A stretch of 64,000 bases of DNA, taken from a virus. Lineage: Duplodnaviria; Caudoviricetes. The translations under genes were made by a program, and so were the position numbers. This document shows, one piece after another, positions 1 through 64,000 of the stretch. The stretch is from the IMG/VR virus record IMGVR_UViG_3300028048_000039, positions 160,001 to 224,000 of that record. One strand, 5' to 3'. Every line of letters starts with the position of its first letter. Position 1 is the stretch's first letter. The notes under the pieces were generated by a model. That model saw only the letters and a list, made by a program, of their open reading frames with translations. It did not search any database and was not told where the DNA came from.

Positions 1-75
1 TATTGGGAAAAAGTAGAAGAATTTGTGCTTCCAGAAGCAGTTGAAAAAGAGTTCTATAAATAAAGAAATTGAATT

Positions 76-525
76 ATGACACAAGAAGAAAAACAACTAT
101 TATTAAAGGACCTCAGTGCGAGGTTGCCTTATGGAGTTATAATGAACTATAAAGACTCTATAGTTGATTCTCATACTTGGAAACTCAGTACTCTATATGC
201 TTTGTCATATAGTAAAGCGGGAATTCCAATAGATACAGATTGGGATGGAAATGTAGAATATGTAGAGTACCAGGGATGTAGTATGTCAACTGCTTCGAGA
301 CCCATTTCTCTTGAAAAAAATCTTCCTTATCTCCGCCCAATGTCAAGTATGACAGAGGAAGAGAAAGAGGATTTTGGTGTCCCATTCACCTCGGAAGGAC
401 TTGTTACACTTGCTGACACAGTGGAGTGTATGGATTGGCTCAACAAGCATCATTTTGACTATCGTAGTTTGATTGAAAAGGGTTTGGCTCTTGAAGCACC
501 TGAAGGAATGTATAAAACTGAATAG
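76..525 (+). CDS. hypothetical phage protein, 'MTQEEKQLLLKDL...PYLRPMSSMT...HFDYR.LI' family (copy 1)
   Basis: ORF; shares N- and C-terminal blocks with 909-1322 and 4592-4924. Confidence 0.85.
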   Translation: MTQEEKQLLLKDLSARLPYGVIMNYKDSIVDSHTWKLSTLYALSYSKAGIPIDTDWDGNVEYVEYQGCSMSTASRPISLEKNLPYLRPMSSMTEEEKEDFGVPFTSEGLVTLADTVECMDWLNKHHFDYRSLIEKGLALEAPEGMYKTE

Positions 526-528
526 ACT

Positions 529-912
529 ATGACACAGGAAAATATACAGAAAATAAAAGATAAACGACGGGAAGAAAGAGAGAATTATATTGCAAAGACT
601 GTCAAGTGGCTAGAGGAGCTTAAGCCTTTTACGGAGGAGTTCATACCAGAGCCGCCGATTCTTGACAAGGAGATGTACGACAAGTATGTAATCCCTAACT
701 TTATCCGTTGCGGAGCCATTCCCAAGGACAAGTTAATCATTGGAGAGACCTACATTGGAAATTGCCGGAATGCAAGTGAAGCGGCGTGGAATGGCAAGGC
801 GTTTACTTATAAGCGCACCAAGTTCGGCTGTACATATGATGAGGATATAAACCATTTCCAGGATGATGACGGTTATGATGTTTTCGTTCCTATAAAAATT
901 AAAGAATTATGA
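529..912 (+). CDS. hypothetical phage protein
   Basis: ORF in tightly packed + strand run. Confidence 0.8.
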   Translation: MTQENIQKIKDKRREERENYIAKTVKWLEELKPFTEEFIPEPPILDKEMYDKYVIPNFIRCGAIPKDKLIIGETYIGNCRNASEAAWNGKAFTYKRTKFGCTYDEDINHFQDDDGYDVFVPIKIKEL

Positions 913-1322
913 CACAAGAAGAAAAACAACTATTATTAAAGGACCTCTGTGCGAGGTTGCCGTATGGAGTAAGAATCAATCATATAATTTATGGTTGGGA
1001 GGGGAATGCGGTAAATTTCAATAAAAAATTAGAATCTTTCGCTATTGAAAAAGATAATGGACTTTCTTATGATGTGCCTGTAGAAGAGGTGCGCCCCTAT
1101 CTCCGCCCAATGTCAAGTATGACTGATGAAGAGGTAAAAGAATTTTATGATGTGGAATGTATGGATGCAGAAGTTGGATATATTAAACCTACTTGGAATT
1201 GGCATTTTACAATAAATGGAATTGATTGGCTCAATGAACATCATTTTGACTACAGAGGTTTAATCAACAAAAGATTAGCATTAGAGGCACCTGAAGGAAT
1301 GTATGAAAGTAAGAATAATTAG
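909..1322 (+). CDS. MTQEE-family hypothetical protein (copy 2)
   Basis: paralog of 76-525; first ~58 nt nearly identical. Confidence 0.85.
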   Translation: MTQEEKQLLLKDLCARLPYGVRINHIIYGWEGNAVNFNKKLESFAIEKDNGLSYDVPVEEVRPYLRPMSSMTDEEVKEFYDVECMDAEVGYIKPTWNWHFTINGIDWLNEHHFDYRGLINKRLALEAPEGMYESKNN

Positions 1323-1469
1323 AAATATTGGTCCTATTGGCTGTGTAACTAGTCCTTCTGTTGGAACTTATACAGTAGAGAAAGAGGTTACAACAGAAGA
1401 ATTATTATCTCTATTAAATAATCCAGAAGATTTAATAAAAATAGAAATATTGTATAAAGAGGAATAAAT

Positions 1470-1892
1470 ATGTGTTTGATTTTATTTGATACCGAAATAA
1501 GAGTAGCGAAGGAAGACATTATCTGCTACAAGGTATTTGAGAAACGGGGTGATGATTTAATATCTCCTTATCAGAATATGCACTATGAATATGGCAGAGC
1601 GTATGTGACAGAAACTCCTATAATAGTAAAATACGGAGTTGCAACGAGAGGATACATAGAAGAAGGGTTTCATTCTTTTCTTAAAAAAGAAGATGCACAA
1701 TACTTTGCATCAAATCTACAGACATGGTTTCTTCCTGTCAAACCTAGTATCCTCCAAGTTGGAATGGAGTTTATAACAGTAAAGTGTTTAATTCCTGCGG
1801 GAACAAGATATGCAGCGGGGTTTTTCTGTGAATTTGGAAAGAGTTTTGATAGTTTCTGCTCAGAACGAATAATAGCGGTGGAGGAAGTTTAG
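1470..1892 (+). CDS. 'MCL..EDIxCYKV..EGFHSF..KCxIPxG' family protein (copy 1)
   Basis: conserved motifs shared by at least 7 paralogs in the window. Confidence 0.85.
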   Translation: MCLILFDTEIRVAKEDIICYKVFEKRGDDLISPYQNMHYEYGRAYVTETPIIVKYGVATRGYIEEGFHSFLKKEDAQYFASNLQTWFLPVKPSILQVGMEFITVKCLIPAGTRYAAGFFCEFGKSFDSFCSERIIAVEEV

Positions 1893-1894
1893 TT

Positions 1895-2293
1895 ATGTGT
1901 CTTAAAGTAGGAAACAATACTAAAATTGAAACAGCACAAGAAGACATCATTTGTTACAAAGTCTTCAGAACAGAAACATATTCAGGGAGATTTGGACTTC
2001 TATCACCCTATCGAAAAATGAAATATATCCCCGATGTATTGTATACCTTAGAAAAGCCTTTGGAAATAGATAGCACCACATGGTTATACCCAATTGTTGA
2101 AAAAGGATTTCATTCCTTCGTATCTAGAGAATCAGCACACATGTTTTTGGACGACTACTATGTCAGAAAACCAGCAATACTCAAATGTAAGATACCAAAA
2201 GGAGCAAAGTTTGTACGAGGAATTTTTCGGTTTTATGGATTTGATTATGAAAGTATTTGCTCAGACCAAATAATTGTGTTAGAAAGTGTATAA
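1895..2293 (+). CDS. MCL/GFHSF family protein (copy 2)
   Basis: paralog motifs. Confidence 0.85.
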   Translation: MCLKVGNNTKIETAQEDIICYKVFRTETYSGRFGLLSPYRKMKYIPDVLYTLEKPLEIDSTTWLYPIVEKGFHSFVSRESAHMFLDDYYVRKPAILKCKIPKGAKFVRGIFRFYGFDYESICSDQIIVLESV

Positions 2294-2295
2294 AT

Positions 2296-2745
2296 ATGTG
2301 TTTGACTTTAACTGAAAATTCAAAATTAAAAGTAGCAGAAGAAGATATCGTTTGCTACAAAGTGGTACTGAGACAGTATTCCGGGGTCTACAGGTCAGAA
2401 TTTTACGCTTACCTATATGAAACAGGGGTCTTAAATAAGCACCCATTTGGTGACATTACAATTACTACCCTTCCACGTATTACTACCTATCGGAGTGCTA
2501 ACTTTAACCAACAGGTTATTGCCGGCTATGAGCAGGTTGTTGAAAGGGGATTTCATTCTTTTACATGTAAAAAAGATGCTTACAAGTATGCTGGGTGTGT
2601 TATCAATAGGATGTTTCACGGTATTAGCAAAGACGTAGTAGTAGTAAAATGTATTATTCCAAAGGGTGCTAACTATATTGAAGGTACATATAGCGAGTAT
2701 CCAAATTACGTATCTAATAAAATAATTTGTTTAGGAGAAATTTAG
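2296..2745 (+). CDS. MCL/GFHSF family protein (copy 3)
   Basis: paralog motifs; start moved to the ATG at 2296 (MCLT) by family alignment. Confidence 0.85.
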   Translation: MCLTLTENSKLKVAEEDIVCYKVVLRQYSGVYRSEFYAYLYETGVLNKHPFGDITITTLPRITTYRSANFNQQVIAGYEQVVERGFHSFTCKKDAYKYAGCVINRMFHGISKDVVVVKCIIPKGANYIEGTYSEYPNYVSNKIICLGEI

Positions 2746-2746
2746 T

Positions 2747-3199
2747 ATGTGTTTGTATGTAACGAGTAAAAAAGTACGGGTAGCAAAGGAAGATATGGTT
2801 TGCTATAAAGTTATGATGGAACATTATGGAGACAAAGGAGCGTGGGTGTCTCCTTATCAGGGTATGGCTTATAAGGAAGGATGCGCCTATGAATTGGAGA
2901 AGCAATTGCAATTGTTGGATTCCAAATTTGGAAACATCAAAGATTATCCTTACATAGTAGAAGAAGGGTTCCATTCTTTTGCAAACTTATCAGATGCTTT
3001 GCTTTTTCGAAATACCTGTGAAGTCAGGTATCCAACTGTGAGCCGGGGTGACGGTTGGCACACTTATATTATAGTAAAATGTATTATTCCTAAAGGGACA
3101 ACCTATGTAGAAGGATTATACGTTGATAATTGGGATAATAAGTTTCATAGTTTTTGCTCCGAGAAAATAATTTGTGAAGACGAAATTGAAATTGAGTAA
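2747..3199 (+). CDS. MCL/GFHSF family protein (copy 4)
   Basis: paralog motifs. Confidence 0.85.
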   Translation: MCLYVTSKKVRVAKEDMVCYKVMMEHYGDKGAWVSPYQGMAYKEGCAYELEKQLQLLDSKFGNIKDYPYIVEEGFHSFANLSDALLFRNTCEVRYPTVSRGDGWHTYIIVKCIIPKGTTYVEGLYVDNWDNKFHSFCSEKIICEDEIEIE

Positions 3200-3211
3200 T
3201 TAGGATAGAAT

Positions 3212-3613
3212 ATGTGTTTAATTGTAAATAGTGAACTAAAAGTAGCACAAGAAGATATAGTCTGCTACAAAGTCCTTAGGTATTGCGAGCCATTGAAATC
3301 ACCGTTTCGAGGAATGGCTTATCTTAAAAATCATCTCTATGAATTGGGGAAACCGTTGCAAGTGGATAGTCACCATCGTATAAATGAGGGTTTTCATTCC
3401 ATTATCAGAGCCGATGATGCTAAGAAACTATCAGATGATATAGGCTATTTTTACGAGCATTATTCCGAAAACAAACATTGCTGTATTGTAGCAAAGTGTA
3501 TAATACCAAAAGGAACTGTCTATGCGGAAGGACTGTTCAGTTATGGGAATAAGTATCACAGTTATTGCTCGGAAAAGATAAAAGTAATTGATATTGTAGA
3601 AGACGATAAATAA
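3212..3613 (+). CDS. MCL/GFHSF family protein (copy 5)
   Basis: paralog motifs. Confidence 0.85.
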   Translation: MCLIVNSELKVAQEDIVCYKVLRYCEPLKSPFRGMAYLKNHLYELGKPLQVDSHHRINEGFHSIIRADDAKKLSDDIGYFYEHYSENKHCCIVAKCIIPKGTVYAEGLFSYGNKYHSYCSEKIKVIDIVEDDK

Positions 3614-3671
3614 TTTGCGTAAAAGAGGTTTAGTATGTGTTTGGATGTAATAAGTAAAGAATAAATGACTA

Positions 3672-4181
3672 ATGAAAACTACTAAGAATATGAAATATAA
3701 AGAATTTGTAAAGCAGATATGGGATGCTGTGGAAGAGTGTCCTGATAACTGGAGAAAAGGCCAAAAGGTGTTTAATGTGATGGAAACACTCTATGGGGAT
3801 GTGGCGAGACAAGTTCAATTCATCAACAAGGTGGATTGCTTCTATGATGATAAGCAAATAGAACCATTCATCGACCAGTGCTGGATAAGGGTTTTCTCTA
3901 AAGAACATCCAATTCCGCCAAGAGAAGAAGAGTCAGTGGATTTTGATGAAGCAGCAGCCAAGTACATAGAATCTCAAACTCCTGCTGACCAAGGGGAAGA
4001 AATGACTATCTATAATGCTTTCAAAGCAGGTGCAGAGTGGCATGCTCGGCAAGGACAGATATTTGAGTCTGTCGTATGGCAAGATAGTGATGACAAACTT
4101 TTTGTTGAAGCATTTGTTGATGAAAACAAGTTCAAAATGGCTGATGGTGTAGTCATCCAAGTTATAAGAAAGACAATATGA
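3672..4181 (+). CDS. hypothetical phage protein
   Basis: ORF; 'AFKAGAEW' block also seen in 8325-9161. Confidence 0.75.
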   Translation: MKTTKNMKYKEFVKQIWDAVEECPDNWRKGQKVFNVMETLYGDVARQVQFINKVDCFYDDKQIEPFIDQCWIRVFSKEHPIPPREEESVDFDEAAAKYIESQTPADQGEEMTIYNAFKAGAEWHARQGQIFESVVWQDSDDKLFVEAFVDENKFKMADGVVIQVIRKTI

Positions 4182-4233
4182 GGAAACCAAATTTTGAAAG
4201 GGAAGCAATAGCGTTTTGTTTTTTTTAAAAAAG

Positions 4234-4248
4234 TTTTGTATATTTGCA
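4234..4248 (+). promoter_or_regulatory. Bacteroidota sigmaA-type promoter (-7 box TAnnTTTG)
   Basis: TTTTGTATATTTGC; similar elements at ~10567, 14008, 14635, 16804, 20348, 25046 (+) and ~13943, 31045, 38503 (-). Confidence 0.7.
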
Positions 4249-4591
4249 ATGTTGAAAAATTAACTAACATTTTATATTAACTTTTAAATTTTTAAAATAT
4301 GAGTTGGAATTTTTACCCAGAAAATAGGTTTTCATCTTATGATGATTATGTAAAGTATCTTAAAGAAAGGGGCTTTGCCATGGAAGCACCAGAAGGGATG
4401 TATGAAAAAGGAAGTAAGATATGAATATAGAAGATATATGGAACATTGATAATCTTTACCGAATGAACAGAACAACAAAAGAGGCATCTGATGAATTAAA
4501 ACTTCCAGAATCTGATGTTATTGCTGTTTATTTGAAAATAAGAGAACATGAGAAGAATTTAAGAAAAAGACCATTGTATAAAATATAAATT

Positions 4592-4924
4592 ATGACACAA
4601 GAAGAAAGACAACTACTACTAAAAGACCTCTGTGCAAGAATTCCTTATGAGGTTCAATGCGAAATTGGTGGGCTTCGATATGGACCATATACATTTACGG
4701 GTGATGATATTGAAGACTTAATTGCTGGGAGAATGTTCAAACCCTATCTTCGTCCAATGTCAAGTATGACTGAGGAAGAAGAAATATACTATAACACGAT
4801 ATATATTACTCTGAAATTTTATGAAAGGGAAGATTGGCTCAATGCTCATCACTTTGACTATCGTGGACTCATTGAAAAGGGTCTCGCCATTGAAGCACCT
4901 GAAGATATGTATAAGGAGGAATAA
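4592..4924 (+). CDS. MTQEE-family hypothetical protein (copy 3)
   Basis: paralog of 76-525. Confidence 0.85.
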   Translation: MTQEERQLLLKDLCARIPYEVQCEIGGLRYGPYTFTGDDIEDLIAGRMFKPYLRPMSSMTEEEEIYYNTIYITLKFYEREDWLNAHHFDYRGLIEKGLAIEAPEDMYKEE

Positions 4925-4926
4925 TT

Positions 4927-5373
4927 ATGTGTTTAGCATTACAAAAACCAGAGATTATTGTAGCAAAAGAAGATATAGTTTGCTATAAAGTTATGATTGA
5001 ATATCCTAGAAACAACGGTATATGGACATCTCCTTATATGGGTATGGCTTATAGGGAAGGACATTCATATGAATTAGGGAAGAAATTGAATTTGTTGGAT
5101 TCTTCTAAAACCATCAAAGAATACCGTTATAGGGTAGAAGAAGGTTTCCATTCTTTTACAAGTTTGTCAGAGGCTTTGTTTTTTCTAAATGCTTTTGAAG
5201 CAAGGTATCCATGCCTAAATCGGTGCTCGGATGCTAGTCGGTATGTTGTAGTGAAATGTATCATTCCTAAAGGGACCACCTATGCAGAAGGATTATTCTT
5301 TGATTGGGGTAATAAGTTTCTTAGTTTTTGTTCCGAGAAAATAATTTGTGAAGGTAAAATCGAAAATGAATAG
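4927..5373 (+). CDS. MCL/GFHSF family protein (copy 6)
   Basis: closest to 2747-3199. Confidence 0.85.
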   Translation: MCLALQKPEIIVAKEDIVCYKVMIEYPRNNGIWTSPYMGMAYREGHSYELGKKLNLLDSSKTIKEYRYRVEEGFHSFTSLSEALFFLNAFEARYPCLNRCSDASRYVVVKCIIPKGTTYAEGLFFDWGNKFLSFCSEKIICEGKIENE

Positions 5374-5543
5374 TTATGACCGCAAAAGATATTCAGATTA
5401 TAGACAGTCTTCTCACAGAAGTATCCAACTCTATTGCAGTAGGAGAGCTTGAAGAAATGGAGATAGGAGAATACTATCAGGAAGTGTTGAGGAGGTATAA
5501 CGAAATTAAAAAAGTACAAGAATAATTATTTTGATATGGTGAT

Positions 5544-7556
5544 ATGACAAGAGAAGAATCAATAAAAATTGTAAAAGAGTTCATAAATGGCACATGCCTT
5601 CATCTGGTGGACCAAGAGGCTCTTAAAACCCTTATTCCTGAACTCAAAGAGAGTAAGGGCGAGATACACGAGTGGATTTTAGAATACCTCTATGATGGCT
5701 TGCGGAAATCCGATGAGCAGTTCAAAGGACAGTTCAAGTCAGCAATAGATTGGCTCGAAAATCTAGGTAATATGGATATAGAAACTTATAAAAATGCAGA
5801 AAAAGAAAAATCTGATTTTGTTGGAGATGGTTTTATTAAATGTTATGCTAACTTTTTAGATTTCAAAGAAGGAGAAACTTATTGGCTTGAATATGTTGGC
5901 AAAGATAATTACAATGTAAGAAGTGACAATCTTCTTGGGAAAACATATCATATAACACCATACCAACTTTACCGTTTGTTTACTCAAGAACATTGTCCAA
6001 AAGAAGATAGTGCGAGTGAGGGAACAAATGCACCAACAGGATATGGTAAATATGTTGATGAATGTCTTAATAAAGCATCTAAACATTTCTTTTCAGAGGG
6101 AGAAGATAAGTATAGTGTCGCAGATTTGTTTTATGCTGGTGTAAGATGTGGAAAGTCTTGGCTTGAGAAGCAAGGTGAGCAGGAACTGAAGGATAAGTCT
6201 AAATTCAAAGAGAATAGTGAGTATGAGAGGGTAAGAAAGGCAATCGTTACACTTATCAAAGACCTTCAACACTACTCTACAAACTACGCTGGTGTTGACC
6301 CCGCAGATATGCTTGCTTGGCTTGAAAACCATAATCCGTCATTCAAGCAAATTAGTGATGGTATCAAATGGGATAGCGGACTCAGGACTGGTATTGAACT
6401 CGGAAAGAAAGAGCAGAAGCCAAGCATCAATATAGACCAATTGAAATCCATGATGCTCCAATACCTCCAAGAAGCAGCCAATGAAAAGGATGATTCGGCT
6501 ATAGAAGCGGATACTGATAAGTGGGCAAGAATGATACTTAGATATGACTTCGAGCAGAAACCCTCAGAGTGGGAATGGCCTAACCTATCAAACTGTATTA
6601 GGAACTGTAAGAAGTGCCACGGGAAATGTTTATATCGTAAAGAACCATATGAAGAGAAGCAGCCATTAGAGTGGAGCGAGGAGGATGTAAAAAGAATAAA
6701 GCAACTTATTTACGACACAGAAGCCATTCGTGCTGGATATGAAAGGAAAAAGGAGCAATTGGGTGAGTGCTTCAACGAATCGTTAATTAAAGATTGTGAC
6801 GAACAAGTTGCTTGGCTCAAATCCCTCAAAGATAGAGGGAATTTCCCAAAAAGTAACACTAATTCCCCAAGTGAGTGGAGTGAGGAAGATAAGCACAGAT
6901 GTAAGGATGCTATCTATTTTCTTGAAACAGCAAAAAAGCATTATGCTAGTACTTCAGAAATTGAACTCACTATTGAGTGGTTAAAATCTCTTCAACCGCA
7001 AGCAAGGCAGGAACAGAAAGAACAGACTACTTTAGAGTATCTTCCAAAGGAAAAAATTAATGACATTATATCTAAACTGACCAATCTTTCCTTTAGAAAA
7101 CTTATTCCATACAATAGTAAAGAATATAAAAAGATAAAGGAGATTAGAACTAATGTCCGTGACCTTCTTGACTATCCTATTGAACAGAAACCAGTAGAGT
7201 GGAGCGAGGAAGATGAGAAAATGCGAACAAAAATTCTTGAAGCTCTCGATGCTTATGCTGACCATGTGCAATATACGGGTTTTTGGGTTAATTCAGAACT
7301 TATACGAAAAGAACTAATGGGTTGGCTTAAATCCCTCCATCCCCAGCCCCATACTGTGAGTATAAAAAATGCCAATAAGTTTGCAGAACTTGAATATGAG
7401 CGTGGTGTAAAAGACGGATTAAATCACCATTGGAAACCCAGCGAGGAGCAGATGCAGGCGTTGAGCGAAACTATTGCAGTTACAGTTGACACATTTCCGC
7501 CAAAGTGTACACTCATAACATTACGAGATGATTTGAATAAACTGATGGAGGAATAA
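5544..7556 (+). CDS. mosaic protein with repeated 'EWSEED...WLKSL' modules
   Basis: 670 aa ORF with internal repeats; related to 34073-34927. Confidence 0.8.
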   Translation: MTREESIKIVKEFINGTCLHLVDQEALKTLIPELKESKGEIHEWILEYLYDGLRKSDEQFKGQFKSAIDWLENLGNMDIETYKNAEKEKSDFVGDGFIKCYANFLDFKEGETYWLEYVGKDNYNVRSDNLLGKTYHITPYQLYRLFTQEHCPKEDSASEGTNAPTGYGKYVDECLNKASKHFFSEGEDKYSVADLFYAGVRCGKSWLEKQGEQELKDKSKFKENSEYERVRKAIVTLIKDLQHYSTNYAGVDPADMLAWLENHNPSFKQISDGIKWDSGLRTGIELGKKEQKPSINIDQLKSMMLQYLQEAANEKDDSAIEADTDKWARMILRYDFEQKPSEWEWPNLSNCIRNCKKCHGKCLYRKEPYEEKQPLEWSEEDVKRIKQLIYDTEAIRAGYERKKEQLGECFNESLIKDCDEQVAWLKSLKDRGNFPKSNTNSPSEWSEEDKHRCKDAIYFLETAKKHYASTSEIELTIEWLKSLQPQARQEQKEQTTLEYLPKEKINDIISKLTNLSFRKLIPYNSKEYKKIKEIRTNVRDLLDYPIEQKPVEWSEEDEKMRTKILEALDAYADHVQYTGFWVNSELIRKELMGWLKSLHPQPHTVSIKNANKFAELEYERGVKDGLNHHWKPSEEQMQALSETIAVTVDTFPPKCTLITLRDDLNKLMEE

Positions 7557-7557
7557 T

Positions 7558-7746
7558 ATGAAAATGGCATTAGCAAAAAGAACTGTGGATGGAGTTTGTA
7601 GAGAAGGATTTGCATATAGTTTTAAGATAGACCCTACAACTCTATCAATAATAGTTCCAGCAGATAATGGTAGGGATGCTGTTTTTTTTAATTGGTTTGC
7701 AGATAGAGAAGAATTTAATAAAGTATTTGAAATAATTGAATTATAA
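7558..7746 (+). CDS. hypothetical protein
   Basis: short ORF packed 1 nt after upstream stop. Confidence 0.6.
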   Translation: MKMALAKRTVDGVCREGFAYSFKIDPTTLSIIVPADNGRDAVFFNWFADREEFNKVFEIIEL

Positions 7747-7918
7747 TAGATGTTTACGAAATAAGATACATGCCAGAGAAAGACTGTAGGTATTGTGGTA
7801 AATCTGCCTGCAATTTGAAGCCAAAACACAGGAACTTGAACAAGTGTAAATGCTGTCAATATGGATGGTGGAGGTAACCTCTGTACCAAGTAGAAATAAT
7901 TGCAAAAAATTTATATCT

Positions 7919-8392
7919 ATGAAGATGCTAATAAACAAAGCAAATCCTGCAATCAGGATAACTGCACCAGAGATAGAGGAAGATAAGACCTGTTATTATG
8001 TCGCAGAACTTGCTATTGGTAAGTATAACTGGACTCTTGTTGAGGAAGAAGAAAATATTGATAATATGCCTATTTATTTCAAAATTCCAATAACTACAAG
8101 ATACAGTGATGATTTGTCTTACTTCGATATGAAATTTACTCATGTTGTGAAAACAAATAAATTTTGTGAAAGGGATATTTATGGGGATGAATGCTGTTGT
8201 TATTATGTATCTTCTATATATAAAGCGGTAAAAGATAAAGTTTGGCTTTTTAGCGAACTTGCAGAATGTGGATATGTACCAACTATAGAAGATTTTATAA
8301 GAGGATTATTTAAAGAAATGAAAGATGAAAACGCTGATAAACAAAGCAAATCCTGCAATCAGGATAACCGCACCAGAGATAGAGTCTTATAG
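7919..8392 (+). CDS. hypothetical protein with 'LINKANPAIRITAPEIE' N-terminal module
   Basis: start set at ATG 7919 by identity with the N-terminus of 8325-9161. Confidence 0.7.
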   Translation: MKMLINKANPAIRITAPEIEEDKTCYYVAELAIGKYNWTLVEEEENIDNMPIYFKIPITTRYSDDLSYFDMKFTHVVKTNKFCERDIYGDECCCYYVSSIYKAVKDKVWLFSELAECGYVPTIEDFIRGLFKEMKDENADKQSKSCNQDNRTRDRVL

Positions 8393-9161
8393 AAAGTTTT
8401 ATACTTTACCAGATAAAGACTTTCATCATTTATTCAAAATGGAAACTTGGACTCTCGTTGAGGAAGAGCCAGAAATGACAAAGTACTTGAGATTTGGAGA
8501 CATTCCAGAAAACGGAAAATCAAAAATATGGAGAGGAGAAGAATGTGTTGGTGAGGAAGAAGGGGTTTCTGTATATGAAATAAGATTGGATAAAGACAAA
8601 CATATCTCTATATGTCTTCCGTTCCCTTTTCATAGAGATACATTAGACACACTATGTGTTTTGACTAAATATGATAATCGTCCTTGCTATACTGTTACAG
8701 GAGAATATGTCGGCAAAGGAACTGATGGCGAACCTCTTATCAGTAATGTACAAATAGAGGAAGAATTTCCTAAAATAATTTCTGATGAAAAGATGAAACA
8801 AATGGGAGAAGAAATTTCCAAAGCGGCAGTTGATAACATTAGAGAGCGGTTCAATAAGATAGTTGAACCTGAACTAGTTGACTTAGAGAAAGCGGCAGAA
8901 GAATATGCAGACAAGCACGGATTTAGAGTTCCTTATGATGGTTCTAACAACTTCTACGATGATGTAGATGTTAAAGCATCTTTAGAAGGTTTCAAGGCAG
9001 GCGCCAGGTGGATGGAGGAACAAGGAGAATCAAATAATTGGAAACCAACCAAAGAGCAGATAGAATATCTTTCAAAAGCAATCTTAACTCTTGGAGAAGA
9101 AGGGGATGGCAAGACTACTGCCGTATTAAATGGGTTAAGAAAAGATTTGAAAAATTTATAA
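8325..9161 (+). CDS. mosaic hypothetical protein
   Basis: ORF; duplicated N-terminal module; C-terminal 'WKPTKEQ' block resembles end of 5544-7556. Confidence 0.8.
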   Translation: MKTLINKANPAIRITAPEIESYRKFYTLPDKDFHHLFKMETWTLVEEEPEMTKYLRFGDIPENGKSKIWRGEECVGEEEGVSVYEIRLDKDKHISICLPFPFHRDTLDTLCVLTKYDNRPCYTVTGEYVGKGTDGEPLISNVQIEEEFPKIISDEKMKQMGEEISKAAVDNIRERFNKIVEPELVDLEKAAEEYADKHGFRVPYDGSNNFYDDVDVKASLEGFKAGARWMEEQGESNNWKPTKEQIEYLSKAILTLGEEGDGKTTAVLNGLRKDLKNL

Positions 9162-9173
9162 GGAGATTGAGTT

Positions 9174-9371
9174 ATGACACGCAAAGAAGAAATCCAATTT
9201 AATGACGGTGTTTGGTTCGCTATCCAAACTATTGTTGTGGATTATGATGAGCCTACTATTGCGAGACACATCTTGTCTGAGCTAAAAATAGATAAAAAGG
9301 AAATGCGTAGATGCCAGAAAAAGTCAGGCTATTTAGATGAGATAATGAGGGAGTTTATTAATAACTGTTAG
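9174..9371 (+). CDS. hypothetical protein
   Basis: ORF. Confidence 0.65.
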   Translation: MTRKEEIQFNDGVWFAIQTIVVDYDEPTIARHILSELKIDKKEMRRCQKKSGYLDEIMREFINNC

Positions 9372-9421
9372 ACACTATGACAATGAGTTAATAAAAGATT
9401 TGAAGAAACTATAACAAAGAA

Positions 9422-9700
9422 ATGAAATTCAAACAGATAAGCAAAACATTTAGCGATGAAACGGCTTCCTTTGCCGTAAGTGACTACAAAGCCACCACGA
9501 TTGGTGAATTCGTGGATGAAGTCTTGAAGGAGAACCCAAAAGAATGGGGGAAGATAGAGGTGGTAGGCGGGTATGAGTGTGAATATAGATATGGCGAACT
9601 CCTATCCGAACTACCAGAAATGATAATGGGAAGGCATATCTCCGAAATAAAAGGACACGGAGGTTGGGGTATGATGAATTATATAATCTACTGTAAATAA
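9422..9700 (+). CDS. hypothetical protein
   Basis: ORF. Confidence 0.7.
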   Translation: MKFKQISKTFSDETASFAVSDYKATTIGEFVDEVLKENPKEWGKIEVVGGYECEYRYGELLSELPEMIMGRHISEIKGHGGWGMMNYIIYCK

Positions 9701-9703
9701 GTT

Positions 9704-10459
9704 ATGAAGATAGAAGATTTCCATAATAAGATTTTTAATGAAGACTGTCTTGTTGGTATGAAAGATATACCTGACAAGTCAGTCAATCTTATATTAGTTG
9801 ATTTGCCTTATGGCATTACAGCAGCAAAGTGGGATAATGTTATTCCTATGGACTTACTTTGGGAAGAATACAAGAGAATCATAACTGACAATGGTGTAAT
9901 TTTGATTTTTGGGCAGGAACCATTTTCTTCTAAAGTTAGGACAAGCAACCTTGAAATGTATAAGTATGACATTATATGGAAAAAGCAAAAGCCTAGTAAT
10001 TTTCAACTTATGGGATACCAAATGGGGAGGGTAACTGAAAACATAATGGTATTTTCTAAAGCAAAAGCATGTTATACAAAGAACGGAGTAGCAATGACAT
10101 ATAATCCGCAACTAACCAAGCGAGATAAAGTTAGAAGGGCAAATGCCAAGATATATGGAAAGGCGGAAATGTTGCACGCATATAAGACTAACGATAACTT
10201 TAAAGAGTATGAATATAAGCAACCTATTAATGTAGTTGAATTTAATACTGTGGTAAAAAATAAAAAGCATCCAACAGAGAAACCAGTAAAGTTGCTTGAA
10301 TATCTCATCAAAACTTTTTCAAATGAAGGCGATGTTGTCCTAGATAGTTGTATGGGTGTTGGAAGCACTTGTGTAGCAGCAAAGAATTGTGGCAGAAATT
10401 ACATTGGCTATGAAATTAATGAAGATTACTTTAATGAAGCCGTAAAAAGATTAATATAA
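9704..10459 (+). CDS. orphan beta-class N4/N6 DNA methyltransferase
   Basis: N-terminal DLPY catalytic motif, HPTEKPVKL, C-terminal VLDSCMGVGST SAM-binding motif. Confidence 0.9.
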   Translation: MKIEDFHNKIFNEDCLVGMKDIPDKSVNLILVDLPYGITAAKWDNVIPMDLLWEEYKRIITDNGVILIFGQEPFSSKVRTSNLEMYKYDIIWKKQKPSNFQLMGYQMGRVTENIMVFSKAKACYTKNGVAMTYNPQLTKRDKVRRANAKIYGKAEMLHAYKTNDNFKEYEYKQPINVVEFNTVVKNKKHPTEKPVKLLEYLIKTFSNEGDVVLDSCMGVGSTCVAAKNCGRNYIGYEINEDYFNEAVKRLI

Positions 10460-10614
10460 TGAGTGTGAAGTATTTGGCAAGAAATAGTGTTTTATGCCAA
10501 AATTTAGTGAATCAGGTAGAAAAAATTGCAAAAACTTTCTACATGATTTTGTTTTATTTAGAAAGTTTTTGTATATTCGCACCAAAGGAACAACAAATAA
10601 AAATATATTATATT

Positions 10615-11481
10615 ATGTTTACGAAAGAAGATTATATGAAATTAGATAAGGAGAGATTGGCTGAACTCCTTGTTGAAAGGGATGCGGAAGATAAGAATAG
10701 GCAACCATTTGTCTTTCCTGAATTTCCTGCTACGCCACCAGTTAATCCTGTGAAGTATCCATATGGAACTCCACTTTGTCCGTATGGTGGTGCTTGTACC
10801 AATCCATTCCGTGATTGTGTGAATTGCCCAGGAGTGATTAGCACTGGTGGAGGTTATCAATGGCAGACTGACACAAAGACAACAAATGGTACTACATTTT
10901 CATGTTCCGTAAATGATGATGGAAATTTTAATTCATCAATGACAAGTCAGCCAAACAAGTACGGAACGATTACTCCTACTTCACAAGAAGAAGATTCCGA
11001 TAATGACACTTATGAGAAAGGTTATGAGAATGGTTGGGCAGATTGTCTTGAACAGGCAAAGGGCAATGTGAAAGATTGGATATACAATAAGGGGTTCCAT
11101 GATGGTGAGAAACAGGCAGAAGACAAGATGCAAGAACGCCTTGAAGAAGAATGGGCAAAAGGCAACGATGTCGGTTATGAAGATGGAGGAGATGATATGC
11201 TTATGCAGATGCCACATTGGAAGAAAGTTGATGAAGATTCAATTCTTGGAGAAGGCACAAGGGGTTGTATCAATGGCAATATCTATTGTGATGGTTGGTA
11301 TGTCACCCTCAATGAACTTGAGAAGAAACTGCCGAGAGATGAGGGAACTATCTATTGTGATAGTGTTCATATTGATTATATCAATGAAGAAGAAGGGCTT
11401 GAAGAAGATGATGAGAGCATTGCCGAAGGGTGTGATGAATGGAGCAAATTTTATAATAAATACAAGAACAAGAAGAAATGA
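10615..11481 (+). CDS. hypothetical protein with Cys cluster and GY/GF-x-x-G repeats
   Basis: start at ATG 10615 downstream of promoter at ~10567; CPYGGACTNPFRDCVNCP. Confidence 0.75.
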   Translation: MFTKEDYMKLDKERLAELLVERDAEDKNRQPFVFPEFPATPPVNPVKYPYGTPLCPYGGACTNPFRDCVNCPGVISTGGGYQWQTDTKTTNGTTFSCSVNDDGNFNSSMTSQPNKYGTITPTSQEEDSDNDTYEKGYENGWADCLEQAKGNVKDWIYNKGFHDGEKQAEDKMQERLEEEWAKGNDVGYEDGGDDMLMQMPHWKKVDEDSILGEGTRGCINGNIYCDGWYVTLNELEKKLPRDEGTIYCDSVHIDYINEEEGLEEDDESIAEGCDEWSKFYNKYKNKKK

Positions 11482-11696
11482 CAAAATTTATTTACATTAA
11501 GGATTTGGAAGGAGTGCATACCTATTGGGGTGCCGATGAACTCCTCATTGCAAAGGATGACATTGTAAGGGTTGAGAAAACCAAGAACAAGATTACCGTT
11601 GTCAATAAGAACGGCAGTGATATTACCTTGCATTCAGAAAACGAGGAAAAGATTAATGACCTGTGGGGAACTTTCCTGTGGGAGTTAGGAGATTAG
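11478..11696 (+). CDS. hypothetical protein
   Basis: ATGA overlap with upstream stop. Confidence 0.7.
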   Translation: MTKFIYIKDLEGVHTYWGADELLIAKDDIVRVEKTKNKITVVNKNGSDITLHSENEEKINDLWGTFLWELGD

Positions 11697-11700
11697 CGTT

Positions 11701-12321
11701 ATGACAATAGAAGAAGCAATAAGAGCAAGACTTGACAGGTTTAATAGACTGTGGCTTGCAGCAGAAGGGCATGCCTTTGAGGATGACCCAAGTGTAAAGA
11801 GAAAGAAATATGAGGAAGACATCAAGGAATGGAATGAGAAGATGCAGAAACGCTGTGAAGAACTCGGTTTCCATTCTGAAGATGACTATTATTGGTATAT
11901 GATTGATAAAAAGAATGACAATCCCGATTTCAAGATTGATGAGGAAATAACGAACCTTTGGCATACAAAACCAAACTACGATTCTCTTTATGACTACGAA
12001 ATACTCTGTATCAATGAGGGAAAAAAGATTGCTGAATTCGTTGCCAACCTTGATGGTGACACCCATAAGAATTGGGAAGAACTCTGTGGGGGAGAGAACC
12101 CATCCCTTTGGACTTTGGTGGAAAACATTAAGAAGAAAGGTTGTGATTTAGATGACGGGCATAGCGGAAACTCTATGGGAATGTCAGTTTTATTTGCCAA
12201 TTCATTGTTATTCAATAGAGATATATTTCCTTATTTACACGGAGCACTTGCACCTTTAGTTGGAGATAAGGGTTATCACGATGATAGGAAAGATATACCA
12301 AAGGAACTTATTAAGAAATGA
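11701..12321 (+). CDS. hypothetical phage protein
   Basis: ORF; GHSGNS and HGALAPLVG motifs. Confidence 0.8.
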   Translation: MTIEEAIRARLDRFNRLWLAAEGHAFEDDPSVKRKKYEEDIKEWNEKMQKRCEELGFHSEDDYYWYMIDKKNDNPDFKIDEEITNLWHTKPNYDSLYDYEILCINEGKKIAEFVANLDGDTHKNWEELCGGENPSLWTLVENIKKKGCDLDDGHSGNSMGMSVLFANSLLFNRDIFPYLHGALAPLVGDKGYHDDRKDIPKELIKK

Positions 12322-12484
12322 AACCATACGGAAGAGAAAAAACGATTAAGGGGGATACTTGGAAAACTGACTGCCATCCACGGAAAGGTTGGGCTAATTG
12401 GTGGGAAAAGATTGCTGAATGCATCCCAAGAAGCACAATGAAACAAAGAATGAAGAAAGAAATAGAAAAGGAGGAAGAATAAAG

Positions 12485-12715
12485 ATGAAAGGATTTTTCA
12501 GAAATAAATGGTTAAATCTGGCATACATAATCATATGTATCTTGATTATCGTGGTATATTATTGCTCAATTATCTTTGGATGGCTGAAGAATGAGCCAAA
12601 GGAGAAGCCGATAGTTAAGACAGAACTGTCCGCAGAAGATTCTTTAAGGGCAAAGATTGTTTTTGAGGATATTTGGGATTGCAACCTTAACTTTAATAAT
12701 GATGAAGATATCTAG
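12485..12715 (+). CDS. small membrane protein
   Basis: one hydrophobic helix; start at ATG 12485. Confidence 0.6.
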   Translation: MKGFFRNKWLNLAYIIICILIIVVYYCSIIFGWLKNEPKEKPIVKTELSAEDSLRAKIVFEDIWDCNLNFNNDEDI

Positions 12716-12718
12716 GAT

Positions 12719-12898
12719 ATGGAACTAGAATTGGAAACTACCGGCACAATAATTCACTCTGATGAGGGTGACGGAAAGCCATGGGAAAGGTTTTGTCTGG
12801 AGATGGATTTCAAAGATGGCAAGGAAGAGTGGGAAAAACTCAAGGAAGCCGGCTTCAAGGAAGGTGATAAGGTGAGGATAAAGATAGAAAAATCTTGA
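12719..12898 (+). CDS. small hypothetical protein (59 aa, not in ORF track)
   Basis: MELELETTG...KEGDKVRIKIEKS, in-frame and packed. Confidence 0.55.
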   Translation: MELELETTGTIIHSDEGDGKPWERFCLEMDFKDGKEEWEKLKEAGFKEGDKVRIKIEKS

Positions 12899-12929
12899 CA
12901 AATTTTCAAGATTGGTTATATTTATAGAA

Positions 12930-13056
12930 AGAAGAACCCGCAGCCGTTATCTACGGGGGACTCGTGACGTTAAGGATAAAATGTCCTTAAGCCACTGATA
13001 AGTAAAAATTCATTAAAAATGGAAGCCGCAGGTTTTATTTCCTGCGGTTTTCTTTT
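12930..13056 (+). ncRNA. candidate small structured RNA ending in an intrinsic terminator
   Basis: promoter-like TTGACA..TATATTTA upstream; hairpins CCCGCAG/CTACGGG and TTAAGGA/TCCTTAA; terminator GCCGCAGG/CCTGCGGT+T-run. Confidence 0.4.
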
Positions 13057-13109
13057 GAGGTTATTGGGGGCAACATGTATATAGTTCCCAAAAAATAAAA
13101 CCGTAGAAT

Positions 13110-13511
13110 TTAATCTACGGTTTTTTCGTATTTAATGACGTTTGAACAAATTCCGTCGCATTCTCGGAAGGTACCTTCAATTATTTCACTCCCCTCAGGT
13201 ATTAAGCAGGAAACAACGATGTACTTAAACTTCTCGTCCTTATTCTCCTTATTATACTTTTCAGCATTGGCTATTGCATCTTCCTTCTTCTTGAATGAAT
13301 GGAACGCATTTCCTCTAATAAGGAAGTCACCATTCTTGAGAACTTTCTTTTCCATTTCCTCTCCGGTATGATATTCCTTCCCCAGTGATACCAGCATCAT
13401 ATGAAACGGTGCTGAGTAGATTTTATCACCATGGTCCCGGAGCACCTTGTAACAGGTTATTTCCTTCTTTGCTTTCTTAAATCTCGTCTTTCCTTCAACT
13501 TTTAAACACAT
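13110..13511 (-). CDS. MCL/GFHSF family protein (copy 7, divergent, opposite strand)
   Basis: MCLKV..ITCYKV..AFHSF..CLIPEG. Confidence 0.8.
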   Translation of the reverse strand: MCLKVEGKTRFKKAKKEITCYKVLRDHGDKIYSAPFHMMLVSLGKEYHTGEEMEKKVLKNGDFLIRGNAFHSFKKKEDAIANAEKYNKENKDEKFKYIVVSCLIPEGSEIIEGTFRECDGICSNVIKYEKTVD

Positions 13512-13945
13512 AGTTTTTTTCCTTCATGAATTATTTTGTAAATTTGTTTCCCGACATGAATTGCTGCCATTTGTTTGGCTGATTTAGGGGAAAAGTCTTT
13601 TTCAACACGATTATAAAGATATTCTTTTTCCAATTCGGGAATTATATATTCTATGAATTTCTCTGGATTCTGTAATTTTGCATACTGAACGTTATATTGG
13701 TTCTCTGAATTGAAAAGAACCAAAAGAACTTCAAAAGCCGCAGCCACATATTTTTCATTGCCTTCCATAAGCGACTTATCCACAATTTCTTTCTCGATAA
13801 GATAATTACCGACGACAAGGCAGTTATATGATAAGACTTTAAAGTCTTCAGTCGTATAGTCATTTGTAAGGTACGCCCCATACTTGTCTTCCCATATTTT
13901 AGCCACTTTGTCTATATCTTCTTTAATATTATCCATACATCGCAA
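13502..13945 (-). CDS. hypothetical protein, paralog of 25093-25470 and 25467-25850
   Basis: shared 'P/M-E/R-KFI-E/T-Y/W' block. Confidence 0.75.
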   Translation of the reverse strand: MRCMDNIKEDIDKVAKIWEDKYGAYLTNDYTTEDFKVLSYNCLVVGNYLIEKEIVDKSLMEGNEKYVAAAFEVLLVLFNSENQYNVQYAKLQNPEKFIEYIIPELEKEYLYNRVEKDFSPKSAKQMAAIHVGKQIYKIIHEGKKLCV

Positions 13946-14033
13946 ATATACAAAAATTTCTTGAAATTAAAAAGTTATTCCCGTTTTTTTTGTTTTCTCG
14001 TTTCTTTTTTGTATATTTGCATTAATCAAATAA

Positions 14034-14615
14034 ATGCATATGATAGACGTAATTAAGACTGACATTGAAGATGTTGTAATAATTGAACCAAAAGTATTTG
14101 GCGATGAGAGGGGTTACTTCCTCGAAAGCTGGAATGAGAGTGACTTCAATAAGTTCGTAAGGTCAGTAAATTTCGTACAGGATAATGAGAGCAAGAGTTG
14201 TTATGGCGTGTTAAGGGGCCTTCATTTTCAGAAAGGTAATTCAGCACAGAGCAAGCTCGTTAGGGTTATTCGTGGAAAGGTAATTGATGTTGCGGTTGAC
14301 ATTAGGAGAGGTTCCCCAACATTTGGAAAGCACGTAGCCGTTGAATTGACGGAAGATAATCACAGGCAGTTATTCATTCCTCGTGGATTTGCTCATGGTT
14401 TTGTCGTCCTAAGCGATGAAGCAGTATTCCAATATAAGTGTGACCGCCTTTACAATCCATGGGCTGAAGGCGCAATTGCCTGGAATGACCCGGCATTGGA
14501 AATTGACTGGAAGATACCGGCTGAGGATGTCATTCTCTCAGAGAAGGATAAGAAACATCCATTACTCTCAGAGGCACCAGAATTGTTTGATTACAACATT
14601 GATTACTATGCTTAG
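14034..14615 (+). CDS. rmlC: dTDP-4-dehydrorhamnose 3,5-epimerase
   Basis: FGDERGYF, QDNES, VLRGLHFQ, VAVDIR.GSPTFG, FIPRGFAHGF motifs. Confidence 0.95.
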   Translation: MHMIDVIKTDIEDVVIIEPKVFGDERGYFLESWNESDFNKFVRSVNFVQDNESKSCYGVLRGLHFQKGNSAQSKLVRVIRGKVIDVAVDIRRGSPTFGKHVAVELTEDNHRQLFIPRGFAHGFVVLSDEAVFQYKCDRLYNPWAEGAIAWNDPALEIDWKIPAEDVILSEKDKKHPLLSEAPELFDYNIDYYA

Positions 14616-14650
14616 TGATTTATTGAGAATTTTTTTGTATATTTGACAAT

Positions 14651-14944
14651 ATGAAACGAATAATCTTTTGGAATTGCAGTGACTATGAATATGTTATCCT
14701 TGATGATGATTGTGATATGCTCTATGGGCAGAAAGACAACTTCGTTAGGACTGATATTAAGGTAGGACTGACAGATGCTGACATTGAAAAAGTTAAGGAA
14801 ATTCTCAAGATAGAAAATAAAGAGAAAGTGGATTTTGAAGAAGGTGCAAAGGCACTTGTTGATTTTGAAAGGAAACTTCGGGAGTCACAGATAGATGATG
14901 GTCTGCATCTTTCCGAAGAAGATTTATGGGAACTATTAGATTAA
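14651..14944 (+). CDS. truncated HAD-like (Swiss-Army-knife type) domain protein
   Basis: YVILDDDCDML..Q..NFV.TD...GLT resembles the C-terminal half of that family; N-terminal DxD motif absent. Confidence 0.5.
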   Translation: MKRIIFWNCSDYEYVILDDDCDMLYGQKDNFVRTDIKVGLTDADIEKVKEILKIENKEKVDFEEGAKALVDFERKLRESQIDDGLHLSEEDLWELLD

Positions 14945-14950
14945 GATATT

Positions 14951-15268
14951 ATGAAAGTTAAGATTACACTAATCAATACAACAAAAGACAAGCAAGGCAT
15001 CAAGGAACTTAAAGAGTGCAAGACATCAATTGAAAGTGGTGAGTTCTTTGACTATATAGAGGATTATTTTAATGCCAACGCCACTTATGAAGAGATTGGT
15101 AATGAAAGACAATTCAAGACAAGGATTACGATTATTGCCGAAACAGATACACCCGAAGGCATTGAAAAACTGATGGAGATAAAGAACAGCATCCTGTCAG
15201 GAGAAGTGCAGAGAAAGAACGATTGGAAGATAAAAACAAAGGCAACATTTGAATATATTAAAAAGTAA
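14951..15268 (+). CDS. hypothetical protein with two internal repeats
   Basis: 'GIKELKECKTSIESGE' / 'GIEKLMEIKNSILSGE'. Confidence 0.7.
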   Translation: MKVKITLINTTKDKQGIKELKECKTSIESGEFFDYIEDYFNANATYEEIGNERQFKTRITIIAETDTPEGIEKLMEIKNSILSGEVQRKNDWKIKTKATFEYIKK

Positions 15269-15279
15269 AAAGATATACT

Positions 15280-15852
15280 ATGGATTTAATTGAAACATCA
15301 TTTGGAAAAAAAGACAGTGAACTCCAAAATTGGACTTACAATATCCCCGAAGGATATGAAGCAATTATTGAAGGGAATAAGGTAATCGTTAGGAAGAAAG
15401 GCCCTATATTCACTCCTTTTGAACAGAAGTTGAAGGAGATTGTGGATTCTTATAATGATGGTGGTGCGATAACTGATAAAGGTGTTGTTTATTATGCTAA
15501 TCAACTCCTTGCCATCGCAAAAAAAGAATTTGAGGAAGAATTAAAGGATAAGCAGGAGTTGAGTTCAGAAGTCATCAAGAAAGTGGAGAAAGATGCAGAA
15601 GAAAAATTCTTGAAAGACAATATTACCGAAGATATGATTTCAGAAGAAGTTGCTTCCCGACTCCAAAAGTGCGGATGGTATGTGAGAGAAAGAAATGATT
15701 TTCCTATTTGGAAGAAGATACCATTGGGATTCGTCAGTTATCAGCATCATATGGAACCAACCCTTGTCGGACTTGATGAGATTGTCTATAAGGGTTATAT
15801 ACTTGACAAGAATGAGTTTAGCAAACTGAAGAATTTACCTTTTGATTATTAA
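15280..15852 (+). CDS. hypothetical protein
   Basis: ORF. Confidence 0.75.
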   Translation: MDLIETSFGKKDSELQNWTYNIPEGYEAIIEGNKVIVRKKGPIFTPFEQKLKEIVDSYNDGGAITDKGVVYYANQLLAIAKKEFEEELKDKQELSSEVIKKVEKDAEEKFLKDNITEDMISEEVASRLQKCGWYVRERNDFPIWKKIPLGFVSYQHHMEPTLVGLDEIVYKGYILDKNEFSKLKNLPFDY

Positions 15853-15856
15853 GAAT

Positions 15857-16021
15857 ATGATTGAAGTTATAAAACACGGAAAATATGTTACAGGGTTAGA
15901 ATGCTCTTATTGTGGTTGCATGTTTACCTATAATAGAAATGGTGATGATACGGAGTTGGATGATGAAAGTAATGAATTTCTCTATTGTCCTGAATGCCAC
16001 AAGAAGATAATTGTGAGATAA
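15857..16021 (+). CDS. small zinc-ribbon protein (not in ORF track)
   Basis: MIEVIKHG..CSYCGC...CPEC. Confidence 0.65.
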   Translation: MIEVIKHGKYVTGLECSYCGCMFTYNRNGDDTELDDESNEFLYCPECHKKIIVR

Positions 16022-16027
16022 GTAAAT

Positions 16028-16795
16028 ATGGCAACAATAGGCAAGAAAGACAAGTTCAAGTTCACTGAAGAGTTTATTCAGAAAGCCCTGTCAAGGTGGT
16101 ACTTTTCTCCAAACAGTGTGAAGTACGACATTGACGGGCTCTATGTCTTTAATGATTGGGAGAGTGACAAGATACTTGAAACAAAGTCTGGATACATCTA
16201 TGAGTTTGAGATAAAGGTTTCAAGGGCAGATTTCAAGAATGACTTCAAGCATAAGAAAGAGAAGTATGACAAGTTCAACTTAATCCTTGAAGGGAAAGAA
16301 GATGTCCTTGCCCCAAACTATTTCTCCTATGCCTGCCCAGAGAACTTAATCAGTGAGGAAGAAATACCATCATATGCAGGACTTGTCTATGTCACCGAAG
16401 GCGGAACAATAAAGTATATTAAGAGTCCTACTCTTCTCCATAAGAAGAAGATACTGGATGCTGAACTCAACCTAACGGAGAAGTTCTACTACAACATGGT
16501 TAATTGGAAGAAAAAGGCGCATGACAACCACGAACTCTTGTTAGAGGAAGTAGGATTAAGGGAAGAAAGAAAGAAGATTCCTTATGCCGTTTTAAAGGCA
16601 GAGAATGAAGAGTTGAAAAAGAAATATGAAAGCATCTTTACTGCATATACGATGGTCAATCAGAACTCAATAGAGAACCATCGTTATAATATGCGGTTTG
16701 AGAATCGGTTGTGGGAGAAGTTGAAAGAGGTGTGCCCAGACTTTGACTTGCAGAAGTTTAGGAAAGAATTTGATGATGAGTTTTTTGGAGATTAA
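16028..16795 (+). CDS. PD-(D/E)xK nuclease-like protein (MmcB-like)
   Basis: ESD...YEFEIKVSRADFKND motif, NYFSYACP. Confidence 0.7.
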   Translation: MATIGKKDKFKFTEEFIQKALSRWYFSPNSVKYDIDGLYVFNDWESDKILETKSGYIYEFEIKVSRADFKNDFKHKKEKYDKFNLILEGKEDVLAPNYFSYACPENLISEEEIPSYAGLVYVTEGGTIKYIKSPTLLHKKKILDAELNLTEKFYYNMVNWKKKAHDNHELLLEEVGLREERKKIPYAVLKAENEELKKKYESIFTAYTMVNQNSIENHRYNMRFENRLWEKLKEVCPDFDLQKFRKEFDDEFFGD

Positions 16796-16831
16796 GAAGA
16801 AAATTTGTATATTTGTAGAAAATTAGGTGTT

Positions 16832-17551
16832 ATGAAGAAATATAAGAATACGGATTCGGATTACAGTTTATTTCCAAACTTGGATGCAGAACAAAAATCT
16901 AATAAGGTTGAAGAAGCATTAGAAGTAATTCGGAAAAAATTAGAAGGAAAACAAACTAAAATGCAGATTAATGATATTAACGATGGGAGGATAAAAAGTT
17001 CTTTTTTAGAGAAAAAGATTCTTCCATTTGTTAAAGAAATTTGTGAGGGAAATAATCTTCCTTATGAAGAAGCAAAAGATAGAGACTTCTGTGATTTTTA
17101 TCTTTATGGTAAACCAGTGAATCTTAAAGTTTCGGCATTGGACGGTGCTGACAATGTTTGTGGGTTGGCGGGCATAGCGTATGCTTTCACTGGCATAAAA
17201 TGCAAAAAGGAAAGTGAAGCAATTAAAATACTTAGTGATTTTGTCGAAAACAATAAAGAAGGTAATCCTGAGAGTGATTATTATTTTTTAATAGTGGCGA
17301 AAGAAAACTTTTTAGGAGATATTTATCCAATACGAGATGTTTTTTATACCTCAGTAAAGCAATTAGCAAATGTTACGCCAAATCCTAGTAATCCACCATT
17401 TCAATGCCATTGGAATAAGAATCGTAATCGAGTAAGACGGACATTTGAAGAGGCAAGAAAATTTATATTTCCAAAAATATCAGAAAGTTATGCCAAGGGT
17501 ATAGCCAAAAAAATAAACATTAAAGAGTTAATGGACGAATGCGGAAAATAA
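16832..17551 (+). CDS. putative type II restriction endonuclease
   Basis: D-FYL..PVNLK (PD-(D/E)xK-like); overlaps downstream methyltransferase; start at ATG 16832 after promoter. Confidence 0.6.
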   Translation: MKKYKNTDSDYSLFPNLDAEQKSNKVEEALEVIRKKLEGKQTKMQINDINDGRIKSSFLEKKILPFVKEICEGNNLPYEEAKDRDFCDFYLYGKPVNLKVSALDGADNVCGLAGIAYAFTGIKCKKESEAIKILSDFVENNKEGNPESDYYFLIVAKENFLGDIYPIRDVFYTSVKQLANVTPNPSNPPFQCHWNKNRNRVRRTFEEARKFIFPKISESYAKGIAKKINIKELMDECGK

Positions 17552-18711
17552 AAGAATTGGGACAGGTTTTTACGGATGCAGCAATCGTAGATGAAATGCT
17601 CTCCTTGAGACAAAATCAAGGAAGGATACTAGAGCCATCGTGTGGTGATGGTGCATTCTTCAATAAAATACCGAATTGTGTTGGGATAGAACTTGATAGT
17701 GAGATATGTCCTAAGGGGGCAATTTGTATGGATTTTTTTGATTATCCATTAGATGAGAAGTTTGACACGATTATTGGTAATCCTCCATATGTACAGCATA
17801 AATATATTGGACAAGAAACAAAAAGCAAACTTGATATGACATTGTTCAATGAAAAAACGAATTTGTACTTGTTCTTTATTAAAAAATGCGTTGACCATCT
17901 TAATCCGAATGGAGAACTTATTTTTATAGTTCCAAGAGAATTACAAAAAGCAACTTCTGCAACGAAGTTGAACCATTTTCTTTTCGATAATGGTTCATTT
18001 ACATATTTTAGAGAAACTGGTGACGATAAGATTTTTAAAGATGCTTGTCTTAATTGTGTGATATTTAGGTATGTGAAGGGAGACCTATCCCACAAACTTG
18101 ATGACGGAAGAATTTTCAATATAGTTGGTGGTAATATTGTGTTTTCTAAACAAATTGAAAGCGGTATTACCTTACAGGATGTGGCGACAGTAAAGGTTGG
18201 GGAAGTAAGTGGTTGTGATGAGATTTTTGTAAATAATGAATATGGAAATAAGGAATTTGTGTGGTCACAAACAAGGGTTAATGGTACAACAAGGCGAATG
18301 ATATATGAACTACAAATTCCATATCTTAATCAGTTTAAAGATAAACTATTGTCACGAAAGGCAAAAGTTTATACTGAAGATAATTGGTGGACTTGGGTAA
18401 GAACAAATAAGATAGGAAATGAACCTCGTGTATATGTCAATAACAAAACCAGGGTTTCTAAACCATTTTTTACTCATCCTTGTAATAATTTTGATGGTTC
18501 TGTGCTTGGTATATTCCCTAAAAATACATTAATAGACTTAGAGGAATTTAAGGACATGCTTAATGATATTGACTGGGAAAAAATAGGATTTAAGGCTGGA
18601 GAGAGATACCTTTTTTCCCAAAAGAGTTTATCTAACGCACCGCTACCTAATTCGTTTAAAAAATTTTTGCCAAAGGAGAAGGAACTATCGCAACTATCAT
18701 TTGATTTTTAA
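17539..18711 (+). CDS. gamma-class N6-adenine DNA methyltransferase (Eco57I/TaqI-like)
   Basis: GQVFT, ILEPSCGDGAF (motif I), IIGNPPY (motif IV). Confidence 0.9.
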   Translation: MRKIKELGQVFTDAAIVDEMLSLRQNQGRILEPSCGDGAFFNKIPNCVGIELDSEICPKGAICMDFFDYPLDEKFDTIIGNPPYVQHKYIGQETKSKLDMTLFNEKTNLYLFFIKKCVDHLNPNGELIFIVPRELQKATSATKLNHFLFDNGSFTYFRETGDDKIFKDACLNCVIFRYVKGDLSHKLDDGRIFNIVGGNIVFSKQIESGITLQDVATVKVGEVSGCDEIFVNNEYGNKEFVWSQTRVNGTTRRMIYELQIPYLNQFKDKLLSRKAKVYTEDNWWTWVRTNKIGNEPRVYVNNKTRVSKPFFTHPCNNFDGSVLGIFPKNTLIDLEEFKDMLNDIDWEKIGFKAGERYLFSQKSLSNAPLPNSFKKFLPKEKELSQLSFDF

Positions 18712-19015
18712 AATTAAGTATATTATGGATTATAGTTTGAATGAGAGTTTTATCTGTAATAGATGCAGAAATCTCTGTAAGGGTCCTTGTGATGGGCTGG
18801 TCCAGGAAATAATGGAAGGTCACATTACAGCAGAGAACCAGGATTTGGTTGGAAGAAAACAGAGGATTGTATGTCTTGGAAAATACTGCGAGAACCCTTG
18901 CAGCGAGCAGGACCTTACACAATATTCTGAAGTAGATTTAACACCGTTCCTCAACCTTATAAAATACTTAGGAAACAAGTGTAATGAATTAATAGAAGAA
19001 AAAAACAAGAAATAG
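18701..19015 (+). CDS. Cys-rich hypothetical protein
   Basis: ORF with CxxCxxxCxxxC. Confidence 0.65.
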   Translation: MIFKIKYIMDYSLNESFICNRCRNLCKGPCDGLVQEIMEGHITAENQDLVGRKQRIVCLGKYCENPCSEQDLTQYSEVDLTPFLNLIKYLGNKCNELIEEKNKK

Positions 19016-19017
19016 TT

Positions 19018-19743
19018 ATGAGTGTAAGTTTATATTGTTATTTGGAAGTAAAGGACAAGAAAGGAAAGTGGCACCTCGTTAAGACATTTGGGAATAAGAA
19101 GTTCGATGACTCGCCGAAGGATGAGAATGAACAGGAAGTGTCAGTTGGCGGAGAAGAATATAGAACAACCAATGAATGGTCCCCAGGACTTGCTTGGAGA
19201 GATGAATTGTATCACGGTGTGTATCACGGTGAGTTCGGAACCAAGGGTCTTCCCGGTGACATCAGTCCAGAATTGTTTGAACTGATTGAAGGCGAGAGAC
19301 TTTCAGCGCTTGAGAATTGGAAGAAGAGTAAGGAAGAAGGAAAGATATGGGGTAGCGAAAGTTGGTATGAGCAGGAAAACTATCATGGGAGATATGCATA
19401 TGCCATTCTTAAGGACATGTTTGCCATATGTGAGGAAAAGGAGAAGGAATGGAGAAAGACTACGATTGATAGAATTAAGAAATTGAGAGAAGACGGCATC
19501 ACGAAAAAGCTCGACTGGATTATCGAGAAACTTTCCAATCCTGAGAAGAAACAGAAGGCAATTAACGAAGAAAAAGAGGAAGGAGACTACGAAGAAACAC
19601 TTAACTACTATTTAGATGAATGGTTATGGGAAGTAATTTCACTCTACAGAGAGACCTGGATGCTTAAAGACCTTGCTGAAGCATACACAGGTGACGATTG
19701 GTTTGATAGTAAAAATGTGAGAGTGATTTACCATACCTATTAA
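19018..19743 (+). CDS. hypothetical phage protein
   Basis: ORF; KGLPGDIS motif. Confidence 0.8.
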   Translation: MSVSLYCYLEVKDKKGKWHLVKTFGNKKFDDSPKDENEQEVSVGGEEYRTTNEWSPGLAWRDELYHGVYHGEFGTKGLPGDISPELFELIEGERLSALENWKKSKEEGKIWGSESWYEQENYHGRYAYAILKDMFAICEEKEKEWRKTTIDRIKKLREDGITKKLDWIIEKLSNPEKKQKAINEEKEEGDYEETLNYYLDEWLWEVISLYRETWMLKDLAEAYTGDDWFDSKNVRVIYHTY

Positions 19744-19773
19744 TAATAATAAATAAAAAAAGGAATAATTGAC

Positions 19774-20154
19774 ATGGAAAACATATTTGAGGAAGCGAGA
19801 AGGATTATTTCAAAACTGATAGATGAGAAGAAAGTTTCCGGGGATGAAGCACTCATCCTTATGGAAGCCCTCATCTGTAATGGTGGCGAATGTACTTGGG
19901 GCGAGAAAGAACATGTGGAGAAGGCTTCAACTGAAGTTACCGAGGAGAAGAGACCAGAGAAAATTCCGGAAACCTTTGACGAGTGGAAGAATTACCCAAA
20001 TGGTTACACAGTCATTGATGATAGAGGTGTCTACACTGACCCAATTACCGGAAAGTCTTATCCACAGCACAGTTACAAGTACATACAGAACCCATACAAC
20101 CCTATCAGGACCTATCTCGATGGGAAAAAGATAACAGAGAATTCGCATAATTAA
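19774..20154 (+). CDS. hypothetical protein
   Basis: ORF. Confidence 0.7.
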   Translation: MENIFEEARRIISKLIDEKKVSGDEALILMEALICNGGECTWGEKEHVEKASTEVTEEKRPEKIPETFDEWKNYPNGYTVIDDRGVYTDPITGKSYPQHSYKYIQNPYNPIRTYLDGKKITENSHN

Positions 20155-20397
20155 GAAATTATGACATTAATTAACAAAGAAGACAAAAGGATTAAGGTAA
20201 TTGTACCAAAGGATAAGATTACAATTAAGAAACGATACGCCAGGGTGGTCGATATCTTCGACGTATTCAGATTTGATGAATGGGACCTGGTGGAAGATGA
20301 AGAGAATTCCTGACGAAATTGTCGGGAATTTTTGTTTTTAAGAAAATTTTTGTATATTTACAGTGTAAATTTGATTATTAATTTAAAACATTATTTT

Positions 20398-21276
20398 ATG
20401 AGTACAATGATTAGTTTTAGAGATAACAATATCTCCGAGAAATTTCTTACGAATGACGAAGTTAAGCGGCTTTGCCCATCAGCATTTAAGACTGCTCCTA
20501 CAAATCCAGATGTTTCTGAAAAATATACCTATGCGAACACAGCTACGGTAATCAATGACCTTGAGAAACTTGGTTGGAGGCCGGTACAGGCAAAGCAGTG
20601 TAGAAAGAAGGAAGGCTCTAAGGGAATTAGAAGCTTCCATATGATTGCACTGCAAAACGAGAATGTGAAAATAGTAGACAGAGATAAGGATGGTGGGGAA
20701 ACCATCGATTCATACCCAAGAATAATACTCACCAACAGTCACGATGGTTTTAACTCGTTCATGTTCAGGGTTGGATTGATACGTTTATGCTGCAGTAATG
20801 GACTTTGTGTTGGTGATAGTATGTTGTCAGAATTTTCAATTCGTCACATAAATTATACATTTGAACGACTTAGGGAAGTGGTTAGTAAGGTTATTGAAAA
20901 TATACCGAACATTGTTAATACAATGAACCGCATGAAAAAAGTAATCCTTAATGACGAACAAAAGCATAATATTGCAAAAGAAATGATTAAAATTAGGAAA
21001 GGTATTGGCCTTAATGCAAAGGTCGATGTTGATGACGACACTATTTCTGATATTCTAACCCCACTTAGACCTGAAGATGATGGCAATAGCCTCTGGAACG
21101 TTTTTAATGTTTGTCAGGAAAAGATGACTAAGGGGTTGTTTTCTCTTCCAGGAAAAAATAATAAGTACCGCAAACAACGAAGGATAACGTCAATTAAGAG
21201 GGATATAGACTACAATTCAAGATTATGGGATGTAGCGGCCAAATATCTTCCTGAATATGTAACCGTAGATGCGTAA
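20398..21276 (+). CDS. DUF932/DUF945-family protein
   Basis: SEKY..T..I..L...GW.P, IILTNSHDG..SF....GL.RL.C.NG, LWNVFN..QE; start at ATG 20398 after promoter. Confidence 0.85.
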   Translation: MSTMISFRDNNISEKFLTNDEVKRLCPSAFKTAPTNPDVSEKYTYANTATVINDLEKLGWRPVQAKQCRKKEGSKGIRSFHMIALQNENVKIVDRDKDGGETIDSYPRIILTNSHDGFNSFMFRVGLIRLCCSNGLCVGDSMLSEFSIRHINYTFERLREVVSKVIENIPNIVNTMNRMKKVILNDEQKHNIAKEMIKIRKGIGLNAKVDVDDDTISDILTPLRPEDDGNSLWNVFNVCQEKMTKGLFSLPGKNNKYRKQRRITSIKRDIDYNSRLWDVAAKYLPEYVTVDA

Positions 21277-21688
21277 TGGTATGGAAGAGTTGCTGTTATT
21301 CCCCAACGAGGAAAACGATGAATGGATTAATAGGTACAATGAACTTGTAGTTGAAGTAAAGGCAAAGGAAGCCGAGAACAAGGCCCTCAAGGAGGCCCAA
21401 CCAAAGAGGAATGATAAGGAACCATCCATTTGGTCTGGTGAAAGCATTGGCATCCATCACATCATTCCAAAGAAAATTCGTCCAGACCTTGTAAAGGATA
21501 AGAACAACTTACTCTATGTATCGATTGCAGACCATTGTCGTCTTCATTACTATCTATGGAAGTCAAATCCAATTTACGCCAAGCACTTCTGGTTCATCCT
21601 GATTGCTGCAAGGAAATGGGGCTGGTGGGACTTGCCAGGTGGTGATGAAGAATATGAAATGATTAAAAATGACTTAAAGAAGAAATAA
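21269..21688 (+). CDS. HNH-like endonuclease
   Basis: HHIIPK...NNL....DH..LH. Confidence 0.65.
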   Translation: MRNGMEELLLFPNEENDEWINRYNELVVEVKAKEAENKALKEAQPKRNDKEPSIWSGESIGIHHIIPKKIRPDLVKDKNNLLYVSIADHCRLHYYLWKSNPIYAKHFWFILIAARKWGWWDLPGGDEEYEMIKNDLKKK

Positions 21689-21718
21689 ATCTTATGCGGG
21701 TAGTCGCCTATGGGTAGG

Positions 21719-21751
21719 AAATCCTCACTAATTTAGTGGGGTTTTTCTTTT
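21719..21751 (+). terminator. intrinsic terminator
   Basis: CCTCACTA/TAGTGGGG hairpin plus T-run. Confidence 0.7.
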
Positions 21752-21759
21752 ATTAACTA

Positions 21760-21767
21760 CTATTTAT
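21760..21767 (+). promoter_or_regulatory. putative late-promoter motif CTATTTAT
   Basis: recurs 20-60 nt upstream of genes at 24383, 25917, 27219, 28229, 51319, 56394 (+) and 27176, 51205, 55817 (-). Confidence 0.65.
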
Positions 21768-21796
21768 TATATAATAAAAGAGTATTTTAGTTAGGG

Positions 21797-23932
21797 ATGA
21801 AAACTTATATTACAGAGAGCGATATAAAGAACATGGTTTCTGAGTGTGTGAGGCTTCTTACTGAGGATGCCGAGAGCAAGAATATGAATCGTGCAAGGAA
21901 GTATCTTGAGGCAAATGGTGTTGAGACACATGAAGAAAGGCATAAGATAATTACAGATGTTCGTGAAGAAGTCCCTAATGCAAGGCTCTTAAATTGTAAA
22001 TTCCTCTTGGGCGTCACTAGGATGTACTTCGAAAATCAACTTACCCCAAAGGTCACTGCAATGCTTAACAAAGCTCTCGAAGTCATTGTAACACAAGGGC
22101 ATGAAGGAGAATTTGACTTTAATCTCAATGGCGAAACTGCTGTTTCACTTGTTAATAAATTCAAAGATGAAATACAGAGACTGCTCGATGCTGATAAGGA
22201 GAGAGCAGATGGAACGAAGAGGAAGAGAAATGAAGATTACACGATAATACCAATAAACAGCACCCGTGAGGCTTCGAGATACAGCAGATACACAAGTTGG
22301 TGTGTTACCACAAGTCAGGATATGTATAATAGGTACACAAATGAAGGGCTCGGAAGGTTCTATTTCTGCCTCAGGAAGGGATTTGAGACTGAAACTAGGA
22401 TTCATGGCGATGGTTGTCCTCTTGATAGCTATGGATTATCAATGATTGCAGTCTCAATTAATATGGATGGTTCTGTAAATACCGTAACATGTAGATGGAA
22501 CCATGACAATGGTGGAAATGACCATATTATGACCGTTGAACAGCTTGAAGACCTCCTTGGTGTTAATTTCTATCAAACATTCCTTCCATATACAAAGGAA
22601 GAACTTCATGCAAAGGGCGCCATCTCATTTGAAGATATTCAAGAAATGTTGGACAAGAAAGACCCTGCCATATGGAAAAATGTTCATGATTACATTGGGG
22701 ATTATAAGATAATAACTTTCCAAAGGAAGAGAAACTTCATTAATCCAGAGGGTAAGTTAATGATGCCGATTTGGGCTAATGCGACCGAAGAGGAGGGCCT
22801 TATGACTAGACAAGAGAAGACAATTGATAGACCAATTGTTATTTGGGTTGGTGAAAAGAGAAATTTCTTCTCGCTGAAAAAGGGAAGGTTAATATATGGT
22901 AACTTTGCTAACATTGATGGTTGGTTTACCTATACTGGTGTTTTCCGGGAAGTTAATGGTGTTGCTGAGGTAAGGAAGAACGGCAAGAGCAACTTATTAA
23001 CCACAGTTGGTACATTCCTCTCCGATGTTTGGTTTGATAGGATTATAGATGTTAGGAAAACTGCTGCCGTTATAGGGATAGGTGAACATAAAAATATATT
23101 CTACTTTAAAGATAAGAGTGTATTATTTGGTTCCATAGATAACCCAGAAGCATGGCCACGTGATGTTTCCATAACTGATAATGGTTCAATTATAGTGGTT
23201 AATGCTGAGGGAAAACAGAACATCTATGACCCAGAGAAGAAGAGATTCATTTCTGAAGTATGGGCTGACTCTGTTTATGAAATTGGAGAAGGTCATTATA
23301 AGGTGACTGACAGGACGGAAACGGAAAATGGCAATTACAGGTACGTTTCAAACATCGTTAACGGAACGACAGGAGAATTAATGTACGGAAGAAGTGATAA
23401 TCCTAATACCTGGCTTGACCTTGTTCATAAGTTTGTTGATGGTCTCTGTGTCATTAAGAAGGGAGGAAAGTCTAATTATATTAATAGAGACGGTAAGGTA
23501 GTCTTTGGTGAGAAAGATGACCCTAGGACTTGGTTTGACCATGCATTTAATCTTGAGGACGATGGCCAATCTGGAAGTTGCGCTGCCGTCTTTAAGGATA
23601 ATATGTTCAACATCATTGATAATAAAGGACGATTATTCTTTGGTAATCCTAATGATACAAGCACCTGGCTTGATGATGTATCATATGATATGATTAACTT
23701 TGGCGTCTTGGTTGTAAGCAAAAATAACATGTTTAACTTTATGTTGAACAAATATCCAGGAGAAGTTCTCTTTGGTGAAAAGGAGAATATAGGTACCTGG
23801 TTTGATAATGCATATTATGGCAGCCATAATGATACCCTCCAAGCATTGGGAAAGACAGTAAATGGTAATGTTGAATGGTATACAGTCAATAATGGCGGAT
23901 TACTAAGAAAAATCAGTTTGTATATAAGTTAG
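21797..23932 (+). CDS. large putative virion-internal protein: ITE tag, WCxT/RWNH domain and WG-like repeats
   Basis: N-terminal MKTYITESDIKNMVSECV; SWCVT..PLDSYG.S.IA..TCRWNH; repeated W-F/L-D units. Confidence 0.8.
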   Translation: MKTYITESDIKNMVSECVRLLTEDAESKNMNRARKYLEANGVETHEERHKIITDVREEVPNARLLNCKFLLGVTRMYFENQLTPKVTAMLNKALEVIVTQGHEGEFDFNLNGETAVSLVNKFKDEIQRLLDADKERADGTKRKRNEDYTIIPINSTREASRYSRYTSWCVTTSQDMYNRYTNEGLGRFYFCLRKGFETETRIHGDGCPLDSYGLSMIAVSINMDGSVNTVTCRWNHDNGGNDHIMTVEQLEDLLGVNFYQTFLPYTKEELHAKGAISFEDIQEMLDKKDPAIWKNVHDYIGDYKIITFQRKRNFINPEGKLMMPIWANATEEEGLMTRQEKTIDRPIVIWVGEKRNFFSLKKGRLIYGNFANIDGWFTYTGVFREVNGVAEVRKNGKSNLLTTVGTFLSDVWFDRIIDVRKTAAVIGIGEHKNIFYFKDKSVLFGSIDNPEAWPRDVSITDNGSIIVVNAEGKQNIYDPEKKRFISEVWADSVYEIGEGHYKVTDRTETENGNYRYVSNIVNGTTGELMYGRSDNPNTWLDLVHKFVDGLCVIKKGGKSNYINRDGKVVFGEKDDPRTWFDHAFNLEDDGQSGSCAAVFKDNMFNIIDNKGRLFFGNPNDTSTWLDDVSYDMINFGVLVVSKNNMFNFMLNKYPGEVLFGEKENIGTWFDNAYYGSHNDTLQALGKTVNGNVEWYTVNNGGLLRKISLYIS

Positions 23933-24097
23933 CAAGAAAAATAATTGGTTCAAAGATTACACCTGGCTCAATAAGAAGAAATAACCCATTAGCCCACCAA
24001 TTTCGGTGGTTTTTTATTGAAAAATACCTCAATTTTTGCCCAAAATTTACCATTTTTTACCATAACCAGTTTCCTGAGTGATTTTCAGGAAATTAAC

Positions 24098-24241
24098 TGC
24101 GCAAAATCATTGCGTTCTCTATAAGACCTCAATTCCGGGACAAGACAATCCCCTTCTGAACCCCGTAAAACCCGGTTTTTCCCTACGTAATTCCATTGCG
24201 CACAACATTCTCATTGCGTAGATACGTAATTAATGTGCGTA
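24098..24241. repeat. three palindromic T(A/G)CG(C/T)A-N7-TGCG(C/T)A boxes
   Basis: copies at 24098, 24184, 24223 in a non-coding gap. Confidence 0.7.
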
Positions 24242-24433
24242 AAAACCCCTTAAAATGGTCATTTTTGCGTGTGAAGCATTTTCTGAAGTGAAAAAAGAGG
24301 GCCCCTCATTGCATTTCCCGGATTTAACCAGCAACAGGAATAAATCTTGACGGGTTTTTCTTAACTTTCTTCACCTTGCATACTATTTATAAGATGTAAT
24401 TACAAAATAATAAAAATAATAAAACGTTAACGT

Positions 24434-24955
24434 ATGACAAAGAAAATAATGATAAATGAGGCGACATTAAAGAAGATTGTTGCTGAATCAGTAAGAAGAG
24501 TCCTCAAGGAGCACGATGACTGGATGATTGGTGACGTTGAAGATGAAGAAACCGATGTCCCATTTGGAGAAGTTAGAAGAAATGTTATCAATGGAAAAAT
24601 CGAACAGCCAAAGGAAATAAAGTATTACCTCAGCATCGTCTACAGAGATATTGTAAAGGACAGAAACTTTAATCGTTGGTATGGTCAGGGATACAATGAT
24701 GACCTGAAGGTTATTAAGGACCTTGCACTTAGCTATGTTAGTGGCTGGAAGAGACAGGCATACATCTACGCTTACAAGAAGATGATAGACTTTAAGAAGA
24801 TTGTAAATGCCGCTGCTGAGGAACAGGGTGTTACAAAAGTTCCAATTGACAAGGGCGAAGCAAAACCTGACATCAGAGAGTCAAGAAAGGCCAAGAAGTC
24901 AAGAAAGAAGGTTAATGAGGGCCTTAAGAAGAGAATGATGAAAAATCGCAAGTAA
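24434..24955 (+). CDS. putative head-internal protein with INE tag
   Basis: MTKKIMINEATLKKIVAESVRRVLKE; CTATTTAT upstream. Confidence 0.75.
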   Translation: MTKKIMINEATLKKIVAESVRRVLKEHDDWMIGDVEDEETDVPFGEVRRNVINGKIEQPKEIKYYLSIVYRDIVKDRNFNRWYGQGYNDDLKVIKDLALSYVSGWKRQAYIYAYKKMIDFKKIVNAAAEEQGVTKVPIDKGEAKPDIRESRKAKKSRKKVNEGLKKRMMKNRK

Positions 24956-25092
24956 TCATCCAATGAGACTAAAAGAGACATTGTTTAAACATAGAGAGAG
25001 TCCCACCAGGAATTTCCTGATGGGATTTTCTTTTTTAACTTATTTTTTGTATATTAAGAGCAAAATCAAATAATGATGATGAATGAAAGATT

Positions 25093-25470
25093 ATGACAAG
25101 GGAGGAGGCGAGACAATATTATAACAACACCGAACTAGGATGGATTAGGGAAGGTAACTTTTCAAATAAGGCAGAGAATATCATTGACGTGGTGCTTTAC
25201 CTTAATGAACAGGGGAGGTTGGATGAGATGATGCCTGAGGTGGAAGGAAGAAGCGGTTTCTTGACAATGCTCAGTCAGGTAATTGTTAACTTAAATAATG
25301 AAATGCCAAGGATAAAAGACATGGAAAAGTTCATCACTTATGTCAGGGAAAGGGCTAAGGAAAGCTATCCAAAGTATGTTGGTATTCCAAATGATTGTGC
25401 TTTAACAGCATTTGACATTAGCAGGGAGTTACGCAAGATAATAAGGAATGATAAGGATGAACAGTTATGA
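25093..25470 (+). CDS. hypothetical protein (paralog family with 13502, 25467)
   Basis: ORF. Confidence 0.75.
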   Translation: MTREEARQYYNNTELGWIREGNFSNKAENIIDVVLYLNEQGRLDEMMPEVEGRSGFLTMLSQVIVNLNNEMPRIKDMEKFITYVRERAKESYPKYVGIPNDCALTAFDISRELRKIIRNDKDEQL

Positions 25471-25850
25471 TGAATGCAAGGGAACTGCTTGACATGTACA
25501 AAGACAAAACCTGTCCAAAAAGTGTATATAATGATAACCTTCAGAATGTGTATGATGCCTTGGAGGAAAATGGGCTTCTTGAAAAGAGAATCTTCGAGGG
25601 AAATCGCACCTTGGCGAAGTTTCTCTTTGAAGTCCTCTGCTGTCTTCAATTTTCTGAAAAGAACTATGGTAAAAAATCATTCCGACTGAAAGACCCAAGG
25701 AAGTTCATAGAATGGGCAACGTCTTTTGCAAAGGAAGAATATCTCTCTCGCATCAATAAAGGACAAGAGTGGGAAGATGCATTGGTTGTCGCCACAGCGG
25801 AGACAATAAAGAAACTATACAATACGCTTCACAATAAGAATAATGATTAA
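25467..25850 (+). CDS. hypothetical protein (paralog family)
   Basis: ORF. Confidence 0.75.
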   Translation: MMNARELLDMYKDKTCPKSVYNDNLQNVYDALEENGLLEKRIFEGNRTLAKFLFEVLCCLQFSEKNYGKKSFRLKDPRKFIEWATSFAKEEYLSRINKGQEWEDALVVATAETIKKLYNTLHNKNND

Positions 25851-25956
25851 AGAACCATAGGAAAGAGATAATTGCCCGTTGGATTATTCTCTAACGGGTT
25901 TTTTTGTCTCTGACTGCTATTTATATTAAAAATAATAGATAAAAGATAAAAGAGAC

Positions 25957-26367
25957 ATGACAAAGGTTAAGAAAATAAAGATAAATGAAGCAACATTGAA
26001 CAAGATTGTTGCTGAAAGCGTAAAGAAGGTTTTATCAGAAGTAACAGACTATGGAAATAATATATTTGGTAGTGGCAATATGAATCCAACATATAAAGAA
26101 AACCATGGGGTTGATAGAGATGAATATTATGAGTTACGTTTTTTAAGAAAAAACATTATTGAAAAATTTGCTAATCCTGAAGACGAGAATCTAAATTATG
26201 CAAAAGATGGAATTAATATCTATTTGTATGGTGATATTGAAGAAAGACAAGATGATTTGCAAAAGATAGAAAAGTATTGTAGTGAGAAGGGGGTTATGTG
26301 TGATTTTAAGAATGTAAAGTATGGGATTAATAATTCTCCTGTTGTGAAAATAACATTTAAGAAATAA
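25957..26367 (+). CDS. putative head-internal protein with INE tag
   Basis: KKIKINEATLNKIVAESVKKVLSE; CTATTTAT upstream. Confidence 0.75.
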   Translation: MTKVKKIKINEATLNKIVAESVKKVLSEVTDYGNNIFGSGNMNPTYKENHGVDRDEYYELRFLRKNIIEKFANPEDENLNYAKDGINIYLYGDIEERQDDLQKIEKYCSEKGVMCDFKNVKYGINNSPVVKITFKK

Positions 26368-26922
26368 TAGGGGGGATATATTAATTGATAATAGAAACGC
26401 ATCCTATTGGGATGCGTTTTTTTATTATAAATGGATTTTTGATGATTTTTAGGGGTGAATTATTGATGGTGAGAAGGGGCTAAAAACCCGTTTCAAACTG
26501 TGTCGTATCTCAATTTTCTTACAAAAAATTTTTTAATTTTCCAAATTTTTTACCCACTTTTTTTACTACAATTATAAATATTTCCCTCCCCATTTCTTCG
26601 CCAATCTTACAGTTTTCAGAAAACACCCCTATCGATGCTAATATTCATCAATCTATTTTTTACCCAACAATTACAATTTCTCATCAAAAGTTTTATTTTC
26701 CTTACAATTCTTAATTTTGCTAAGTGGCAACTTTTCGGCAAATGACATTATTTCCCTAACCATCGTCCCCGGAGTAGTACCATTTTCCTAATCACCATTC
26801 CCGGAAAAACTATTACTTCGCCAAACGTCACCATTCCCGGAACAATGCCATGAATGAAAGAGAAATGGGCCAGGAGAACTTCCTGACCCAAGCCAATCTT
26901 AATTAATTAAGAAATTTTTTCA

Positions 26923-27153
26923 TTAATTCCCTTCTGGTTCATCCTTATCGGACTCAGTGTTTCCAGAATATTTCCCATATCCATAGGTTTTATCAAGCCT
27001 ACCGCAACCCTGAATGAGGAAAAATATTGCGATTATGAACAAAGCAATGTTCGCAAAACTTGTAATAAAGGTAACTGTGGTTGCCAAGTAGAAACAGCCA
27101 CAGGAGAGGAGAAATACTCCCAAGGTAATTAATTTTTCTAAGAATTGCATCAT
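26923..27153 (-). CDS. small 2-TM membrane protein
   Basis: two hydrophobic helices; CTATTTAT upstream on - strand. Confidence 0.65.
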   Translation of the reverse strand: MMQFLEKLITLGVFLLSCGCFYLATTVTFITSFANIALFIIAIFFLIQGCGRLDKTYGYGKYSGNTESDKDEPEGN

Positions 27154-27276
27154 AAAGTATTAAGTTTTAGTGTATATAAATAGTTTAAAGAAGCGGAAAG
27201 GTTTTTGGCGAATAGTTGCTATTTATAATACACACTAGTGTTAAAAATAACGTTTTTATAAAAGCTTTTATTAATT

Positions 27277-27723
27277 ATGAAAAAGATAAGATTGAATGAA
27301 ACGACGCTTAAGAAAATCGTTGCTGAAAGTGTTGTGAAAGCAATGAAGATGCTTAATGAGATGGACCAGGATGTCTACAACAGGGCTGCTGACAAGGCAA
27401 AGGAACTTGGACAGCATCAGAGAGCAATGAGGTTTAATAATCATGCAGCAAGTATTGCCAGGCGTAGGGCTACTGACTATGTTGCTGATGTTAACAGGAA
27501 TTATATCACTTACAAGACCGTTACAGGAAAGGAATGGACTATTAACGCCAAAGTAAGAACTGATGAGAGAAATTATATTTATAATGTAAATGACCTTGCA
27601 GAGAATGGTGTTCCTGCTTCTCTCCGTACAACTGATGTTCGCACTGCCAAGTATGTTGCTGACTGGTGCAACAGGTATTCAACCAACAAGAAAGATTTCA
27701 CGAAGAATGACTTCATTGCGTAG
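27277..27723 (+). CDS. putative head-internal protein with LNE tag
   Basis: MKKIRLNETTLKKIVAESVVKAMKMLNE. Confidence 0.75.
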   Translation: MKKIRLNETTLKKIVAESVVKAMKMLNEMDQDVYNRAADKAKELGQHQRAMRFNNHAASIARRRATDYVADVNRNYITYKTVTGKEWTINAKVRTDERNYIYNVNDLAENGVPASLRTTDVRTAKYVADWCNRYSTNKKDFTKNDFIA

Positions 27724-27842
27724 ACTTCTTCTCTCTTTAATTGGATATGGGTGGCAAAGAAATTTTGCTGCCCATTTTCTTTTTCTTCCTTAATGTGACA
27801 TCATTTTCTCTAAATGATTATTTTTCAACTACTTATAAGTAT

Positions 27843-27939
27843 TGTGCAAACCATTTGCGTAGATAAATGATTGTAATGATTATAATTATAGCTACGCAAA
27901 CCCTTTGCGTAGTGGGCAGGTGCGCAATGTGGTTGCGTA
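27843..27939. repeat. three palindromic N7-spaced boxes
   Basis: TGTGCA/TACGCA/TGCGCA-N7-TGCGTA at 27843, 27893, 27921. Confidence 0.7.
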
Positions 27940-28257
27940 GGGTGGGATGTGGGTGTGACGGAGACTATATAATTCATTAGTCGAGACATGTTGGAGAAAG
28001 CATAATCCATTAGTCCCATTGACTCCTGACGCCATTTTTTTTGGCTTCCCCCTGTACTGCAGGTGGGCTATTTAAAAAATTTTAAGCTAAGTCATCCATT
28101 TTTAAGTTTTAGTGGCGGGGTCCAGAACCTTCCGCTGGTTAAACAATCTAGTTACCGGAGGGGATTACCCTCCACATTATTAATATACAAAAACCATGCC
28201 ACAATTCCAAATTTTTTGGGAAAAGATACTATTTATCTAACAGAATGAAAAAAGTGG

Positions 28258-28497
28258 ATGTATATGAAAATTAGAGAGTTATTTAAAAACCATTATACGG
28301 TAGCGTTCTTCTCAACGCTGGTAATATCGATTGGACTAATGATAACGTCCTTCTTCATGCCCCCTAAGGGAGTTATTGACTCAAGTGTACTTAAGGCTTC
28401 TGCTGAAATGTTCTTATGGCCAACACTTGCATTTGGTGTAAAGGCTGTTTATGAATGTAAGAATAGAAAGGCTGCTGAGGAAGAGGAGAAGAAATAG
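28258..28497 (+). CDS. small 2-TM protein (holin-like)
   Basis: two helices around SFFMPPKGVIDSSVL; CTATTTAT upstream. Confidence 0.6.
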   Translation: MYMKIRELFKNHYTVAFFSTLVISIGLMITSFFMPPKGVIDSSVLKASAEMFLWPTLAFGVKAVYECKNRKAAEEEEKK

Positions 28498-28622
28498 GGG
28501 TCCGCAACTGCGTACTACACATGCCGTGAAACCGGGTTTTCGTCGTTCCGGGGAAAAAATTAGGGCACACCAGGATTTGGTATGCCCATTTTCTTTATGA
28601 AAGATATTAATGAAAAGCTCTC

Positions 28623-29579
28623 TTATGATAAATGTCCTTCCAGTTCTTTTGCCTTATCAAGATACCATTGTTCTTTTCTAATATCCTGTTCAGCACTTTC
28701 CCCTGGCTTTGTTCCTGCTCTCATTCTATACTTGAAAGCATTTAGCTTACAGAAGGAAATTGTCTCATGCACACCAAACAACCTTGTCATCATATCAATT
28801 ACTTCCATGTCGTAGTTGTTGTAGTGCTTTGGGTGATTAACAAACTCGTACTTAGGAAGCTCATCACTTTCAGTAGCTATTGGCTCTTTCGCTATAGGCT
28901 CAGAAGCTTCTGGTGGACATGTATTATCCCAGGCCATTGCTGGACGGTTCTTCTTTGTGTAGAAATTGGACAGGTCTTCAGGAATATCATCCACACCGAC
29001 GATAGCCTTCGTTGCATTATCCAGGGCTGTCTTTGCCTGATATATATCATGTATATCTTCTATCTCACTGCCAGCGGAAGACTTGCATTCATTTCTATGC
29101 TTATTTATTTCTTCAGCCATCTTCCTGGAATTCTCGTATATCTTTGTTGGGACATTCTTAAAGTTCTCCTTAGCGATATTTATTCTGCTTTCACGAACCC
29201 CATCTATTCCGGAGGCTGGGTTCTCCTTATTAACAGCTTCCCTGGATTCACGTACATCATCTGGGTTATAACCACCGACAAACGGCGTTGGTTTTGGCTT
29301 ACTATCCATAGAATCCTTAATACTGTCCTGACGCAAGTCACACGGACTGTTCCTCCTCATATCGTCAATCATACCGGTCTCAGCGAAAACCCTAACCTTA
29401 CGGCCATCCTCGTCGAAGTAAGCTACCTCTTCAAGGTCTTCCTTAGGAAGTTCATTCTTTATGTTCTGAAGAACCTCAGGGGTTGTATGAATCTTGCAGG
29501 AACTAACTTTATCAGCAAGGTTTTCTTTTTTGAATGCATTCTTTGCTTTCTCTTCCAAATCTTTAATCTTAATCTTCAT
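28623..29579 (-). CDS. DUF3310 (SaV-like) domain protein
   Basis: C-terminal VNHPKHY..EVID..FCKLNAFKYRMRAG.K..DIRK..WYL. Confidence 0.8.
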   Translation of the reverse strand: MKIKIKDLEEKAKNAFKKENLADKVSSCKIHTTPEVLQNIKNELPKEDLEEVAYFDEDGRKVRVFAETGMIDDMRRNSPCDLRQDSIKDSMDSKPKPTPFVGGYNPDDVRESREAVNKENPASGIDGVRESRINIAKENFKNVPTKIYENSRKMAEEINKHRNECKSSAGSEIEDIHDIYQAKTALDNATKAIVGVDDIPEDLSNFYTKKNRPAMAWDNTCPPEASEPIAKEPIATESDELPKYEFVNHPKHYNNYDMEVIDMMTRLFGVHETISFCKLNAFKYRMRAGTKPGESAEQDIRKEQWYLDKAKELEGHLS

Positions 29580-29618
29580 CTCTTTATCTGTTTTATTAAT
29601 AACGTTATTATATTCTAG

Positions 29619-30470
29619 TTATGCCTTAACAGTGGAAAGAGCCACTTTAAGTTTCTCCTCCGCCTTCTTTCTTATCTGGCGAATTCTCTCAGATGTATAA
29701 TCCATCTTCTCACCAATCTCATAATCCTTGTACTGTCTATCAACACCAATTCCATATGCTAAACAGAGTATTTCCCTCTCCTTGGTAGATAATGTCAGCA
29801 TTGCCTTTCTCATATTGTCAGATATCTCATCTCTCTCGCTAGCCTCTTCAAAGGCATTCATGGAAGAGGTCCTGAGGTTAAACTCTTCATCCTGGACCTC
29901 ACGATTATCGTCGTCATTGTATGTCTCCTGGATATAGCTCAGGTCTACACCGTACAGGTCTGAACGGCTCTTAATCTTAATACCATAAAGTTCCTGGATG
30001 TAATTTATTAGCTCATCCTCTGTGGCTTCACGCTCGTGTTCCTGGAAAAACCTAGCCTTAGCCTTTTTAATCTTTGGCTGCATGGTATAGTTAGCTGGAA
30101 CCACGAGTGGAGCGGTTCTGGTGAGATAGAGGTTCACCCTCTGATGAATATAATGCCTTGCGAGTGTCCAGAATCTGGTACCTGTGGTAGCGTCATACTC
30201 TTCGAGTGCATCCTCGATACCAAGAATTGATTCCTGGAAAAGGTCATCGAAATCATTTCCGGTTCCTGCGAAGTCCTTAACGAGCTTGATAATGTATCTG
30301 AGGTTACCGGTGATAAGCTTATTCCTGGCTGTCACCTTCTCTTCCTCACTGGACTTCTCATCCTTATAGATGTTGATAAGCATCATTTCCTCCTCTACGG
30401 AGATTGTGTCATTTGCATTTGCTGCCTTAAAAATGGCATTCACAGTGTTTGTTCTCTCAATAAAATTCAT
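29619..30470 (-). CDS. phage-encoded sigma70-family RNA polymerase sigma factor
   Basis: region 2 ARNKLITGNLRYII..DDLFQES..G..YD..G.RF.T.A; region 4 LS.KEREIL..YGI..EIGE..TSERIRQI. Confidence 0.9.
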   Translation of the reverse strand: MNFIERTNTVNAIFKAANANDTISVEEEMMLINIYKDEKSSEEEKVTARNKLITGNLRYIIKLVKDFAGTGNDFDDLFQESILGIEDALEEYDATTGTRFWTLARHYIHQRVNLYLTRTAPLVVPANYTMQPKIKKAKARFFQEHEREATEDELINYIQELYGIKIKSRSDLYGVDLSYIQETYNDDDNREVQDEEFNLRTSSMNAFEEASERDEISDNMRKAMLTLSTKEREILCLAYGIGVDRQYKDYEIGEKMDYTSERIRQIRKKAEEKLKVALSTVKA

Positions 30471-30600
30471 ATCCTTCTCAAATTTTAAAATGTTAAATTA
30501 TTTCTTTCTTCACTTGTATATACTCCACCTATCACAAAATCTCACATATTAATATACAAAAATTTTATTGATATGTCAAGTCTTTTTCATAAAGATTACT

Positions 30601-30689
30601 ATCAAATCCTGTGCCAGACTATTCTTTCTGCCAAAGTTTTTTTTCGGTAACCCTTACATTAATATATATTGCAAATCCCGTGCCAAACT
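30601..30689 (-). promoter_or_regulatory. two sigma54-type (-24/-12) promoters upstream of the sigma gene
   Basis: - strand TGGCACGGGATTTGCA (30670-30685) and TGGCACAGGATTTGA (30602-30616). Confidence 0.7.
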
Positions 30690-30754
30690 ATCATTTCCTG
30701 GAAAAGATTTTTCATTGCGCAACGAAATTGCGTAGCTAACTAGCTCTGTTATAA

Positions 30755-31040
30755 TAAAAAAACCCCGGAAACCACGAGAAGCTTCCGGGGAGGCACGATG
30801 TAAGTAAGGTAAACAGGAAACGTTCTCTGCCATTTTTGACCAAGAGGGCCGGGACTAGCAAAACCCATTGATGTTAGTAATTGTTAAACGTATTAAAACA
30901 ATTGCTGCACGTTTCCTTAACTTTGGTCCCAGAACCAGTTTCACCCAACTCTGGGACAATGAGTAGAGGACAGCAAAACCGGGTTGCCCGGCAAAAAGGA
31001 GGTGTTTGGGAGGTTGCCGTCCTCAGAATACCTTTAAGTA
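30755..31040 (-). ncRNA. novel structured RNA displaying an anti-Shine-Dalgarno sequence
   Basis: sigmaA-type promoter at ~31044-31058; stems GAGGACGGCAA/TTGCTGTCCTC, GTCCCAGA/TCTGGGAC, AGGAAACGT/ACGTTTCCT; terminator CCCCGGAA/TTCCGGGG+T7; no credible ORF. Confidence 0.7.
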
Positions 31041-31077
31041 CAATGTAAATATACAAAAACTTTTTTAAAAAACAAAA

Positions 31078-31995
31078 TTAATCTTCATTTTCTTCTTCAA
31101 AATCTACATATCTGTCCAGCTTAATGAATTTAGGGGGGATATTATCTGTGGTATAGAACCCACACTTCGGCATATTCGGGTCAGTTTCGAAGTGGATGTT
31201 TTCAGGGAGCTTTTCTGTATTCACCTTAAGTACGGCATATATTCCTTCGTTCCTTGGATTCACTTGTGAGTTTGTCCAGTAGATTGGCTTTGCCCACCCA
31301 TCCATTTCATTTTTATCTATTCCACCCATGAAGTAAATCCTCTCAGGGTAATTGAACAGTTTATTCTTACTACCTGGCACTAGTCCAATTTTCATTATCT
31401 TCTTAAGGTTATACCTAGGAGTGTAATGGTAGAGGACCTTAGGAAGCTTATCCTTCTTCAGCTTATCTGTAAATTTACGCTCGCACTGTATGCGAACCCA
31501 CTGGTCATTCATGAACATGAAAGGAAAACCTTGGGCAAGATTAATCACACCGGGGTACCAGCCACAGTAATCTAGTGCACGTAGAACCAGCTTAATGTTA
31601 TCCCCAATGTTTGGAATCATCAGGAAAAATCTGTTCGGGTCATCCTCAAATGTCCCAAGCTGGAAATCCTCTAGCTGGAAATGTTTCTTGATGTAGTCCA
31701 TGGTTTTCTCAATTGGATAAGTCTTAATGAGGCCTTCGTCGAGTACTCCAGCCATCATCAGGGACAGTGGATTTGACATTGTTGGAGTACCGCTGGTTAA
31801 TGCATAGAGCTTTACTGCCTTATTAGGGTCACCCTTGCATTCACGAAACCATTCCTTTGGTGCTGGCTTCCTCTTCTTCCAATCAGCATATGCTTTATCA
31901 ATAGCTTTCTTAGCCTCAGCTACAATATCTACATTATTTATTTTCTTCTTCAGCATCTTCAATTCTTTTATATATTTTATTAAAGACTTCTTCAA
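31078..31995 (-). CDS. protein with C-terminal ADP-ribosyltransferase/Tpt1-like fold (putative)
   Basis: LYHYT..NL..I...GL.P, RIYF, FYT..NIPP..I pattern; true start may be 31956. Confidence 0.55.
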   Translation of the reverse strand: MKKSLIKYIKELKMLKKKINNVDIVAEAKKAIDKAYADWKKRKPAPKEWFRECKGDPNKAVKLYALTSGTPTMSNPLSLMMAGVLDEGLIKTYPIEKTMDYIKKHFQLEDFQLGTFEDDPNRFFLMIPNIGDNIKLVLRALDYCGWYPGVINLAQGFPFMFMNDQWVRIQCERKFTDKLKKDKLPKVLYHYTPRYNLKKIMKIGLVPGSKNKLFNYPERIYFMGGIDKNEMDGWAKPIYWTNSQVNPRNEGIYAVLKVNTEKLPENIHFETDPNMPKCGFYTTDNIPPKFIKLDRYVDFEEENED

Positions 31996-32341
31996 TCGAC
32001 GGCAGTGAGAGGTCGTTCAGGATGTTCTTGTTGACCAGCTTCATTGCAATCCTCCGGGACTTATTTCTCTGAGAGAATCTTACCGGACCTGAATTAGCCA
32101 GTGATATCAGGACGAAGTCATCTTCAGTAATCCATACTCCTAGGTTAACATCGGAACTGTCATCCCTAAACGCTAGGAGCCAGCCATCCTCAGCACCCAT
32201 GACATCAATTAATTCGAACTTGTCCAGGTCCAGGGCCCTGAAGAATGCATTCTCATTCAGGAGCATTCCGAGCCTGGTGGTGATATCATATATAAATATC
32301 ATTGACATGACGATTAATGTTATTGTTATTACTGTTCCCAT
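31934..32341 (-). CDS. hypothetical membrane-anchored protein
   Basis: start moved to ATG 32341 because the track ORF runs into a tRNA; N-terminal hydrophobic helix. Confidence 0.6.
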   Translation of the reverse strand: MGTVITITLIVMSMIFIYDITTRLGMLLNENAFFRALDLDKFELIDVMGAEDGWLLAFRDDSSDVNLGVWITEDDFVLISLANSGPVRFSQRNKSRRIAMKLVNKNILNDLSLPSIEEVFNKIYKRIEDAEEENK

Positions 32342-32342
32342 G

Positions 32343-32428
32343 TGTCTCGTGTAGGATTCGAACCTACAAGTCCCCTTCGGAACACTGAGGCTTAAACACA
32401 GCGTGTTTACCAATTTCACCAACGAGAC
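32343..32428 (-). tRNA. tRNA-Leu(TAA)
   Basis: acceptor GTCTCGT/ACGAGAC, D-loop GG, anticodon loop TTTAAGC, long variable arm, GTTCGAATC T-arm; CCA not encoded. Confidence 0.9.
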
Positions 32429-32437
32429 ATGTATTTA

Positions 32438-32567
32438 GGAAGGGGGTTCGGAGTCGAACCGATATTTCACGCTCCCAATAATTGTATTAATGATTATTGC
32501 TGTATGTTTATCTACTCGATAAACGAAAAATAATGCGTGTGTTTTTCCTATTAAACTATCCCCCTTC
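32438..32567 (-). ncRNA. tRNA-like RNA with ~60-nt structured insert in place of the anticodon loop
   Basis: GAAGGGGG/CCCCCTTC acceptor, TAGTTTAATAGGAAAAAC D-arm, CACGC/GCGTG stem, TCGG-TTCGACT-CCGA T-arm. Confidence 0.7.
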
Positions 32568-32604
32568 AAATTAGGTACGCAATTGCGGCCTACAGTATTC
32601 GAGA

Positions 32605-32985
32605 TTAAGCCTTAGCCTCAGCTTTCTCTCGCTTCACCTCAGCGGGTGTCTTGTGCCCAAAGAGAGCGTAGAACTGGTCGATGAGGTTGCCAATTGCCTG
32701 CCAGTCGTAGAGACCGTTGGAAGCTCCTCCGGCAACGAGACCACAGATTGCACCAAAGATTATATTCCCGGTCATGCTAGCGAACACTGCGAGACCACCA
32801 GTCATTGCGATGACCACGCCAGCGAGTACTGCGAGTACCCAGGAGATAAGATGCTTTGCCCAGGCAGCCTGAACATTGAAAGCTCCATTCACGAGACCGG
32901 TAAGTACTGTATTACCGGCGATGATTGATGGAACAATTATCATAAGCTGCTGAAGCAATAATGTTACTGTTGTAATAATTTCCAT
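32605..32985 (-). CDS. holin-like membrane protein
   Basis: 3 hydrophobic helices, GLVAGGASNGLYD, basic tail. Confidence 0.6.
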   Translation of the reverse strand: MEIITTVTLLLQQLMIIVPSIIAGNTVLTGLVNGAFNVQAAWAKHLISWVLAVLAGVVIAMTGGLAVFASMTGNIIFGAICGLVAGGASNGLYDWQAIGNLIDQFYALFGHKTPAEVKREKAEAKA

Positions 32986-33053
32986 AACACTTTCTTTTTA
33001 ATAAATTATTCTTCTTCTCATAAATATACAAATCTTTTCTTTATTTTCCAAAT

Positions 33054-33290
33054 CTAATCCACGTCATCTTTGTCTGGAATCTTCTTCCAGTAGCCGGCTT
33101 CACTCTTGTCAGGACGCCTATCAAATCCCTTAAAGTAGATGTAGATGACATATGCGAATGCGAACCCGCTGATAATCGTTAGCCAAGCTGTCGCTGCAGC
33201 CTTGAATACTATTCCTATTGGAATCAATGTTGCAATTGTTGCCAACGCCCTGATAATCTCCATTACTATTTTCTTAACACTTTCCTTCAT
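33054..33290 (-). CDS. small membrane protein
   Basis: two hydrophobic helices. Confidence 0.65.
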   Translation of the reverse strand: MKESVKKIVMEIIRALATIATLIPIGIVFKAAATAWLTIISGFAFAYVIYIYFKGFDRRPDKSEAGYWKKIPDKDDVD

Positions 33291-33317
33291 TTCCTTCTTT
33301 TCCTCCTATATTTTAAA

Positions 33318-33356
33318 AGCGGTATCATCCTCCGAGTGATTGGAAGACGACACCGC
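33318..33356 (-). terminator. intrinsic terminator closing the - strand island
   Basis: GCGGTGTCGTC/GATGATACCGC hairpin followed by TTTT. Confidence 0.55.
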
Positions 33357-33423
33357 CAAATTAACTATCTTCTTCACGAATCTCACTCCTCAAAACCTAT
33401 GTAAATAAACCTCTAGAACCTCA

Positions 33424-33777
33424 TTAGCAAATTCCCGTTTTTAAGTAATCACCATCTGGTGTATCAATTGTTATCTCATCGTATTCAAGGAAATGTTTTA
33501 CCTCGCCAATGTAATCAATGACATCCTCCTCCGTCAAGTCCTCTTGCTCATATTGAGTCGTGTTCTCCCAAAGTAGATTGATATACTCACCTTCTTCGTC
33601 TTTCTTAACCTCGTCAATGAATTCCTCTATCGGAATAATCATTCCAGTTCCTTCTACTATTCTCCAAGACTCATCCTCATATTCCCAGATGTAAGCGAGA
33701 AGATGAACAAACCTATTACCATCGTCATCCGTAAAGATGTTGTAGAGTTCGCACTCCATTGCTTTTTCTAATTTCAT
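33424..33777 (-). CDS. small acidic hypothetical protein
   Basis: SD variant AGGGAAGGT; sigma54-type site at 33833-33852. Confidence 0.8.
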   Translation of the reverse strand: MKLEKAMECELYNIFTDDDGNRFVHLLAYIWEYEDESWRIVEGTGMIIPIEEFIDEVKKDEEGEYINLLWENTTQYEQEDLTEEDVIDYIGEVKHFLEYDEITIDTPDGDYLKTGIC

Positions 33778-33871
33778 ATTGTACCTTCCCTTTTTAAGTT
33801 GTTAAACAATAACTGTGGACATTAATAGGTATAACAAATTCCGTGCCAAACTATCTATTTGATGATATTTT

Positions 33872-34066
33872 TTAGTTAGATAAAATACCATCTTTAATAT
33901 CAAGAAGAAGCGTAATAATTAAGCCAATAGGTGCAGTAAAGAAAAATCCCCACCAAAAAAACTTATGTTTTGTTTTCACTATTGTTTCAACAATGGAAAC
34001 AATAAAAATGTGTAGCACACCAAATAAGATAATCAGTTCAAATATACTCTGCTCCGTCATAGTCAT
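33872..34066 (-). CDS. small membrane protein
   Basis: hydrophobic; FFWWGFFFTAPIGLII. Confidence 0.65.
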   Translation of the reverse strand: MTMTEQSIFELIILFGVLHIFIVSIVETIVKTKHKFFWWGFFFTAPIGLIITLLLDIKDGILSN

Positions 34067-34072
34067 ATTTTT

Positions 34073-34927
34073 TTATTCATCCTCTTCACTCCACACTGCG
34101 GGTTGCTGCTCTGATTGAATCAGATATTTCTCTGCATACCGTATAATCTTTGCCCAATCATTTTCCTTGAAAGCCTTATCAATGTCTCCGCACTCTCCTT
34201 CAGATAAAGACATCTTTCCTTCTGGACGGTTTTCATCCAGATAGTTCATAAACCTGATTGCAAGGTCGTGCTTGGCGGCTTGATAGATTTTTTTACGAGG
34301 CTGTGGACGGAGTGATTTGAGGAAAGAATCAAGTTCTTCTTTTTCGTCAACACTTACTTCTCTTCCAGATGCAATATGTACTATTTCAAGAATGTGATTT
34401 AACTTATTTTTATCCTCTTCATTCCACTCATTCTTTGGCTGGGGTTTGAGGGATTTAAGCCAAGAAGATAATTTTTCTTTGTACTCATTTGACGGATGCA
34501 AATGGCCCGTACAACTTGGAATATCCATTGGAGGAAGTGTATCAGCGTATTTAATCATCTCAAGTATATCCATTAGTTTGTCTTCATCCTCTTCACTCCA
34601 CTCCGACTTCTGTTCTTTCTGCTTTTCAAGTTGCTCTTTGAGATAATAATTCTCTTCAATCAATTCACCAATTCTTGCATTAGATATTTGCAAGGCTTTC
34701 ATCAAATTACCTTGCTTTTCAAGCCAAACAAAAGCCTTATCCTTTTCTTCAGGTGACATATAACCACCAACCTGAATAATGCGAATAATTTTCTTTCTTA
34801 TCCTCTCATCCTCGCTTTCTTTAAGTTCTGGAATAAACAACTCACAAGCTTTCCGTAAGTCACTACCTGACGTACAATTTCTTTTAATGATTTCTATTGC
34901 CTCTTCTTTTGTCATAATTATTTCCAA
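34073..34927 (-). CDS. 'EWSEED' repeat protein, possibly C-terminally truncated
   Basis: paralog of 5544-7556; ends abruptly at WSEEDE. Confidence 0.75.
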   Translation of the reverse strand: MEIIMTKEEAIEIIKRNCTSGSDLRKACELFIPELKESEDERIRKKIIRIIQVGGYMSPEEKDKAFVWLEKQGNLMKALQISNARIGELIEENYYLKEQLEKQKEQKSEWSEEDEDKLMDILEMIKYADTLPPMDIPSCTGHLHPSNEYKEKLSSWLKSLKPQPKNEWNEEDKNKLNHILEIVHIASGREVSVDEKEELDSFLKSLRPQPRKKIYQAAKHDLAIRFMNYLDENRPEGKMSLSEGECGDIDKAFKENDWAKIIRYAEKYLIQSEQQPAVWSEEDE

Positions 34928-35099
34928 TTTATATTATTATCACTTTTCCTTGTAAAGTTTACAATGTCTTGCATTATTTCCTCTACTTTTTGCTTATCCC
35001 AGATGAAGACTGAGCCTATATAGTTATTAGGGTCTTCCATAATCTTATTCGTTTTTAGTTTAACAATACATTTTATCTATATACAAATATTGTGCAAAA

Positions 35100-35537
35100 C
35101 TATGCAAGTCCTGAAACAAATGTTGAAATTTCTTCAGCCTCATCCTCCGAGAATAACCTTTCAACCTTCTCACCATTCTTGGAGATTGCCTTCCAGACAG
35201 CGTTCACGTGGCGTTTTTCCTCATAGTAGTCATACCCGAACTCCTCAGCAAAGTCCTCAGCGGAGCTACAATTCTTCCAGTCGTAATATTCGCTGATGAT
35301 ACAATCCAACGCCCCGTTAATCATATCTTCAGTCTCGGTGATGCCTCTTTGATAGTTGTAGATGCTATCGTGGAATTTAAAGTCCTCAGCGACTTCTCCT
35401 CTCTTAATAGTTATTGTATAAGTGTAGTGAGTTGGGTCACCAGAATAACCCCTACCGAAAGCTCTCCTTTCCGTTCTCCTCTTATGTGCAGTTACCGAGA
35501 ACTCAATACCATTGTGCTTGTAATCAACTTTCATCAT
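35100..35537 (-). CDS. hypothetical protein (island gene)
   Basis: AGGAGGT SD; -24/-12 site at 35581. Confidence 0.85.
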   Translation of the reverse strand: MMKVDYKHNGIEFSVTAHKRRTERRAFGRGYSGDPTHYTYTITIKRGEVAEDFKFHDSIYNYQRGITETEDMINGALDCIISEYYDWKNCSSAEDFAEEFGYDYYEEKRHVNAVWKAISKNGEKVERLFSEDEAEEISTFVSGLA

Positions 35538-35608
35538 AATTGTACCTCCTTTCTTTAATTGGTTAAACTACTCTCTTGTATGCAAAAACCATTCCAGACT
35601 GATAAATC

Positions 35609-36133
35609 TTAGAGTTTATTTATCATCTTAAGCTGTAAATCCATACCTAACTCGGAGAAGTCAACGAACTTTTGTTCATTTCCAGAGTCATCGGTAATTA
35701 GGATGCTCATCTTCCTGCTCTTCTTATCAATGAAGACCCCTTCTACCTTAGTATAATTCCCGAAGATAATTTCATCTTCCAGACCCTTCACGAACCAGGC
35801 GTAAAAGTATTCATCGTGCTTTCCCTTCCTGATGACCAAGTCAATTATGTAATTAACAAGTGCATCATAACAATAAGTGAAAAGAAAGTCTTGCTCAGTC
35901 ATTACCTCAATATCTGGAAGGAGATGCCCATCGTCATCCAACCCACCATTCTCGCCAAGCTCATTAAGAACAGCCATTTCGTCACAAAAGATTACTGGCG
36001 ATTTATCGCCCCAGACCATTACTTGACCTTTATCAAATATGACATAGTTAAAATCCGCCTTATTGACATATTCCCCGAATGACATTCCCAAGTCAATGAG
36101 ATGTTTAATGAAATAATTCTTCTTAAAATTCAT
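35609..36133 (-). CDS. hypothetical protein
   Basis: ORF; GGGAGG in upstream gene end. Confidence 0.8.
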   Translation of the reverse strand: MNFKKNYFIKHLIDLGMSFGEYVNKADFNYVIFDKGQVMVWGDKSPVIFCDEMAVLNELGENGGLDDDGHLLPDIEVMTEQDFLFTYCYDALVNYIIDLVIRKGKHDEYFYAWFVKGLEDEIIFGNYTKVEGVFIDKKSRKMSILITDDSGNEQKFVDFSELGMDLQLKMINKL

Positions 36134-36136
36134 AGC

Positions 36137-36523
36137 CTATTCCTCCCAATTATAATAATTCAACCACGATATAATCTCGTCCATTACCTCTATGTCAAAT
36201 TTACTAACCCAAGTGGTCTCGTCAGATACATTAGTGAGTGAATGATGATACTCCTCATCAATCCAACATACATCATCATCAAAATCAACCTCAGCGACAT
36301 TGTACCCACAACAAGCATCAAAGTCCTGAAGAACCCAGTAGAGAACTCCGTCCTTGACATATATGCGTTTAATTCTCTCAGCGGTAAGTTCCTCATCATA
36401 GTACCTATAAACTATCTCGGTCTCTATGCTTCCACCATTTCTATTTACATACTCCTTGATGGTATCTACCATCTCCTTGTAGAGCTTCGTGTAAGCATTG
36501 TTAATCTTCGTCTCGTTAATCAT
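36137..36523 (-). CDS. acidic hypothetical protein
   Basis: strong SD. Confidence 0.85.
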   Translation of the reverse strand: MINETKINNAYTKLYKEMVDTIKEYVNRNGGSIETEIVYRYYDEELTAERIKRIYVKDGVLYWVLQDFDACCGYNVAEVDFDDDVCWIDEEYHHSLTNVSDETTWVSKFDIEVMDEIISWLNYYNWEE

Positions 36524-36631
36524 AATGTACCTCCTTTTTTCTTATTGTTAAACCTAAGAATACTGGGGGAGTGTCTTTTTCTCCCCCATATTCCGTTAAA
36601 CTAGTCCGCAACTGCGTACTACACCCCCATA

Positions 36632-37561
36632 TTAGACCATTAAAGTCTCTCTGTCAGCAACCTCGTCACCTACGAATGTGGAAACATAGACATTTCCCTT
36701 ATTGTCTTCCCATTCAATCCACTCCTTGTGGTCAGCGAGCTTATTAACCCTAATGCCAGTACCATACTTATTAGAGAGAGCTACAAGTCTCTTGAAAGTG
36801 ATGCACTCAGTCATTGTCATTGACTCATTATAATAATCTTTATTATAATAGGTCTCAGTAAGCTCGATGGTGAATTGATACTCTGGGTCAAGCATACCGA
36901 TAACATTACCATCATAGAACTGATAAGTCCTCGCCTCATTCAAGTCCATTGGGTAAGCACCATCGCAACACACCTGCCCCACGATGTTATCCTCATAGAC
37001 AACATACATAAAGACCTCGTCCATATCATCGGTCTCGTCATCGTACTTAATAACGCCTTGCCAGAGTGATACCTCTTTGCCGTTCACTACCACGCTATCA
37101 ACCTTCTCAAAGATGTCAAAGTCCACATTATCCCAACCACACACTTCGTTAAGGTCACGAACCATATCAAGCACCTTTTCCTTCTCATCCACGATTGGAA
37201 TAGGAGTAAAGTCATCGTCCATAATTCCCTCAGCAATGTTCTTAATCATCATCTCATAGATGTCATTGTGATAAGGACGAACCCAAGTACCATCTTCAGT
37301 ATAGACACCCTCGCCCGGAGCATAAGACAGCATCACCTCCAAGTGACCATCACGAACACGGAGAGCAAGAATGCGTCTCTCCTCATAGACTTCCTTCTCA
37401 CGAAGATAAACCACACTTGTAAATTCAGCGTACTCGCCATTTGGATTATCAACCCTGATAGCACCGCCCCACTCATTTACATAATTAACGATTGCATTAA
37501 CGAGATTGTCATAACCTCTTTCAACGATTGTCATTGCGTAATTGATAAGATTTTTTCCCAT
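36632..37561 (-). CDS. acidic hypothetical protein
   Basis: strong SD; -24/-12 site at 37613; N-terminus similar to 36137 and 42702 genes. Confidence 0.85.
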   Translation of the reverse strand: MGKNLINYAMTIVERGYDNLVNAIVNYVNEWGGAIRVDNPNGEYAEFTSVVYLREKEVYEERRILALRVRDGHLEVMLSYAPGEGVYTEDGTWVRPYHNDIYEMMIKNIAEGIMDDDFTPIPIVDEKEKVLDMVRDLNEVCGWDNVDFDIFEKVDSVVVNGKEVSLWQGVIKYDDETDDMDEVFMYVVYEDNIVGQVCCDGAYPMDLNEARTYQFYDGNVIGMLDPEYQFTIELTETYYNKDYYNESMTMTECITFKRLVALSNKYGTGIRVNKLADHKEWIEWEDNKGNVYVSTFVGDEVADRETLMV

Positions 37562-37635
37562 AATATACCTCCTTTTTTAAAATGTTAATAAATCAGTTTC
37601 CATAAATACTACTAACAAGTTCCGTGCCAAACTTC

Positions 37636-37812
37636 TTAGATTATGTAATTTTCTTCAAGTTTTTTGATAAATTCTCTTTCATCCATTTCATAGACCTCGT
37701 CTGCCGGAATGTCCAATGTTCCGATAACTCTTTCATTTTCAGCATCAATTACGATACTTCCACCATTTTCGTTACTTCTAAAGATGTAACCGCCTCTTTC
37801 AAATTCTTCCAT
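37636..37812 (-). CDS. small acidic protein (58 aa, not in ORF track)
   Basis: AGGAGGT SD then MEEFERGGYIF... Confidence 0.75.
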   Translation of the reverse strand: MEEFERGGYIFRSNENGGSIVIDAENERVIGTLDIPADEVYEMDEREFIKKLEENYII

Positions 37813-37871
37813 AATGTACCTCCTATTTTAAATTGTTCTCTATTATAATATACTCTCTTTTTCCGAAAATC

Positions 37872-38162
37872 TTACACTTCCAAGTCAAAAAGTTTATCTT
37901 TATCATCATATTGACGAATTAACTCTATGTCGTGAGTTTCTTCCATCCAGATTCTCCTCTTGTCATCAACATTGTCAAAAAGACCACAATCAGTACAAGC
38001 TTCTGCCAAGTTGTCAGTCGTTAATTTTCCATCACTTGAGAAGACCACGAAGGAATCTACTACTGGGTCTTCATCGGATTTAATCATCCCCAACCAAGTG
38101 TGAAAGGAGTTCTCATCCTTTCCTATGTAAATTATGTAAAAACGATTTTTCCAAATGCACAT
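37872..38162 (-). CDS. hypothetical protein
   Basis: SD; -24/-12 site at 38202. Confidence 0.8.
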   Translation of the reverse strand: MCIWKNRFYIIYIGKDENSFHTWLGMIKSDEDPVVDSFVVFSSDGKLTTDNLAEACTDCGLFDNVDDKRRIWMEETHDIELIRQYDDKDKLFDLEV

Positions 38163-38292
38163 ATCTCACCTCCTCTTTTAATTGTTCTACACTAATAGTC
38201 CTAACAAAGACCGTGCCAGAATTTAAAAAATAAGGGGGAAGAATGAAAAAAAATTCATCTTCCCCGCAAAAATCATAATTAGTCTTGGAGTA

Positions 38293-38463
38293 TTACTCGG
38301 CAACAGCGGTGGTATCAACGGCAACGCTATCAACAGCAACAGCGGTGGTGTCTTCAGCAACCTGCTCAAGACCCTGCTCCTCAACTACCTCTGCCTCATT
38401 GTTCTTGCAAGATACAAGTGCAAGGGCAAATACTACCAAGACTGCAAAAAGAATCTTCTTCAT
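38293..38463 (-). CDS. small surface lipoprotein (56 aa, not in ORF track)
   Basis: MKKILFAVLVVFALALVS-CKNNEAE...; lipobox; sigmaA-type promoter at ~38503; no SD. Confidence 0.8.
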   Translation of the reverse strand: MKKILFAVLVVFALALVSCKNNEAEVVEEQGLEQVAEDTTAVAVDSVAVDTTAVAE

Positions 38464-38668
38464 AGCAAACTTTATTTTTAATAGTTATTATTATTATTTC
38501 TGGCAAATATACAAAAATGTTTTCAAAAAAACAAATCTACCGGAAAAGTCTTACTCATCGTCCAGACTATTATTAAATAGTTCGTACAAGATATACAACA
38601 CAAAAAAAGTACATCCAACCGCACAAACTGATAACAATATCTTTAATAATAAGTAAAGCATCTTTCAT

Positions 38669-38974
38669 TTATTCTTTTATTATTTTTGGGTCATCATTAT
38701 AGTTCTCAAGCACCCACTCTAAAAGCAACTTTCTGTTTGTGGAATCAAGTTCACCATAAAACTTATTCATTCTCGCATATCCATTGTAATCGTATAGAAT
38801 ATAATTCCACTTCCCTATGATATGGTCAAGACTACAAGCCCACTTCACCTCCATAATAAAGGTTGGAAGATAGTCTTGCCTCTTCTCTCCATACATAGTC
38901 GTCCAGTCATAATAGTCGGACTTGTAATTCATACTGAAATAAAACCACTTGTTAATTGCGTTAATGTTGTTCAT
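38669..38974 (-). CDS. hypothetical protein
   Basis: SD; -24/-12 site at 39024. Confidence 0.8.
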   Translation of the reverse strand: MNNINAINKWFYFSMNYKSDYYDWTTMYGEKRQDYLPTFIMEVKWACSLDHIIGKWNYILYDYNGYARMNKFYGELDSTNRKLLLEWVLENYNDDPKIIKE

Positions 38975-39084
38975 AAATACCTCCTTCTTTAAAAAAGTAA
39001 AAATATGTTTTCTACCTTCTTACTATCAACTATCGTGCCAGAATGCTCCGGAATGCCGGTTTGGGTGAAAAAAGTTTTTCAATG

Positions 39085-39170
39085 CCTTTTTTTTTAAAAA
39101 AGGTGTGACGGAGACTATACTTTAGCTATTGATGTACTACTCTGACTCCGGTTTAACCCGAAACCAAACG
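39085..39170. repeat. GG(T/C)GTGACGGAGACTATA stem element
   Basis: copies at 27952, 39102, 42307; the 39.1 and 42.3 kb copies align over ~90 nt. Confidence 0.75.
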
Positions 39171-39300
39171 GCATCCATTTGTGCCGGTATTTCTACCTAT
39201 CTACTAACCCGGTGACCTTGCTCTCATTTCCATTGAGACCTCCTTCTTTAAAGTTAAACAATCAGTGAACACTAATAGTATATGCGAATATCGTGCCAGA

Positions 39301-39804
39301 CTACTCATTTCCGGAATCTTTTTTCCAAAATTTTTCCTCCTTGATGCCAACCCTATACCACCAAGACTCATCGTCAGCACCTATAACCCAATCAGTTTCC
39401 GGATTAACATCTGGAACATTCATCGTCTCTGCCATATCAGCAATAAGACTACAAGCACACTCAAAAGCTTCCTCTCCAGACTTGCAAGGATAAACCTCCG
39501 AGTAATAGTACCCATCAGTACCCATAGTTTCCGCAATTACGAAGGTAACCTTCTCATCAGTATCCTCATCCTCCTCTCTCTTGAGAACATTGAGAACATA
39601 ATCCCAAGCATCGTTGATTAAGTCCTCCAACTCATCTTCATAGTAATTCTCTGCATAAACTGCCAACGATACGCCATCTTTGCAGATTTCGCAAGTGTAA
39701 CTGCCATCGTGGCAGTAATCAGTAATCTTAATTTCCTTGCCTACTCTTTTAAGGTCTTTATTTGCTTCAGCAAGTGTATTCTCCCAATCGTTTCTTCTAT
39801 TCAT
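39301..39804 (-). CDS. acidic hypothetical protein
   Basis: start reset to ATG 39804, which follows an AGGAGGT SD. Confidence 0.85.
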   Translation of the reverse strand: MNRRNDWENTLAEANKDLKRVGKEIKITDYCHDGSYTCEICKDGVSLAVYAENYYEDELEDLINDAWDYVLNVLKREEDEDTDEKVTFVIAETMGTDGYYYSEVYPCKSGEEAFECACSLIADMAETMNVPDVNPETDWVIGADDESWWYRVGIKEEKFWKKDSGNE

Positions 39805-39820
39805 ATTATACCTCCTATTT

Positions 39821-40057
39821 TTAATCAAGATTAAAATTCTCCTTGCAAAACTCTTTGCCATCAAAGATTACTGAAAACATTTCGCTGGAATTTGCGAAAC
39901 AATAATAGTCCAAGTCCTCCAATGATAGACCATTTTCCTTTGCGATTTCCTCCAGACGCTTGTCAATGAAAGCGATTTGTTCCGGAGTATAATCGTCTTC
40001 AAAATCGTCAATAAGGCTTGCTCTAATGCTTTGGTAAGTAATTTTAGTATCTTCCAT
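39821..40057 (-). CDS. small acidic protein
   Basis: SD; -24/-12 site at 40111. Confidence 0.8.
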   Translation of the reverse strand: MEDTKITYQSIRASLIDDFEDDYTPEQIAFIDKRLEEIAKENGLSLEDLDYYCFANSSEMFSVIFDGKEFCKENFNLD

Positions 40058-40196
40058 ATTATACCTCCTTTTTTAAGTGTTAGACAATAAGTGTTTCCAT
40101 ATATACTAATAACAAGTTCCGTGCCAGACTTTCAAAAAATAAGGGGGAGAACAAAATTTTTTTCATCCTCCCCACAAACCAAAACACACAAACAAA

Positions 40197-40442
40197 CTAT
40201 GAAACCCTCTTCTTATAATATCTGTCAGCAGAATAAGTATCGCTTCCATCTTCCTCCGTAACCTCAGCATCCTCAAGGGCAAAACCCATCTCACTCATTA
40301 GGTAGTCACAATACAAGTGTTCGTGCTTCCAATCACCCCACTCAATCACAACAAGAACTCCGTCATCGCCATCTGGAACTACATCCTCAAAATAAAGGTC
40401 ACTCTTCCTTAACTTCTCCCTGACTTTATCAACATCTATCAT
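40197..40442 (-). CDS. small acidic protein
   Basis: SD; WGDWKHEH motif. Confidence 0.8.
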   Translation of the reverse strand: MIDVDKVREKLRKSDLYFEDVVPDGDDGVLVVIEWGDWKHEHLYCDYLMSEMGFALEDAEVTEEDGSDTYSADRYYKKRVS

Positions 40443-40528
40443 AGATACCTCCTTTTTTAATAGTTAATAATCTATGTCCGCAACTGCGTACTACACATCC
40501 CTTAATAAGCAACAATTGTTCCAGAATG

Positions 40529-40870
40529 TTAATCTTCGTCAGTTTCTACTCCAACTTCGTTGTAATCAAAGATGTCTTCCTTGTTTTCCTGCATCCATTC
40601 AGCGATGTCCACAAGTGCATCAGTGCCTATGTTAGCATTATCCCACCAATCGCTTCCATCACCACTACTGGCAAAGAAGATAAGTCTTCCATTCTTCTTT
40701 AGCTCAACACTATCAAGTGTGTATATGAAATAGTCATCTTCATTATCCCTAACGATTGGGCAATCATCCAAGTAGCTGACCTCAAGCGTGTCCTTACCGG
40801 ACTCCTTCATTATATTGGTGATTATCTCTATTGCTTCGTTCTCTATTTCTGCAAGTTTTTCTCTCATCAT
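40529..40870 (-). CDS. small acidic protein
   Basis: SD. Confidence 0.8.
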   Translation of the reverse strand: MMREKLAEIENEAIEIITNIMKESGKDTLEVSYLDDCPIVRDNEDDYFIYTLDSVELKKNGRLIFFASSGDGSDWWDNANIGTDALVDIAEWMQENKEDIFDYNEVGVETDED

Positions 40871-40950
40871 ATTGTACCTCCTTTTTTATAGTGTTAATAA
40901 AATCAGTTATCAGTTTCCGGAAGATGCCGGTGCTTATTCCGGCACTCTCG

Positions 40951-41214
40951 CTACATTTCCTCGTCCTCCGCAATCTCCTTCTCAATTCTCTTCAAGATGT
41001 TCATTGCTTCAGTCTTCGCCATTGCCCTGACCATTTGAGCAACATTTTTACCGAAAGCATCACTCCTGAACTCTTCTACCTCTTTGCTGTACTCTATTAT
41101 GAGCATCGCAAGTTTAAGGTCGTCAATGTTCTTGTTGCTGAACTCTGCAACCTTCTCATCTACTTTGTCCTTTATATCTGCCATAAGGACTCCGGCAACA
41201 TTTAATCCAATCAT
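40951..41214 (-). CDS. small helical protein
   Basis: SD; -24/-12 site at 41277. Confidence 0.8.
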   Translation of the reverse strand: MIGLNVAGVLMADIKDKVDEKVAEFSNKNIDDLKLAMLIIEYSKEVEEFRSDAFGKNVAQMVRAMAKTEAMNILKRIEKEIAEDEEM

Positions 41215-41316
41215 ATTGTACCTCCTTTTTTAAGTTGTTAGTAAAATCAGTTAATTCGTGTGGACATTAACATACTTGCGAATATCGTGCCAAACTCTTC
41301 ATTTCTGGAAAAAATT

Positions 41317-41577
41317 TTACATTTCTCTCTCAAAAATTTTGCAGATAGTGTGATTTTCACAATAATAGCCGTCCTGATAAATTTCAAAACCTCCGTTCTT
41401 GTACTCATCAATTTTGATTTCATCCGCATCAAAATTCTCTACATAAGTTGTTGTTTCATTTTCCAATGTGGAAGCAACTTCTGCAAGTGCTTCTTCCTTT
41501 GTCTTGAAGACATCAACCTTTAAATTTTCGTCAGTTATATCCCAGACCGATTGTGTTACTACTACAAATACTTTCAT
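41317..41577 (-). CDS. small acidic protein
   Basis: SD. Confidence 0.8.
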   Translation of the reverse strand: MKVFVVVTQSVWDITDENLKVDVFKTKEEALAEVASTLENETTTYVENFDADEIKIDEYKNGGFEIYQDGYYCENHTICKIFEREM

Positions 41578-41598
41578 ATTATACCTCCTTTTTAAGTG

Positions 41599-42120
41599 TT
41601 AATCTACTACTCCATTACCATAATAGAGATTGAAACTTCTTCCTTCTGAAATAAGACATCTCCAAAGATAATAATCTTCTTCCATTTGTTCATCCTGAAA
41701 TTTATGATAACTACCATTACAATAGCGTAACCTATTATTTTCCCTATACATTTTCTCGCACACCTCATCAAATGTACCTTCAAGTTCATAAGTCCTGATA
41801 GTATCCTCCTTATGCGGATAGACGTGATGCCTTACAACGCCATCTTTGTCGGCATATTCCCATACATCGTGTTCATAGTGGCTTTCACAGACTACTTTTA
41901 TTTTTTCGTTCCACTTCTTAACTATGCGAATAATGTTATCAATTTGCTTACAAGCAAGGTCAATAGCATAGTCATCGCTTCTTAAATAAGTCCAACGACT
42001 TTTTTCATACTTGAGTTCCTTTGTAACATAACCAACAAAGTCCTTTTCGTGATACAACGGCATTTTGTCAATGTGATAGAACGCCATCAAATACTTTAAT
42101 TCTTGTTTTGTGTAACTCAT
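41599..42120 (-). CDS. hypothetical protein
   Basis: SD; LRYCNG and YYGNGVVD motifs. Confidence 0.85.
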   Translation of the reverse strand: MSYTKQELKYLMAFYHIDKMPLYHEKDFVGYVTKELKYEKSRWTYLRSDDYAIDLACKQIDNIIRIVKKWNEKIKVVCESHYEHDVWEYADKDGVVRHHVYPHKEDTIRTYELEGTFDEVCEKMYRENNRLRYCNGSYHKFQDEQMEEDYYLWRCLISEGRSFNLYYGNGVVD

Positions 42121-42433
42121 AATGTACCTCCTTTTTTAGATGTTAGACAATCGTGTTCATTAAGATATACCTGAGAACTCCGGAAATCTTACAAGGGAAG
42201 GTTTTTTTCAACCCTCCACTCTTCTATATTCAAATTCTATGCCACACTTTCAAAATTCCGGCATTTCCGGCAAAAAAATTTATCAATCTCCTTTTTTTTA
42301 AAAAAAGGCGTGACGGAGACTATACTTCAGCGATTTACTTACTGCTTGGTCTCCGGTTTAACCCAGAAACAAAATCCGGCACACTAATACTATTGCAAAT
42401 AGTGTGCCAGACTACTCATTTCCGGAAATTTTT

Positions 42434-42700
42434 TTAATAACACTTCACAACTCTCTCCGGCATTACCTTCTTGGGAAGCTTCCCCTCCAGCGTTGCCCAC
42501 TTCACATCGTGGTCTTCAACATATTCCGGAATAACCCAATCAGTAAATATACCATCGCAGTTTGCTTTCTTCCCATACTTAATCTCGGCAATCTTCGCCT
42601 TGACTATCGGTTTCGTGTCAATCCTCATTGAAAGGGTAAAGCAAACATAATCGCCCTCTTTCAACTCAATACCAAACTTGTCACATACCTTCCTGTCCAT
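42434..42700 (-). CDS. hypothetical protein (KOW/SH3-like 'DKFGIELKEGDYV')
   Basis: ORF coupled to 42702 gene. Confidence 0.75.
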   Translation of the reverse strand: MDRKVCDKFGIELKEGDYVCFTLSMRIDTKPIVKAKIAEIKYGKKANCDGIFTDWVIPEYVEDHDVKWATLEGKLPKKVMPERVVKCY

Positions 42701-42701
42701 A

Positions 42702-43367
42702 TTATTTCTCCTCCAATGCTTTAAGAATACTCTTTAAGTCCTCAAGTGAAAAGTCAGCAAGTTCGTGCCAATTCTTCTCATTTGTCATAATGTCATCATC
42801 TCCGTAGATGTGGAAATAGATAATGCCTTCTCCCTCCATTTGAAACGCAAGGTCAACCTCCGGTAACTCAAGACTGCTCAAACCACAAGCACCCTCTTCG
42901 CCAATAACGGCAGAAAGTTTCATTGGATGCTCCTCGTCAGTATCCATCAGTATAGCAGAAATCTTTTTCCTGACATCCTCCCACTCTTCAAGGCCATCGT
43001 ACTCATCAATGCTATCAAGGATGGAGATGATAGTATCTGCCTTGTAAGTGAGACCATCGCTACCATCCAAGCAATACCAATTATCCTCGTCAGCAATCAT
43101 TTCCTTTTTCGTTGGGGTTTCAAGATAAGTCCTCATAATAGGAAGGAAATAGCAAAGTATGTCATTATCTACAATGCGAAGGGCATAGCAATAATACTCC
43201 TCCAATCTATCTTCCTCATTGATTGCATAACCATAGATTGTATCAAAGTTATGTTCAGGACTTGTATTCAGGAAACCTCCGTTCCTGATGACTACTTCCT
43301 TAATCGCAACGTAAGCATCGTTAAGGGATTTAAAAATTTCCTTTCTCGTCTTTTCAATTTTGTTCAT
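42702..43367 (-). CDS. acidic hypothetical protein
   Basis: SD; -24/-12 site at 43407. Confidence 0.85.
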   Translation of the reverse strand: MNKIEKTRKEIFKSLNDAYVAIKEVVIRNGGFLNTSPEHNFDTIYGYAINEEDRLEEYYCYALRIVDNDILCYFLPIMRTYLETPTKKEMIADEDNWYCLDGSDGLTYKADTIISILDSIDEYDGLEEWEDVRKKISAILMDTDEEHPMKLSAVIGEEGACGLSSLELPEVDLAFQMEGEGIIYFHIYGDDDIMTNEKNWHELADFSLEDLKSILKALEEK

Positions 43368-43508
43368 AATGTACCTCCTTTTTTAATGATTATCTACTCT
43401 ACTACTAACAAATATCGTTCCAAAAACAACAAAAAAGTGGGGAAGACCAAAAATTTTTTTAATCTCCCCACAATTCGTCTAACACTGGAAACCTCCGGAA
43501 ACCATTGA

Positions 43509-43862
43509 TTACTTGACTATCACTTCATAATTCCTTACCAAGTAGTCAGCAAACCTCTTCATTGTGTCAGTATCAAACTCGTCAATGTCAGTTTCAACCT
43601 CTTCCTCGTCGCCCAATGTGATATCTCCATCCTCATAATAGATGATGTCAAGTTTCCTCCTCTCATTGTACTCGTTCCCCTCGCAATCCTCAACTTCAAC
43701 ATCATACCGGAAACTACCACCCAAGTCAGTCGCATCAATGGTAAAGATACCTTCTGCATCTTCCTCAATGCCCAATGCACTACGGAGCAATTCAATCTCT
43801 CTCTTAATGAAGCCTTTAAGGTCTTCTCTCGCCTTTGTGATAATCGTGTCAGTGTAATTCAT
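43509..43862 (-). CDS. highly acidic small protein
   Basis: SD. Confidence 0.85.
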   Translation of the reverse strand: MNYTDTIITKAREDLKGFIKREIELLRSALGIEEDAEGIFTIDATDLGGSFRYDVEVEDCEGNEYNERRKLDIIYYEDGDITLGDEEEVETDIDEFDTDTMKRFADYLVRNYEVIVK

Positions 43863-43880
43863 AATGTACCTCCTTTCTCT

Positions 43881-44306
43881 TTAATCGTTAGTAATATCGT
43901 AGCAACCAATAATGCCATCCACATCCCCATAGAAGAAACGAACATAAAAAGTCCTCCCCTTGTAAGTGATGTCATAGCACATCTTCATAATGTACTCGTT
44001 AGTACCATCATCGCAACCATCGTCTATTCCGCAATCAACATACACACACTTGTCAATAGCATCCTTTGCCATAAGACTATCAATACAAGCGGAAATCCCT
44101 CTATCGTCATACACATAGTCATCAAGGATGTCCATCAACTCTCTCTTCACTTTCTCGCCATCATCCTCATCTTTCTCGCCATTGAGCAAGTCAAGACACT
44201 CGCCCAACTTCTCAAGGACATCTTCCTCTGCATCAGTAAGACCTTCCTTACTAATAAGGTCGTGATAGATACCGCTAATTCTTTTCAATAAGTCTTTTTT
44301 TATCAT
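43881..44306 (-). CDS. highly acidic small protein
   Basis: SD; -24/-12 site at 44358. Confidence 0.85.
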   Translation of the reverse strand: MIKKDLLKRISGIYHDLISKEGLTDAEEDVLEKLGECLDLLNGEKDEDDGEKVKRELMDILDDYVYDDRGISACIDSLMAKDAIDKCVYVDCGIDDGCDDGTNEYIMKMCYDITYKGRTFYVRFFYGDVDGIIGCYDITND

Positions 44307-44434
44307 AATGTACCTCCTTTTTTAGATGTTAGTAATCAAGTGAACTACTTTTTAGTATGCAAATACTTCGCCAAACTTGGTATTTCCGGAAACTTTTTTG
44401 CAAAATATACCGCAATTGCGTACTACTGAACTCG

Positions 44435-44716
44435 TTAGAAGAAATGTATCTCCGCAAAGTCGTTGTCCTTGTCCATCTCCTCCAAGATAGTCTTGCAGAC
44501 CTCCCCGAACTCTTCGTCCTCAAGATGACCTTCCAAGAACTCTCTTCCTAACTCCATATAACCTTCATCCTCCGAGAGCCAATAATCTCCGTTGCTGTCA
44601 TCTCCCACTTCTTTAACCCAAGAAACGAACTCGTCACAATCTCCGTAACTTGATACCGGAACTTTGTCGCTATACTCTACCTTGTAAGTCTTGCAGATGT
44701 GTAAACCATAACTCAT
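44435..44716 (-). CDS. highly acidic small protein
   Basis: SD. Confidence 0.8.
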   Translation of the reverse strand: MSYGLHICKTYKVEYSDKVPVSSYGDCDEFVSWVKEVGDDSNGDYWLSEDEGYMELGREFLEGHLEDEEFGEVCKTILEEMDKDNDFAEIHFF

Positions 44717-45013
44717 ATTATACCTCCTTTTTTAATAGTGTTGAACAATCAAGTGAACTCTCTCTCTTCATTTATACTCCGGAACTCCGGAAACCTTACA
44801 TCAACCTTTAAGTTTTTTCATCTTTGTTGTAACTCTTCTTCATATAGACCTCCTTCTTTAAAGTGTTAGACAAATAAGTGTGAACTATGCCGCAACTGCG
44901 TACTACTGATAACCTCTTAACAAATATCGTTCCGGAATTTAAAATCTCCCAAACTTTTTTTCGTTCCACCAATGATATATACTCATCCTCTCCGGAAATC
45001 TTGCATCATACCT

Positions 45014-45535
45014 TCAGGTTTCTTCATCTTTCTCATCATCATATGGAGTTTCCTCGTTGATGGAAACCTTCGCAGCTTCCTCTGCTTCCTCCTCATTATT
45101 ATAGATAAAGTCACTCTCATCGTACAAGCATCCATCCTCTCCATACACCTCATACCCATACTTCTTCTCATTGTTAGTGATAGTGATGCCGCACTCTTTG
45201 TACTCGGTGGTCTTTACCACGTTCTTGGAGTCATAGATAGTTTCATCATCTCCCTCATACGTAGTGTAAAGATATCCATACATCCCATCAATGTAGCTCT
45301 CAATGGTCACAAGCGTATCGCCTTTCTTCCATACCTGGAAGTTGATGTCATCGGTATCAATTGGGATGAAATGCTCCTTCTCAAAGTATTCCTTAATCTT
45401 CTCATAGCTTTCCAGTTCATAGTAAGCGTGAAGTGCCTCCTGGTTATAGCTGCATCTACTATCAAGACCACCACCTGCTGGTTCAGACTCTTCGGAAATA
45501 TAAGGTTTTCCATACCTATCAACAAATCTACTCAT
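45014..45535 (-). CDS. highly acidic hypothetical protein
   Basis: SD; consensus -24/-12 site at 45590. Confidence 0.85.
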   Translation of the reverse strand: MSRFVDRYGKPYISEESEPAGGGLDSRCSYNQEALHAYYELESYEKIKEYFEKEHFIPIDTDDINFQVWKKGDTLVTIESYIDGMYGYLYTTYEGDDETIYDSKNVVKTTEYKECGITITNNEKKYGYEVYGEDGCLYDESDFIYNNEEEAEEAAKVSINEETPYDDEKDEET

Positions 45536-45626
45536 ATGATACCTCCTTTTTTAATGGGTTAAACAATTAAGTGTGGACAATAATATACTTGCAAAATCCG
45601 TGCCAAACTGATAAAAAAAGGGAAGA

Positions 45627-46751
45627 TTAAGTTTTCATCTTCCCCCCTTTCTGCCCATTACACTTTCTACAAATCATCTGCAAATTCTCAAGAATTGTCT
45701 TTCCACCTCGCCACCAAGGAATTATGTGGTCTCCCTCCATCTCTTCAAAGGTATGATGCTCTCCGCATATTGGACAAACCCCCTCTTGTTTCTCATAAGC
45801 CGTTCTCTTGTCCACATTGCTAAATGTCCTCTTGGAAAGCTTCCTTGCAATGTCCTCGCTCTCATTGGAAAGCACGTACTCATAAATGCCCTTCTTGTCA
45901 GTAACTTCCTCGTTCTCCATCAATGAGTGAATTTTCTCCTCCAAGGTCTCGCAATCATACTCATTGCCCTTATAAGTGTCATAGAGCTTTCCCCAGTTTA
46001 AGCCGCACATCTCCTTTCTATAATACTTTCCGGTATTAAACGTCCCCTCAATCCAAGAAATCACATTGTTGAAGTAATCCCAAAGCTCACTGGCATCCTC
46101 ATCGTGCTGATGCTCTGCCATATAGTCAGCAATCTTTCCATCACTTATCCAGGAAAGCGCAGTCTCAAGGTACTCTTGCCTAATCGGACTTCCCTTTACA
46201 AACCTATTACCAATCTTATAGGCCACACAATTGGTCTTGCTGAACTTCTTCTTTGCATCGGTAAGCCACTTTCCGGTATAGTTGATATTAAGCAGCTCCT
46301 GGTCAGTAAGCTTTTCCCCGGCAATGTTAATCGTCCTAAACCAATCCAACCTCTCCTTGTCATTGCCATTGCAGACGTAGATATCCACTGGATAAGATAG
46401 AATTCTCTCCTGCTCAACGTCAGTCAAGTTATGGAAGTACATAGGAACACCCTCAACCTCAACCGAGAAGTCCCCGGAAACGTACTGGCAAAAGGAAATA
46501 GTCCTCTGCTGTCCATCAAGGACTTCATAAGTGCCATCCTCATTTTCCGCCCAGTACATAACGTTAAGCGGAAACCCCTTAAGGATAGTTTCAATCACTG
46601 CTGCCCTTTGCTTGTCCTTATAAACGAACTCCCTTTGATATGCCGGACGGATGTTAAGCTTTCCACTGAAGCCGGAAACTCCACCCTCGGCATTGTCAAC
46701 GTAGTCCTTGCTAATCTCCTTGATTGTGTAATTCTTGTGTTCTATTCTCAT
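45627..46751 (-). CDS. DUF262 + HNH endonuclease (GmrSD-like N-terminus)
   Basis: RPAYQREFVY, LDGQQR, F..IN..G..L; C-terminal CPIC..GDHIIPW..GG.T..NLQ..C..CN. Confidence 0.9.
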   Translation of the reverse strand: MRIEHKNYTIKEISKDYVDNAEGGVSGFSGKLNIRPAYQREFVYKDKQRAAVIETILKGFPLNVMYWAENEDGTYEVLDGQQRTISFCQYVSGDFSVEVEGVPMYFHNLTDVEQERILSYPVDIYVCNGNDKERLDWFRTINIAGEKLTDQELLNINYTGKWLTDAKKKFSKTNCVAYKIGNRFVKGSPIRQEYLETALSWISDGKIADYMAEHQHDEDASELWDYFNNVISWIEGTFNTGKYYRKEMCGLNWGKLYDTYKGNEYDCETLEEKIHSLMENEEVTDKKGIYEYVLSNESEDIARKLSKRTFSNVDKRTAYEKQEGVCPICGEHHTFEEMEGDHIIPWWRGGKTILENLQMICRKCNGQKGGKMKT

Positions 46752-46958
46752 AATGTACCTCCTACTCTTATTGGGTTAATACTTTATCGTCTATTGACGT
46801 GTATGCAAATTATGTGCCAAACTTTACTTTCTGCAGAAAATTTTAGTCTAATAGTACACAATTTGAAATAGTAGGGTTAGATAGGTATGTAGAAGATAAC
46901 CCTCATTATGGACATAGATTTACTATTAGCGGAAAAGAAACTTACGCAAGAATTTTAA

Positions 46959-47960
46959 TTAAGCGGAAAGTTTCTTAATAAGTATTCTTGCATAGACACC
47001 TTTATTATTTACATAGAACTTTACTCTGCCATCGTTTCCATTTATAAGTCCTTCTCCTCTCGCACCACTCATAATTCCCACTATTTCAAATTGTGTAGAA
47101 ATGCTGTTAATCTCTATATGAATAGTACCATCACTCCACAAATATTTCAACCCCGTAATCGGAATACCGATAACTCCGTTATAGTCCATAGGAAATTTCT
47201 CCATCCTACCACACTCAATAGCATCGTAATTATCGTACTTTGGAAAATCTTTCTCGTTGTACTTCTTGTAAGTGTCAAGTGTTTCTCTTTTATTATCATT
47301 TGAAACATTTGTGTACCAACAAATAGAATTTACTTGCTTGTATATTCCATCTGCCTTTGTAATATACCTCTCATTTTCAATAGGATAATTTGCGGGCATT
47401 TTGAAGTATGGCATTTTGCCTGTGAATAAAGTTCTGCCAAGCCAAAGTTGTCCGTTCTTTATAAGTGGAAATATCTCTTTGTAGGTAATTGCGTTGTTAT
47501 TCCCCAAGATAATAAATTTCTTGTTGTACTTCATAAGTTGAGCAACATACTCCCTGAACAAGCTAAATGGTGGGTTGGTAACTACCACGTCAGCTTCCTT
47601 AAGATAAGCAATGCACTCCTCACTCCTGAAGTCCCCATTACCATTAAGATAGGTAACCTTTACCTCTTCATCATCCACTCTCCTATTGCCGTTCTTGTCC
47701 CCCTCATATACCAATACCACACCACGTCCATCTGCCTTATATCCAGTGCTGATGAGCTTCTTCAACCCAAGGTGCTCAAAGTTAAGGGAGAAGTATTTAA
47801 AGAAGTTAGACTCCCTGGCATCATCACAATTACAATAAACCACCTTCCCCCTGAAGAAGTCCTTGTAATGCACCATCTCTTTCTCAATATCTGACAATTG
47901 AGTGTAGAATTCGTCTTGCTTTGCTGTCTTTGCCTTGTGTAAATTAGAGTTCTTTGCCAT
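46959..47960 (-). CDS. EcoRI-family adenine-specific DNA methyltransferase
   Basis: DEFYT..DIE.E, VYCNCDD, GDFRS.EC, VVTNPPFSLFREY, YARILI. Confidence 0.9.
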   Translation of the reverse strand: MAKNSNLHKAKTAKQDEFYTQLSDIEKEMVHYKDFFRGKVVYCNCDDARESNFFKYFSLNFEHLGLKKLISTGYKADGRGVVLVYEGDKNGNRRVDDEEVKVTYLNGNGDFRSEECIAYLKEADVVVTNPPFSLFREYVAQLMKYNKKFIILGNNNAITYKEIFPLIKNGQLWLGRTLFTGKMPYFKMPANYPIENERYITKADGIYKQVNSICWYTNVSNDNKRETLDTYKKYNEKDFPKYDNYDAIECGRMEKFPMDYNGVIGIPITGLKYLWSDGTIHIEINSISTQFEIVGIMSGARGEGLINGNDGRVKFYVNNKGVYARILIKKLSA

Positions 47961-48208
47961 AATGTACCTCCTTTTTTAAAGTGTTAAACATAATGATACC
48001 TCACAAAAACCATACCGCACTCATCAAATATATAGAAAAAAATTGAAAAAAGCAAAAAAATCAACCCCTCAATCCCACCAGGAAACCGGAAACCCGGTTA
48101 ATAATAGCCGCATTTGCGTACTACACCAGGTTTCGGAAAGCGGCAGTCCCAACTGACAAATTGTCCACTCTTTCAGCCAGGAACCGCCGGAAACCTGGAT
48201 GCTACTCG

Positions 48209-48586
48209 TTACTTGATGGCGGCAATTGCCTTATAAACCTCTTCCACCGCCTTGTTGACCTGCTCAATTGTCTCATAGACCTTCGCAATGACCTCGTCAG
48301 CTACCTCGTCCCTCTCGTCTTCCTCCTCTTCCTCGTCATCATAGCCAACCTCATAGTCATACCAGTCCACGTAGCCAAGCCACTTCGCAATCTCGTCCTT
48401 TTCGTACCACAAGATGTCGTTCACTTCCTCTTCAGTGAGCGCTTCTACGCCCTCTCTATCCTCGATGTACTCCTCCACCTCATCGCAGTCGCCCTTTTCC
48501 TTGAGGACTTCAAGTGTGTCAAGTCCGCCACCCCAAGCCGGGAATTCATTGAGGGACACTTCCTCATACTTCTTAATTTCTACCAT
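48209..48586 (-). CDS. very acidic hypothetical protein (first gene of the island)
   Basis: SD; FPAWGGG..VNDILW; DDEEEEEDE. Confidence 0.85.
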   Translation of the reverse strand: MVEIKKYEEVSLNEFPAWGGGLDTLEVLKEKGDCDEVEEYIEDREGVEALTEEEVNDILWYEKDEIAKWLGYVDWYDYEVGYDDEEEEEDERDEVADEVIAKVYETIEQVNKAVEEVYKAIAAIK

Positions 48587-49529
48587 AATTACCTCCTTCT
48601 TTAAAATTAGACAATCTAGTTAACTATGTACACTTGCATGCATGCATAAGTACTTTCAAAAATAAGGGGATGAACCATGGACTGCTAACTACCAAACCCC
48701 ACAATTCATCCCCACACACTTACATGGTAACAAAAACCATGCCAAACACTAAAAAAGGATATATAAACCTCAAAAAAAAAATAATGCATGTTCATGAAGC
48801 TATTTCCTGGACTACCATGGGAGCTAGTTACTCTCTCACTTCATCTACTTCGCAAGCCAACATTGGCCCCTAGCTCCCGGTGTCACTCCCCTCTCGCTTT
48901 CTCCTCCTTTAACACTAAAAATGGAAAATACATGAACACACTAATACTCTTGCAAAGACCATGCCAAACTTTACGGAAAACCCATGATAGATAAAAAATA
49001 TTTACAATTGGGGAGCTATACCTATATTATATATAGAGAGGGAAGCTCATGTACATGCATGATAGGCCTAGAAACCATGGGAGCTTCCGGGTATAGACCC
49101 AGGGATAGCCGGGGTACCCGGTGGTGTAGTCCCCCTCCCATAGTCCCCCTGGCACTTTTGAAGGAATATGGGGGCACAGTTGCTTCCGACAAATCTCCCT
49201 ATTTTTTTCGTCATTTTCCATTAGGGGGGTACCCTTTCCCATCAAAAGGTACTACTTTTCCAAAAATTTTTCCACCTAAAATTTCCATCATTTCCCAAAC
49301 CTCACTTTCCTCTCAAAAACCATCGTCACCCAAATTTCATCTTTCCGAGAAAAAAAAAATCCCTAATGGATTACACTTCAAAAGCCATTTTCCATTAGGG
49401 GGGGGGGTCTAAAAATTGAGTAGGTACTACTTTCGGAATAAATTTTTCCCAGAATTTTTTTCATCTTTTCCAACAAAATATATCTTGACTTTCACCCACA
49501 AAATATGTAAATTATTAGAAAAAGACAAT

Positions 49530-49832
49530 ATGTTGATGAATTTAAAAAATGAGGAAGAATCCATAAAGAAATATTTGGCTGAAGATATTTCGCCTGAAAT
49601 AAAAACATCCCCTGCAAAAATTGCTTGGATGGCGCTATCTAACGCTCTTTTCAATATTCAGCAGTATATGAAACATCGGGAAAACGAGTTAATCCCGAAT
49701 CCCAATAATCCAAAGGAAGGAAAAAGGCACCCGATAACTACAGAAGATGTTAAAAAATTGCTTGAGTATATTGATACGACTATCAATAACTGTATATCAG
49801 CAACCATTCCAAATATAAGAAAACAAGGATAA
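49530..49832 (+). CDS. hypothetical protein
   Basis: start at ATG 49530 after a TTGACT promoter-like site. Confidence 0.6.
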   Translation: MLMNLKNEEESIKKYLAEDISPEIKTSPAKIAWMALSNALFNIQQYMKHRENELIPNPNNPKEGKRHPITTEDVKKLLEYIDTTINNCISATIPNIRKQG

Positions 49833-49911
49833 CTTTATGAAATACTAAAAAGAGGCCACAGAAAATTTTTAATCAACTGTGGCTTCTCTCTCACTTTAAA
49901 AGAAGTTTTTT

Positions 49912-51186
49912 CTATGCATTAACAATCACTTCCATCATGTCTGAAGAATATTCTTCCCCGTCAATGCTAAGGTAAGCGATAATTGGCTGTTCATAGTCTG
50001 GATGGGTTCCGGTGTTGATATACTTTTCTATTTCCTGACGATTGTGTTGTGCGACATTTGCTATTTCACTTGGTGATACTTCTGTGATGGCATATGCCTT
50101 CGGGCTGTAAGGGTTCGTCCATACGCTGCTGTCAAAACCATCATCATCGGCAACCCAAAGATAATATGTACCTCCGTCATAATCTATTCTATCCACATAC
50201 CAATATCCGTGATTCTCTGTCAACCCTTCACCTTCATAGTAGTTGTCGATATCTTCTTCATCGTAGTCTTCCACGCCGAAATATTCTCTCGTCTGGGTAT
50301 TATGACTTTTCACTTCAACGGTATTGAAATTAGTGTTAACACCAACGGATTCAGTTTCTGTTGACGAGATAAAACCGTCACAAGAGTCACAAATCAGATA
50401 ATCTATTGTTCCTGGAACATCAGAAGAATATTCTGAAAGCAAAGGAGAACCACCATTCCATTGATTTGGACTTGGTGCGACAGCCCCAAAGTCAACTCTT
50501 TTCACCTTAGAACACCCGTGAAAAATACTGTTTAATTCAATTCCGTGACCTATCGGATGGTAAATCTTAGGTGCCTTTACCATATTACTGCAATTATAAA
50601 ACATTGATTCAAATACGGATGAAGAATCGCTGGTTGATTTCATCGCCTTCGGTGGATATACAAGGCTGGTACAACCATAAAACATATAGTCAAATGTAAT
50701 ACCAATAGTCCCTTGCGTCGTTGGCAGGATAAGGTTTTCAGCATTAACCACTGCGCTTTGTCGGAATAAACTCGACAAAGGTACATTAACGCTTGTCAGC
50801 GATGAATAATTTGTCTTATTAATGATAGACAGCATATTTCCTTCAACATTAAATGGCGTTGAACATTGTATCCTGGTACTATAAGAGTAAGCGGTGTTTG
50901 TTGTTCTCCTGAAGGAAATCTTATCATCTTTAACAACACTGACTGTTCCGGGCCAAGACGCCCAATCACCGTCGTTTTTCCTGTATTCCATTCCGCTTAC
51001 ACTACTCCATGTAATTGTACCTGCGGAGAGCATGACCAGTGTCAAGGGCTTCTTTTCATATCCGCTATCCATAATTGTCTGATGCATGTCAGCGATATAG
51101 GCAACAAGCGGATAACAGGTGTCATCACAAGTGCTGATATAGGCGTTATATTCTGCTACTGTTGCGAATTTCCTTAATTTCTTCAT
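49912..51186 (-). CDS. LRR (BspA/DUF285-like) repeat protein, possibly virion-associated
   Basis: YMFYGCTSL / SMFYNCSNM / IFHGCSKV repeats; CTATTTAT upstream. Confidence 0.7.
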   Translation of the reverse strand: MKKLRKFATVAEYNAYISTCDDTCYPLVAYIADMHQTIMDSGYEKKPLTLVMLSAGTITWSSVSGMEYRKNDGDWASWPGTVSVVKDDKISFRRTTNTAYSYSTRIQCSTPFNVEGNMLSIINKTNYSSLTSVNVPLSSLFRQSAVVNAENLILPTTQGTIGITFDYMFYGCTSLVYPPKAMKSTSDSSSVFESMFYNCSNMVKAPKIYHPIGHGIELNSIFHGCSKVKRVDFGAVAPSPNQWNGGSPLLSEYSSDVPGTIDYLICDSCDGFISSTETESVGVNTNFNTVEVKSHNTQTREYFGVEDYDEEDIDNYYEGEGLTENHGYWYVDRIDYDGGTYYLWVADDDGFDSSVWTNPYSPKAYAITEVSPSEIANVAQHNRQEIEKYINTGTHPDYEQPIIAYLSIDGEEYSSDMMEVIVNA

Positions 51187-51350
51187 AATTTTCTATTTTT
51201 TTACATAAATAGCGCTTTTTCCTGAATAATTTTTTATAAGAAAACATTAAATAACGACCGAGGTTGGCTTCCGCCAACCTTTTTTTATCATCGGGCCTAA
51301 CTTATTTGGTTAAATAAACTATTTATAAAGAAATTACCTTTTAGTTAGAA

Positions 51351-53294
51351 ATGACATTATTTGAAAATATATGCCTCGACCTACTCCTTGAGGGAAAGAC
51401 CCCTGAGGAAATCCTTGCTGCGCTTAAGTACAAGTTTAAGGACGTTCCTGAGGAAGTAATCCTCAAGTTGTTCGAGATGGATACAACGAAGAAGAAGTCT
51501 TATACCCAGTGGGTATTGTCCCATTGGGCTGAGGAGGGTGCGGAGATTGAACAACTCATCGTCAGTGGGAAAATGAAAGAGGTCTTTGACTTCATTAAGG
51601 AAACCCATGACATACAGATACAGGGTTATAAGTCAGTTAAGGAACTCGTTGAGGACCTTAAGTATAAGATGAGCAGCGGGCTTGACCTCCTTGAGAAAAA
51701 TGGAACTGGGTCTGAAAACGACTTTACAATCCTCTACAATAGCCCTGAATGGGTGGTCGTCACCCCTAATACTTATGAAGCGTCACATAAGCTTGGTGTC
51801 GGAACTTCATGGTGTACTGCTGGATGGAGATATAATAATGGAAAGTATTATTATGACAGGTATCTTAATGACTACGGTGGGAAGTATTACATTAACTTTG
51901 ATAAACGAGGTGGGGAGAAGGATTGTGCTGGGGTTGAACGTCCGTATAAGAGATATCAATTCCACTTCGAGTCAAACCAATTTATGAACATCTTGGATAG
52001 ACCAATAAGCCTCGTCAGCATAAACATGCCGGAAGATGTCATTGAGTTTTATGAGAAAGTTGAACCCGTCAAAATGGAAAAACTTGTCAATTCAGCAAAA
52101 CATGAGAAGAGAAAGCAAGCTTACCTTGCTGCAAGACGTGAATATGCAATTCATGTTAGTGGAGATTATTCAATTCTTCCTAAATATGATGATACTCTTA
52201 ATCCCGAAAACTTACCTAACATAAGGGAATTCGGTCTCTATGATATGGAATACGATGAGGTTGACCCTATTTCGCTTGATTATTTCAATAAAAATATCTT
52301 ATTCTACGGAGAAATTAATAATTACTTTGTCCTAATTGTTAATACTAACGTTGATGACACAACTGACTATGGCGGAAATTTGAAAACATATTTTAAAGGC
52401 GAATACCCATGTAATCCGACATTTTATGTTTCTAGGGGTGACGGCCCCTTCGGTAGGTGGTATGGCTTTGATAGGTGTGACAATGCCTTTTATAGCGTCT
52501 TAGAAAATAACTTATTTGTTATCACTGGGGATAGAGTTTGTGACCTTCTAACTAACATCGAAAATCCATTTGATGATGAAGCCACACCACAAAAAGCTTT
52601 TTTAAATTGTGAAATTGACGGTAAACAGTATTTTGAAGTAGTTTGGGAAAATGGTTTCCATTCTCTCTATTGTTCCAATACTAATTTTTCTAATGCCTTT
52701 TCACGAGATTATAGTCACCGAGAAAGGTTTTACCCTATAATTTCTTTGGACCTGCCACCAGAAGGTAAGGAAAAATTTGAGGTTACAATGAATTCAGCTA
52801 AAGGTAAGCTCATACACAATTATGATATATCACCCAATAACAATAATTTCAAAATCATAAAACAGCTATACGACAATTTTTATGTTGCCACGACTCTGAA
52901 GGATAGTAACTACCGTATGGTTTATGACATTACAGAACAATGTGAATGTTTTTTTACTAACAACGCTGGTAGTAGCCAGGTTAGAGATTTTGACTGGATA
53001 ACAAAAATACCAGACCGCCCATTTTTTATTGGTTCATTGGGGAGTTATTCGTTTTTATTTTCTTTACCATTAAGAAAGATGGCTTCTGCTGTGCTTTATG
53101 AATATGAAATCGATTATGAAGAAGGCAAAGTTTATGATTATGATAACAATAAAGTAACCATCCTACATGATAATGGTGAATATGAGATAAAAGATTGGAA
53201 TGAGGACGAAGGAGAGGGTGAGGAAATGACCAGCAAGGCAATCTCAGAGAACTTTAGCAGATTCTTGAAACGAATAAATGATGTAAAGTTCTAA
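51351..53294 (+). CDS. large putative virion-internal protein with SWCT domain
   Basis: LFE/LLE N-terminal sites; TSWCTA..YY..Y; C-terminal ISENF..FLKRINDV; CTATTTAT upstream. Confidence 0.8.
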   Translation: MTLFENICLDLLLEGKTPEEILAALKYKFKDVPEEVILKLFEMDTTKKKSYTQWVLSHWAEEGAEIEQLIVSGKMKEVFDFIKETHDIQIQGYKSVKELVEDLKYKMSSGLDLLEKNGTGSENDFTILYNSPEWVVVTPNTYEASHKLGVGTSWCTAGWRYNNGKYYYDRYLNDYGGKYYINFDKRGGEKDCAGVERPYKRYQFHFESNQFMNILDRPISLVSINMPEDVIEFYEKVEPVKMEKLVNSAKHEKRKQAYLAARREYAIHVSGDYSILPKYDDTLNPENLPNIREFGLYDMEYDEVDPISLDYFNKNILFYGEINNYFVLIVNTNVDDTTDYGGNLKTYFKGEYPCNPTFYVSRGDGPFGRWYGFDRCDNAFYSVLENNLFVITGDRVCDLLTNIENPFDDEATPQKAFLNCEIDGKQYFEVVWENGFHSLYCSNTNFSNAFSRDYSHRERFYPIISLDLPPEGKEKFEVTMNSAKGKLIHNYDISPNNNNFKIIKQLYDNFYVATTLKDSNYRMVYDITEQCECFFTNNAGSSQVRDFDWITKIPDRPFFIGSLGSYSFLFSLPLRKMASAVLYEYEIDYEEGKVYDYDNNKVTILHDNGEYEIKDWNEDEGEGEEMTSKAISENFSRFLKRINDVKF

Positions 53295-53367
53295 GGTAAA
53301 GAAAATGCCGTAGGGAAAAAATATCTCTACGGCAAATATTTTAAACTTTTTAGTACTCATTTCATCT

Positions 53368-55464
53368 TTAAGCCCCGAAAAGGCTATTCCTATTACGAAT
53401 TCTTCTTAACATGTCAGCATCGACCATTATCCATCCCCAATAATCATTGCTCCTATTCATGTTAAAGTGGAAATCATTATCTTCTTTTCTAATTGTTTCC
53501 CTATAATGTGCATTATTTGAGCGGCCATTATATGTTACTTGCACCCTAAAGTGTCCATCGCAAAAGTCTTTGTTAGCAGTTAATATATAAGCACGTCTGT
53601 CGAAATCATATCTATCTCTCAGTTTATTAAGTTCTTCGCTAGTTATGCACAACTTAGGGCTTGTAAAGTTACAAATATATTCTCCCGGAGAGAAATTCAT
53701 CTTAGTTCTATCCATGATGATATCCCAGGCATCTTCCTTGGTAAATGTTGACAAGAATTGTTTCTCTTGCTCTTCCCAAGAGCGTTCAGTTTCATTAAGG
53801 GCTTCGTTTACATATTCTACTTTCTTTCTTAAACCACCTTTCAACGAAGATTCATCTACACGCCTAACACCAATGTACTGGTCATTTTCATCATAGCATT
53901 CAAAGTCTGGGGTAACCTTGGCAAAATTGGTATCAGGGTCAATCTTAACGGTAAATGTAATACTCTTATAATTTGCATCTATTACAATAGTGCGCTTCTC
54001 GTTTATATCATATTCATTAAATTGATTGCAAAGCATGAAATTACCATTTTTAAGTATCTCCTTTACTTCCTCTAAGGTCTTTCCATTGAACATTCTCTGT
54101 ACTTCGCTATAATCTCGATAACATTGCATCTCAGACTTAAGGCCCCTCTTTAAACTGTTTTCATCAAGCTTTTTCTTCAAGAACTTCCTCAATGAGCCGC
54201 TTTCTGGCCTATTAAGATTATCACCATCAATTTTTCCGAAGCAATACATTGCATCGCCATAGGTTATTCCGTCTGTTCTTGCCCATTCGTCACCATATCT
54301 TTCCGTCATGAATTCCCTAATACGTTTATTAAGTTCTTCATCTGCAGATATTTCTGAAAGTTTTGGATATGTAATTGTTATTTCTTTAGGAGAATTTTCA
54401 TAACCGCCAGTATAACTGTTGCTTCCTTCTGTTGCCTCTAAGTTAAACTGTCCAGTAGCATGCCCATCATAACAAATAACATCATAGACACGTGGTTTGG
54501 AATTGCCAAAAAAGCGTTTATCCACAAATCCAACTTCCGTTTCATAATTAGAAGTTTCTTCATTTAACTCTTTCTTCTTCAGGAAATCTCTTAATGAACC
54601 CTTCTGCGGAACATAACCAAGTGATACTTTCTTACGATTTTTCATTTCTTCCCCATTGGAAATCTCTATATTCTTAGGGTCCCATAATGCAATCATGACA
54701 TCAGCATAATCTACTTTGTCCTCGTCCATATCATCATAATTTTCATAATGGACATTCAGAACATTTTTCTTCATTTCCTCATCAGATAATACTTCCGCTA
54801 ACTTAGGATATGTCATCTTTAAATATTCTGGGCCATTATCATCTGGCTCCCTCTTAAACCCAAATGCCACTCCGTCATAACATTCCCAGTAATATGTATG
54901 ATAATAACTCCCGCCATCCCTAAAAATCTTTGGGGAAAGGACGTCAAAATCAGCCCAAGTTACTTTACTATCATTGCCTATTTCTTCGTTCAATTCTTTC
55001 TTTTTCATAAAATCCTTCAATGAACCCTTTGTTGGTTGTTTATTTGACGATTGGTTCTTTGGTGGCCTTCCATCAATAATTGCTCGCAAATTTTCATACT
55101 CTTCTAAGGTAATTGCTTCTATGTTTGGGAACGTGCGCATTATGTCACCATAATTTATCTGTTCTGGCTGGTCTTTTTCAAGATTATAATAATCACATGT
55201 GCTGAGAACTTCTCTCGTCATTTTCTCATCTGCTAATACCTCACTTAATTTAGGGTATTCTGCCTTTACTATGTAGCGCACTCCATTTGGACCTTTAAAA
55301 TTTTTTATAGAAAAGGCCGTTCCGTCATAACACAAGAAGTCAGACCAGAAATCATCTGGAATACCATCACCATATACATCCATACCATAATGAATTGGTT
55401 CCCCCAGGCTGACCTCGTTCAATTCCTTCTTTTTCATATTTCGCTTAGCAGTTAAAGAACCCAT
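53368..55464 (-). CDS. repeat polyprotein-like protein with KKKELNE linkers
   Basis: three 'CYDG..YPKL.E..Y.D.M' domains separated by GSL.DF.KKKELNE. Confidence 0.8.
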   Translation of the reverse strand: MGSLTAKRNMKKKELNEVSLGEPIHYGMDVYGDGIPDDFWSDFLCYDGTAFSIKNFKGPNGVRYIVKAEYPKLSEVLADEKMTREVLSTCDYYNLEKDQPEQINYGDIMRTFPNIEAITLEEYENLRAIIDGRPPKNQSSNKQPTKGSLKDFMKKKELNEEIGNDSKVTWADFDVLSPKIFRDGGSYYHTYYWECYDGVAFGFKREPDDNGPEYLKMTYPKLAEVLSDEEMKKNVLNVHYENYDDMDEDKVDYADVMIALWDPKNIEISNGEEMKNRKKVSLGYVPQKGSLRDFLKKKELNEETSNYETEVGFVDKRFFGNSKPRVYDVICYDGHATGQFNLEATEGSNSYTGGYENSPKEITITYPKLSEISADEELNKRIREFMTERYGDEWARTDGITYGDAMYCFGKIDGDNLNRPESGSLRKFLKKKLDENSLKRGLKSEMQCYRDYSEVQRMFNGKTLEEVKEILKNGNFMLCNQFNEYDINEKRTIVIDANYKSITFTVKIDPDTNFAKVTPDFECYDENDQYIGVRRVDESSLKGGLRKKVEYVNEALNETERSWEEQEKQFLSTFTKEDAWDIIMDRTKMNFSPGEYICNFTSPKLCITSEELNKLRDRYDFDRRAYILTANKDFCDGHFRVQVTYNGRSNNAHYRETIRKEDNDFHFNMNRSNDYWGWIMVDADMLRRIRNRNSLFGA

Positions 55465-55472
55465 AACTTCAA

Positions 55473-55799
55473 TTATCTCTTCTTATAAAATTCAACGACG
55501 GTTTCCTCGTCCTCATCATCTTCTTGCCAATTATAACCAAGTCTATCCATGACATCATTGCAAATCTGGACGTCTTCCCAATCCTTTCCGTAGATGTTGA
55601 TTGCAACCATGTCATAACCAAATCCTATGACATCATCATCGTCAAGGTCCAATCCAGCAGCTTGAAGCTTAATTCTTATATTATTACGTTCATTAATATC
55701 AATAAACTCATTAAGTGCCTTACGTTCTCCATAAATTGCCTCGTTGATTGCACTCATGATAAGTCTCTTTAATTTATTTTCGCTTAATGTAATTTTCAT
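55473..55799 (-). CDS. putative head-internal protein with LSE tag
   Basis: MKITLSENKLKRLIMSAINE; CTATTTAT upstream. Confidence 0.75.
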   Translation of the reverse strand: MKITLSENKLKRLIMSAINEAIYGERKALNEFIDINERNNIRIKLQAAGLDLDDDDVIGFGYDMVAINIYGKDWEDVQICNDVMDRLGYNWQEDDEDEETVVEFYKKR

Positions 55800-55894
55800 A
55801 AAAATGATATTTCTTTATAAATAGTTTAAAACCCACTAAAACATTGACAAAATCATGGCTTTAGTTTATTTTATTTATAAATTACACATGAATT

Positions 55895-56335
55895 ATGAAG
55901 GAAAAAGTTAAGTTTAATATGGGTTCATCATATTTTTTTGAGGGCCTTGAGGGTTATAAGGCAAAGGACCACGATGAGCTTTGCATAATGGAGGGTTTCT
56001 CTGAGAGAATTAAGAGTAACGTCTTGAATATGAAATTGAACGGAAATGACGTATTCTTCTTCAGGGATATGGATAAGGATGGCTTCATTAATGATACAAT
56101 TAGCTGCAAAGTACCAATGCGTGTCGGAAAGTTCCTAATCCCGGAATTTTGCAAGTATATTAACTTTAAGGTGGAAGATTATGAGAGACTGAAGGAATGC
56201 TTTGATGCTCTTGATGAAAAGCACCAATACGAGAAGCTGATTAGGGATTATTACATTGAAAATGGTGATTTCACGCTTACTGATGAACAAAGGAAAAACG
56301 CCTATGAACTTTACAAGAAGGAGAGGGATAAGTAA
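55895..56335 (+). CDS. hypothetical protein
   Basis: ORF; GSSYFF..DHD resembles a nucleotidyltransferase G-S..DxD motif (weak). Confidence 0.7.
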   Translation: MKEKVKFNMGSSYFFEGLEGYKAKDHDELCIMEGFSERIKSNVLNMKLNGNDVFFFRDMDKDGFINDTISCKVPMRVGKFLIPEFCKYINFKVEDYERLKECFDALDEKHQYEKLIRDYYIENGDFTLTDEQRKNAYELYKKERDK

Positions 56336-56423
56336 AAACCGCATTAAATGGTAAAAAAGGGGCTGTTTCATAATGAGAAATGGCCCCTTCATACTATTTA
56401 TAAAAAAATATACTTTAACAATT

Positions 56424-58952
56424 ATGATATTAAATGAGTCAAGTAGGGATAACCTATTATTACCATACTTAGAATTGTACAACAGCAAGGTTGGGGAAGG
56501 AGAGAAGAGGACTCTTCCTGATATGAAGAAGGCGTTGTTAAGGAAATTTGTTAACGAGGCCCTAATGAGGAACCTTTCCCTTGAATCAAATTATTACCTT
56601 GCCGGAGTTGCCAGATATTACTTCAATGGGGACCTTACAACGAATAAGGTTGACATCCTTAATGTATTTAGCGGAGAGGCTGGAAGTACTGACCAGTTTA
56701 ATCAGGAAATATGCCAGAGGCTTAATGCTCTCATATTGGTGTTGAGAAATGCTTATATTGACAGCGTTGGAACCCAGTTTGAACAACCAGAGGATTTTGG
56801 AACATTATCAATCGCTAAGTTGCTGAGGAAATATAACAAGGCAATCAATGCTGAACTTGGCATTGAAACCCCAAAGAAGGGAAAGAAAGTAAAACCTGTC
56901 GAAGAAATTGATAGAAATGACAGTGTTGGTAACGGTTATACTTTCGATATCCTTTATTCATATGATGAGGCAAGGAAGTACCATTCCGCAACAGAACCTG
57001 GTGCATGGTGTATCACATACGGAGAACATCACTATAATTATTACATTAAGCAACTTGGCATCCATTATGTTATATTCAGGAAAGATGGTTATGAAAATGT
57101 TGAGAGGAAGAAGGGGCCTAATTGGACCCGTCAGAAACCACAGGATGAATATGGAAATTCGCTCATTGCCTTTCTCCAAAGTAATAAGACAGGAGAACCA
57201 GTTTACATAACATCAAGGTGGAACCACGGGGCTTATGGCGATGATAGTAGTTGTGAGGCCGACCATGCTTACACTAAGGAAGAATTCATGGAGAAGACTG
57301 GTGTAACGGAAGCCGACATTCAGAGAATTTTTAAGATTTGGAAAACCGATAAACCAAAGAAAGATGCTGAAGGTGGTGGGGTTGATAGGAAGGCAATAAA
57401 TGCAGCGAAGCTTAAGGCTTCTAGAATAATTAAATATACACAAATGCTGTTAGCTCAGGGTGCAGACATTGAGTCGGCCCTTATGCCACATAAAGACAAT
57501 TTATCTTCAATGGTGTTGACAAATAATGATAAATTAGCCGAATTAAGGAATAGTATTTACAAGGCAACTGATGAAGCAACAAAGGAAAGTCTTAGGAAAT
57601 CTGTACGTAAACTCTTAAGAAAGTCAAGTGTTGGCTGTCTATTAACCGTTGATAATAGGAAGTTTGCATTCTTAATTGATGGCGGAAAAATTTCAATTGA
57701 TACCATAACAGACTTCGGTGATTATTCTGGCCGTGCTAGTTGGCTGTTTAATAAGGGTAATGAAAATGTTATATTGTTCGGTACTGATAAACATGGTTGG
57801 GTTGTCTATGATAAAATTAGAAAGACGCCATTAGTTGTTGATGGGAAAAAGAAGTTTAAATATGTGTCTTTTAGCTTACCTTGGGAAGTTAAGAATGAGA
57901 GGACGAGTGATAATGGTGAATATGTCGTAAATAAACCAGATTACTATGTGGTTGGCACGTCAACAACATCATACGCCCTCATTAATTATAGGACAAATGA
58001 ACCATTCTTATTGCCAAATGGCTCTCCATGGTTTGAAAAAGTTGTTTCTGAGAACACTCACTTAGTTGACCATGGCTACGGTAATGATTATGCTATTAAA
58101 CTTGACCATTATTTAGCCTTGGGGTTCACGTATGACTCAGCTAGAAATGAATATTATGTCTATGACGTAAAGACTAGGTCATTCCTTGACCTTCCTAATA
58201 CTAGCTATTTTTTATATTGCGGTGGAATAGGAAACTTAGTAGAACAAGGATGTTATGTTATACATGGTTATACAAATAATGATTATAATAGCGGGGTTGA
58301 CCTCATATATAAGGATGGTAAGCGTTCCAGTGAATTTCCTGACATGTATAGCATGCTTAATTTTGAAGATGACGAGTTTACCGTCATGAGGACAGTAAAT
58401 GGCGAAGACTACATTAACATACGTGACGAACATTCAGGATTGGCCACAACACTTAAAGTGACTATACCAGAAGAAATCCTTCAAGACAAAACCCCTTATT
58501 TTAGATTTGCCGAAAAAATTGGGACAAACCGAGTTATTGTATTTTCACTCACGAATAAAGATAGGGATAACTACGGTTACAGAACTGCCTTTGGTTATGT
58601 TGTATTAGTATATGATGGTAATGGGATAAGATTGTTAAAGAATGGGGTTGATAGGAATGGCGGATATATATTCCCTAAGGTTACCAATTGGTATTATAGC
58701 GGTAATGATTTTGATGGATACTTGCTTATTGGATTTTTTCGTGGCAATGGCGGCATTTATAAAATAGCCAATTCAAATACTAACAGCCTTGTTCCTTGTA
58801 AAATCGACAATGATACATTGGTAATTGATAGAGAAGCACAAGTTCAACAAGTTCGTGAAAGTAAGAAGAGTGTTGGTCTCACTGCTGGTGACGTAAAGAC
58901 TATGGTTTCAGAATGTGTTAAGAGAATAATTGAAAGAAAATTATTAAAGTAA
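56424..58952 (+). CDS. large WCIT/RWNH-domain protein, paralog 1 of a tandem trio
   Basis: start at ATG 56424 (MILNESSRD) by paralog alignment; C-terminal LTAGDVKTMVSECVKRII tag. Confidence 0.85.
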   Translation: MILNESSRDNLLLPYLELYNSKVGEGEKRTLPDMKKALLRKFVNEALMRNLSLESNYYLAGVARYYFNGDLTTNKVDILNVFSGEAGSTDQFNQEICQRLNALILVLRNAYIDSVGTQFEQPEDFGTLSIAKLLRKYNKAINAELGIETPKKGKKVKPVEEIDRNDSVGNGYTFDILYSYDEARKYHSATEPGAWCITYGEHHYNYYIKQLGIHYVIFRKDGYENVERKKGPNWTRQKPQDEYGNSLIAFLQSNKTGEPVYITSRWNHGAYGDDSSCEADHAYTKEEFMEKTGVTEADIQRIFKIWKTDKPKKDAEGGGVDRKAINAAKLKASRIIKYTQMLLAQGADIESALMPHKDNLSSMVLTNNDKLAELRNSIYKATDEATKESLRKSVRKLLRKSSVGCLLTVDNRKFAFLIDGGKISIDTITDFGDYSGRASWLFNKGNENVILFGTDKHGWVVYDKIRKTPLVVDGKKKFKYVSFSLPWEVKNERTSDNGEYVVNKPDYYVVGTSTTSYALINYRTNEPFLLPNGSPWFEKVVSENTHLVDHGYGNDYAIKLDHYLALGFTYDSARNEYYVYDVKTRSFLDLPNTSYFLYCGGIGNLVEQGCYVIHGYTNNDYNSGVDLIYKDGKRSSEFPDMYSMLNFEDDEFTVMRTVNGEDYINIRDEHSGLATTLKVTIPEEILQDKTPYFRFAEKIGTNRVIVFSLTNKDRDNYGYRTAFGYVVLVYDGNGIRLLKNGVDRNGGYIFPKVTNWYYSGNDFDGYLLIGFFRGNGGIYKIANSNTNSLVPCKIDNDTLVIDREAQVQQVRESKKSVGLTAGDVKTMVSECVKRIIERKLLK

Positions 58953-58953
58953 T

Positions 58954-61398
58954 ATGTGGGTATTAAATGAATCAACGAGAGATAACTTGTTAATTCCATA
59001 TGTAGAATTATATAATAGCAAGGTAGAAAAGCCTGAGGAAAAGACAAATGTTTCGCAGATGAAACAGTTCTTATTGAAGAAATTCGTGAATGAAGCATCA
59101 ATGAGAAATCTCTCCCTTGAGTCAAATTATTATCTTGCTGGTGTTGCGAGATACTATTTCAATGGCGACCTTACAAAGAATAAGGTTCTTAATATCTTTG
59201 ATAATAGTATTACAGATGAGTTTATTGAAGAAATATGCCAGAGGCTTAATGCTCTCATATTAGTATTAAGGAACGCCTATATTGATACCATCGGAACTGA
59301 ATTTCCACAACCAGAAGATTTCGGAACATTGTCAATTAAGAAACTTCTTAGGAAATATAACAAGGCAATTAACGCAGAGCTTGGCGAGGAAGAAAAGAAA
59401 AACGGTGAGGAAGAGGAGGAGAATAAGCTAGATACAAGTGATAGGGTTGGAAATGGTTATAGCTTTGACATTCTCTATTCATTTAATGACGCAACAAGAT
59501 ATAATAAAGCCACCGAGCCAGGCGCTTGGTGTATTACTTACGGTTCAGGACACTTTGAATACTACACTAGAAACTTGGATGGCCACTTTGTAGTCTTTAA
59601 GAAAGATGGCTATGAAAGAGTTAAGAGAAAGAAAGGCGAGGGTTTTCCTCGTGATGAGTACGGTAGTTCACTCATCGCATATCTCCAAAGTAATACCGGA
59701 ATAGCACCAAAACAAATCACTTCGAGATGGAACCATGGGGCTGGTGACGTTGATTGTCGTGAAGGTGACCATGCATTTAATAAAGAACAATTCCAACAAA
59801 TTACAGGGGTTTCAGATGCAGACCTCAAGAGAATCTTTGAGATTTGGAGAGCAAATACCAACGAAAAATTAAAGAGAGATGCATTGACCAGGAAGGAGAA
59901 AAACCTTGAAATGAAGAAGGTAACAAGAATTCTTAAGTATGCCCAAATGTTGCTTAATGAAGGAATGTCTATTGAGGAGGCATTTAAGGAATTTGCAAAG
60001 GATAAACATAAGAATGTCGAAGACATATTAAATACGACAATGTTAACGAACTCTGATAGAGCTAGCGACCCTAATACAACACCAAAGGCATTAAGAAAGT
60101 TAATGAGAAATTCGGTCATTGGTGTAGCATTAAATGTATCAGAAGGCGTTGATTATTCATTCTTAATTGACAGGAATAAGATTATATTTGAAAGCGTTGT
60201 CGAAGGGAAAAATTCATTCAATACATATGACGGGTTATCGTTAATTGAATTTTCTAGGGAGATAGGTGGTAGAATGCAATATACCTTCTATGATACAATA
60301 AATCATAAGATATTGAACATTGACGGAGTAACTAAGTTTAAAGTTGCAAGATTTAATTCTAACTCCACAAATAACAGTGCGTCTAGAATATTATGTATAG
60401 GAGAAAACAACGTAAAATGGGCCGCAATTGATGCTGAGACAAATAAACCGATAACACTTCCAAATGGACGGGTATGGTCCGAATGTATTAAGGAAAATGG
60501 TGATAAGATGTATTATAGGTCAACTAGATATGGTACAGAAACAATAAAAAGAGATACTTCTATAATTACATTTACCTATGATAGTTCTGCTCGTATTTTC
60601 TACACTTATGACGTTAAGAGTAAGAAGTTCATTGATATTCCAGATGGCTGGAATGTGTATCAATATCAGCCTCGTTGTTTTGGTCTTGTTATGCTAACTG
60701 ACGCCAGTTGGCAATTTAGCGAGATTATGTTCTATGAAAATGGTGAGAGGAGTAAGATACTCCCAGGGATTTATGCGGCTAGAGATAAGCTGATATACAA
60801 TTATTATTCAGCATTCCAAGTTAAAAATTATATAGCACTTGAGGATAGTGAAACCCGTGAATGCTTTATCTTTAATACGGAGACAAAGGAAAAGACTGAG
60901 ATACCATTTGTGGGTGGGTGTAATAAATATGAAATTGAAAGCGAGAAAATTTGTCGTAGTAGTGGCGTACTTAAATATCCGCATAGTAATGGCATTGGTT
61001 TCATCCTTTTCAAAAGAGTTAATAATAATCAGTACGGAATGAGAGATTGTCCAATACTGTTTTTCTCAACGGCTGCTGGGCGTTTCTTAAAAAACCCACT
61101 TGATAATTCATTATCATTTGCTACTCTCAGACAAAGTTATTGCTGGGGGGAAGAAGAATTACGACAAGTGTTGGAAAATTGTAGCTTTTTATACAATCCT
61201 TATGATGATATCTTTTACCTCAACAAAAAGCCATACAGACTTAATGTAGATGGTAGTGAGCTTGTTCCTCTTTACGCAAGGGAGGAGGCCCAGTCCGCAG
61301 CAGTAAATGAAATGAGAGTTAAAATTACCGAAACCGATATCAATAAGATGGTAACGGAGAGTGTTAAGAGAATAATTAGAAAACGATTATTAAAGTAA
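58954..61398 (+). CDS. large WCIT/RWNH-domain protein, paralog 2
   Basis: N-terminal ~330 aa highly similar to neighbours; C-terminal ITETDINKMVTESVKRII. Confidence 0.85.
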   Translation: MWVLNESTRDNLLIPYVELYNSKVEKPEEKTNVSQMKQFLLKKFVNEASMRNLSLESNYYLAGVARYYFNGDLTKNKVLNIFDNSITDEFIEEICQRLNALILVLRNAYIDTIGTEFPQPEDFGTLSIKKLLRKYNKAINAELGEEEKKNGEEEEENKLDTSDRVGNGYSFDILYSFNDATRYNKATEPGAWCITYGSGHFEYYTRNLDGHFVVFKKDGYERVKRKKGEGFPRDEYGSSLIAYLQSNTGIAPKQITSRWNHGAGDVDCREGDHAFNKEQFQQITGVSDADLKRIFEIWRANTNEKLKRDALTRKEKNLEMKKVTRILKYAQMLLNEGMSIEEAFKEFAKDKHKNVEDILNTTMLTNSDRASDPNTTPKALRKLMRNSVIGVALNVSEGVDYSFLIDRNKIIFESVVEGKNSFNTYDGLSLIEFSREIGGRMQYTFYDTINHKILNIDGVTKFKVARFNSNSTNNSASRILCIGENNVKWAAIDAETNKPITLPNGRVWSECIKENGDKMYYRSTRYGTETIKRDTSIITFTYDSSARIFYTYDVKSKKFIDIPDGWNVYQYQPRCFGLVMLTDASWQFSEIMFYENGERSKILPGIYAARDKLIYNYYSAFQVKNYIALEDSETRECFIFNTETKEKTEIPFVGGCNKYEIESEKICRSSGVLKYPHSNGIGFILFKRVNNNQYGMRDCPILFFSTAAGRFLKNPLDNSLSFATLRQSYCWGEEELRQVLENCSFLYNPYDDIFYLNKKPYRLNVDGSELVPLYAREEAQSAAVNEMRVKITETDINKMVTESVKRIIRKRLLK

Positions 61399-61399
61399 T

Positions 61400-63856
61400 A
61401 TGTGGTTAAACGAATCAAGTAGAGACAACTTACTTCAACCTTATGTAGATTTATACAATTCAAGGGTTGGGGCACCTGAGGAGAAGGCAACAGTATCGCA
61501 AATGAAACAGTTCTTGCTGAGGAAGTTTGTGAATGAGGCTTATATCAGGAACTTATCAATGGAATCAAATTATTATCTTGCTGGTGTGGCGAGGTATTAC
61601 TTCAATGGTGACCTTACAACGAACAAAGTCCTTAACGTCTTTGATAAGAATGTAACCGATGAATTCATCCAAGAAATATGTCAAAGACTTAATGCATTGA
61701 TACTTGTGTTAAGGAATGCTTATATTGATACGGTAGGTACACAATTTGAACAACCAGAAGACTTTGGGACATTGTCGATTAAGAAACTTCTTAGGAAATA
61801 TAACAAGGCAATTAATGCTGAATTGGGGGTAGAGGAGAAACCGAAGGAAGAAAAACCAAAGGAAGAACTCAATAGAGATGATAGGGTTGGAAATGGTTAT
61901 ACGTTTGATATTCTCTACTCATTTGAAGATGCAAGAAAATACAATAAATATACAGAGCCAGGTGCTTGGTGTATCACTTATGGCCAACAGCATTATGATG
62001 GTTATGTAAAGAGACTCGGTATCCATTACGTCATCTTCCGTAAGGACGGGTATGAAAGCCTTGATAGGAAGAAAGGACAGGATTTTCCACGTGATGAATA
62101 TGGTAGTTCACTCATTGCGCTCCTCCAAAGTAATAGAACAGGAAATCCAACTTACATAACATCAAGATGGAATCATGGTGCTAATGATTGTGGTTGGTGT
62201 GAAGCCGACCATGCGTTTACTAAGGAACAATTCATGGCAAAGACTGGGGTAACAGACGAAGACCTTCAAAGGATTTTCAAGATTTGGAAGACTGATACCG
62301 ACCAGAGAAGCGAAAGGGACATGATAAGTCGTAAGGAGCGTAATGCTGAGGTTAAAAAGGTGACAAGAATTCTTAAGTATGTTCAGATGCTTATGAATGA
62401 GGGTAACTTTGAAACTCAGTTTGGCGATTATGCTGACGGAAAACAGGAAGTTCTCTTAACGAACAGGGAAAGATATAACCAGCTTAGGGACACTGATGAA
62501 AACGGAAGTAACAAGAAGGCGATGAAGAAAGTATGGAAAAATTCGCTTGTTGGCGTCAGTCTTAAGATAAGTGATGGTGTATATTATGCTTTCCTAATTG
62601 ATAGGGGAAAGGTAATTTTCAATTCAATGGTAGATAATAGTAATTCAGTTAATAATATTTTTATAAATGTTGGAAATTTAAATATTGTAGCCATCAGGTG
62701 CGGAGAAAAGAATATGTATTATGACTTGGTGCATCATAAGATAATTGATATTGATGGCGTTACTAAGTTTAAACACATTTCAAACACGTCAAGACGAGAT
62801 GATTATCATGATACGAGATTAGGTTTACAAGCAACTCAAGAGGTACCATATTACCTGCTTGGCGATAAACTTAATAAGTGGGCCATGCTTGATGCTAAGA
62901 CTAACGATGTCATTGTCCTACCTAACGGTTCTTCGTGGGCCGAGGATATTCAACCATATGGAAATAGACGTTATAGTACAAGGGATAAACTTTTTGCAAT
63001 AGATGATGGTGATAACGTCATAAGATTTGTCTATGATAGTGCTTCTGGCGAGGAATATTATTATGAAAGAGACCTTAAAAAATTCATTGATATCCCTGAT
63101 GGTTGGATACTTAACCCAAGTGGTATTGGAAGAGTAAATGGGGTTTATACGTTAATACGTAGGCATCCTGATTATGGTTATTATTATACCGGAGCTACTG
63201 CCATTGAAATGAAGTTTTATAAAAACGGTGAACCTTATCAAGCACTTCCTGGCATTTATGATGGAATGATTAAATATAGTTATTACTGGGATAATGAAAG
63301 TGACCCATCTAGCAAATTTTTACTTATTAAAGAATATAATAGCCATGTTGCCTTTATGTTTGATTTTAATACTGAAGAAAAAATTCCACTACCAGAAGGT
63401 ACGTTAAGCAGTAATGACGTTTATATTTCTTCAATTCGTGTTCAAGAAGATGCAAAAGACGAAGCTTTGAGGGATAACTTACTTATCATTGCAATGAATA
63501 GGAGTTATAATAGATATAATGGCAGCAAAAACAGAAGTCTTCTCTTCTCCGTTAAGAATAAAAAATTCTTGATAAACCCTTATAATAATCAGTATATATT
63601 CAAGAATTTTATTACATCTTGGGGTAACCAGTGGCAGGTCAGCTCATACGATAAATTTGTATACTTTACAAGTGTAGAAAATTTCAAATGTGAAGGTCAC
63701 ACTTATTTCTTAGATAGTTCTGGTGAATTTAAGCGTGGTGACGTTGAATTAAAGAGAAATGAAGTAAATGAAATAAGGAAGGTTAATATTACAGAAAGGG
63801 ATATCAAGAAGATGGTTTCTGAATGCATTAAGAATGTCCTCTTGGAAATAATTTAA
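61400..63856 (+). CDS. large WCIT/RWNH-domain protein, paralog 3
   Basis: as above; C-terminal ITERDIKKMVSECIKNVL. Confidence 0.85.
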   Translation: MWLNESSRDNLLQPYVDLYNSRVGAPEEKATVSQMKQFLLRKFVNEAYIRNLSMESNYYLAGVARYYFNGDLTTNKVLNVFDKNVTDEFIQEICQRLNALILVLRNAYIDTVGTQFEQPEDFGTLSIKKLLRKYNKAINAELGVEEKPKEEKPKEELNRDDRVGNGYTFDILYSFEDARKYNKYTEPGAWCITYGQQHYDGYVKRLGIHYVIFRKDGYESLDRKKGQDFPRDEYGSSLIALLQSNRTGNPTYITSRWNHGANDCGWCEADHAFTKEQFMAKTGVTDEDLQRIFKIWKTDTDQRSERDMISRKERNAEVKKVTRILKYVQMLMNEGNFETQFGDYADGKQEVLLTNRERYNQLRDTDENGSNKKAMKKVWKNSLVGVSLKISDGVYYAFLIDRGKVIFNSMVDNSNSVNNIFINVGNLNIVAIRCGEKNMYYDLVHHKIIDIDGVTKFKHISNTSRRDDYHDTRLGLQATQEVPYYLLGDKLNKWAMLDAKTNDVIVLPNGSSWAEDIQPYGNRRYSTRDKLFAIDDGDNVIRFVYDSASGEEYYYERDLKKFIDIPDGWILNPSGIGRVNGVYTLIRRHPDYGYYYTGATAIEMKFYKNGEPYQALPGIYDGMIKYSYYWDNESDPSSKFLLIKEYNSHVAFMFDFNTEEKIPLPEGTLSSNDVYISSIRVQEDAKDEALRDNLLIIAMNRSYNRYNGSKNRSLLFSVKNKKFLINPYNNQYIFKNFITSWGNQWQVSSYDKFVYFTSVENFKCEGHTYFLDSSGEFKRGDVELKRNEVNEIRKVNITERDIKKMVSECIKNVLLEII

Positions 63857-63932
63857 TGAATATTTTGTTTTCTCAAATAAATTTTATATATTTACTCTAG
63901 AAGTTTAATTAAAATTTTGGAGGAAATAATTT

Positions 63933-64000
63933 ATGTGTTTGTATTCAAAGAAAAGAAAGAAGCTGATTGCTGAGGAAGACATACATTGTTGCAAGGTCCT
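63933..64000 (+). CDS. MCL/GFHSF family protein (partial, runs off the window)
   Basis: MCLYSKKRKKLIAEEDIHCCKV. Confidence 0.7.
   Translation, partial: MCLYSKKRKKLIAEEDIHCCKV

Follow-up and report, generated by a model that had tools for sequence, protein, structure and literature searches.

A structured phage RNA predicted to display an anti-Shine-Dalgarno sequence beside an island of Shine-Dalgarno-led genes

Bacteroidota keep a hidden anti-Shine-Dalgarno (anti-SD) sequence on their ribosomes, and almost none of their genes use SDs. The retention of this anti-SD, and any use made of it, have to date been linked to nothing but the bS21 gene of the host itself. The locus described here raises the matter for a giant phage, which tags ~24 genes with a near-perfect extended SD and encodes an adjacent RNA displaying the matching anti-SD, or 16S-tail, sequence. 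What might such an RNA do to those genes? The window analysed (64,000 nt) corresponds to positions 160001-224000 of an IMG/VR phage record that is 344.6 kb long and has a completeness estimate of 93%, and the phage host is probably a member of the Bacteroidota.

The RNA lies in a gene-free gap of ~600 nt between a 305-aa ORF (31078-31995, -) and a sigma70-family gene (29619-30470, -) in which Pfam regions 2 and 4 were detected. The upstream half of the gap holds, on the - strand, a complete transcription unit consisting of a promoter, ~280 nt and a terminator. The first-pass annotation had drawn this unit from a sigmaA-type promoter to a terminator. The unit stands (~283 nt, roughly 31038-30756), but its promoter is not of the E. 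coli sigma70 type; its form agrees with the consensus of Bacteroidota sigmaA promoters, and transcription is predicted to start near 31038 on the - strand. Near-identical promoters make up a recurrent class in the window, with 8 full matches vs 2.7 expected, members of the extended class being found also at 4215, 13989, 16784, 38504 and 48025. It is kept in two relatives, L003 and L019, in which a terminator of other sequence occupies the equivalent place. The unit and its proposed targets comprise the following features, all on the - strand:

31046-31076, -: Bacteroidota-type promoter, with -33 TTTG (31076-31073), a 19-nt spacer and -7 TATATTTA (31053-31046)
31014-31024, -: P1 outer stem, 5' strand, 11 nt, present in the MFE and centroid folds
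30993-31013, -: displayed single-stranded stretch of 21 nt with two ACCUCC copies, P(unpaired) 0.94-1.0
30978-30992, -: P1 inner hairpin (6 bp, loop CAA) plus U4, terminator-like
30966-30976, -: P1 outer stem, 3' strand, from the predicted folds
30926-30957, -: P2 hairpin, 13 bp with 4 G-U pairs, hypervariable yet paired
30812-30918, -: P3 core domain, with closing stem GGAAACG/CGUUUCC, GCAGCAA motif, internal hairpins and UGUU tail
30756-30790, -: intrinsic terminator, an 11-bp stem (30790-30763) with 7 GC pairs, then U7
33300-48610, -: proposed target island, comprising ~24 genes whose leaders have A5-GGAGGU at their end, then 6-7 nt and ATG

The unit thus has its own promoter and terminator and no conserved ORF. 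When it was compared with the Rfam 15 covariance models, no family reached the gathering threshold; tRNA-Leu alone passes Rfam thresholds in the window, and a permissive search of 30400-31400 gave a top score of 25.7 bits against a threshold of 85 bits. Two known identities were rejected: 6S RNA, as the fold consists of three separate domains instead of a long rod with a bubble and no 6S model matched, and tmRNA or a tRNA-like RNA, as ARAGORN reports tRNA-Leu only. We regard the unit as the gene of a previously undescribed phage non-coding RNA, conserved, predicted to be structured and independently transcribable.

Just 3' of the RNA terminator and upstream of the sigma gene's two sigma54-type sites lies a conserved palindrome (ACGCAAT, 5 nt, TTGCGCA; window 30716-30734, L003:4503-4521, L007:226-244), and related TACGCA...TGCGTA palindromes are found upstream of other island promoters. 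The 305-aa ORF on the other side of the RNA (window 31078-31995, -) matches no Pfam family and is insertion-like. L004 lacks it and has tRNA-Leu(taa) immediately next to the promoter of the RNA, and its L003 counterpart is followed by a second copy of the tRNA-Leu 3' end; the ORF could be a mobile gene.

The whole RNA is predicted to fold into three domains, P1, P2 and P3 (z = -3.4), none of 200 shuffles being as stable. Both the MFE and the centroid folds reproduced the first stem that had been described earlier, together with its GCCGGG/CCCGGU hairpin and the open stretch of 21 nt with two CCUCC motifs. The partition function also agreed with the claim that the CCUCC region is unpaired, giving P(unpaired) of 0.94-1.00. 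The outer stem of P1 has 11 bp, and P3 is a multi-hairpin domain of 101 nt with a 7-bp closing stem. Several G-U pairs in P1 and P2 would be A-C mismatches if read from the opposite strand, and the functional RNA strand is therefore taken to be the - strand.

Relatives of the RNA provided an independent view of this fold. As MAFFT misaligns P1 and P2 between lineages, the helices were compared via independent folds and not by a formal covariation test. One relative, L007 (95%), spans P2 to the terminator. Its P2 (L007:4-35) differs from that of the window at 12 of 32 nt (37%) and keeps the hairpin, with two double compensatory and three one-sided pair changes; outside P2, the two RNAs are ~96% identical. 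A second lineage is represented by L003, L004, L005 and L019, the last of which came from a metagenome scan. Its sigma is 49% identical, and its gene order is tRNA-Leu, a 299-aa ORF in some cases, the RNA, sigma and a DUF3310 gene, with the RNA positioned as in the window. Folded independently, the RNA of this lineage is predicted to have the architecture of the RNA in the window (z = -6.0): P1, in which the outer stem is followed by an open CU-rich stretch and an inner hairpin, then the P2 hairpin, P3 and a terminator. In L003 and L019, a stem of the same architecture and other sequence takes the place of the P1 outer stem, and a longer hairpin that of P2. P3 is 101 nt long in both lineages and 73% identical between the window and L003. 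No recognisable sequence is shared between the window and lineage 2 in the P1 and P2 stems; CUCCUUUUUG, on the other hand, is identical in lineage 2 at 10 of 10 positions and unpaired there with P = 0.99-1.0. The loop is thus predicted to be open in three sequences (window, L003 and L019) from two lineages, with P of 0.94-1.0. This suggests selection on the displayed motif within an otherwise rewritten 5' domain. The terminator-like inner hairpin with its U-run also recurs, the L003 counterpart with U6 being likewise scored terminator-like; since this is the case in both lineages, a short isoform of 55-60 nt, consisting of the seed plus this terminator, is plausible.

The same comparison bears on the simplest alternative, namely that AGGAGG on the + strand (at 30997) serves a small ORF. 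The sole start codon in range yields 7 codons, gene calls in L003, L004 and L005 leave the RNA region empty, and the lineages are separated by indels in P1 and P2; we regard this explanation as hardly credible.

The genes that the loop could address lie in the adjacent island. Most of them sit behind sigma54-type TGGCAC-N5-TTGC sites, and their leaders are highly uniform, consisting of this site, a short conserved element, A5-GGAGGU, 6-7 nt and ATG. Loop positions 31003-30993 form an 11-mer that perfectly complements 13 of these leaders, which agrees with the pairing of up to 11 bp that the first-pass annotation had proposed for most island genes. Across the 345-kb genome, the leader 11-mer, AAAAAGGAGGT, is present in 13 copies on the - strand and two on the + strand, one of the latter being the antisense of the RNA loop; by our own estimate from base composition, ~0.1 occurrences per strand would be expected. 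Similarly, AAGGAGG is found on the - strand in 22 copies between genome positions 190 and 210 kb, compared with roughly one copy per 10 kb outside this region. Crude gene calls over the whole genome gave 399 genes (25 in the island and 374 others). According to these calls, AGGAGG is present in 18 of the 25 island genes (72%) vs 3% of the 374 others, so that genes outside the island do mostly lack an SD, as had been noticed before, and the median SD duplex energy is -13.1 kcal/mol in the island vs -1.6 kcal/mol for other genes. From this contrast, the phage overall appears to resemble an SD-poor Bacteroidota genome, with the island as the exception. When loop-leader duplexes were computed for the 5' regions of all genes, the median was -15.0 kcal/mol for the island vs -4.2 for the others (Mann-Whitney p = 1e-12), and 18 of the 30 best-ranked were island genes, which had been expected to top such a ranking. 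For the consensus leader, the predicted duplex with the loop (-14.9 kcal/mol) is slightly stronger than that with the 16S tail (-13.6 kcal/mol).

A second, smaller cluster of ~9 genes with AAGGAGG-type SDs of a different flavour (AAGGAGGAATAAT) was seen outside the window, at G000 141.8-151.1 kb (+).

If the loop and the leaders belong together, they should be found in the same phages. Homologs of the sigma protein are rare; two further lineages, G001 (L028) and G002 (L029), were reached via the sigma alignment. G001 is a complete genome of 361 kb with ~18 sigma54-type promoters, and G002 a 30-kb fragment with ~26, in each case located in the syntenic island and followed by SD-less leaders; no AAAGGAGG cluster was found in the G001 genome. 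In both, the RNA upstream of sigma carries the P3 signature (compensated closing stem, 2 nt, ACAGCAA), and the displayed 5' domain is absent. In L009 (sigma 31% identical), the P3 core directly follows tRNA-Met and the leader is SD-less; this contig is cut upstream. Compensation in the P3 closing stem is seen in L003, L009 and L029. The check for co-conservation that had been suggested earlier therefore came out in favour of a link: both features occur in two lineages and neither occurs in two, for a small sample of four lineages, and an SD island without the displayed motif was not found among the relatives compared in these four lineages. Loop and leaders also vary together. In lineage 2, four independent SD leaders read AAAGGAGA, i.e. 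GGAG then A, vs GGAGGU in the window, and the loop reads A-CUCC there vs ACCUCC in the window. A link of the RNA with SD leaders is supported by these comparisons, with very few events behind both the co-occurrence and the co-variation, the 5' domain being present in only two independent lineages.

As for the direction of change, the sigma54-type TGGCAC-N5-TTGC array (window 33300-48970, -) is kept in L030 (G001 132-152 kb), L032 and L029 (G002), where the leader consensus of the SD-less relatives is ACAATTAAAATT, ~8 nt and ATG. Since the leaders of these distant relatives lack an SD, the SD would be a derived addition in the window lineage. The anti-SD domain may likewise be an add-on in lineages that also gained SD leaders.

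In L028, an unpaired stretch of 10-12 nt (L028:4297-4312) is complementary to the leader consensus of its own phage; the 10-mer complements 9 of 20 leaders, 1 of 200 shuffles being as good, and the P3 of L028 also holds a sense copy of this consensus. The idea of an 'anti-leader' in the RNA of every lineage was not retained, as it was seen in L028 and not in L029, and serves as a lead only.

Searches for further lineages gave little. No match was found to 1 kb around the RNA in a nucleotide search of GenBank phages, or to the 305-aa neighbour and sigma in single-protein searches of IMG/VR, and tblastn of sigma against phages returned distant matches only (<=30% identity). Exact-pattern scanning of IMG/VR with the loop 19-mer gave none, and the pattern CAGCAA...TTTAACAATTA gave one chance match, inside a 1155-aa ORF. 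The P3 two-block pattern had no match in IMG/VR and four in metagenomes, of which L019 alone is real; L020-L022 were discarded as GC-rich, coding-like DNA with none of the features of the RNA. A sigma54 site combined with an SD leader matched 17 times in IMG/VR, each time singly and in unrelated, generally SD-using phages, and thus yielded no new lineage. Relatives of the 305-aa protein (L012-L018) have different contexts, and a descriptor scan did not find the RNA module in them. In L026 and L027 (sigma 28-31% identical), no RNA was found directly upstream of sigma. A PF00158 (sigma54 activator domain) match in a 918-aa ORF at 237-239 kb was not taken as evidence of a phage enhancer-binding protein, because the same model matches in all 14 control genomes.

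The loop also resembles the ribosome itself. The first-pass annotation had pointed to a likeness to the 3' tail of Bacteroidota 16S rRNA, and this was confirmed: 12 of 12 consecutive nucleotides (31006-30995) are identical in the window lineage. The 16-mer GGAACACCTCCTTTCT matched more than 120 genome contigs, almost all of them from Bacteroidota (including Flavobacteriaceae, Bacteroidaceae, Porphyromonas, Alistipes and Segatella), and it forms the last bases of the 16S gene in three of three contigs checked. The four nucleotides 5' of the motif, AACA, are identical to 16S and do not complement the leaders; 3' of the motif, the loop has a U5 run that fits the A5 of the leaders, at a place where 16S has UUUCU. 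The loop sequence thus appears to lean both ways, towards leader pairing and towards 16S mimicry, because AACA fits 16S only and U5 fits the leaders better than 16S. In lineage 2, the 16S-like motif is 3 nt shorter.

In the SD-less lineages, a 13-mer, UCUCCUUUCUUUU, is identical in L028:4349-4361 and L029:4718-4730, near the 3' end of both RNAs, and CUCCUUUCU within it is an exact copy of the end of the 16S tail. The 13-mer is predicted to be single-stranded in L029 and to lie within the stem of the terminator in L028.

The 16S likeness suggests that the loop might work as a decoy, soaking up a tail-binding factor (bS21 in Bacteroidia) and restoring SD recognition as an on-switch. Ribosomes short of bS21 would then regain SD reading and provide a private translation channel for the SD-led island. 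The identity to the tail includes the AACA that leaders do not complement, the motif occurs twice in the loop, a bS21 gene was not found in the phage, the early timing of a host-type promoter suits an enabler, and co-occurrence with SD leaders is predicted equally. Ribosomes of F. johnsoniae deficient in bS21 translate the SD-bearing rpsU mRNA better (PMC9976891, PMC7797042, PMC13000453), bS21 is bound by the unrelated OLE RNA through an anti-SD mimic (PMC12054373), and the relatives L028 and L029 carry CUCCUUUCU. However, lineage 2 has only CUCC, falling short of the tail, both lineages have U5 and not UUUCU, the L028 motif is base-paired within the terminator stem, and the tail pocket forms on the assembled 30S platform, so that binding of free bS21 to the RNA is hypothetical. 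We consider a decoy of this kind, the main rival to pairing with the leaders, unlikely. The fuller version, according to which an RNA copy of the 16S 3' tail strips or titrates bS21 or another factor and turns SD-blind into SD-reading ribosomes with a private channel, seems slightly less probable again.

A different reading follows from the part of the RNA that is most widely shared. The P3 core is common to all relatives and to a paralog, a promoter-driven RNA of ~327 nt outside the window (G000 83,295-83,621 (+), equal to L155:1296-1622; fold z = -3.3). Its 3' end consists of a P2-CAAAG-P3 module plus U8 and directly precedes tRNA-Ala. The module recurs in tRNA-like genes with a 59-68-nt insertion in the anticodon loop (window 32438-32567 (-), L155:1123-1241 and L004:1146-1282), where the layout of hairpin, ACAGCAA and hairpin corresponds to a circularly permuted P3 module; the L155 and L004 copies score 45-47 bits with the Rfam tRNA model. 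Since the module recurs in the paralog and in these insertions, the RNA would belong to a new family of modular RNAs associated with the tRNA clusters of phages. The 5' domain of the paralog contains an apparently unpaired GGAGGG. Between the halves of an apparent split tRNA at L155:411-862 (G000 ~82.4-82.9 kb), there is also a weak group I intron match of 31 bits, below threshold.

From this, it may be argued that the RNA is real and acts via its P2-P3 module on a target unrelated to SDs, for example the processing of tRNA clusters or a phage or host protein, the pyrimidine loop being a protein site or spacer and its match to the leaders incidental. P3 is the sole part that L009, L028 and L029 have in common with the other relatives, the RNA gene always adjoins tRNAs and the phage sigma gene, and L029 has a CU-rich stretch with no SD leaders. 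On the other side, we estimate that an exact 11-mer complement in an accessible loop would be expected at ~1e-4 per RNA; moreover, the motif is the only conserved sequence in the otherwise rewritten P1 domain, and the 5' domain is missing exactly where SD leaders are missing. This reading is somewhat unlikely in our judgement.

The constant neighbourhood of the sigma gene raises the possibility that the element is not a free RNA at all. It might act in cis, as a long leader or attenuator for the sigma gene that lies downstream, or be an element acting at the DNA level; synteny with sigma is kept in every lineage, and two terminator-like hairpins stand in series. Beyond the strong terminator, however, come the conserved palindrome, a pair of sigma54-type sites and a near-consensus promoter of sigma's own, another gene lies between the RNA and sigma in L009 and L028, and the compensatory changes and G-U pairs point to selection at the RNA level. 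We therefore deem a cis-acting leader very improbable.

The best-supported reading, which we hold tentatively and at somewhat below an even chance, is that the RNA is a trans-acting anti-SD regulator pairing with the island leaders. According to this model, host RNA polymerase would transcribe the RNA from the Bacteroidota-type promoter, and the transcript would end at its own terminator (~280 nt) or earlier, at the terminator-like inner hairpin (~55-60 nt). The 5' domain, present in some lineages only, would hold the anti-SD sequence open in an internal loop, allowing for its pairing with the A5-GGAGGU leaders of sigma54-driven island mRNAs (11 bp, ~-15 kcal/mol). Such pairing would cover the ribosome-binding region; translation throughout the island would thereby be lowered or set in time, and the stability of the mRNAs might change as well. 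That the RNA is made, that it pairs with the leaders in cells and in which direction it acts are inferred here from sequence. In favour of a trans-acting regulator, the U5 run of the loop matches the A5 of the leaders and not the UUUCU of 16S, and sRNAs are usually laid out as a seed with a terminator-like hairpin behind it. Against it, a single RNA would have to titrate ~24 mRNA species, the AACA flank matches 16S and not the leaders, and L029 has an unpaired UCUCCUUUCUUUU though the leaders of its phage are SD-less. In addition, a host-type promoter implies a timing that would be unexpected for an off-switch, and blocking an SD may not matter in an SD-ignoring host unless the duplex reaches the A-rich region. 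Silencer and decoy mechanisms cannot be told apart by sequence.

Several known systems resemble parts of this picture. The C-rich anti-SD sRNAs of Bacillota (RsaE/RoxS, RNAIII, LhrC) likewise use unpaired C-rich loop motifs to pair with the SDs of many mRNAs, with one RNA for many targets and a seed followed by a terminator. They share no homology in sequence or structure with the phage RNA (no Rfam match), which differs from them in being phage-encoded, in belonging to a host phylum that normally ignores SDs, in having targets that share one engineered leader and not natural SDs, and in carrying a full copy of the 16S tail and not CCC/UCCC. T4 RegB similarly enables a phage to shut off its own messages via GGAG in their SDs (reviewed in PMC3014915), but is a protein endoribonuclease, whereas a base-pairing RNA is proposed here. 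GOLLD and ROOL (PMC5737381) are also structured, ORF-free phage RNAs of tRNA neighbourhoods; the present RNA is much smaller, has no Rfam match and is of another architecture.

As for the ribosomal side, Bacteroidia ribosomes are SD-blind as bS21, bS18 and bS6 hold the 16S tail, and ribosomes lacking bS21 read the SD of rpsU (PMC7797042, PMC9976891, PMC13000453). In this bS21/rpsU autoregulation, too, SDs are read only with a freed anti-SD, and a strong extended SD is limited to particular genes; that system consists of a single host gene with a protein as the switch, compared with ~24 phage genes and a tail-copying RNA here. P6 of the OLE RNA is a further case of a structured non-coding RNA copying the 16S anti-SD of its own organism, and its mimic is bound by bS21, a ribosomal protein located beside the anti-SD (PMC12054373). 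The OLE mimic is paired with an SD-like strand, whereas the phage motif is predicted to be single-stranded; OLE is a 600-nt RNA of Bacillota without homology to the phage RNA, for which bS21 binding is hypothetical. Other giant Bacteroidota phages carry bS21 genes of their own (PMC9723584).

The comparisons above delineate a new family of phage RNAs that share a recurrent module; among the relatives, SD tags and the displayed anti-SD are present together and absent together. The system is simple to test, as it comprises one RNA and one leader. If the decoy reading is true, it would constitute an RNA equivalent of the bS21 genes of other giant Bacteroidota phages. If either silencing or unmasking is true, the RNA would represent the first RNA-level viral handle on SD/anti-SD recognition in an SD-blind host.

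Follow-up and report, generated by a model that had tools for sequence, protein, structure and literature searches.

The phage record considered here comprises 344,580 bp, and the window, the whole stretch of 64,000 nucleotides that was analysed, contains an island of minus-strand genes interspersed with short, recurrent motifs that resemble sigma-54 promoters. For the purposes of discussion, we refer to these sites as class-2 promoters; the term denotes a predicted function throughout. The features of the island, in window coordinates, are as follows.

28186..28201, minus: class-2 (sigma-54 type) promoter TGGCATGGTTTTTGTA; a hairpin-rich transcript follows, with no ORF
28623..29579, minus: DUF3310 / nucleotide-kinase-like gene, co-transcribed with sigma#1
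29619..30470, minus: sigma#1, phage sigma70-family factor of 283 aa with regions 2 and 4
30601..30616, minus: class-2 promoter, proximal member of the tandem pair ahead of sigma#1
30670..30685, minus: class-2 promoter, distal member of the sigma#1 tandem pair, perfect TGGCACGGGATTTGCA
31078..48586, minus: block of ~30 small genes
33833..33848, minus: class-2 promoter ahead of a 117-aa ORF
35581..35596, minus: class-2 promoter, TGGAAT variant, ahead of a 145-aa ORF
37614..37629, minus: class-2 promoter ahead of a 309-aa ORF
38203..38218, minus: class-2 promoter ahead of a 96-aa ORF
39025..39040, minus: class-2 promoter ahead of a 101-aa ORF
39283..39298, minus: class-2 promoter, TTCGCA variant (compare host groES), ahead of a Shine-Dalgarno-led 9-codon mini-ORF
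40111..40126, minus: class-2 promoter ahead of a 78-aa ORF
40508..40523, minus: class-2 promoter, TGGAAC variant, ahead of an 81-aa ORF
41277..41292, minus: class-2 promoter ahead of an 87-aa ORF
42229..42244, minus: class-2 promoter; long leader with a 5' hairpin, then a 173-aa ORF
42394..42409, minus: class-2 promoter of an ~85-nt RNA with a closing stem from motif position 26 and a U-run end
43407..43422, minus: class-2 promoter, TGGAAC variant, ahead of a 221-aa ORF
45590..45605, minus: class-2 promoter ahead of a 173-aa ORF
45627-46751, minus: GmrSD_N + HNH nuclease gene, behind the class-2 promoter at 46804..46819
46804..46819, minus: class-2 promoter ahead of the GmrSD_N + HNH nuclease gene
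46959-47960, minus: EcoRI-type methylase, with its own host-type promoter at ~48032
48729..48744, minus: class-2 promoter of a ~62-nt hairpin RNA with a terminator (z = -5.1)
48951..48966, minus: class-2 promoter, upstream end of the island

Within the block of ~30 genes, only the nuclease and the EcoRI-type methylase have a Pfam match, and the four largest of its genes that were tested have no PHROG match. Most of the small genes carry AAAAAGGAGGTA Shine-Dalgarno leaders.

The motif is real, and it is specific to both strand and region. Allowing at most one mismatch to TGGCAC-N5-TTGC, 14 sites are found in the window, every one of them on the minus strand and within 30616-48966, whereas 40 Markov-1 simulations gave 1.8 ± 1.4 with a maximum of 5. 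A looser pattern combined with context recovers 19 intergenic, co-oriented minus-strand sites spanning 28186-48966, a block of 21 kb; with the same procedure the rest of the 344,580-bp record yields one more, on the plus strand at genome position 102604, and no others, for a total of 20 in the phage. An array of this kind had been proposed in the preliminary description of this DNA, and most of that proposal stands: no window site falls in the plus-strand gene blocks, the seven example sites lie on the minus strand within 1 nt of where they had been placed, and the GG-N10-G(C/T/A) spacing is exact in 20/20 sites. The range, which had been given as starting at 33780, should begin at 28186 so as to take in a further site downstream of the sigma gene.

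Taken together, the 19 window sites and the genome one yield the consensus AGTyTGGCAYGg-N3-tTTGyW, with an information content that forms a single block from -3 to +17. TGG, A5, T12, and G14 are fixed in all 20 sites, as are the GG and the G of the GC doublet at their invariant 10-nt spacing, whereas the "C" position of that doublet varies, with C at 10 sites, T at 7, and A at 3. The motif agrees with the universal sigma-54 consensus TGGCACG-N4-TTGCW in sequence, in spacing, and in the G at -20; within this agreement, the second block, TTTG(CA), is less independent evidence than it seems because it doubles as the 3' half of the host housekeeping -7 box TAnnTTTG.

The placement of the sites is likewise promoter-like. 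Between 13 and 14 of them lie 45-70 nt upstream of a Shine-Dalgarno-led start codon (~40-70 nt had been described for most sites), and the others are located ahead of short structured RNAs or another promoter. A conserved R-T-R occurs 11-13 nt past the G(C), the distance expected of a sigma-54 start, and in two promoter-proximal RNAs the closing stems begin at motif positions 26-28, the predicted sigma-54 start zone. It is worth considering that the sites might bind sigma-54 holoenzyme or some other protein without being mainly promoters. They could then soak up host sigma-54, thereby dampening the heat-shock response of the host, or serve as operators or as insulators that separate gene units. 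Sigma-54 closed complexes are stable without an activator, the twenty strong sites of each replicating phage genome compare with ~9-14 motif copies in a whole host genome, and no TGTCA-type box or other common upstream element is found within 200 nt of the phage promoters, all of which would suit such a role. However, each site is co-oriented with the gene that follows it and at a fixed distance, the sites come after the terminator of the preceding gene, and both the start region and the leader are conserved. Furthermore, no promoter besides class 2 is visible for most island genes, which would therefore go untranscribed; we regard a sink or operator function as very improbable indeed.

It is informative to view the island in light of the other promoters and the sigma genes of this phage. 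Host housekeeping-type promoters, TTTG-N19-TATATTTG (TTTG...TAnnTTTG), are present in ~45 copies, and a late motif, CTATTTAT, in 78 copies, ~65 of them in non-coding, promoter-like positions. The phage encodes two sigma70-family factors, neither with assigned target promoters. The promoters of sigma#1 are two tandem class-2 copies, with no other class represented, and sigma#2 is in an operon behind a host housekeeping-type promoter; sigma#2 shares 50% identity with the primary sigma of the Bacteroidales and has host-like residues in regions 2.4 and 4.2. Outside the island, 201 of 225 ORFs of at least 150 aa are without a Shine-Dalgarno sequence. On these sequence-based grounds (the promoters, the lack of Shine-Dalgarno sequences, and sigma#2), the host is a member of the Bacteroidota. 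The phage is probably a jumbo phage, of ~345 kb, that infects Bacteroidales of the gut or rumen. With a host from the Bacteroidota, the TTGACA/TATATT element ahead of the sigma gene, which had been taken as a sigmaA promoter, is not of host type. The earlier treatment of the island as an early-gene class also needs revision: with ~45 housekeeping-type promoters, one of which drives the sigma#2 operon, the island looks like a separate and probably delayed class.

The same motif is found at chaperone genes of the candidate hosts. In a comparison that took in Segatella, Bacteroides, and Leyella, it lies just upstream of groES, grpE, dnaK, and htpG, on the gene strand, in 11 of the 12 regions inspected; it is also present upstream of clpB; T commonly replaces the -12 C at these host sites, as in the phage. 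A weight matrix built from the 20 phage sites alone finds a best site of 13-20 bits in each of nine heat-shock loci, against a background in which the 99.99th percentile is 7.7 bits over 472,496 host positions; this best site is gene-upstream in eight of the nine and inside the gene for B. cellulolyticus dnaK. Individual phage sites equal host htpG and clpB sites at 14/16 bases, as in the pairing of 46804..46819 with the site upstream of B. cellulolyticus clpB. In another member of the Bacteroidota, Flavobacterium psychrophilum, the promoter motif SM4 has been TSS-mapped at groES, lon, dnaK, grpE, htpG, and clpB and was assigned to sigma-54 by the authors (Guerin et al. 2021, PMC9723704), and promoters of this type are also predicted for the Bacteroidia, with a reported enrichment at chaperone genes (PMC12316311). 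The phage sites and SM4 agree in their core, TGGCAC(G/A)-N4-TT(T/C)G(T/C)W, in its spacing, and in accepting T in place of the -12 C, and the initial -24/-12 reading is supported by this correspondence. The likeness does not extend to everything: unlike the Bacteroidota chaperone regulon, the phage class drives ORFans, a nuclease, small RNAs, and a sigma gene, and unlike the host chaperone promoters, which have upstream TGTCA boxes and a GTGCCA inverted repeat, those of this phage have neither. We consider it likely, with a probability of roughly 0.7, that the sites are working -24/-12 promoters that copy the Bacteroidota chaperone, or protein-quality-control, promoter type and that host sigma-54 holoenzyme reads them, two of them driving a phage sigma gene that is probably the late-gene switch. 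With ~20 promoters of host heat-shock type, part of the phage programme therefore probably runs on host stress-response transcription.

Canonical sigma-54 needs an activator to start transcription. The preliminary description had raised the idea of an activator supplied by the phage; neither an RpoN gene nor an enhancer-binding protein with GAFTGA was found in this phage or in five IMG/VR records of its relatives. Matches to PF00158 were rejected as activators, all being ClpB-like Hsp100 proteins. Its other suggestions, a hijacked enhancer-binding protein and transcription gated by host state, are live options. Sigma54_DBD was found in all three Bacteroidales genomes tested as candidate hosts, the RpoN of S. 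copri is canonical (AID, CBD, DBD, and the RpoN box ARRTVAKYR), and each candidate host genome encodes 3-5 enhancer-binding proteins, some of them sensor-less. One such activator is PspF-like, with an AAA+ domain from residue 15 and a C-terminal HTH_8. PspF of the E. coli phage-shock response is a sensor-less sigma-54 activator triggered by stress that phage infection can cause, and the candidate-host activators have the same sensor-less architecture. By this analogy a PspF-like link is a candidate, with the difference that in the psp system the host defends itself, whereas here phage genes would benefit.

The class-2 motif is shared across a group of related phages. It occurs in six more phage contig sets, representing at least five distinct relatives, and the four IMG/VR relatives among them carry arrays of 10-25 co-oriented sites. 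The sigma#1 homologs of the relatives are 28-49% identical to sigma#1, and the 49%-identical relative has the same tandem-promoter layout before its sigma gene. In one relative, G008, TGTCA boxes accompany 7 of 17 promoters. The possibility of sigma appropriation of the T4 MotA/AsiA kind should be weighed here, with an unrecognised phage protein binding an AGTyTGGCACG box and the host primary sigma or sigma#2 taking TTTG as a partial -7 box. The conserved block does reach 3-4 nt upstream of TGG (A-G-T-y), past the usual sigma-54 consensus, the many ORFans of the island could hide such a factor, and a 305-aa protein that adjoins sigma#1 is shared with G008. Nonetheless, host chaperone genes carry this core motif with the phage absent, the sites have no TA of TAnnTTTG (positions 7-8 being G/A and G/A), and sigma#1 is the sole island gene kept in all relatives, such that this reading appears very unlikely.

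The arrangement of the sigma genes invites comparison with SPO1, in which host sigma is followed by gp28 and then by gp33/34. By analogy, the class-2 sites could be "middle" promoters at which the host core polymerase carries a sigma70-family factor of the phage: host sigma would transcribe sigma#2, then sigma#2 or a self-activating sigma#1 would read TGGCAC+TTTG, and sigma#1 would serve the late promoters, with the likeness to sigma-54 arising by convergence or deliberate mimicry. The layout is indeed like that of SPO1, with an early sigma gene behind a host-type promoter, a second sigma behind the intermediate class, and a distinct late motif. Likewise, a sigma#1 homolog adjoins the array in every relative that has one, two sigmas stand ready without assigned promoters, the TTTG(CA) block and the host-like regions 2.4 and 4.2 of sigma#2 would suit one another, and such a scheme needs no activator, in keeping with the absence of both an enhancer-binding protein and enhancer boxes. 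However, the intermediate class here resembles a host alternative-sigma (RpoN) promoter and not a phage-specific -35/-10 pair. The identical motif is present at chaperone genes of bacteria that have no phage sigma, and published TSS data give it to sigma-54 (PMC9723704). Its two blocks are 4-5 bp apart, compared with 16-21 bp for sigma70-family -35/-10 or -33/-7 elements, and there is no conservation at the -33/-35 position. Furthermore, the consensus is constant among relatives while sigma#1 falls to 28% identity and its homologs differ at region 2.4 base-contact positions, and as sigma#1 is found only behind class 2, nothing else would start a self-activating loop. We consider a phage-sigma scheme, the chief competitor of the sigma-54 reading, unlikely.

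If host sigma-54 holoenzyme does read the class-2 promoters, the infection might proceed as follows. Housekeeping-type promoters would drive the early genes, including the host-like sigma#2; infection, or the protein-folding stress it brings, would render a host enhancer-binding ATPase active; and this ATPase would open sigma-54 closed complexes, leading to expression of ~30 fast-evolving small genes, the HNH nuclease, two or three short RNAs, and sigma#1, which may then direct the late class. Because sigma-54 promoters stay off unless an ATPase has opened them, the switch would be tight. A more elaborate arrangement, possible but doubtful, is a two-layer expression channel, orthogonal to the host, that combines enhancer-less sigma-54 promoters with strong Shine-Dalgarno leaders. 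The first layer would be opened by an unrecognisable phage factor or by a host activator of the heat-shock response that the phage triggers on purpose, conceivably by means of its ClpB-like Hsp100 or by a surge of unfolded protein. The second layer would consist of the leaders, a signal that ribosomes of this phylum do not normally use. The two layers together could switch ~30 accessory genes and the late-gene sigma as a unit, apart from bulk host and phage expression.

We found no published description of this promoter strategy in the literature. To our knowledge, published phage programmes rely on housekeeping sigma, phage sigma70-family factors, or phage polymerases, with sigma-54 limited to one isolated promoter, that of YuA. 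In that Pseudomonas phage, one -24/-12 promoter was given to host sigma-54 (Ceyssens et al. 2008, as cited in PMC10914365), an attribution of the same kind as that favoured here; going by that secondary account, the YuA promoter is one among sigma-70 and phage-specific promoters, whereas the sites described here form an array of 20, a whole class conserved in a phage family.

If the sigma-54 reading is correct, a giant Bacteroidota phage family ties its accessory genes, and perhaps its late genes via sigma#1, to the protein-stress alarm of the host, providing a testable handle on a poorly known Bacteroidota heat-shock regulator. One can also imagine these compact promoters of ~20 bp as possible stress-gated parts for Bacteroides genetics. 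The case would show, moreover, that a scan for promoters is by itself enough to tell to which phylum the host of an uncultured phage belongs.

The phage has three promoter classes, of which the sigma-54 type (class 2) is the subject here. When the window was scanned for TGGCAC-N5-TTGC with up to two mismatches, 54 matches were returned against 31 +/- 5.5 in shuffles; the signal is much sharper at up to one mismatch, where the window has 14 sites against 1.8 +/- 1.4 expected, every one of them minus-strand and within 30616-48966. Class-2 sites identified with sequence context number 19 (window 28186-48966), and a scan of the whole source record (an IMG/VR virus of 344,580 bp, CheckV completeness 93%, of which the window is bases 160001-224000) added a single plus-strand site (genome position 102604), with 19 of the 20 sites in 345 kb of phage thus lying in 21 kb. 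The example sites named in the preliminary description proved correct throughout, with errors of at most 1 nt. An ungapped alignment of the 20 sites yields the consensus AGTyTGGCAYGg-N3-tTTGyW, with TGG, A5, T12 and G14 present in every site; information content is high from -3 to +17 and weak elsewhere, except for an R-T-R 11-13 nt past the G(C). Each site follows the terminator of the preceding gene or a small palindrome, and in 13-14 cases a Shine-Dalgarno (SD)-led start codon lies 45-70 nt past it.

The other two classes are a Bacteroidota housekeeping type, with ~45 promoters in the phage genome (super-consensus TTTG-N~19-TATATTTG(CA), also written (t)tttGTATATTTGCA), and a late motif, CTATTTAT, with 78 genome copies versus ~39 expected from base composition. 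About 65 of these copies are promoter-like and non-coding, and the motif lies 20-50 nt ahead of SD-less start codons. Two sigma70-family proteins, sigma#1 and sigma#2, are encoded.

Window 4239, 14012, 20353, plus strand, and 31053, 38511, 48032, minus strand: examples of Bacteroidota housekeeping-type promoters
Window 21760, 24383, 25917, plus strand: examples of the late motif
Window 29619-30470: sigma#1, 283 aa, regions 2 and 4, an island gene
G000:C1:69159-69878 of the whole phage record (L004:1348-2064), plus strand: sigma#2, 239 aa, region 3 deleted

Over regions 1.2-2, sigma#2 shares 50% identity with the primary sigma (286-287 aa) found in Segatella, Bacteroides and Leyella, and its residues in regions 2.4 and 4.2 are host-like. 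A host-type promoter near genome position 66350 precedes the operon that contains sigma#2; the copy of this sigma in G008, a relative with a complete 361-kb genome, is 55% identical.

As sequence signatures, the ~45 housekeeping-type promoters alone identify the host phylum. Because of these promoters, the SD-less genes outside the island and the Bacteroidales-like sigma#2 behind its host-type promoter, the predicted host belongs to the Bacteroidota, and most probably to the Bacteroidales of gut or rumen. Among the 225 ORFs of at least 150 aa outside the island, 201 have no SD, 24 have an SD-like word and 2 the full AGGAGG. Island genes (window 28000-49000, minus strand) carry a long SD, AAAAAGGAGGTA. 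A Firmicutes host, which strong SDs might suggest, was rejected, as these occur only in the island, while the remaining genome has Bacteroidota promoters and leaders; a TTGACA-17-TATATT match ahead of sigma#1 is for this reason probably due to chance. The phage ugd gene, for which Bacteroidales and Clostridia are tied at 64-69% identity, indicates habitat and not phylum.

Because an enrichment of predicted sigma-54 promoters is reported for the chaperone genes of Bacteroidia and Flavobacteriia (PMC12316311), groES, grpE, dnaK and htpG were examined in three Bacteroidales genomes. The class-2 motif is present on the gene strand in 11 of the 12 upstream regions, for example as TGGCACGCTTTTCGTA (groES), TGGCACACTATTTGTT (htpG) and TGGCACACGGTTTGTT (dnaK), and a clpB gene has the site TGGCACATAATTTGTT. 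In the host chaperone promoters examined, T usually replaces the canonical -12 C, a substitution that had seemed at odds with sigma-54 rules. A weight matrix built from the phage sites only finds a best site of 13-20 bits in each of nine heat-shock loci, in eight of which it is the site upstream of the gene; over 472,496 host background positions, the 99.99th percentile is 7.7 bits. The pattern TGGCACRNNNNTYGYW occurs 9-14 times in each of the host genomes, which measure 3-4 Mb; a differing 17-letter pattern, an unplanned negative control for this search, gave background-level matches only. In F. psychrophilum, 5'-end mapping placed this same motif (named SM4) at groES-groEL, lon, dnaK, grpE-dnaJ, htpG and clpB; the authors of that study assigned SM4 to sigma-54, and their mutagenesis at one operon showed that the conserved bases matter (PMC9723704). 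RpoN of the candidate hosts is canonical (AID, CBD, DBD, ARRTVAKYR), and their genomes encode 3-5 enhancer-binding proteins apiece, among them sensor-less PspF-like ones that are candidate heat-shock regulators.

L154:715-2046, a host locus, minus strand: sensor-less sigma-54 activator of S. copri, AAA+ from residue 15, C-terminal HTH_8
L152:1459-2682, a host locus, plus strand: the corresponding activator of Leyella stercorea, AAA+ from residue 15, C-terminal HTH_8

We consider it probable, at roughly 0.7, that class-2 sites are copies of the host sigma-54 proteostasis promoter and are read by the host sigma-54 holoenzyme.

It is informative to examine this reading in light of the relatives. 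Homologs of sigma#1 with their flanks were fetched from Logan and IMG/VR contigs (49%, 36%, 33%, 31%, 31% and 28% identity); an IMG/VR scan with the single sigma#1 protein gave no match, and the IMG/VR homologs came via an alignment query. The class-2 motif is present with all six homolog sets, four distinct IMG/VR relatives, taken as whole records, have 10-25 co-oriented sites each versus 0-1 for the reversed pattern, and in G008 17 sites cluster within a 20-kb block adjoining its sigma#1 gene. A phage sigma as the reader of class 2 would offer a tidy alternative, an SPO1-like cascade employing the two phage sigmas that lack assigned promoters, and the second block, TTTG(CA), coincides with the 3' half of the -7 box of the host; yet this seems unlikely, because the consensus TTGGCAYGr-N3-TTGYA is constant across relatives although their sigma#1 proteins vary at the region 2.4 base-contact positions. 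Likewise, two conserved blocks 4-5 bp apart, with nothing conserved at -33/-35, make up a geometry that, as read from the aligned sites, does not fit a sigma70-family promoter, and the occurrence of the motif at Bacteroidales chaperone genes, together with the assignment of SM4 to sigma-54 (PMC9723704), also argues against a phage sigma. Our estimates for the two readers take account of the -7 box overlap and the SPO1-like alternative, and also of a gap concerning the activator and enhancer.

For host sigma-54 as the reader, the tandem class-2 pair ahead of sigma#1, a layout common to the phage and its 49%-identical relative, would express sigma#1, which may then read the late promoters. The late motif is identical in G008 (66 copies), such that its co-variation with sigma#1 could not discriminate between the readings.

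Canonical sigma-54 requires an ATPase. The preliminary description had named a phage-supplied activator as one option and suggested searching for RpoN too: the phage genome has no Sigma54_DBD or Sigma54_CBD, and regular expressions for the RpoN box and GAFTGA found nothing credible in it. No multisubunit (Rpb2-type) polymerase was detected in the phage; a T7-type polymerase model gave no match anywhere, which is not informative for this phage. Upstream of host chaperone promoters lie TGTCAG boxes and an inverted repeat of GTGCCA, and this holds also for 7 of the 17 promoters of G008, in which 21 of 33 double boxes lie inside its own island. The class-2 promoters of this phage have neither, and the only other upstream element shared within 200 nt is a TTTCCGGAAATGA box at 5-7 sites. 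As promoters without enhancer elements, they would therefore have to be activated from solution, from a remote site or by an unrecognised phage factor.

The TTTCCGGAAATGA box (variants TTTCCAGGAAA and TTTCTGCAGAAA) is palindromic; 5-7 of the 20 promoters have it, with its end ~10 nt ahead of TGGCAC.

Window 39299-39320, 42410-42430, 41293-41312, 30686-30706, 46820-46842, minus strand: TTTCCGGAAATGA-type palindromic boxes

The only PF00158 matches in the phage were rejected as an activator, since they belong to a ClpB/ClpC-like Hsp100 bearing GYVGYEEGG. This protein, kept in relatives as an 850-aa version (L104, L105), is of note given that the promoter type which the phage seems to use is that of host proteostasis genes.

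G000:C1:237057-239636 (L001, L002), minus strand: two-ring ClpB/ClpC-like Hsp100, listed as a 918-aa open frame

Class 2 would drive ~30 small genes without family matches, a GmrSD_N/HNH nuclease gene and short structured RNAs, the closing stems of which are predicted to begin at motif positions 26-28, the expected sigma-54 start. Among 28 island ORFs, Pfam gave families only for the sigma, a DUF3310 gene, the nuclease and a methylase; PHROGs, searched with six, matched only the sigma and the DUF3310 gene. Sigma#1 is the only island gene kept in all relatives, and megablast of 12 kb against GenBank phages gave no match. Leaders behind the relatives' class-2 promoters read aacaattaaaattt..ATG, with the SD absent.

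Window 42300-42384, minus strand: short RNA of ~85 nt with class-2 promoter, GUGUG/CACGC closing stem, then U-run
Window 48660-48719, minus strand: short RNA with class-2 promoter, ~62-nt hairpin and U-run, z-score -5.1
Window 39204-39235, minus strand: SD-led 9-codon mini-ORF (MEMRARSPG and stop) after the promoter at 39298, with no normal gene
Window 32342-32428, minus strand: tRNA-Leu, anticodon TAA, between class-2 driven genes
Window 30755-31058, minus strand: RNA unit with host-type promoter, between island genes and the sigma#1 tandem promoters; strong terminator at 30763-30790

In those portions of the literature on phage sigma-54 promoter arrays that were available, the single sigma-54-like promoter of Pseudomonas phage YuA was the only case found. 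This phage adds a promoter class that is restricted to one block, lacks enhancer boxes, is coupled to SD leaders not normally used in the host phylum and feeds a phage sigma gene.

It is also worth considering that some promoters of G008 and G009, another relative, lie in a 9-bp inverted repeat, AGCGTGCCA-N15-TGGCACGCT, followed by TTTTT. An operator or a terminator overlapping the promoter could explain this repeat, and its arrangement recurs at the S. copri groES promoter as GAGCGTGCCA...TGGCACGCT.

L102:1610-1660 and 2533-2580, L103:533-580, L128:1360-1412, fetched loci: inverted-repeat promoters in relatives

Follow-up and report, generated by a model that had tools for sequence, protein, structure and literature searches.

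A block of putative early genes with strong Shine-Dalgarno sequences in a largely Shine-Dalgarno-less jumbo phage

The Shine-Dalgarno array

We observed that one block of genes in a T4-related jumbo phage of 345 kb (344,580 bp; Gp23 match, E 2.6e-63) carries an array of strong Shine-Dalgarno (SD) sequences, and nothing comparable was found elsewhere in the whole genome. In the window (the whole stretch of 64,000 nucleotides that was analysed) AGGAGGT occurred 27 times, against 6.3 expected. Twenty-three of these sites were on the minus strand, at 35,544-48,597; genome-wide, minus-strand AGGAGGT occurred only in the 190-210 kb bins. Each of the 23 sites was followed by ATG after 4-6 nt; 21 led into open reading frames of 58-374 aa and two into open mini-ORFs of 9 and 11 aa. 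The full consensus AGGAGGTAYAWTATG was matched by 15 sites, all inside the island and the only matches in the genome. The repeated expression cassette described in an earlier sequence-only reading is real.

For island genes the SD-to-16S duplex had a median energy of -10.9 kcal/mol. The remaining 374 genes had a median of -1.05 kcal/mol, and random positions a mean of -1.9; the cassette paired with the 16-nt 16S tail at a median of -13.6 kcal/mol. The extreme SD use that had been claimed for the island was confirmed by these values, as were the plain leaders of nearly all other genes: approximately 94% of the latter, the T4-type capsid gene among them, were without SD, at background level. Confinement to a single island held for the strong array only, as a second, weaker cluster was present at genome 140-170 kb (including window 1-10 kb), where 13 of 62 genes reached -8 kcal/mol or stronger. 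Most SD-like sites of that cluster consist of the final codons of the preceding gene together with its stop codon. The cassette expected at the left edge (33,848-33,777) was there, but with a degenerate SD.

The island leaders are short and weakly structured, and end in AAAAAGGAGGUA, 4-6 nt before AUG; their predicted SD-anti-SD helix is 9-10 bp. The products are approximately 25 small, mostly very acidic ORFan proteins together with an EcoRI-type methyltransferase and a GmrSD/HNH nuclease (Table 1). We infer from gene content and position that this is an early, accessory gene block. The lipoprotein gene at 38293..38570, sigma-A-driven and SD-less, serves as an internal control inside the island.

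Table 1. Features of the block and its surroundings (window coordinates, all on the minus strand)
Extent	Promoter or other element	SD	Product or remark
28186..48966	~20 copies YTGGCAYG-N4-TTG		sigma-54-type promoter block, full extent
33054..48966		23 with exact AGGAGGT	SD-rich island of putative early genes, whole; ~27 starts
48890..48966	promoter-like site 48966, then AAAGGAGGAG at 48908		no clear ORF
48209..48744	promoter-like site 48744	48591-48597	125-aa acidic protein (48586-48209), phrog_5149
46959..48056	Bacteroidota sigma-A-type, ~48,025-48,056, plus degenerate -24/-12 motif	47966-47972	EcoRI-family adenine methyltransferase, 333 aa (47960-46959); PF13651, E 3.8e-111
45627..46819	promoter 46819	46757-46763	GmrSD_N + HNH nuclease, 374 aa (46751-45627)
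45014..45605	best-matching promoter, TGGCACGGATTTTGCA at 45605	45541-45547	173-aa acidic ORFan
44808..44934	degenerate promoter 44934; near-palindrome 44903	44848-44854	11-aa mini-ORF (44843-44808)
44435..44793	TTTCCGGAG..GTATAAA element	44722-44728	93-aa acidic ORFan
43881..44373	promoter 44373	44312-44318	141-aa acidic ORFan
43509..43874		full, 43868-43874	117 aa; operon-internal, 18-nt intergenic gap
42702..43469	terminator-like hairpin 43469-43440; promoter 43422	43373-43379	221-aa acidic ORFan
42434..42716		weaker, GGAGGAG	88 aa; translationally coupled
42290..42409	promoter 42409	none	short structured RNA, 3' end UAUAGUCUCCGUCAC + T-run; no ORF
41599..42244	promoter-like site 42244; TTTCCGGAG element 42186	42126-42132	173-aa ORFan
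41317..41589		full, 41583-41589	86 aa; operon-internal, 21-nt gap
40951..41292	promoter 41292 (-12 region TTCGCA)	41220-41226	87-aa protein
40529..40882	none recognisable in 80-nt gap	40876-40882	113-aa acidic ORFan
40197..40523	promoter-like site 40523; near-palindrome 40491	40447-40453	81-aa protein
39821..40173	terminator-like hairpin 40173-40144; promoter 40126	40063-40069	78-aa acidic ORFan
39301..39816		full, 39810-39816	167 aa; operon-internal, 16-nt gap
39100..39298	promoter 39298	39238-39244	9-aa mini-ORF; structured RNA, paralogue of the 42,290-42,409 RNA
38669..39040	promoter 39040	38979-38985	101-aa protein
38293..38570	Bacteroidota sigma-A-type, TTTG..TATATTTG	none; A-rich leader	56-aa lipoprotein
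37872..38218	promoter 38218	38168-38174	96-aa protein
37636..37871	TTTCGGAAAAAGAGAGTATATTA element	37818-37824	58-aa acidic protein
36632..37629	promoter 37629	37567-37573	309-aa acidic ORFan
36137..36619	near-palindrome 36619; hairpin	36529-36535	128-aa acidic protein
35609..36150		weaker, GGGAGG	174 aa; coupled
35100..35596	promoter-like site 35596	35544-35550	145-aa protein, phrog_4273
33424..33848	promoter 33848; full leader	degenerate, GGGAAGG	117-aa acidic protein
33054..33313		AGGAGG, 11 nt upstream of ATG	78-aa membrane protein
30755..31058	sigma-A-type promoter; intrinsic terminator		non-coding RNA candidate
30601..30685	two sigma-54-type promoters		upstream of phage sigma-factor gene
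29619..30470		no strong SD	phage sigma-70-family factor, 283 aa; downstream end of block
28186..28201	last sigma-54-type promoter of block

The SDs might be neutral passengers, if a founder promoter-leader cassette with a chance AGGAGGT had been spread by recombination of the PeSL kind and SD-blind ribosomes were indifferent to it. T4-like phages are known to spread cassettes in this way (PMC2839356, PMC4122927), the island contains composite hairpin-promoter junctions, and AGGAGGU changed reporter output only mildly in wild-type Flavobacterium johnsoniae. We nevertheless consider this origin quite improbable, since the leader upstream of the SD has almost fully diverged (<0.5 bit per position), yet both AGGAGGT and its spacing have been preserved at 23 places. 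Further, three operon-internal genes (16-21-nt gaps) that have no promoter still carry a full SD, translationally coupled genes retain GGAGG, and a candidate RNA with a matching anti-SD sequence is encoded close to the island. As judged from the sequences, the SD is kept gene by gene through selection, which acts on the SD itself.

Sigma-54-type promoters and related phages

In the cassettes, a sigma-54-type -24/-12 promoter heads single genes or short operons. Exact TGGCAYN5TTG was found 14 times (0.93 expected), always on the minus strand and within 28,188-48,966, and the information content of the promoter alignment was highest at AGTYTGGCACGG..TTTG. This main repeated upstream element had gone unrecognised in the sequence-only reading, which pictured a promoter with GTYCAC near the predicted +1; GTYCAC and TTGTYTAAC, both described as frequent, were detected upstream of only 6 and 5 of the 23 sites, respectively. 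Of 14 Bacteroidales sampled, 10 have this motif, weak -12 C included, in front of groES, and rpoN is present in Bacteroidales. The phage motif also agrees with that of the sigma-54 chaperone regulon described for F. psychrophilum (PMC9723704). We found no gene for a sigma-54 activator (enhancer-binding protein) in the phage and no host-type enhancer (TGTCA/TGACA repeats) upstream of its promoter copies.

The phage sigma-factor gene was used as an anchor for finding related phages. Four relatives (G018-G021) each carried 10-26 promoter copies on one strand, with no excess of AAGGAGGT, and for G018 and G019 we saw that the array immediately precedes the sigma-gene ortholog. Strong SDs were detected in 11 of 14 promoter leaders of the phage studied here versus 0 of 21 and 0 of 26 in relatives, the leaders of which are SD-less (ACAATTAAAATTTAGAATT-AUG). 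Three orthologous genes were SD-less in relatives, and the 81-aa protein has a 58%-identical ortholog on a sister contig (L065:66-305), behind a sigma-54-type promoter and without SD. Relatives have the same promoter array in the same place with an SD-less leader, and we conclude that the translation signal was replaced by the SD specifically in the lineage studied here.

Recent acquisition of the island from a phage of an SD-using host had been raised in the sequence-only reading; Bacillota would be an example of such hosts. It would fit the codon usage of the island and its GC3 of 0.46 (0.458), compared with 0.34 (0.337) in the rest of the genome, a value not reached in any of 500 contiguous control blocks. 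However, the SD-less early block of G018 showed the same GC3 shift (0.39 vs 0.23-0.27), and the sigma-54-type promoters, position, near-palindromic operator-like sites and orthologous genes are common to the block and its SD-less relatives. Searches for a similar cassette array in phages and viral contigs gave none. Acquisition, already contradicted by these comparisons, is in our view very improbable; the relatives, which have the same block without SD, argue that the island is native and not imported.

The host and the neighbouring RNA

Promoters of the form TTTG-N17-21-TAnnTTTG were present upstream of 21 genes versus 1 in coding controls, and E. coli-type sigma-70 promoters were absent upstream of phage genes. 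Homologs of the methylase-nuclease pair were found on chromosome-sized Bacteroidales contigs; a related phage contig lies inside a Bacteroidales MAG, which is a single bin association and weak evidence. The host probably belongs to Bacteroidales, as suggested by promoter types, SD-less leaders and homologs. The earlier assignment to a Bacteroidota-type phage agrees with the 21 promoters, the SD-less leaders outside the island and the groES-like promoters within it.

Textbook SD sequence and spacing would also be expected of ordinary strong ribosome-binding sites in a host that reads SDs, either a Bacteroidota member with exposed anti-SD or a taxon outside this phylum, and Bacteroidales is a probable host only. 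We think this improbable. An SD-using taxon is not what the host signals indicate: nearly all other phage genes, including the capsid gene, have no SD, the promoters are of Bacteroidota type, and relatives sharing these promoters lack SDs. Moreover, occlusion of the anti-SD is reported to be conserved across Bacteroidia (PMC7797042, PMC9976891).

The RNA candidate at 30755..31058 displays ACCUCCUUUUU, complementary to AAAAAGGAGGU of the cassette. The complement is perfect over 11 nt, and pairing of this segment with the cassette leaders is predicted at -15.8 kcal/mol, compared with -13.6 for the 16S tail. The SD could be mainly an address label for this RNA, with initiation depending on the A-rich leader, as it does for Bacteroidia mRNAs in general; the AAAAAGGAGGU block would let one small RNA shut off or destabilise all early mRNAs at once. 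The predicted pairing fits such a role, as does the position of the RNA, adjoining the block with its own sigma-A-type promoter and terminator. A sister phage, with weaker GGAG-type SDs and a homologous RNA displaying only CUCCUUUUU, is shorter in both, and short blastn gave no homologous RNA upstream of the sigma gene in SD-less relatives. On the other hand, the motif is a canonical SD at canonical 4-6 nt spacing, where a mere tag would be free in sequence and position, and it spans the segment of the 16S tail engaged in pairing during rpsU initiation. The covariation of RNA and SD comes from two lineages only, and absence of the RNA in relatives from one short blastn. A role mainly as address label is rather unlikely, though it overlaps with the explanation that follows and does not exclude it.

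Possible use of bS21-free ribosomes and comparison with known systems

The approximately 25 early mRNAs may be addressed to the minority of host ribosomes without bS21, with the neighbouring anti-SD RNA as modulator; we give this mechanism about an even chance. In Bacteroidia ribosomes the anti-SD is hidden under bS21, bS18 and bS6, so that an SD of rpsU strength (~-13 kcal/mol, which the phage SDs match) would make early mRNAs clients of 30S subunits lacking bS21. SD-less host mRNAs would not compete for this pool. The host rpsU mRNA would, and its competition with the phage mRNAs would slow bS21 replenishment. The adjacent RNA, transcribed from its sigma-A-type promoter, would bind these leaders too, by base pairing, and so tune their translation or bring it to an end.

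The bS21-depleted ribosome pool suggested in the sequence-only reading agrees with published work. Among host genes, only rpsU is known to be translated by ribosomes without bS21. bS21-deficient ribosomes of F. johnsoniae translate AGGAGGU reporters and rpsU better (PMC9976891, PMC13000457), the gain for AGGAGGU and rpsU leaders without bS21 being 2-4 fold (PMC9976891, PMC13000453, PMC13000457). More than 10% of ribosomes are normally without bS21, and SDs of the rpsU class are below -13 kcal/mol (same three sources). In wild-type F. johnsoniae, a tuf reporter with AGGAGGU gave somewhat less protein, and the SD could therefore lower, not raise, early expression. It counts against the mechanism that the helix predicted for the phage has 9-10 bp, whereas 13 bp were observed in the case of F. 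johnsoniae rpsU. A phage bS21 or ribosome-modifying gene, as envisaged earlier, was looked for; none was recognised in the phage, nor was one for bS21 removal. Among rpsU loci from 16 of 17 sampled Bacteroidales genomes, only 3-6 of 16 had a strong or moderate SD, one strong-SD locus being on a phage-like contig; the step of rpsU competition would therefore work in some hosts only.

The closest known system is the rpsU (bS21) initiation region of Bacteroidia, in which an extended SD is used by bS21-free 'specialised' ribosomes (Jha 2021 PMC7797042; McNutt 2023 PMC9976891; Naeem 2026 PMC13000453; Arpin 2026 PMC13000457). Both combine a strong SD with the core AAAGGAGGU, predicted pairing of about -13 kcal/mol or stronger and a short leader in an SD-less setting. 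However, rpsU is one host gene with a 13 bp helix, while here approximately 25 phage genes have shorter predicted helices; their products are not ribosomal proteins, hence there is no autoregulatory logic, and dependence on bS21 is a prediction.

The promoters resemble Bacteroidota sigma-54 (RpoN) promoters of chaperone and protein-quality-control genes (motif SM4 of F. psychrophilum, PMC9723704), with YTGGCAY-N5-TTG and a weak -12 C. In the host, TGTCA/TGACA repeats precede these promoters and the leaders are SD-less; no such repeats accompany the phage copies, and, unlike the host regulon, the phage has no enhancer-binding protein gene. The layout is similar to that of PeSL cassettes in hyperplastic regions of T4-like phages (PMC2839356, PMC4122927), where ORFan early genes are flanked by a repeated unit of terminator hairpin and early promoter. 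In both cases the phage is T4-related and orthologous genes stand behind different cassettes in relatives, but the promoter here is of sigma-54 and not sigma-70 type, the cassette runs into a conserved translation signal, and recombination is putative.

A strategy directed at bS21 and the anti-SD, favouring phage mRNAs, has likewise been proposed for bS21-encoding phages of Bacteroidota (Mizuno 2019, via PMC9976891; Chen 2022 PMC9723584). Those phages add a protein and are proposed to act late, whereas the phage described here, which has no bS21 gene, alters the signal in its putative early mRNAs.

Shine-Dalgarno sites of the island

We observed 27 copies of AGGAGGT in the window, while 6.3 were expected. 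Of these, 23 lie on the minus strand within the early-gene block (Table), and across the whole genome minus-strand AGGAGGT was found in the 190-210 kb bins only. Each of the 23 sites is followed by ATG, at a distance of 5 nt in 17 cases, 4 nt in 5 cases and 6 nt in one, and the start codons open 21 ORFs of 58-374 aa and two mini-ORFs (9 and 11 aa). The sites show two sequence features of a Shine-Dalgarno (SD) sequence, namely complementarity to the 16S 3' tail (core GGAGG) and a fixed short spacing to the start codon. The phage leader ends in ..TTAAAAAAGGAGGTACATT-ATG. Nine contiguous pairs with ACCUCCUUU are predicted, which corresponds to a helix of 9 bp (10 with one mismatch), and the median pairing energy was -13.1 kcal/mol with a 9-nt tail and -13.6 kcal/mol with a 16-nt Bacteroidia-type tail. 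When 16S-tail pairing was scored on 402 roughly called genes, the median was -10.9 kcal/mol in the island versus -1.05 kcal/mol in other genes, with random positions averaging -1.9 kcal/mol. The extreme SD use claimed by an earlier, sequence-only reading of this DNA is thus borne out.

That reading had also described nearly all of the remaining genes as starting with plain A/T-rich leaders, and we observed the same. Outside the island and one other cluster, a strong SD was present in 6 of approximately 260 genes, and the capsid gene has none. The further claim, that SD use is confined to one island, holds for the AGGAGGT array but not for SD sites in general, since a second, much weaker cluster is located at genome 140-170 kb (including window positions 1-10,000; L014), where 13 of 62 genes pair at -8 kcal/mol or stronger. 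Sites of this cluster are AAGGAGG(A/T), mostly reading AAGGAGGAATAA, and most are built of the last codons and the stop of the preceding small gene. They suggest translational coupling within a paralogous family.

The complete cassette consensus, said to be shared by about 24 starts, matches 15 of the 23 SD sites and nothing else in the genome. Two elements described as frequent upstream proved to be uncommon: TTGTYTAAC accompanies 5 of the 23 sites, and GTYCAC, placed near the predicted +1, accompanies 6.

We anchored the 23 leaders on the motif. More than approximately 8 nt upstream they were near-random (less than 0.5 bit per position), while tttAAAaA-AGGAGGT-A and the spacing of 4-6 nt were kept. 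The full SD is also present, without a promoter, in three operon-internal genes that follow gaps of 16-21 nt, and two translationally coupled genes retain GGAGG. Since the motif and its spacing are kept amid diverged leaders, and since operon-internal and coupled genes keep it as well, the SD itself appears to be under selection. The single island gene under a sigma-A-type promoter, which encodes a 56-aa lipoprotein, has no SD. Predicted structure in the leaders is weak (mean MFE -4.9 kcal/mol over 75 nt).

Promoters, other upstream elements and the host

The intergenic regions of the block contain YTGGCACG-N4-TTG(C/T), which matches sigma-54 (-24/-12) promoters both in geometry and in sequence. 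For the strict pattern TGGCAYN5TTG we counted 14 copies in the window versus 0.93 expected, all on the minus strand, and there are approximately 20 copies once variants with one mismatch are counted. The consensus is AGTYTGGCACGG..TTTG(C/T), and most of the information resides in AGTYTGGCACGG and TTTG; every copy has the -24 GG and the -13 G, and conservation of the -12 C is weak. We detected such a promoter 43-124 nt upstream of 14 or 15 of the 23 SD sites, and two further copies lie upstream of the sigma gene that closes the block. A sigma-70-family or ECF promoter read by a phage sigma factor was considered for this motif and rejected, as a mere 4 nt separate the two conserved blocks and groES promoters of the host group share the motif. 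By their sequence, the island promoters are of the sigma-54 type, and dependence on rpoN is predicted.

The phage genome yielded no sigma-54 gene. No enhancer-binding AAA+ activator was found in it either, the PF00158 matches being limited to a ClpB-like double-AAA+ protein without GAFTGA. We did not see host-type TGTCA/TGACA repeats at the phage promoters; TTTCCGGA palindromes are present near some of them. The rpoN gene was found in G001, a Bacteroidales MAG, and in the B. thetaiotaomicron control.

Other repeated elements accompany the block (Table). The GTAGTACGCAnnTGCGGAC near-palindrome often stands just past a gene end or beside a promoter, and the relatives have similar GTACGCAnnTGCGTAC sites next to their promoters (L065 start, L073:4090, L074:9900). 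The near-palindrome probably serves a dimeric regulator as operator. The AGATTTCCGGAG element, together with TTTCCGGAAAT palindromes approximately 15 nt upstream of three -24 elements, may represent another promoter class or an activator site. Two paralogous short RNAs share GGGTTAAACCGGAG and end in TATAGTCTCCGTCAC followed by a T-run; they had no Rfam match.

Features of the early-gene block and its surroundings (window coordinates)
Feature	Position	Strand	Remark
AGGAGGT array	35,544-48,597	minus	23 copies
Strict TGGCAYN5TTG promoters	28,188-48,966	minus	14 copies
Operon-internal SD genes (starts)	43,862; 41,577; 39,804		no promoter
81-aa gene	40,197-40,442		ortholog on L065
56-aa lipoprotein gene	38,293-38,463		sigma-A-type promoter
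Hairpin + promoter junctions	43,469/43,422; 40,173/40,126		similar at about 38,250 and 36,580
16-bp near-palindrome GTAGTACGCAnnTGCGGAC	48,121; 44,903; 44,423; 40,491; 36,619; 28,515 (-); 32,575 (+)		seven copies, this block only
AGATTTCCGGAG-N8-GTATAWA	44,998; 44,793; 42,186; about 37,871	minus	precedes SD genes without the -24/-12 motif
Repeated palindromes CTACGCAA-N5-6-TTGCGTAG	27,700-27,960; 30,715-30,740	minus	downstream end of the block; before sigma-gene promoters
Two paralogous short RNAs	42,290-42,409; 39,100-39,298	minus	downstream of sigma-54-type promoters
Third copy of the RNA 3' motif	27,969 (27,955-27,969)	minus	
tRNA-Leu(UAA), lone	32,342-32,428	minus	inside the block, apart from the main tRNA cluster
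Anti-SD RNA candidate	30,755-31,058	minus	near the island
Sigma gene	29,619-30,470	minus	closing gene of the block

The phage had been described as Bacteroidota-type, and several observations agree with this. TTTG-N17-21-TAnnTTTG (usually TATATTTG), the Bacteroidota sigma-A consensus (PMC9723704), lies within 100 nt upstream of 21 genes versus 1 in the coding control, while E. coli-type sigma-70 promoters are essentially absent upstream of phage genes. In 10 of 14 sampled Bacteroidales genomes the region upstream of groES contains TTGGCAY-N5-nTG, which is the phage motif with the same weak -12 C; these groES genes have SD-less leaders, with TGTCA/TGACA repeats further upstream. Mapped sigma-54 promoters of F. 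psychrophilum drive groES, dnaK, clpB, htpG and lon (PMC9723704). Homologs of the methylase-nuclease pair of the island (45-56% aa identity) are located on large chromosomal contigs of many Bacteroidales. Because of the Bacteroidota-type promoters, the SD-less bulk of genes, the groES motif, rpoN and the Bacteroidales homologs, a Bacteroidales host is likely. The alternative of a host that uses SDs generally, which would have refuted the sequence-only reading, is not what these signals indicate.

The ClpB-like protein has its sole close genomic match on a contig binned in a Bacteroidales MAG, but this link is weak, because the contig is itself a fragment of a related phage. We looked for short CRISPR-like matches in 401 Bacteroidales genomes and obtained homologs of genes and short alignments of low identity, with no convincing spacer. 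A reading of the contig G001:C165 as host chromosome, based on its strong-SD rpsU, was rejected, since the contig is a fragment of a related phage and may be chimeric at its GC-rich end. It measures 45 kb (L122/L123 are its positions 1-40,000) and contains 19 sigma-54-type promoters as well as numerous homologs of this phage. A GC-rich bS21 gene lies at the very end of the contig, behind a sigma-A-type promoter and an extended SD, AAAAGGAGGTG (-16 kcal/mol); this gene could be phage-borne or the product of chimeric assembly.

Gene content and relatives of the island

The phage record, from IMG/VR, comprises 344,580 bp (37% GC, CheckV completeness 93%), of which the window covers 160,001-224,000. 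Its genes include those for a T4-type major capsid protein (Gp23 family, E 2.6e-63), 18 tRNAs and two sigma-70-family factors. We analyzed 20 island proteins with Pfam and PHROGs. An EcoRI-family methyltransferase and a GmrSD_N/HNH nuclease were recognized by Pfam, two proteins belong to PHROG families without assigned function, and no match was obtained for the others, which are ORFans. A look-up of the 309-aa protein in the Atlas gave no usable result, and no paralogy was detected among the island proteins. Most of them are very acidic (pI 4.1-4.5). The block is probably early, accessory or anti-defence in nature, as suggested by the small size of its genes, each with a promoter of its own, by the presence of the methylase and by the location upstream of a phage sigma factor; its timing is inferred. 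With Rfam, the lone tRNA-Leu was the only match in the window.

GC3 of the island was 0.458 versus 0.337 elsewhere, beyond all of 500 control blocks, and across the early block (28,600-48,600, minus strand) it was 0.44-0.46 versus 0.34. The SD-less early block of G018, a related viral record, has the same shift (0.39 versus 0.23-0.27). The shift is therefore a property of this class of genes and no sign of import, and plausibly reflects early translation before the A/T-reading tRNAs of the phage accumulate. Of the 18 phage tRNAs, 17 are clustered at genome 80.5-85.1 kb and mostly read A/U-ending codons. The GC3 contrast, also seen in G018, and this A/U-reading cluster suggest an adaptation of early genes to the tRNAs of the host and of late genes to those of the phage. 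Within the cluster ARAGORN reported a tRNA with the anticodon UCA, labelled SeC (L010:16,565-16,714, which is genome 80,565-80,714), which may be opal-suppressor-like; its neighbour has an odd anticodon loop. Over the whole genome 15 genes have a T4-late-like motif, TATAAATA, in the 100 nt before their start, versus 2 in coding controls, which hints at a T4-style late promoter class beside the sigma-54-type and sigma-A-type classes.

The sequence-only reading would have been overturned had the island been a recent acquisition from the phage of an SD-using host. We aligned the phage sigma factor with its few homologs and obtained four related viral records, G018 (361 kb) and the fragments G019, G020 and G021; the sister contigs L065-L067 and L125 are short (10 kb or less). 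Locus searches with single proteins (the sigma factor and the flanking 647-aa protein) gave no relatives. Each of the four records contains 10-26 copies of TGGCAYN5TTG on one strand, versus 0-4 for a reversed-pattern control, and in G018 and G019 the promoter array lies directly upstream of the orthologous sigma gene. None of the four has an excess of AAGGAGGT (G018: 4 + 4 versus 13 + 11 in the control; this phage: 24 versus 6). Downstream of their promoters the relatives have a conserved leader of their own, ACAATTAAAATTTAGAATT-ATG, and strong SD leaders were counted in 0 of 21 cases in G018, 0 of 26 in G019 and 11 of 14 in this phage.

Three orthologs confirm that leaders were swapped. The 81-aa gene shares 58% identity with L065:66-305, where the promoter is present without an SD, and the methylase and nuclease are 62% and 69% identical to their copies on G001:C165, where a sigma-54-type promoter is followed by a ACAATTAAAAT leader. 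Megablast of the island against GenBank phages gave no match. Neither the GenBank phages nor the 2.9 million viral contigs contained a similar cassette array; pattern scans of IMG/VR for the cassette returned 0 matches, 5 single matches and 38 single matches, with no other array. Import fails as an explanation because the relatives share the block without SD, because G018 has the GC3 shift and because no similar array exists elsewhere in these collections. The block is thus native to this phage, with the SD as its new feature.

Proposed use of a ribosome pool and comparison with known systems

In Bacteroidia the anti-SD is hidden under bS21, bS18 and bS6, and SDs are not read (PMC7797042). The exception is rpsU, the bS21 gene, whose extended SD (< -13 kcal/mol) is read by subunits without bS21; a tuf reporter with AGGAGGU was more than 2-fold up in a bS21 deltaC strain, and in normal cells bS21 appears to be missing from more than 10% of ribosomes (PMC9976891, PMC13000453, PMC13000457). 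In wild-type F. johnsoniae the AGGAGGU tuf reporter gave somewhat less protein. The phage cassette holds the same AGGAGGU as this reporter. Among 16 rpsU loci, from 16 of 17 sampled Bacteroidales genomes, 3-6 had a strong or moderate SD.

The sequence-only reading had offered a special ribosome pool or tagging for an anti-SD RNA as explanations. Because the AGGAGGU of the cassette pairs with the 16-nt tail at a median of -13.6 kcal/mol, and given the published behaviour of rpsU and tuf, we propose three steps. Early mRNAs would be addressed to the bS21-free pool, which SD-less host mRNAs would use inefficiently. In that pool they would compete with rpsU mRNA. Finally, the anti-SD RNA would pair with the leaders and modulate or end their translation. 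This RNA has a sigma-A-type promoter and displays ACCUCCUUUUU, with a predicted leader pairing of -15.8 kcal/mol. In the sister lineage approximately 5 of 13 early genes have a weaker, GGAG-type SD, and the collinear homologous RNA displays only CUCCUUUUU. In the SD-less relatives, a short blastn did not detect a homologous RNA upstream of their sigma gene. These two lineages and the blastn result fit a joint origin of SD and anti-SD RNA. No bS21 gene or ribosome modifier was recognized in the phage genome. RegA (PF01818) was not found in the phage by a search that had no positive control anywhere.

The descriptive findings on the island are solid. The ribosome-pool mechanism, drawn from sequence and published work, has about equal chances of being right and wrong. 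We consider it rather doubtful that the complete scheme applies, in which approximately 25 early mRNAs with rpsU-grade SDs would capture bS21-free Bacteroidales ribosomes, out-competing rpsU would hold this state and an RNA mimicking the 16S tail would end the early phase. If true, the phage would be the first natural example of a virus that takes advantage of compositional heterogeneity among bacterial ribosomes, atop an early programme on host sigma-54, and would take over its host by a new route, altering the mRNA signal instead of the ribosome. So far the bS21-free ribosomes of Bacteroidia are known to serve a single gene, rpsU. Approximately 25 phage genes with a signal of this kind, with SD-less relatives as built-in controls, would make the physiological reach of the pool directly testable with available F. 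johnsoniae strains and assays (PMC9976891, PMC13000453), and the island is a concrete target set for the adjoining anti-SD RNA. Gene callers and host predictors based on SD frequency would be misled by such islands, and the pair of SD and SD-less leaders could act as an orthogonal expression switch in Bacteroidota.

We found no published SD island in a Bacteroidota phage and no phage early programme on sigma-54, in a library that was incomplete. By analogy, the phage translation signal would work like that of Bacteroidia rpsU, its median of -13.6 kcal/mol lying beyond the -13 kcal/mol of rpsU; the helix differs, with 13 bp in F. johnsoniae rpsU and 9-10 bp predicted for the phage, where 10 or more define the kind. 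The promoters have the -24 GG and -12 (T)GC of sigma-54 promoters, one helical turn apart (YTGGCACG-N4-TTGCW), but lack a recognizable enhancer or activator. The repeated units of hairpin, promoter and leader resemble the PeSL cassettes of T4-like phages (PMC2839356, PMC4122927), and hairpin + promoter junctions of this kind occur in the island (Table); terminator-like sites showed no overall enrichment (13 versus 10.4 expected). The phage units differ from PeSL cassettes in promoter type and add a translation signal.
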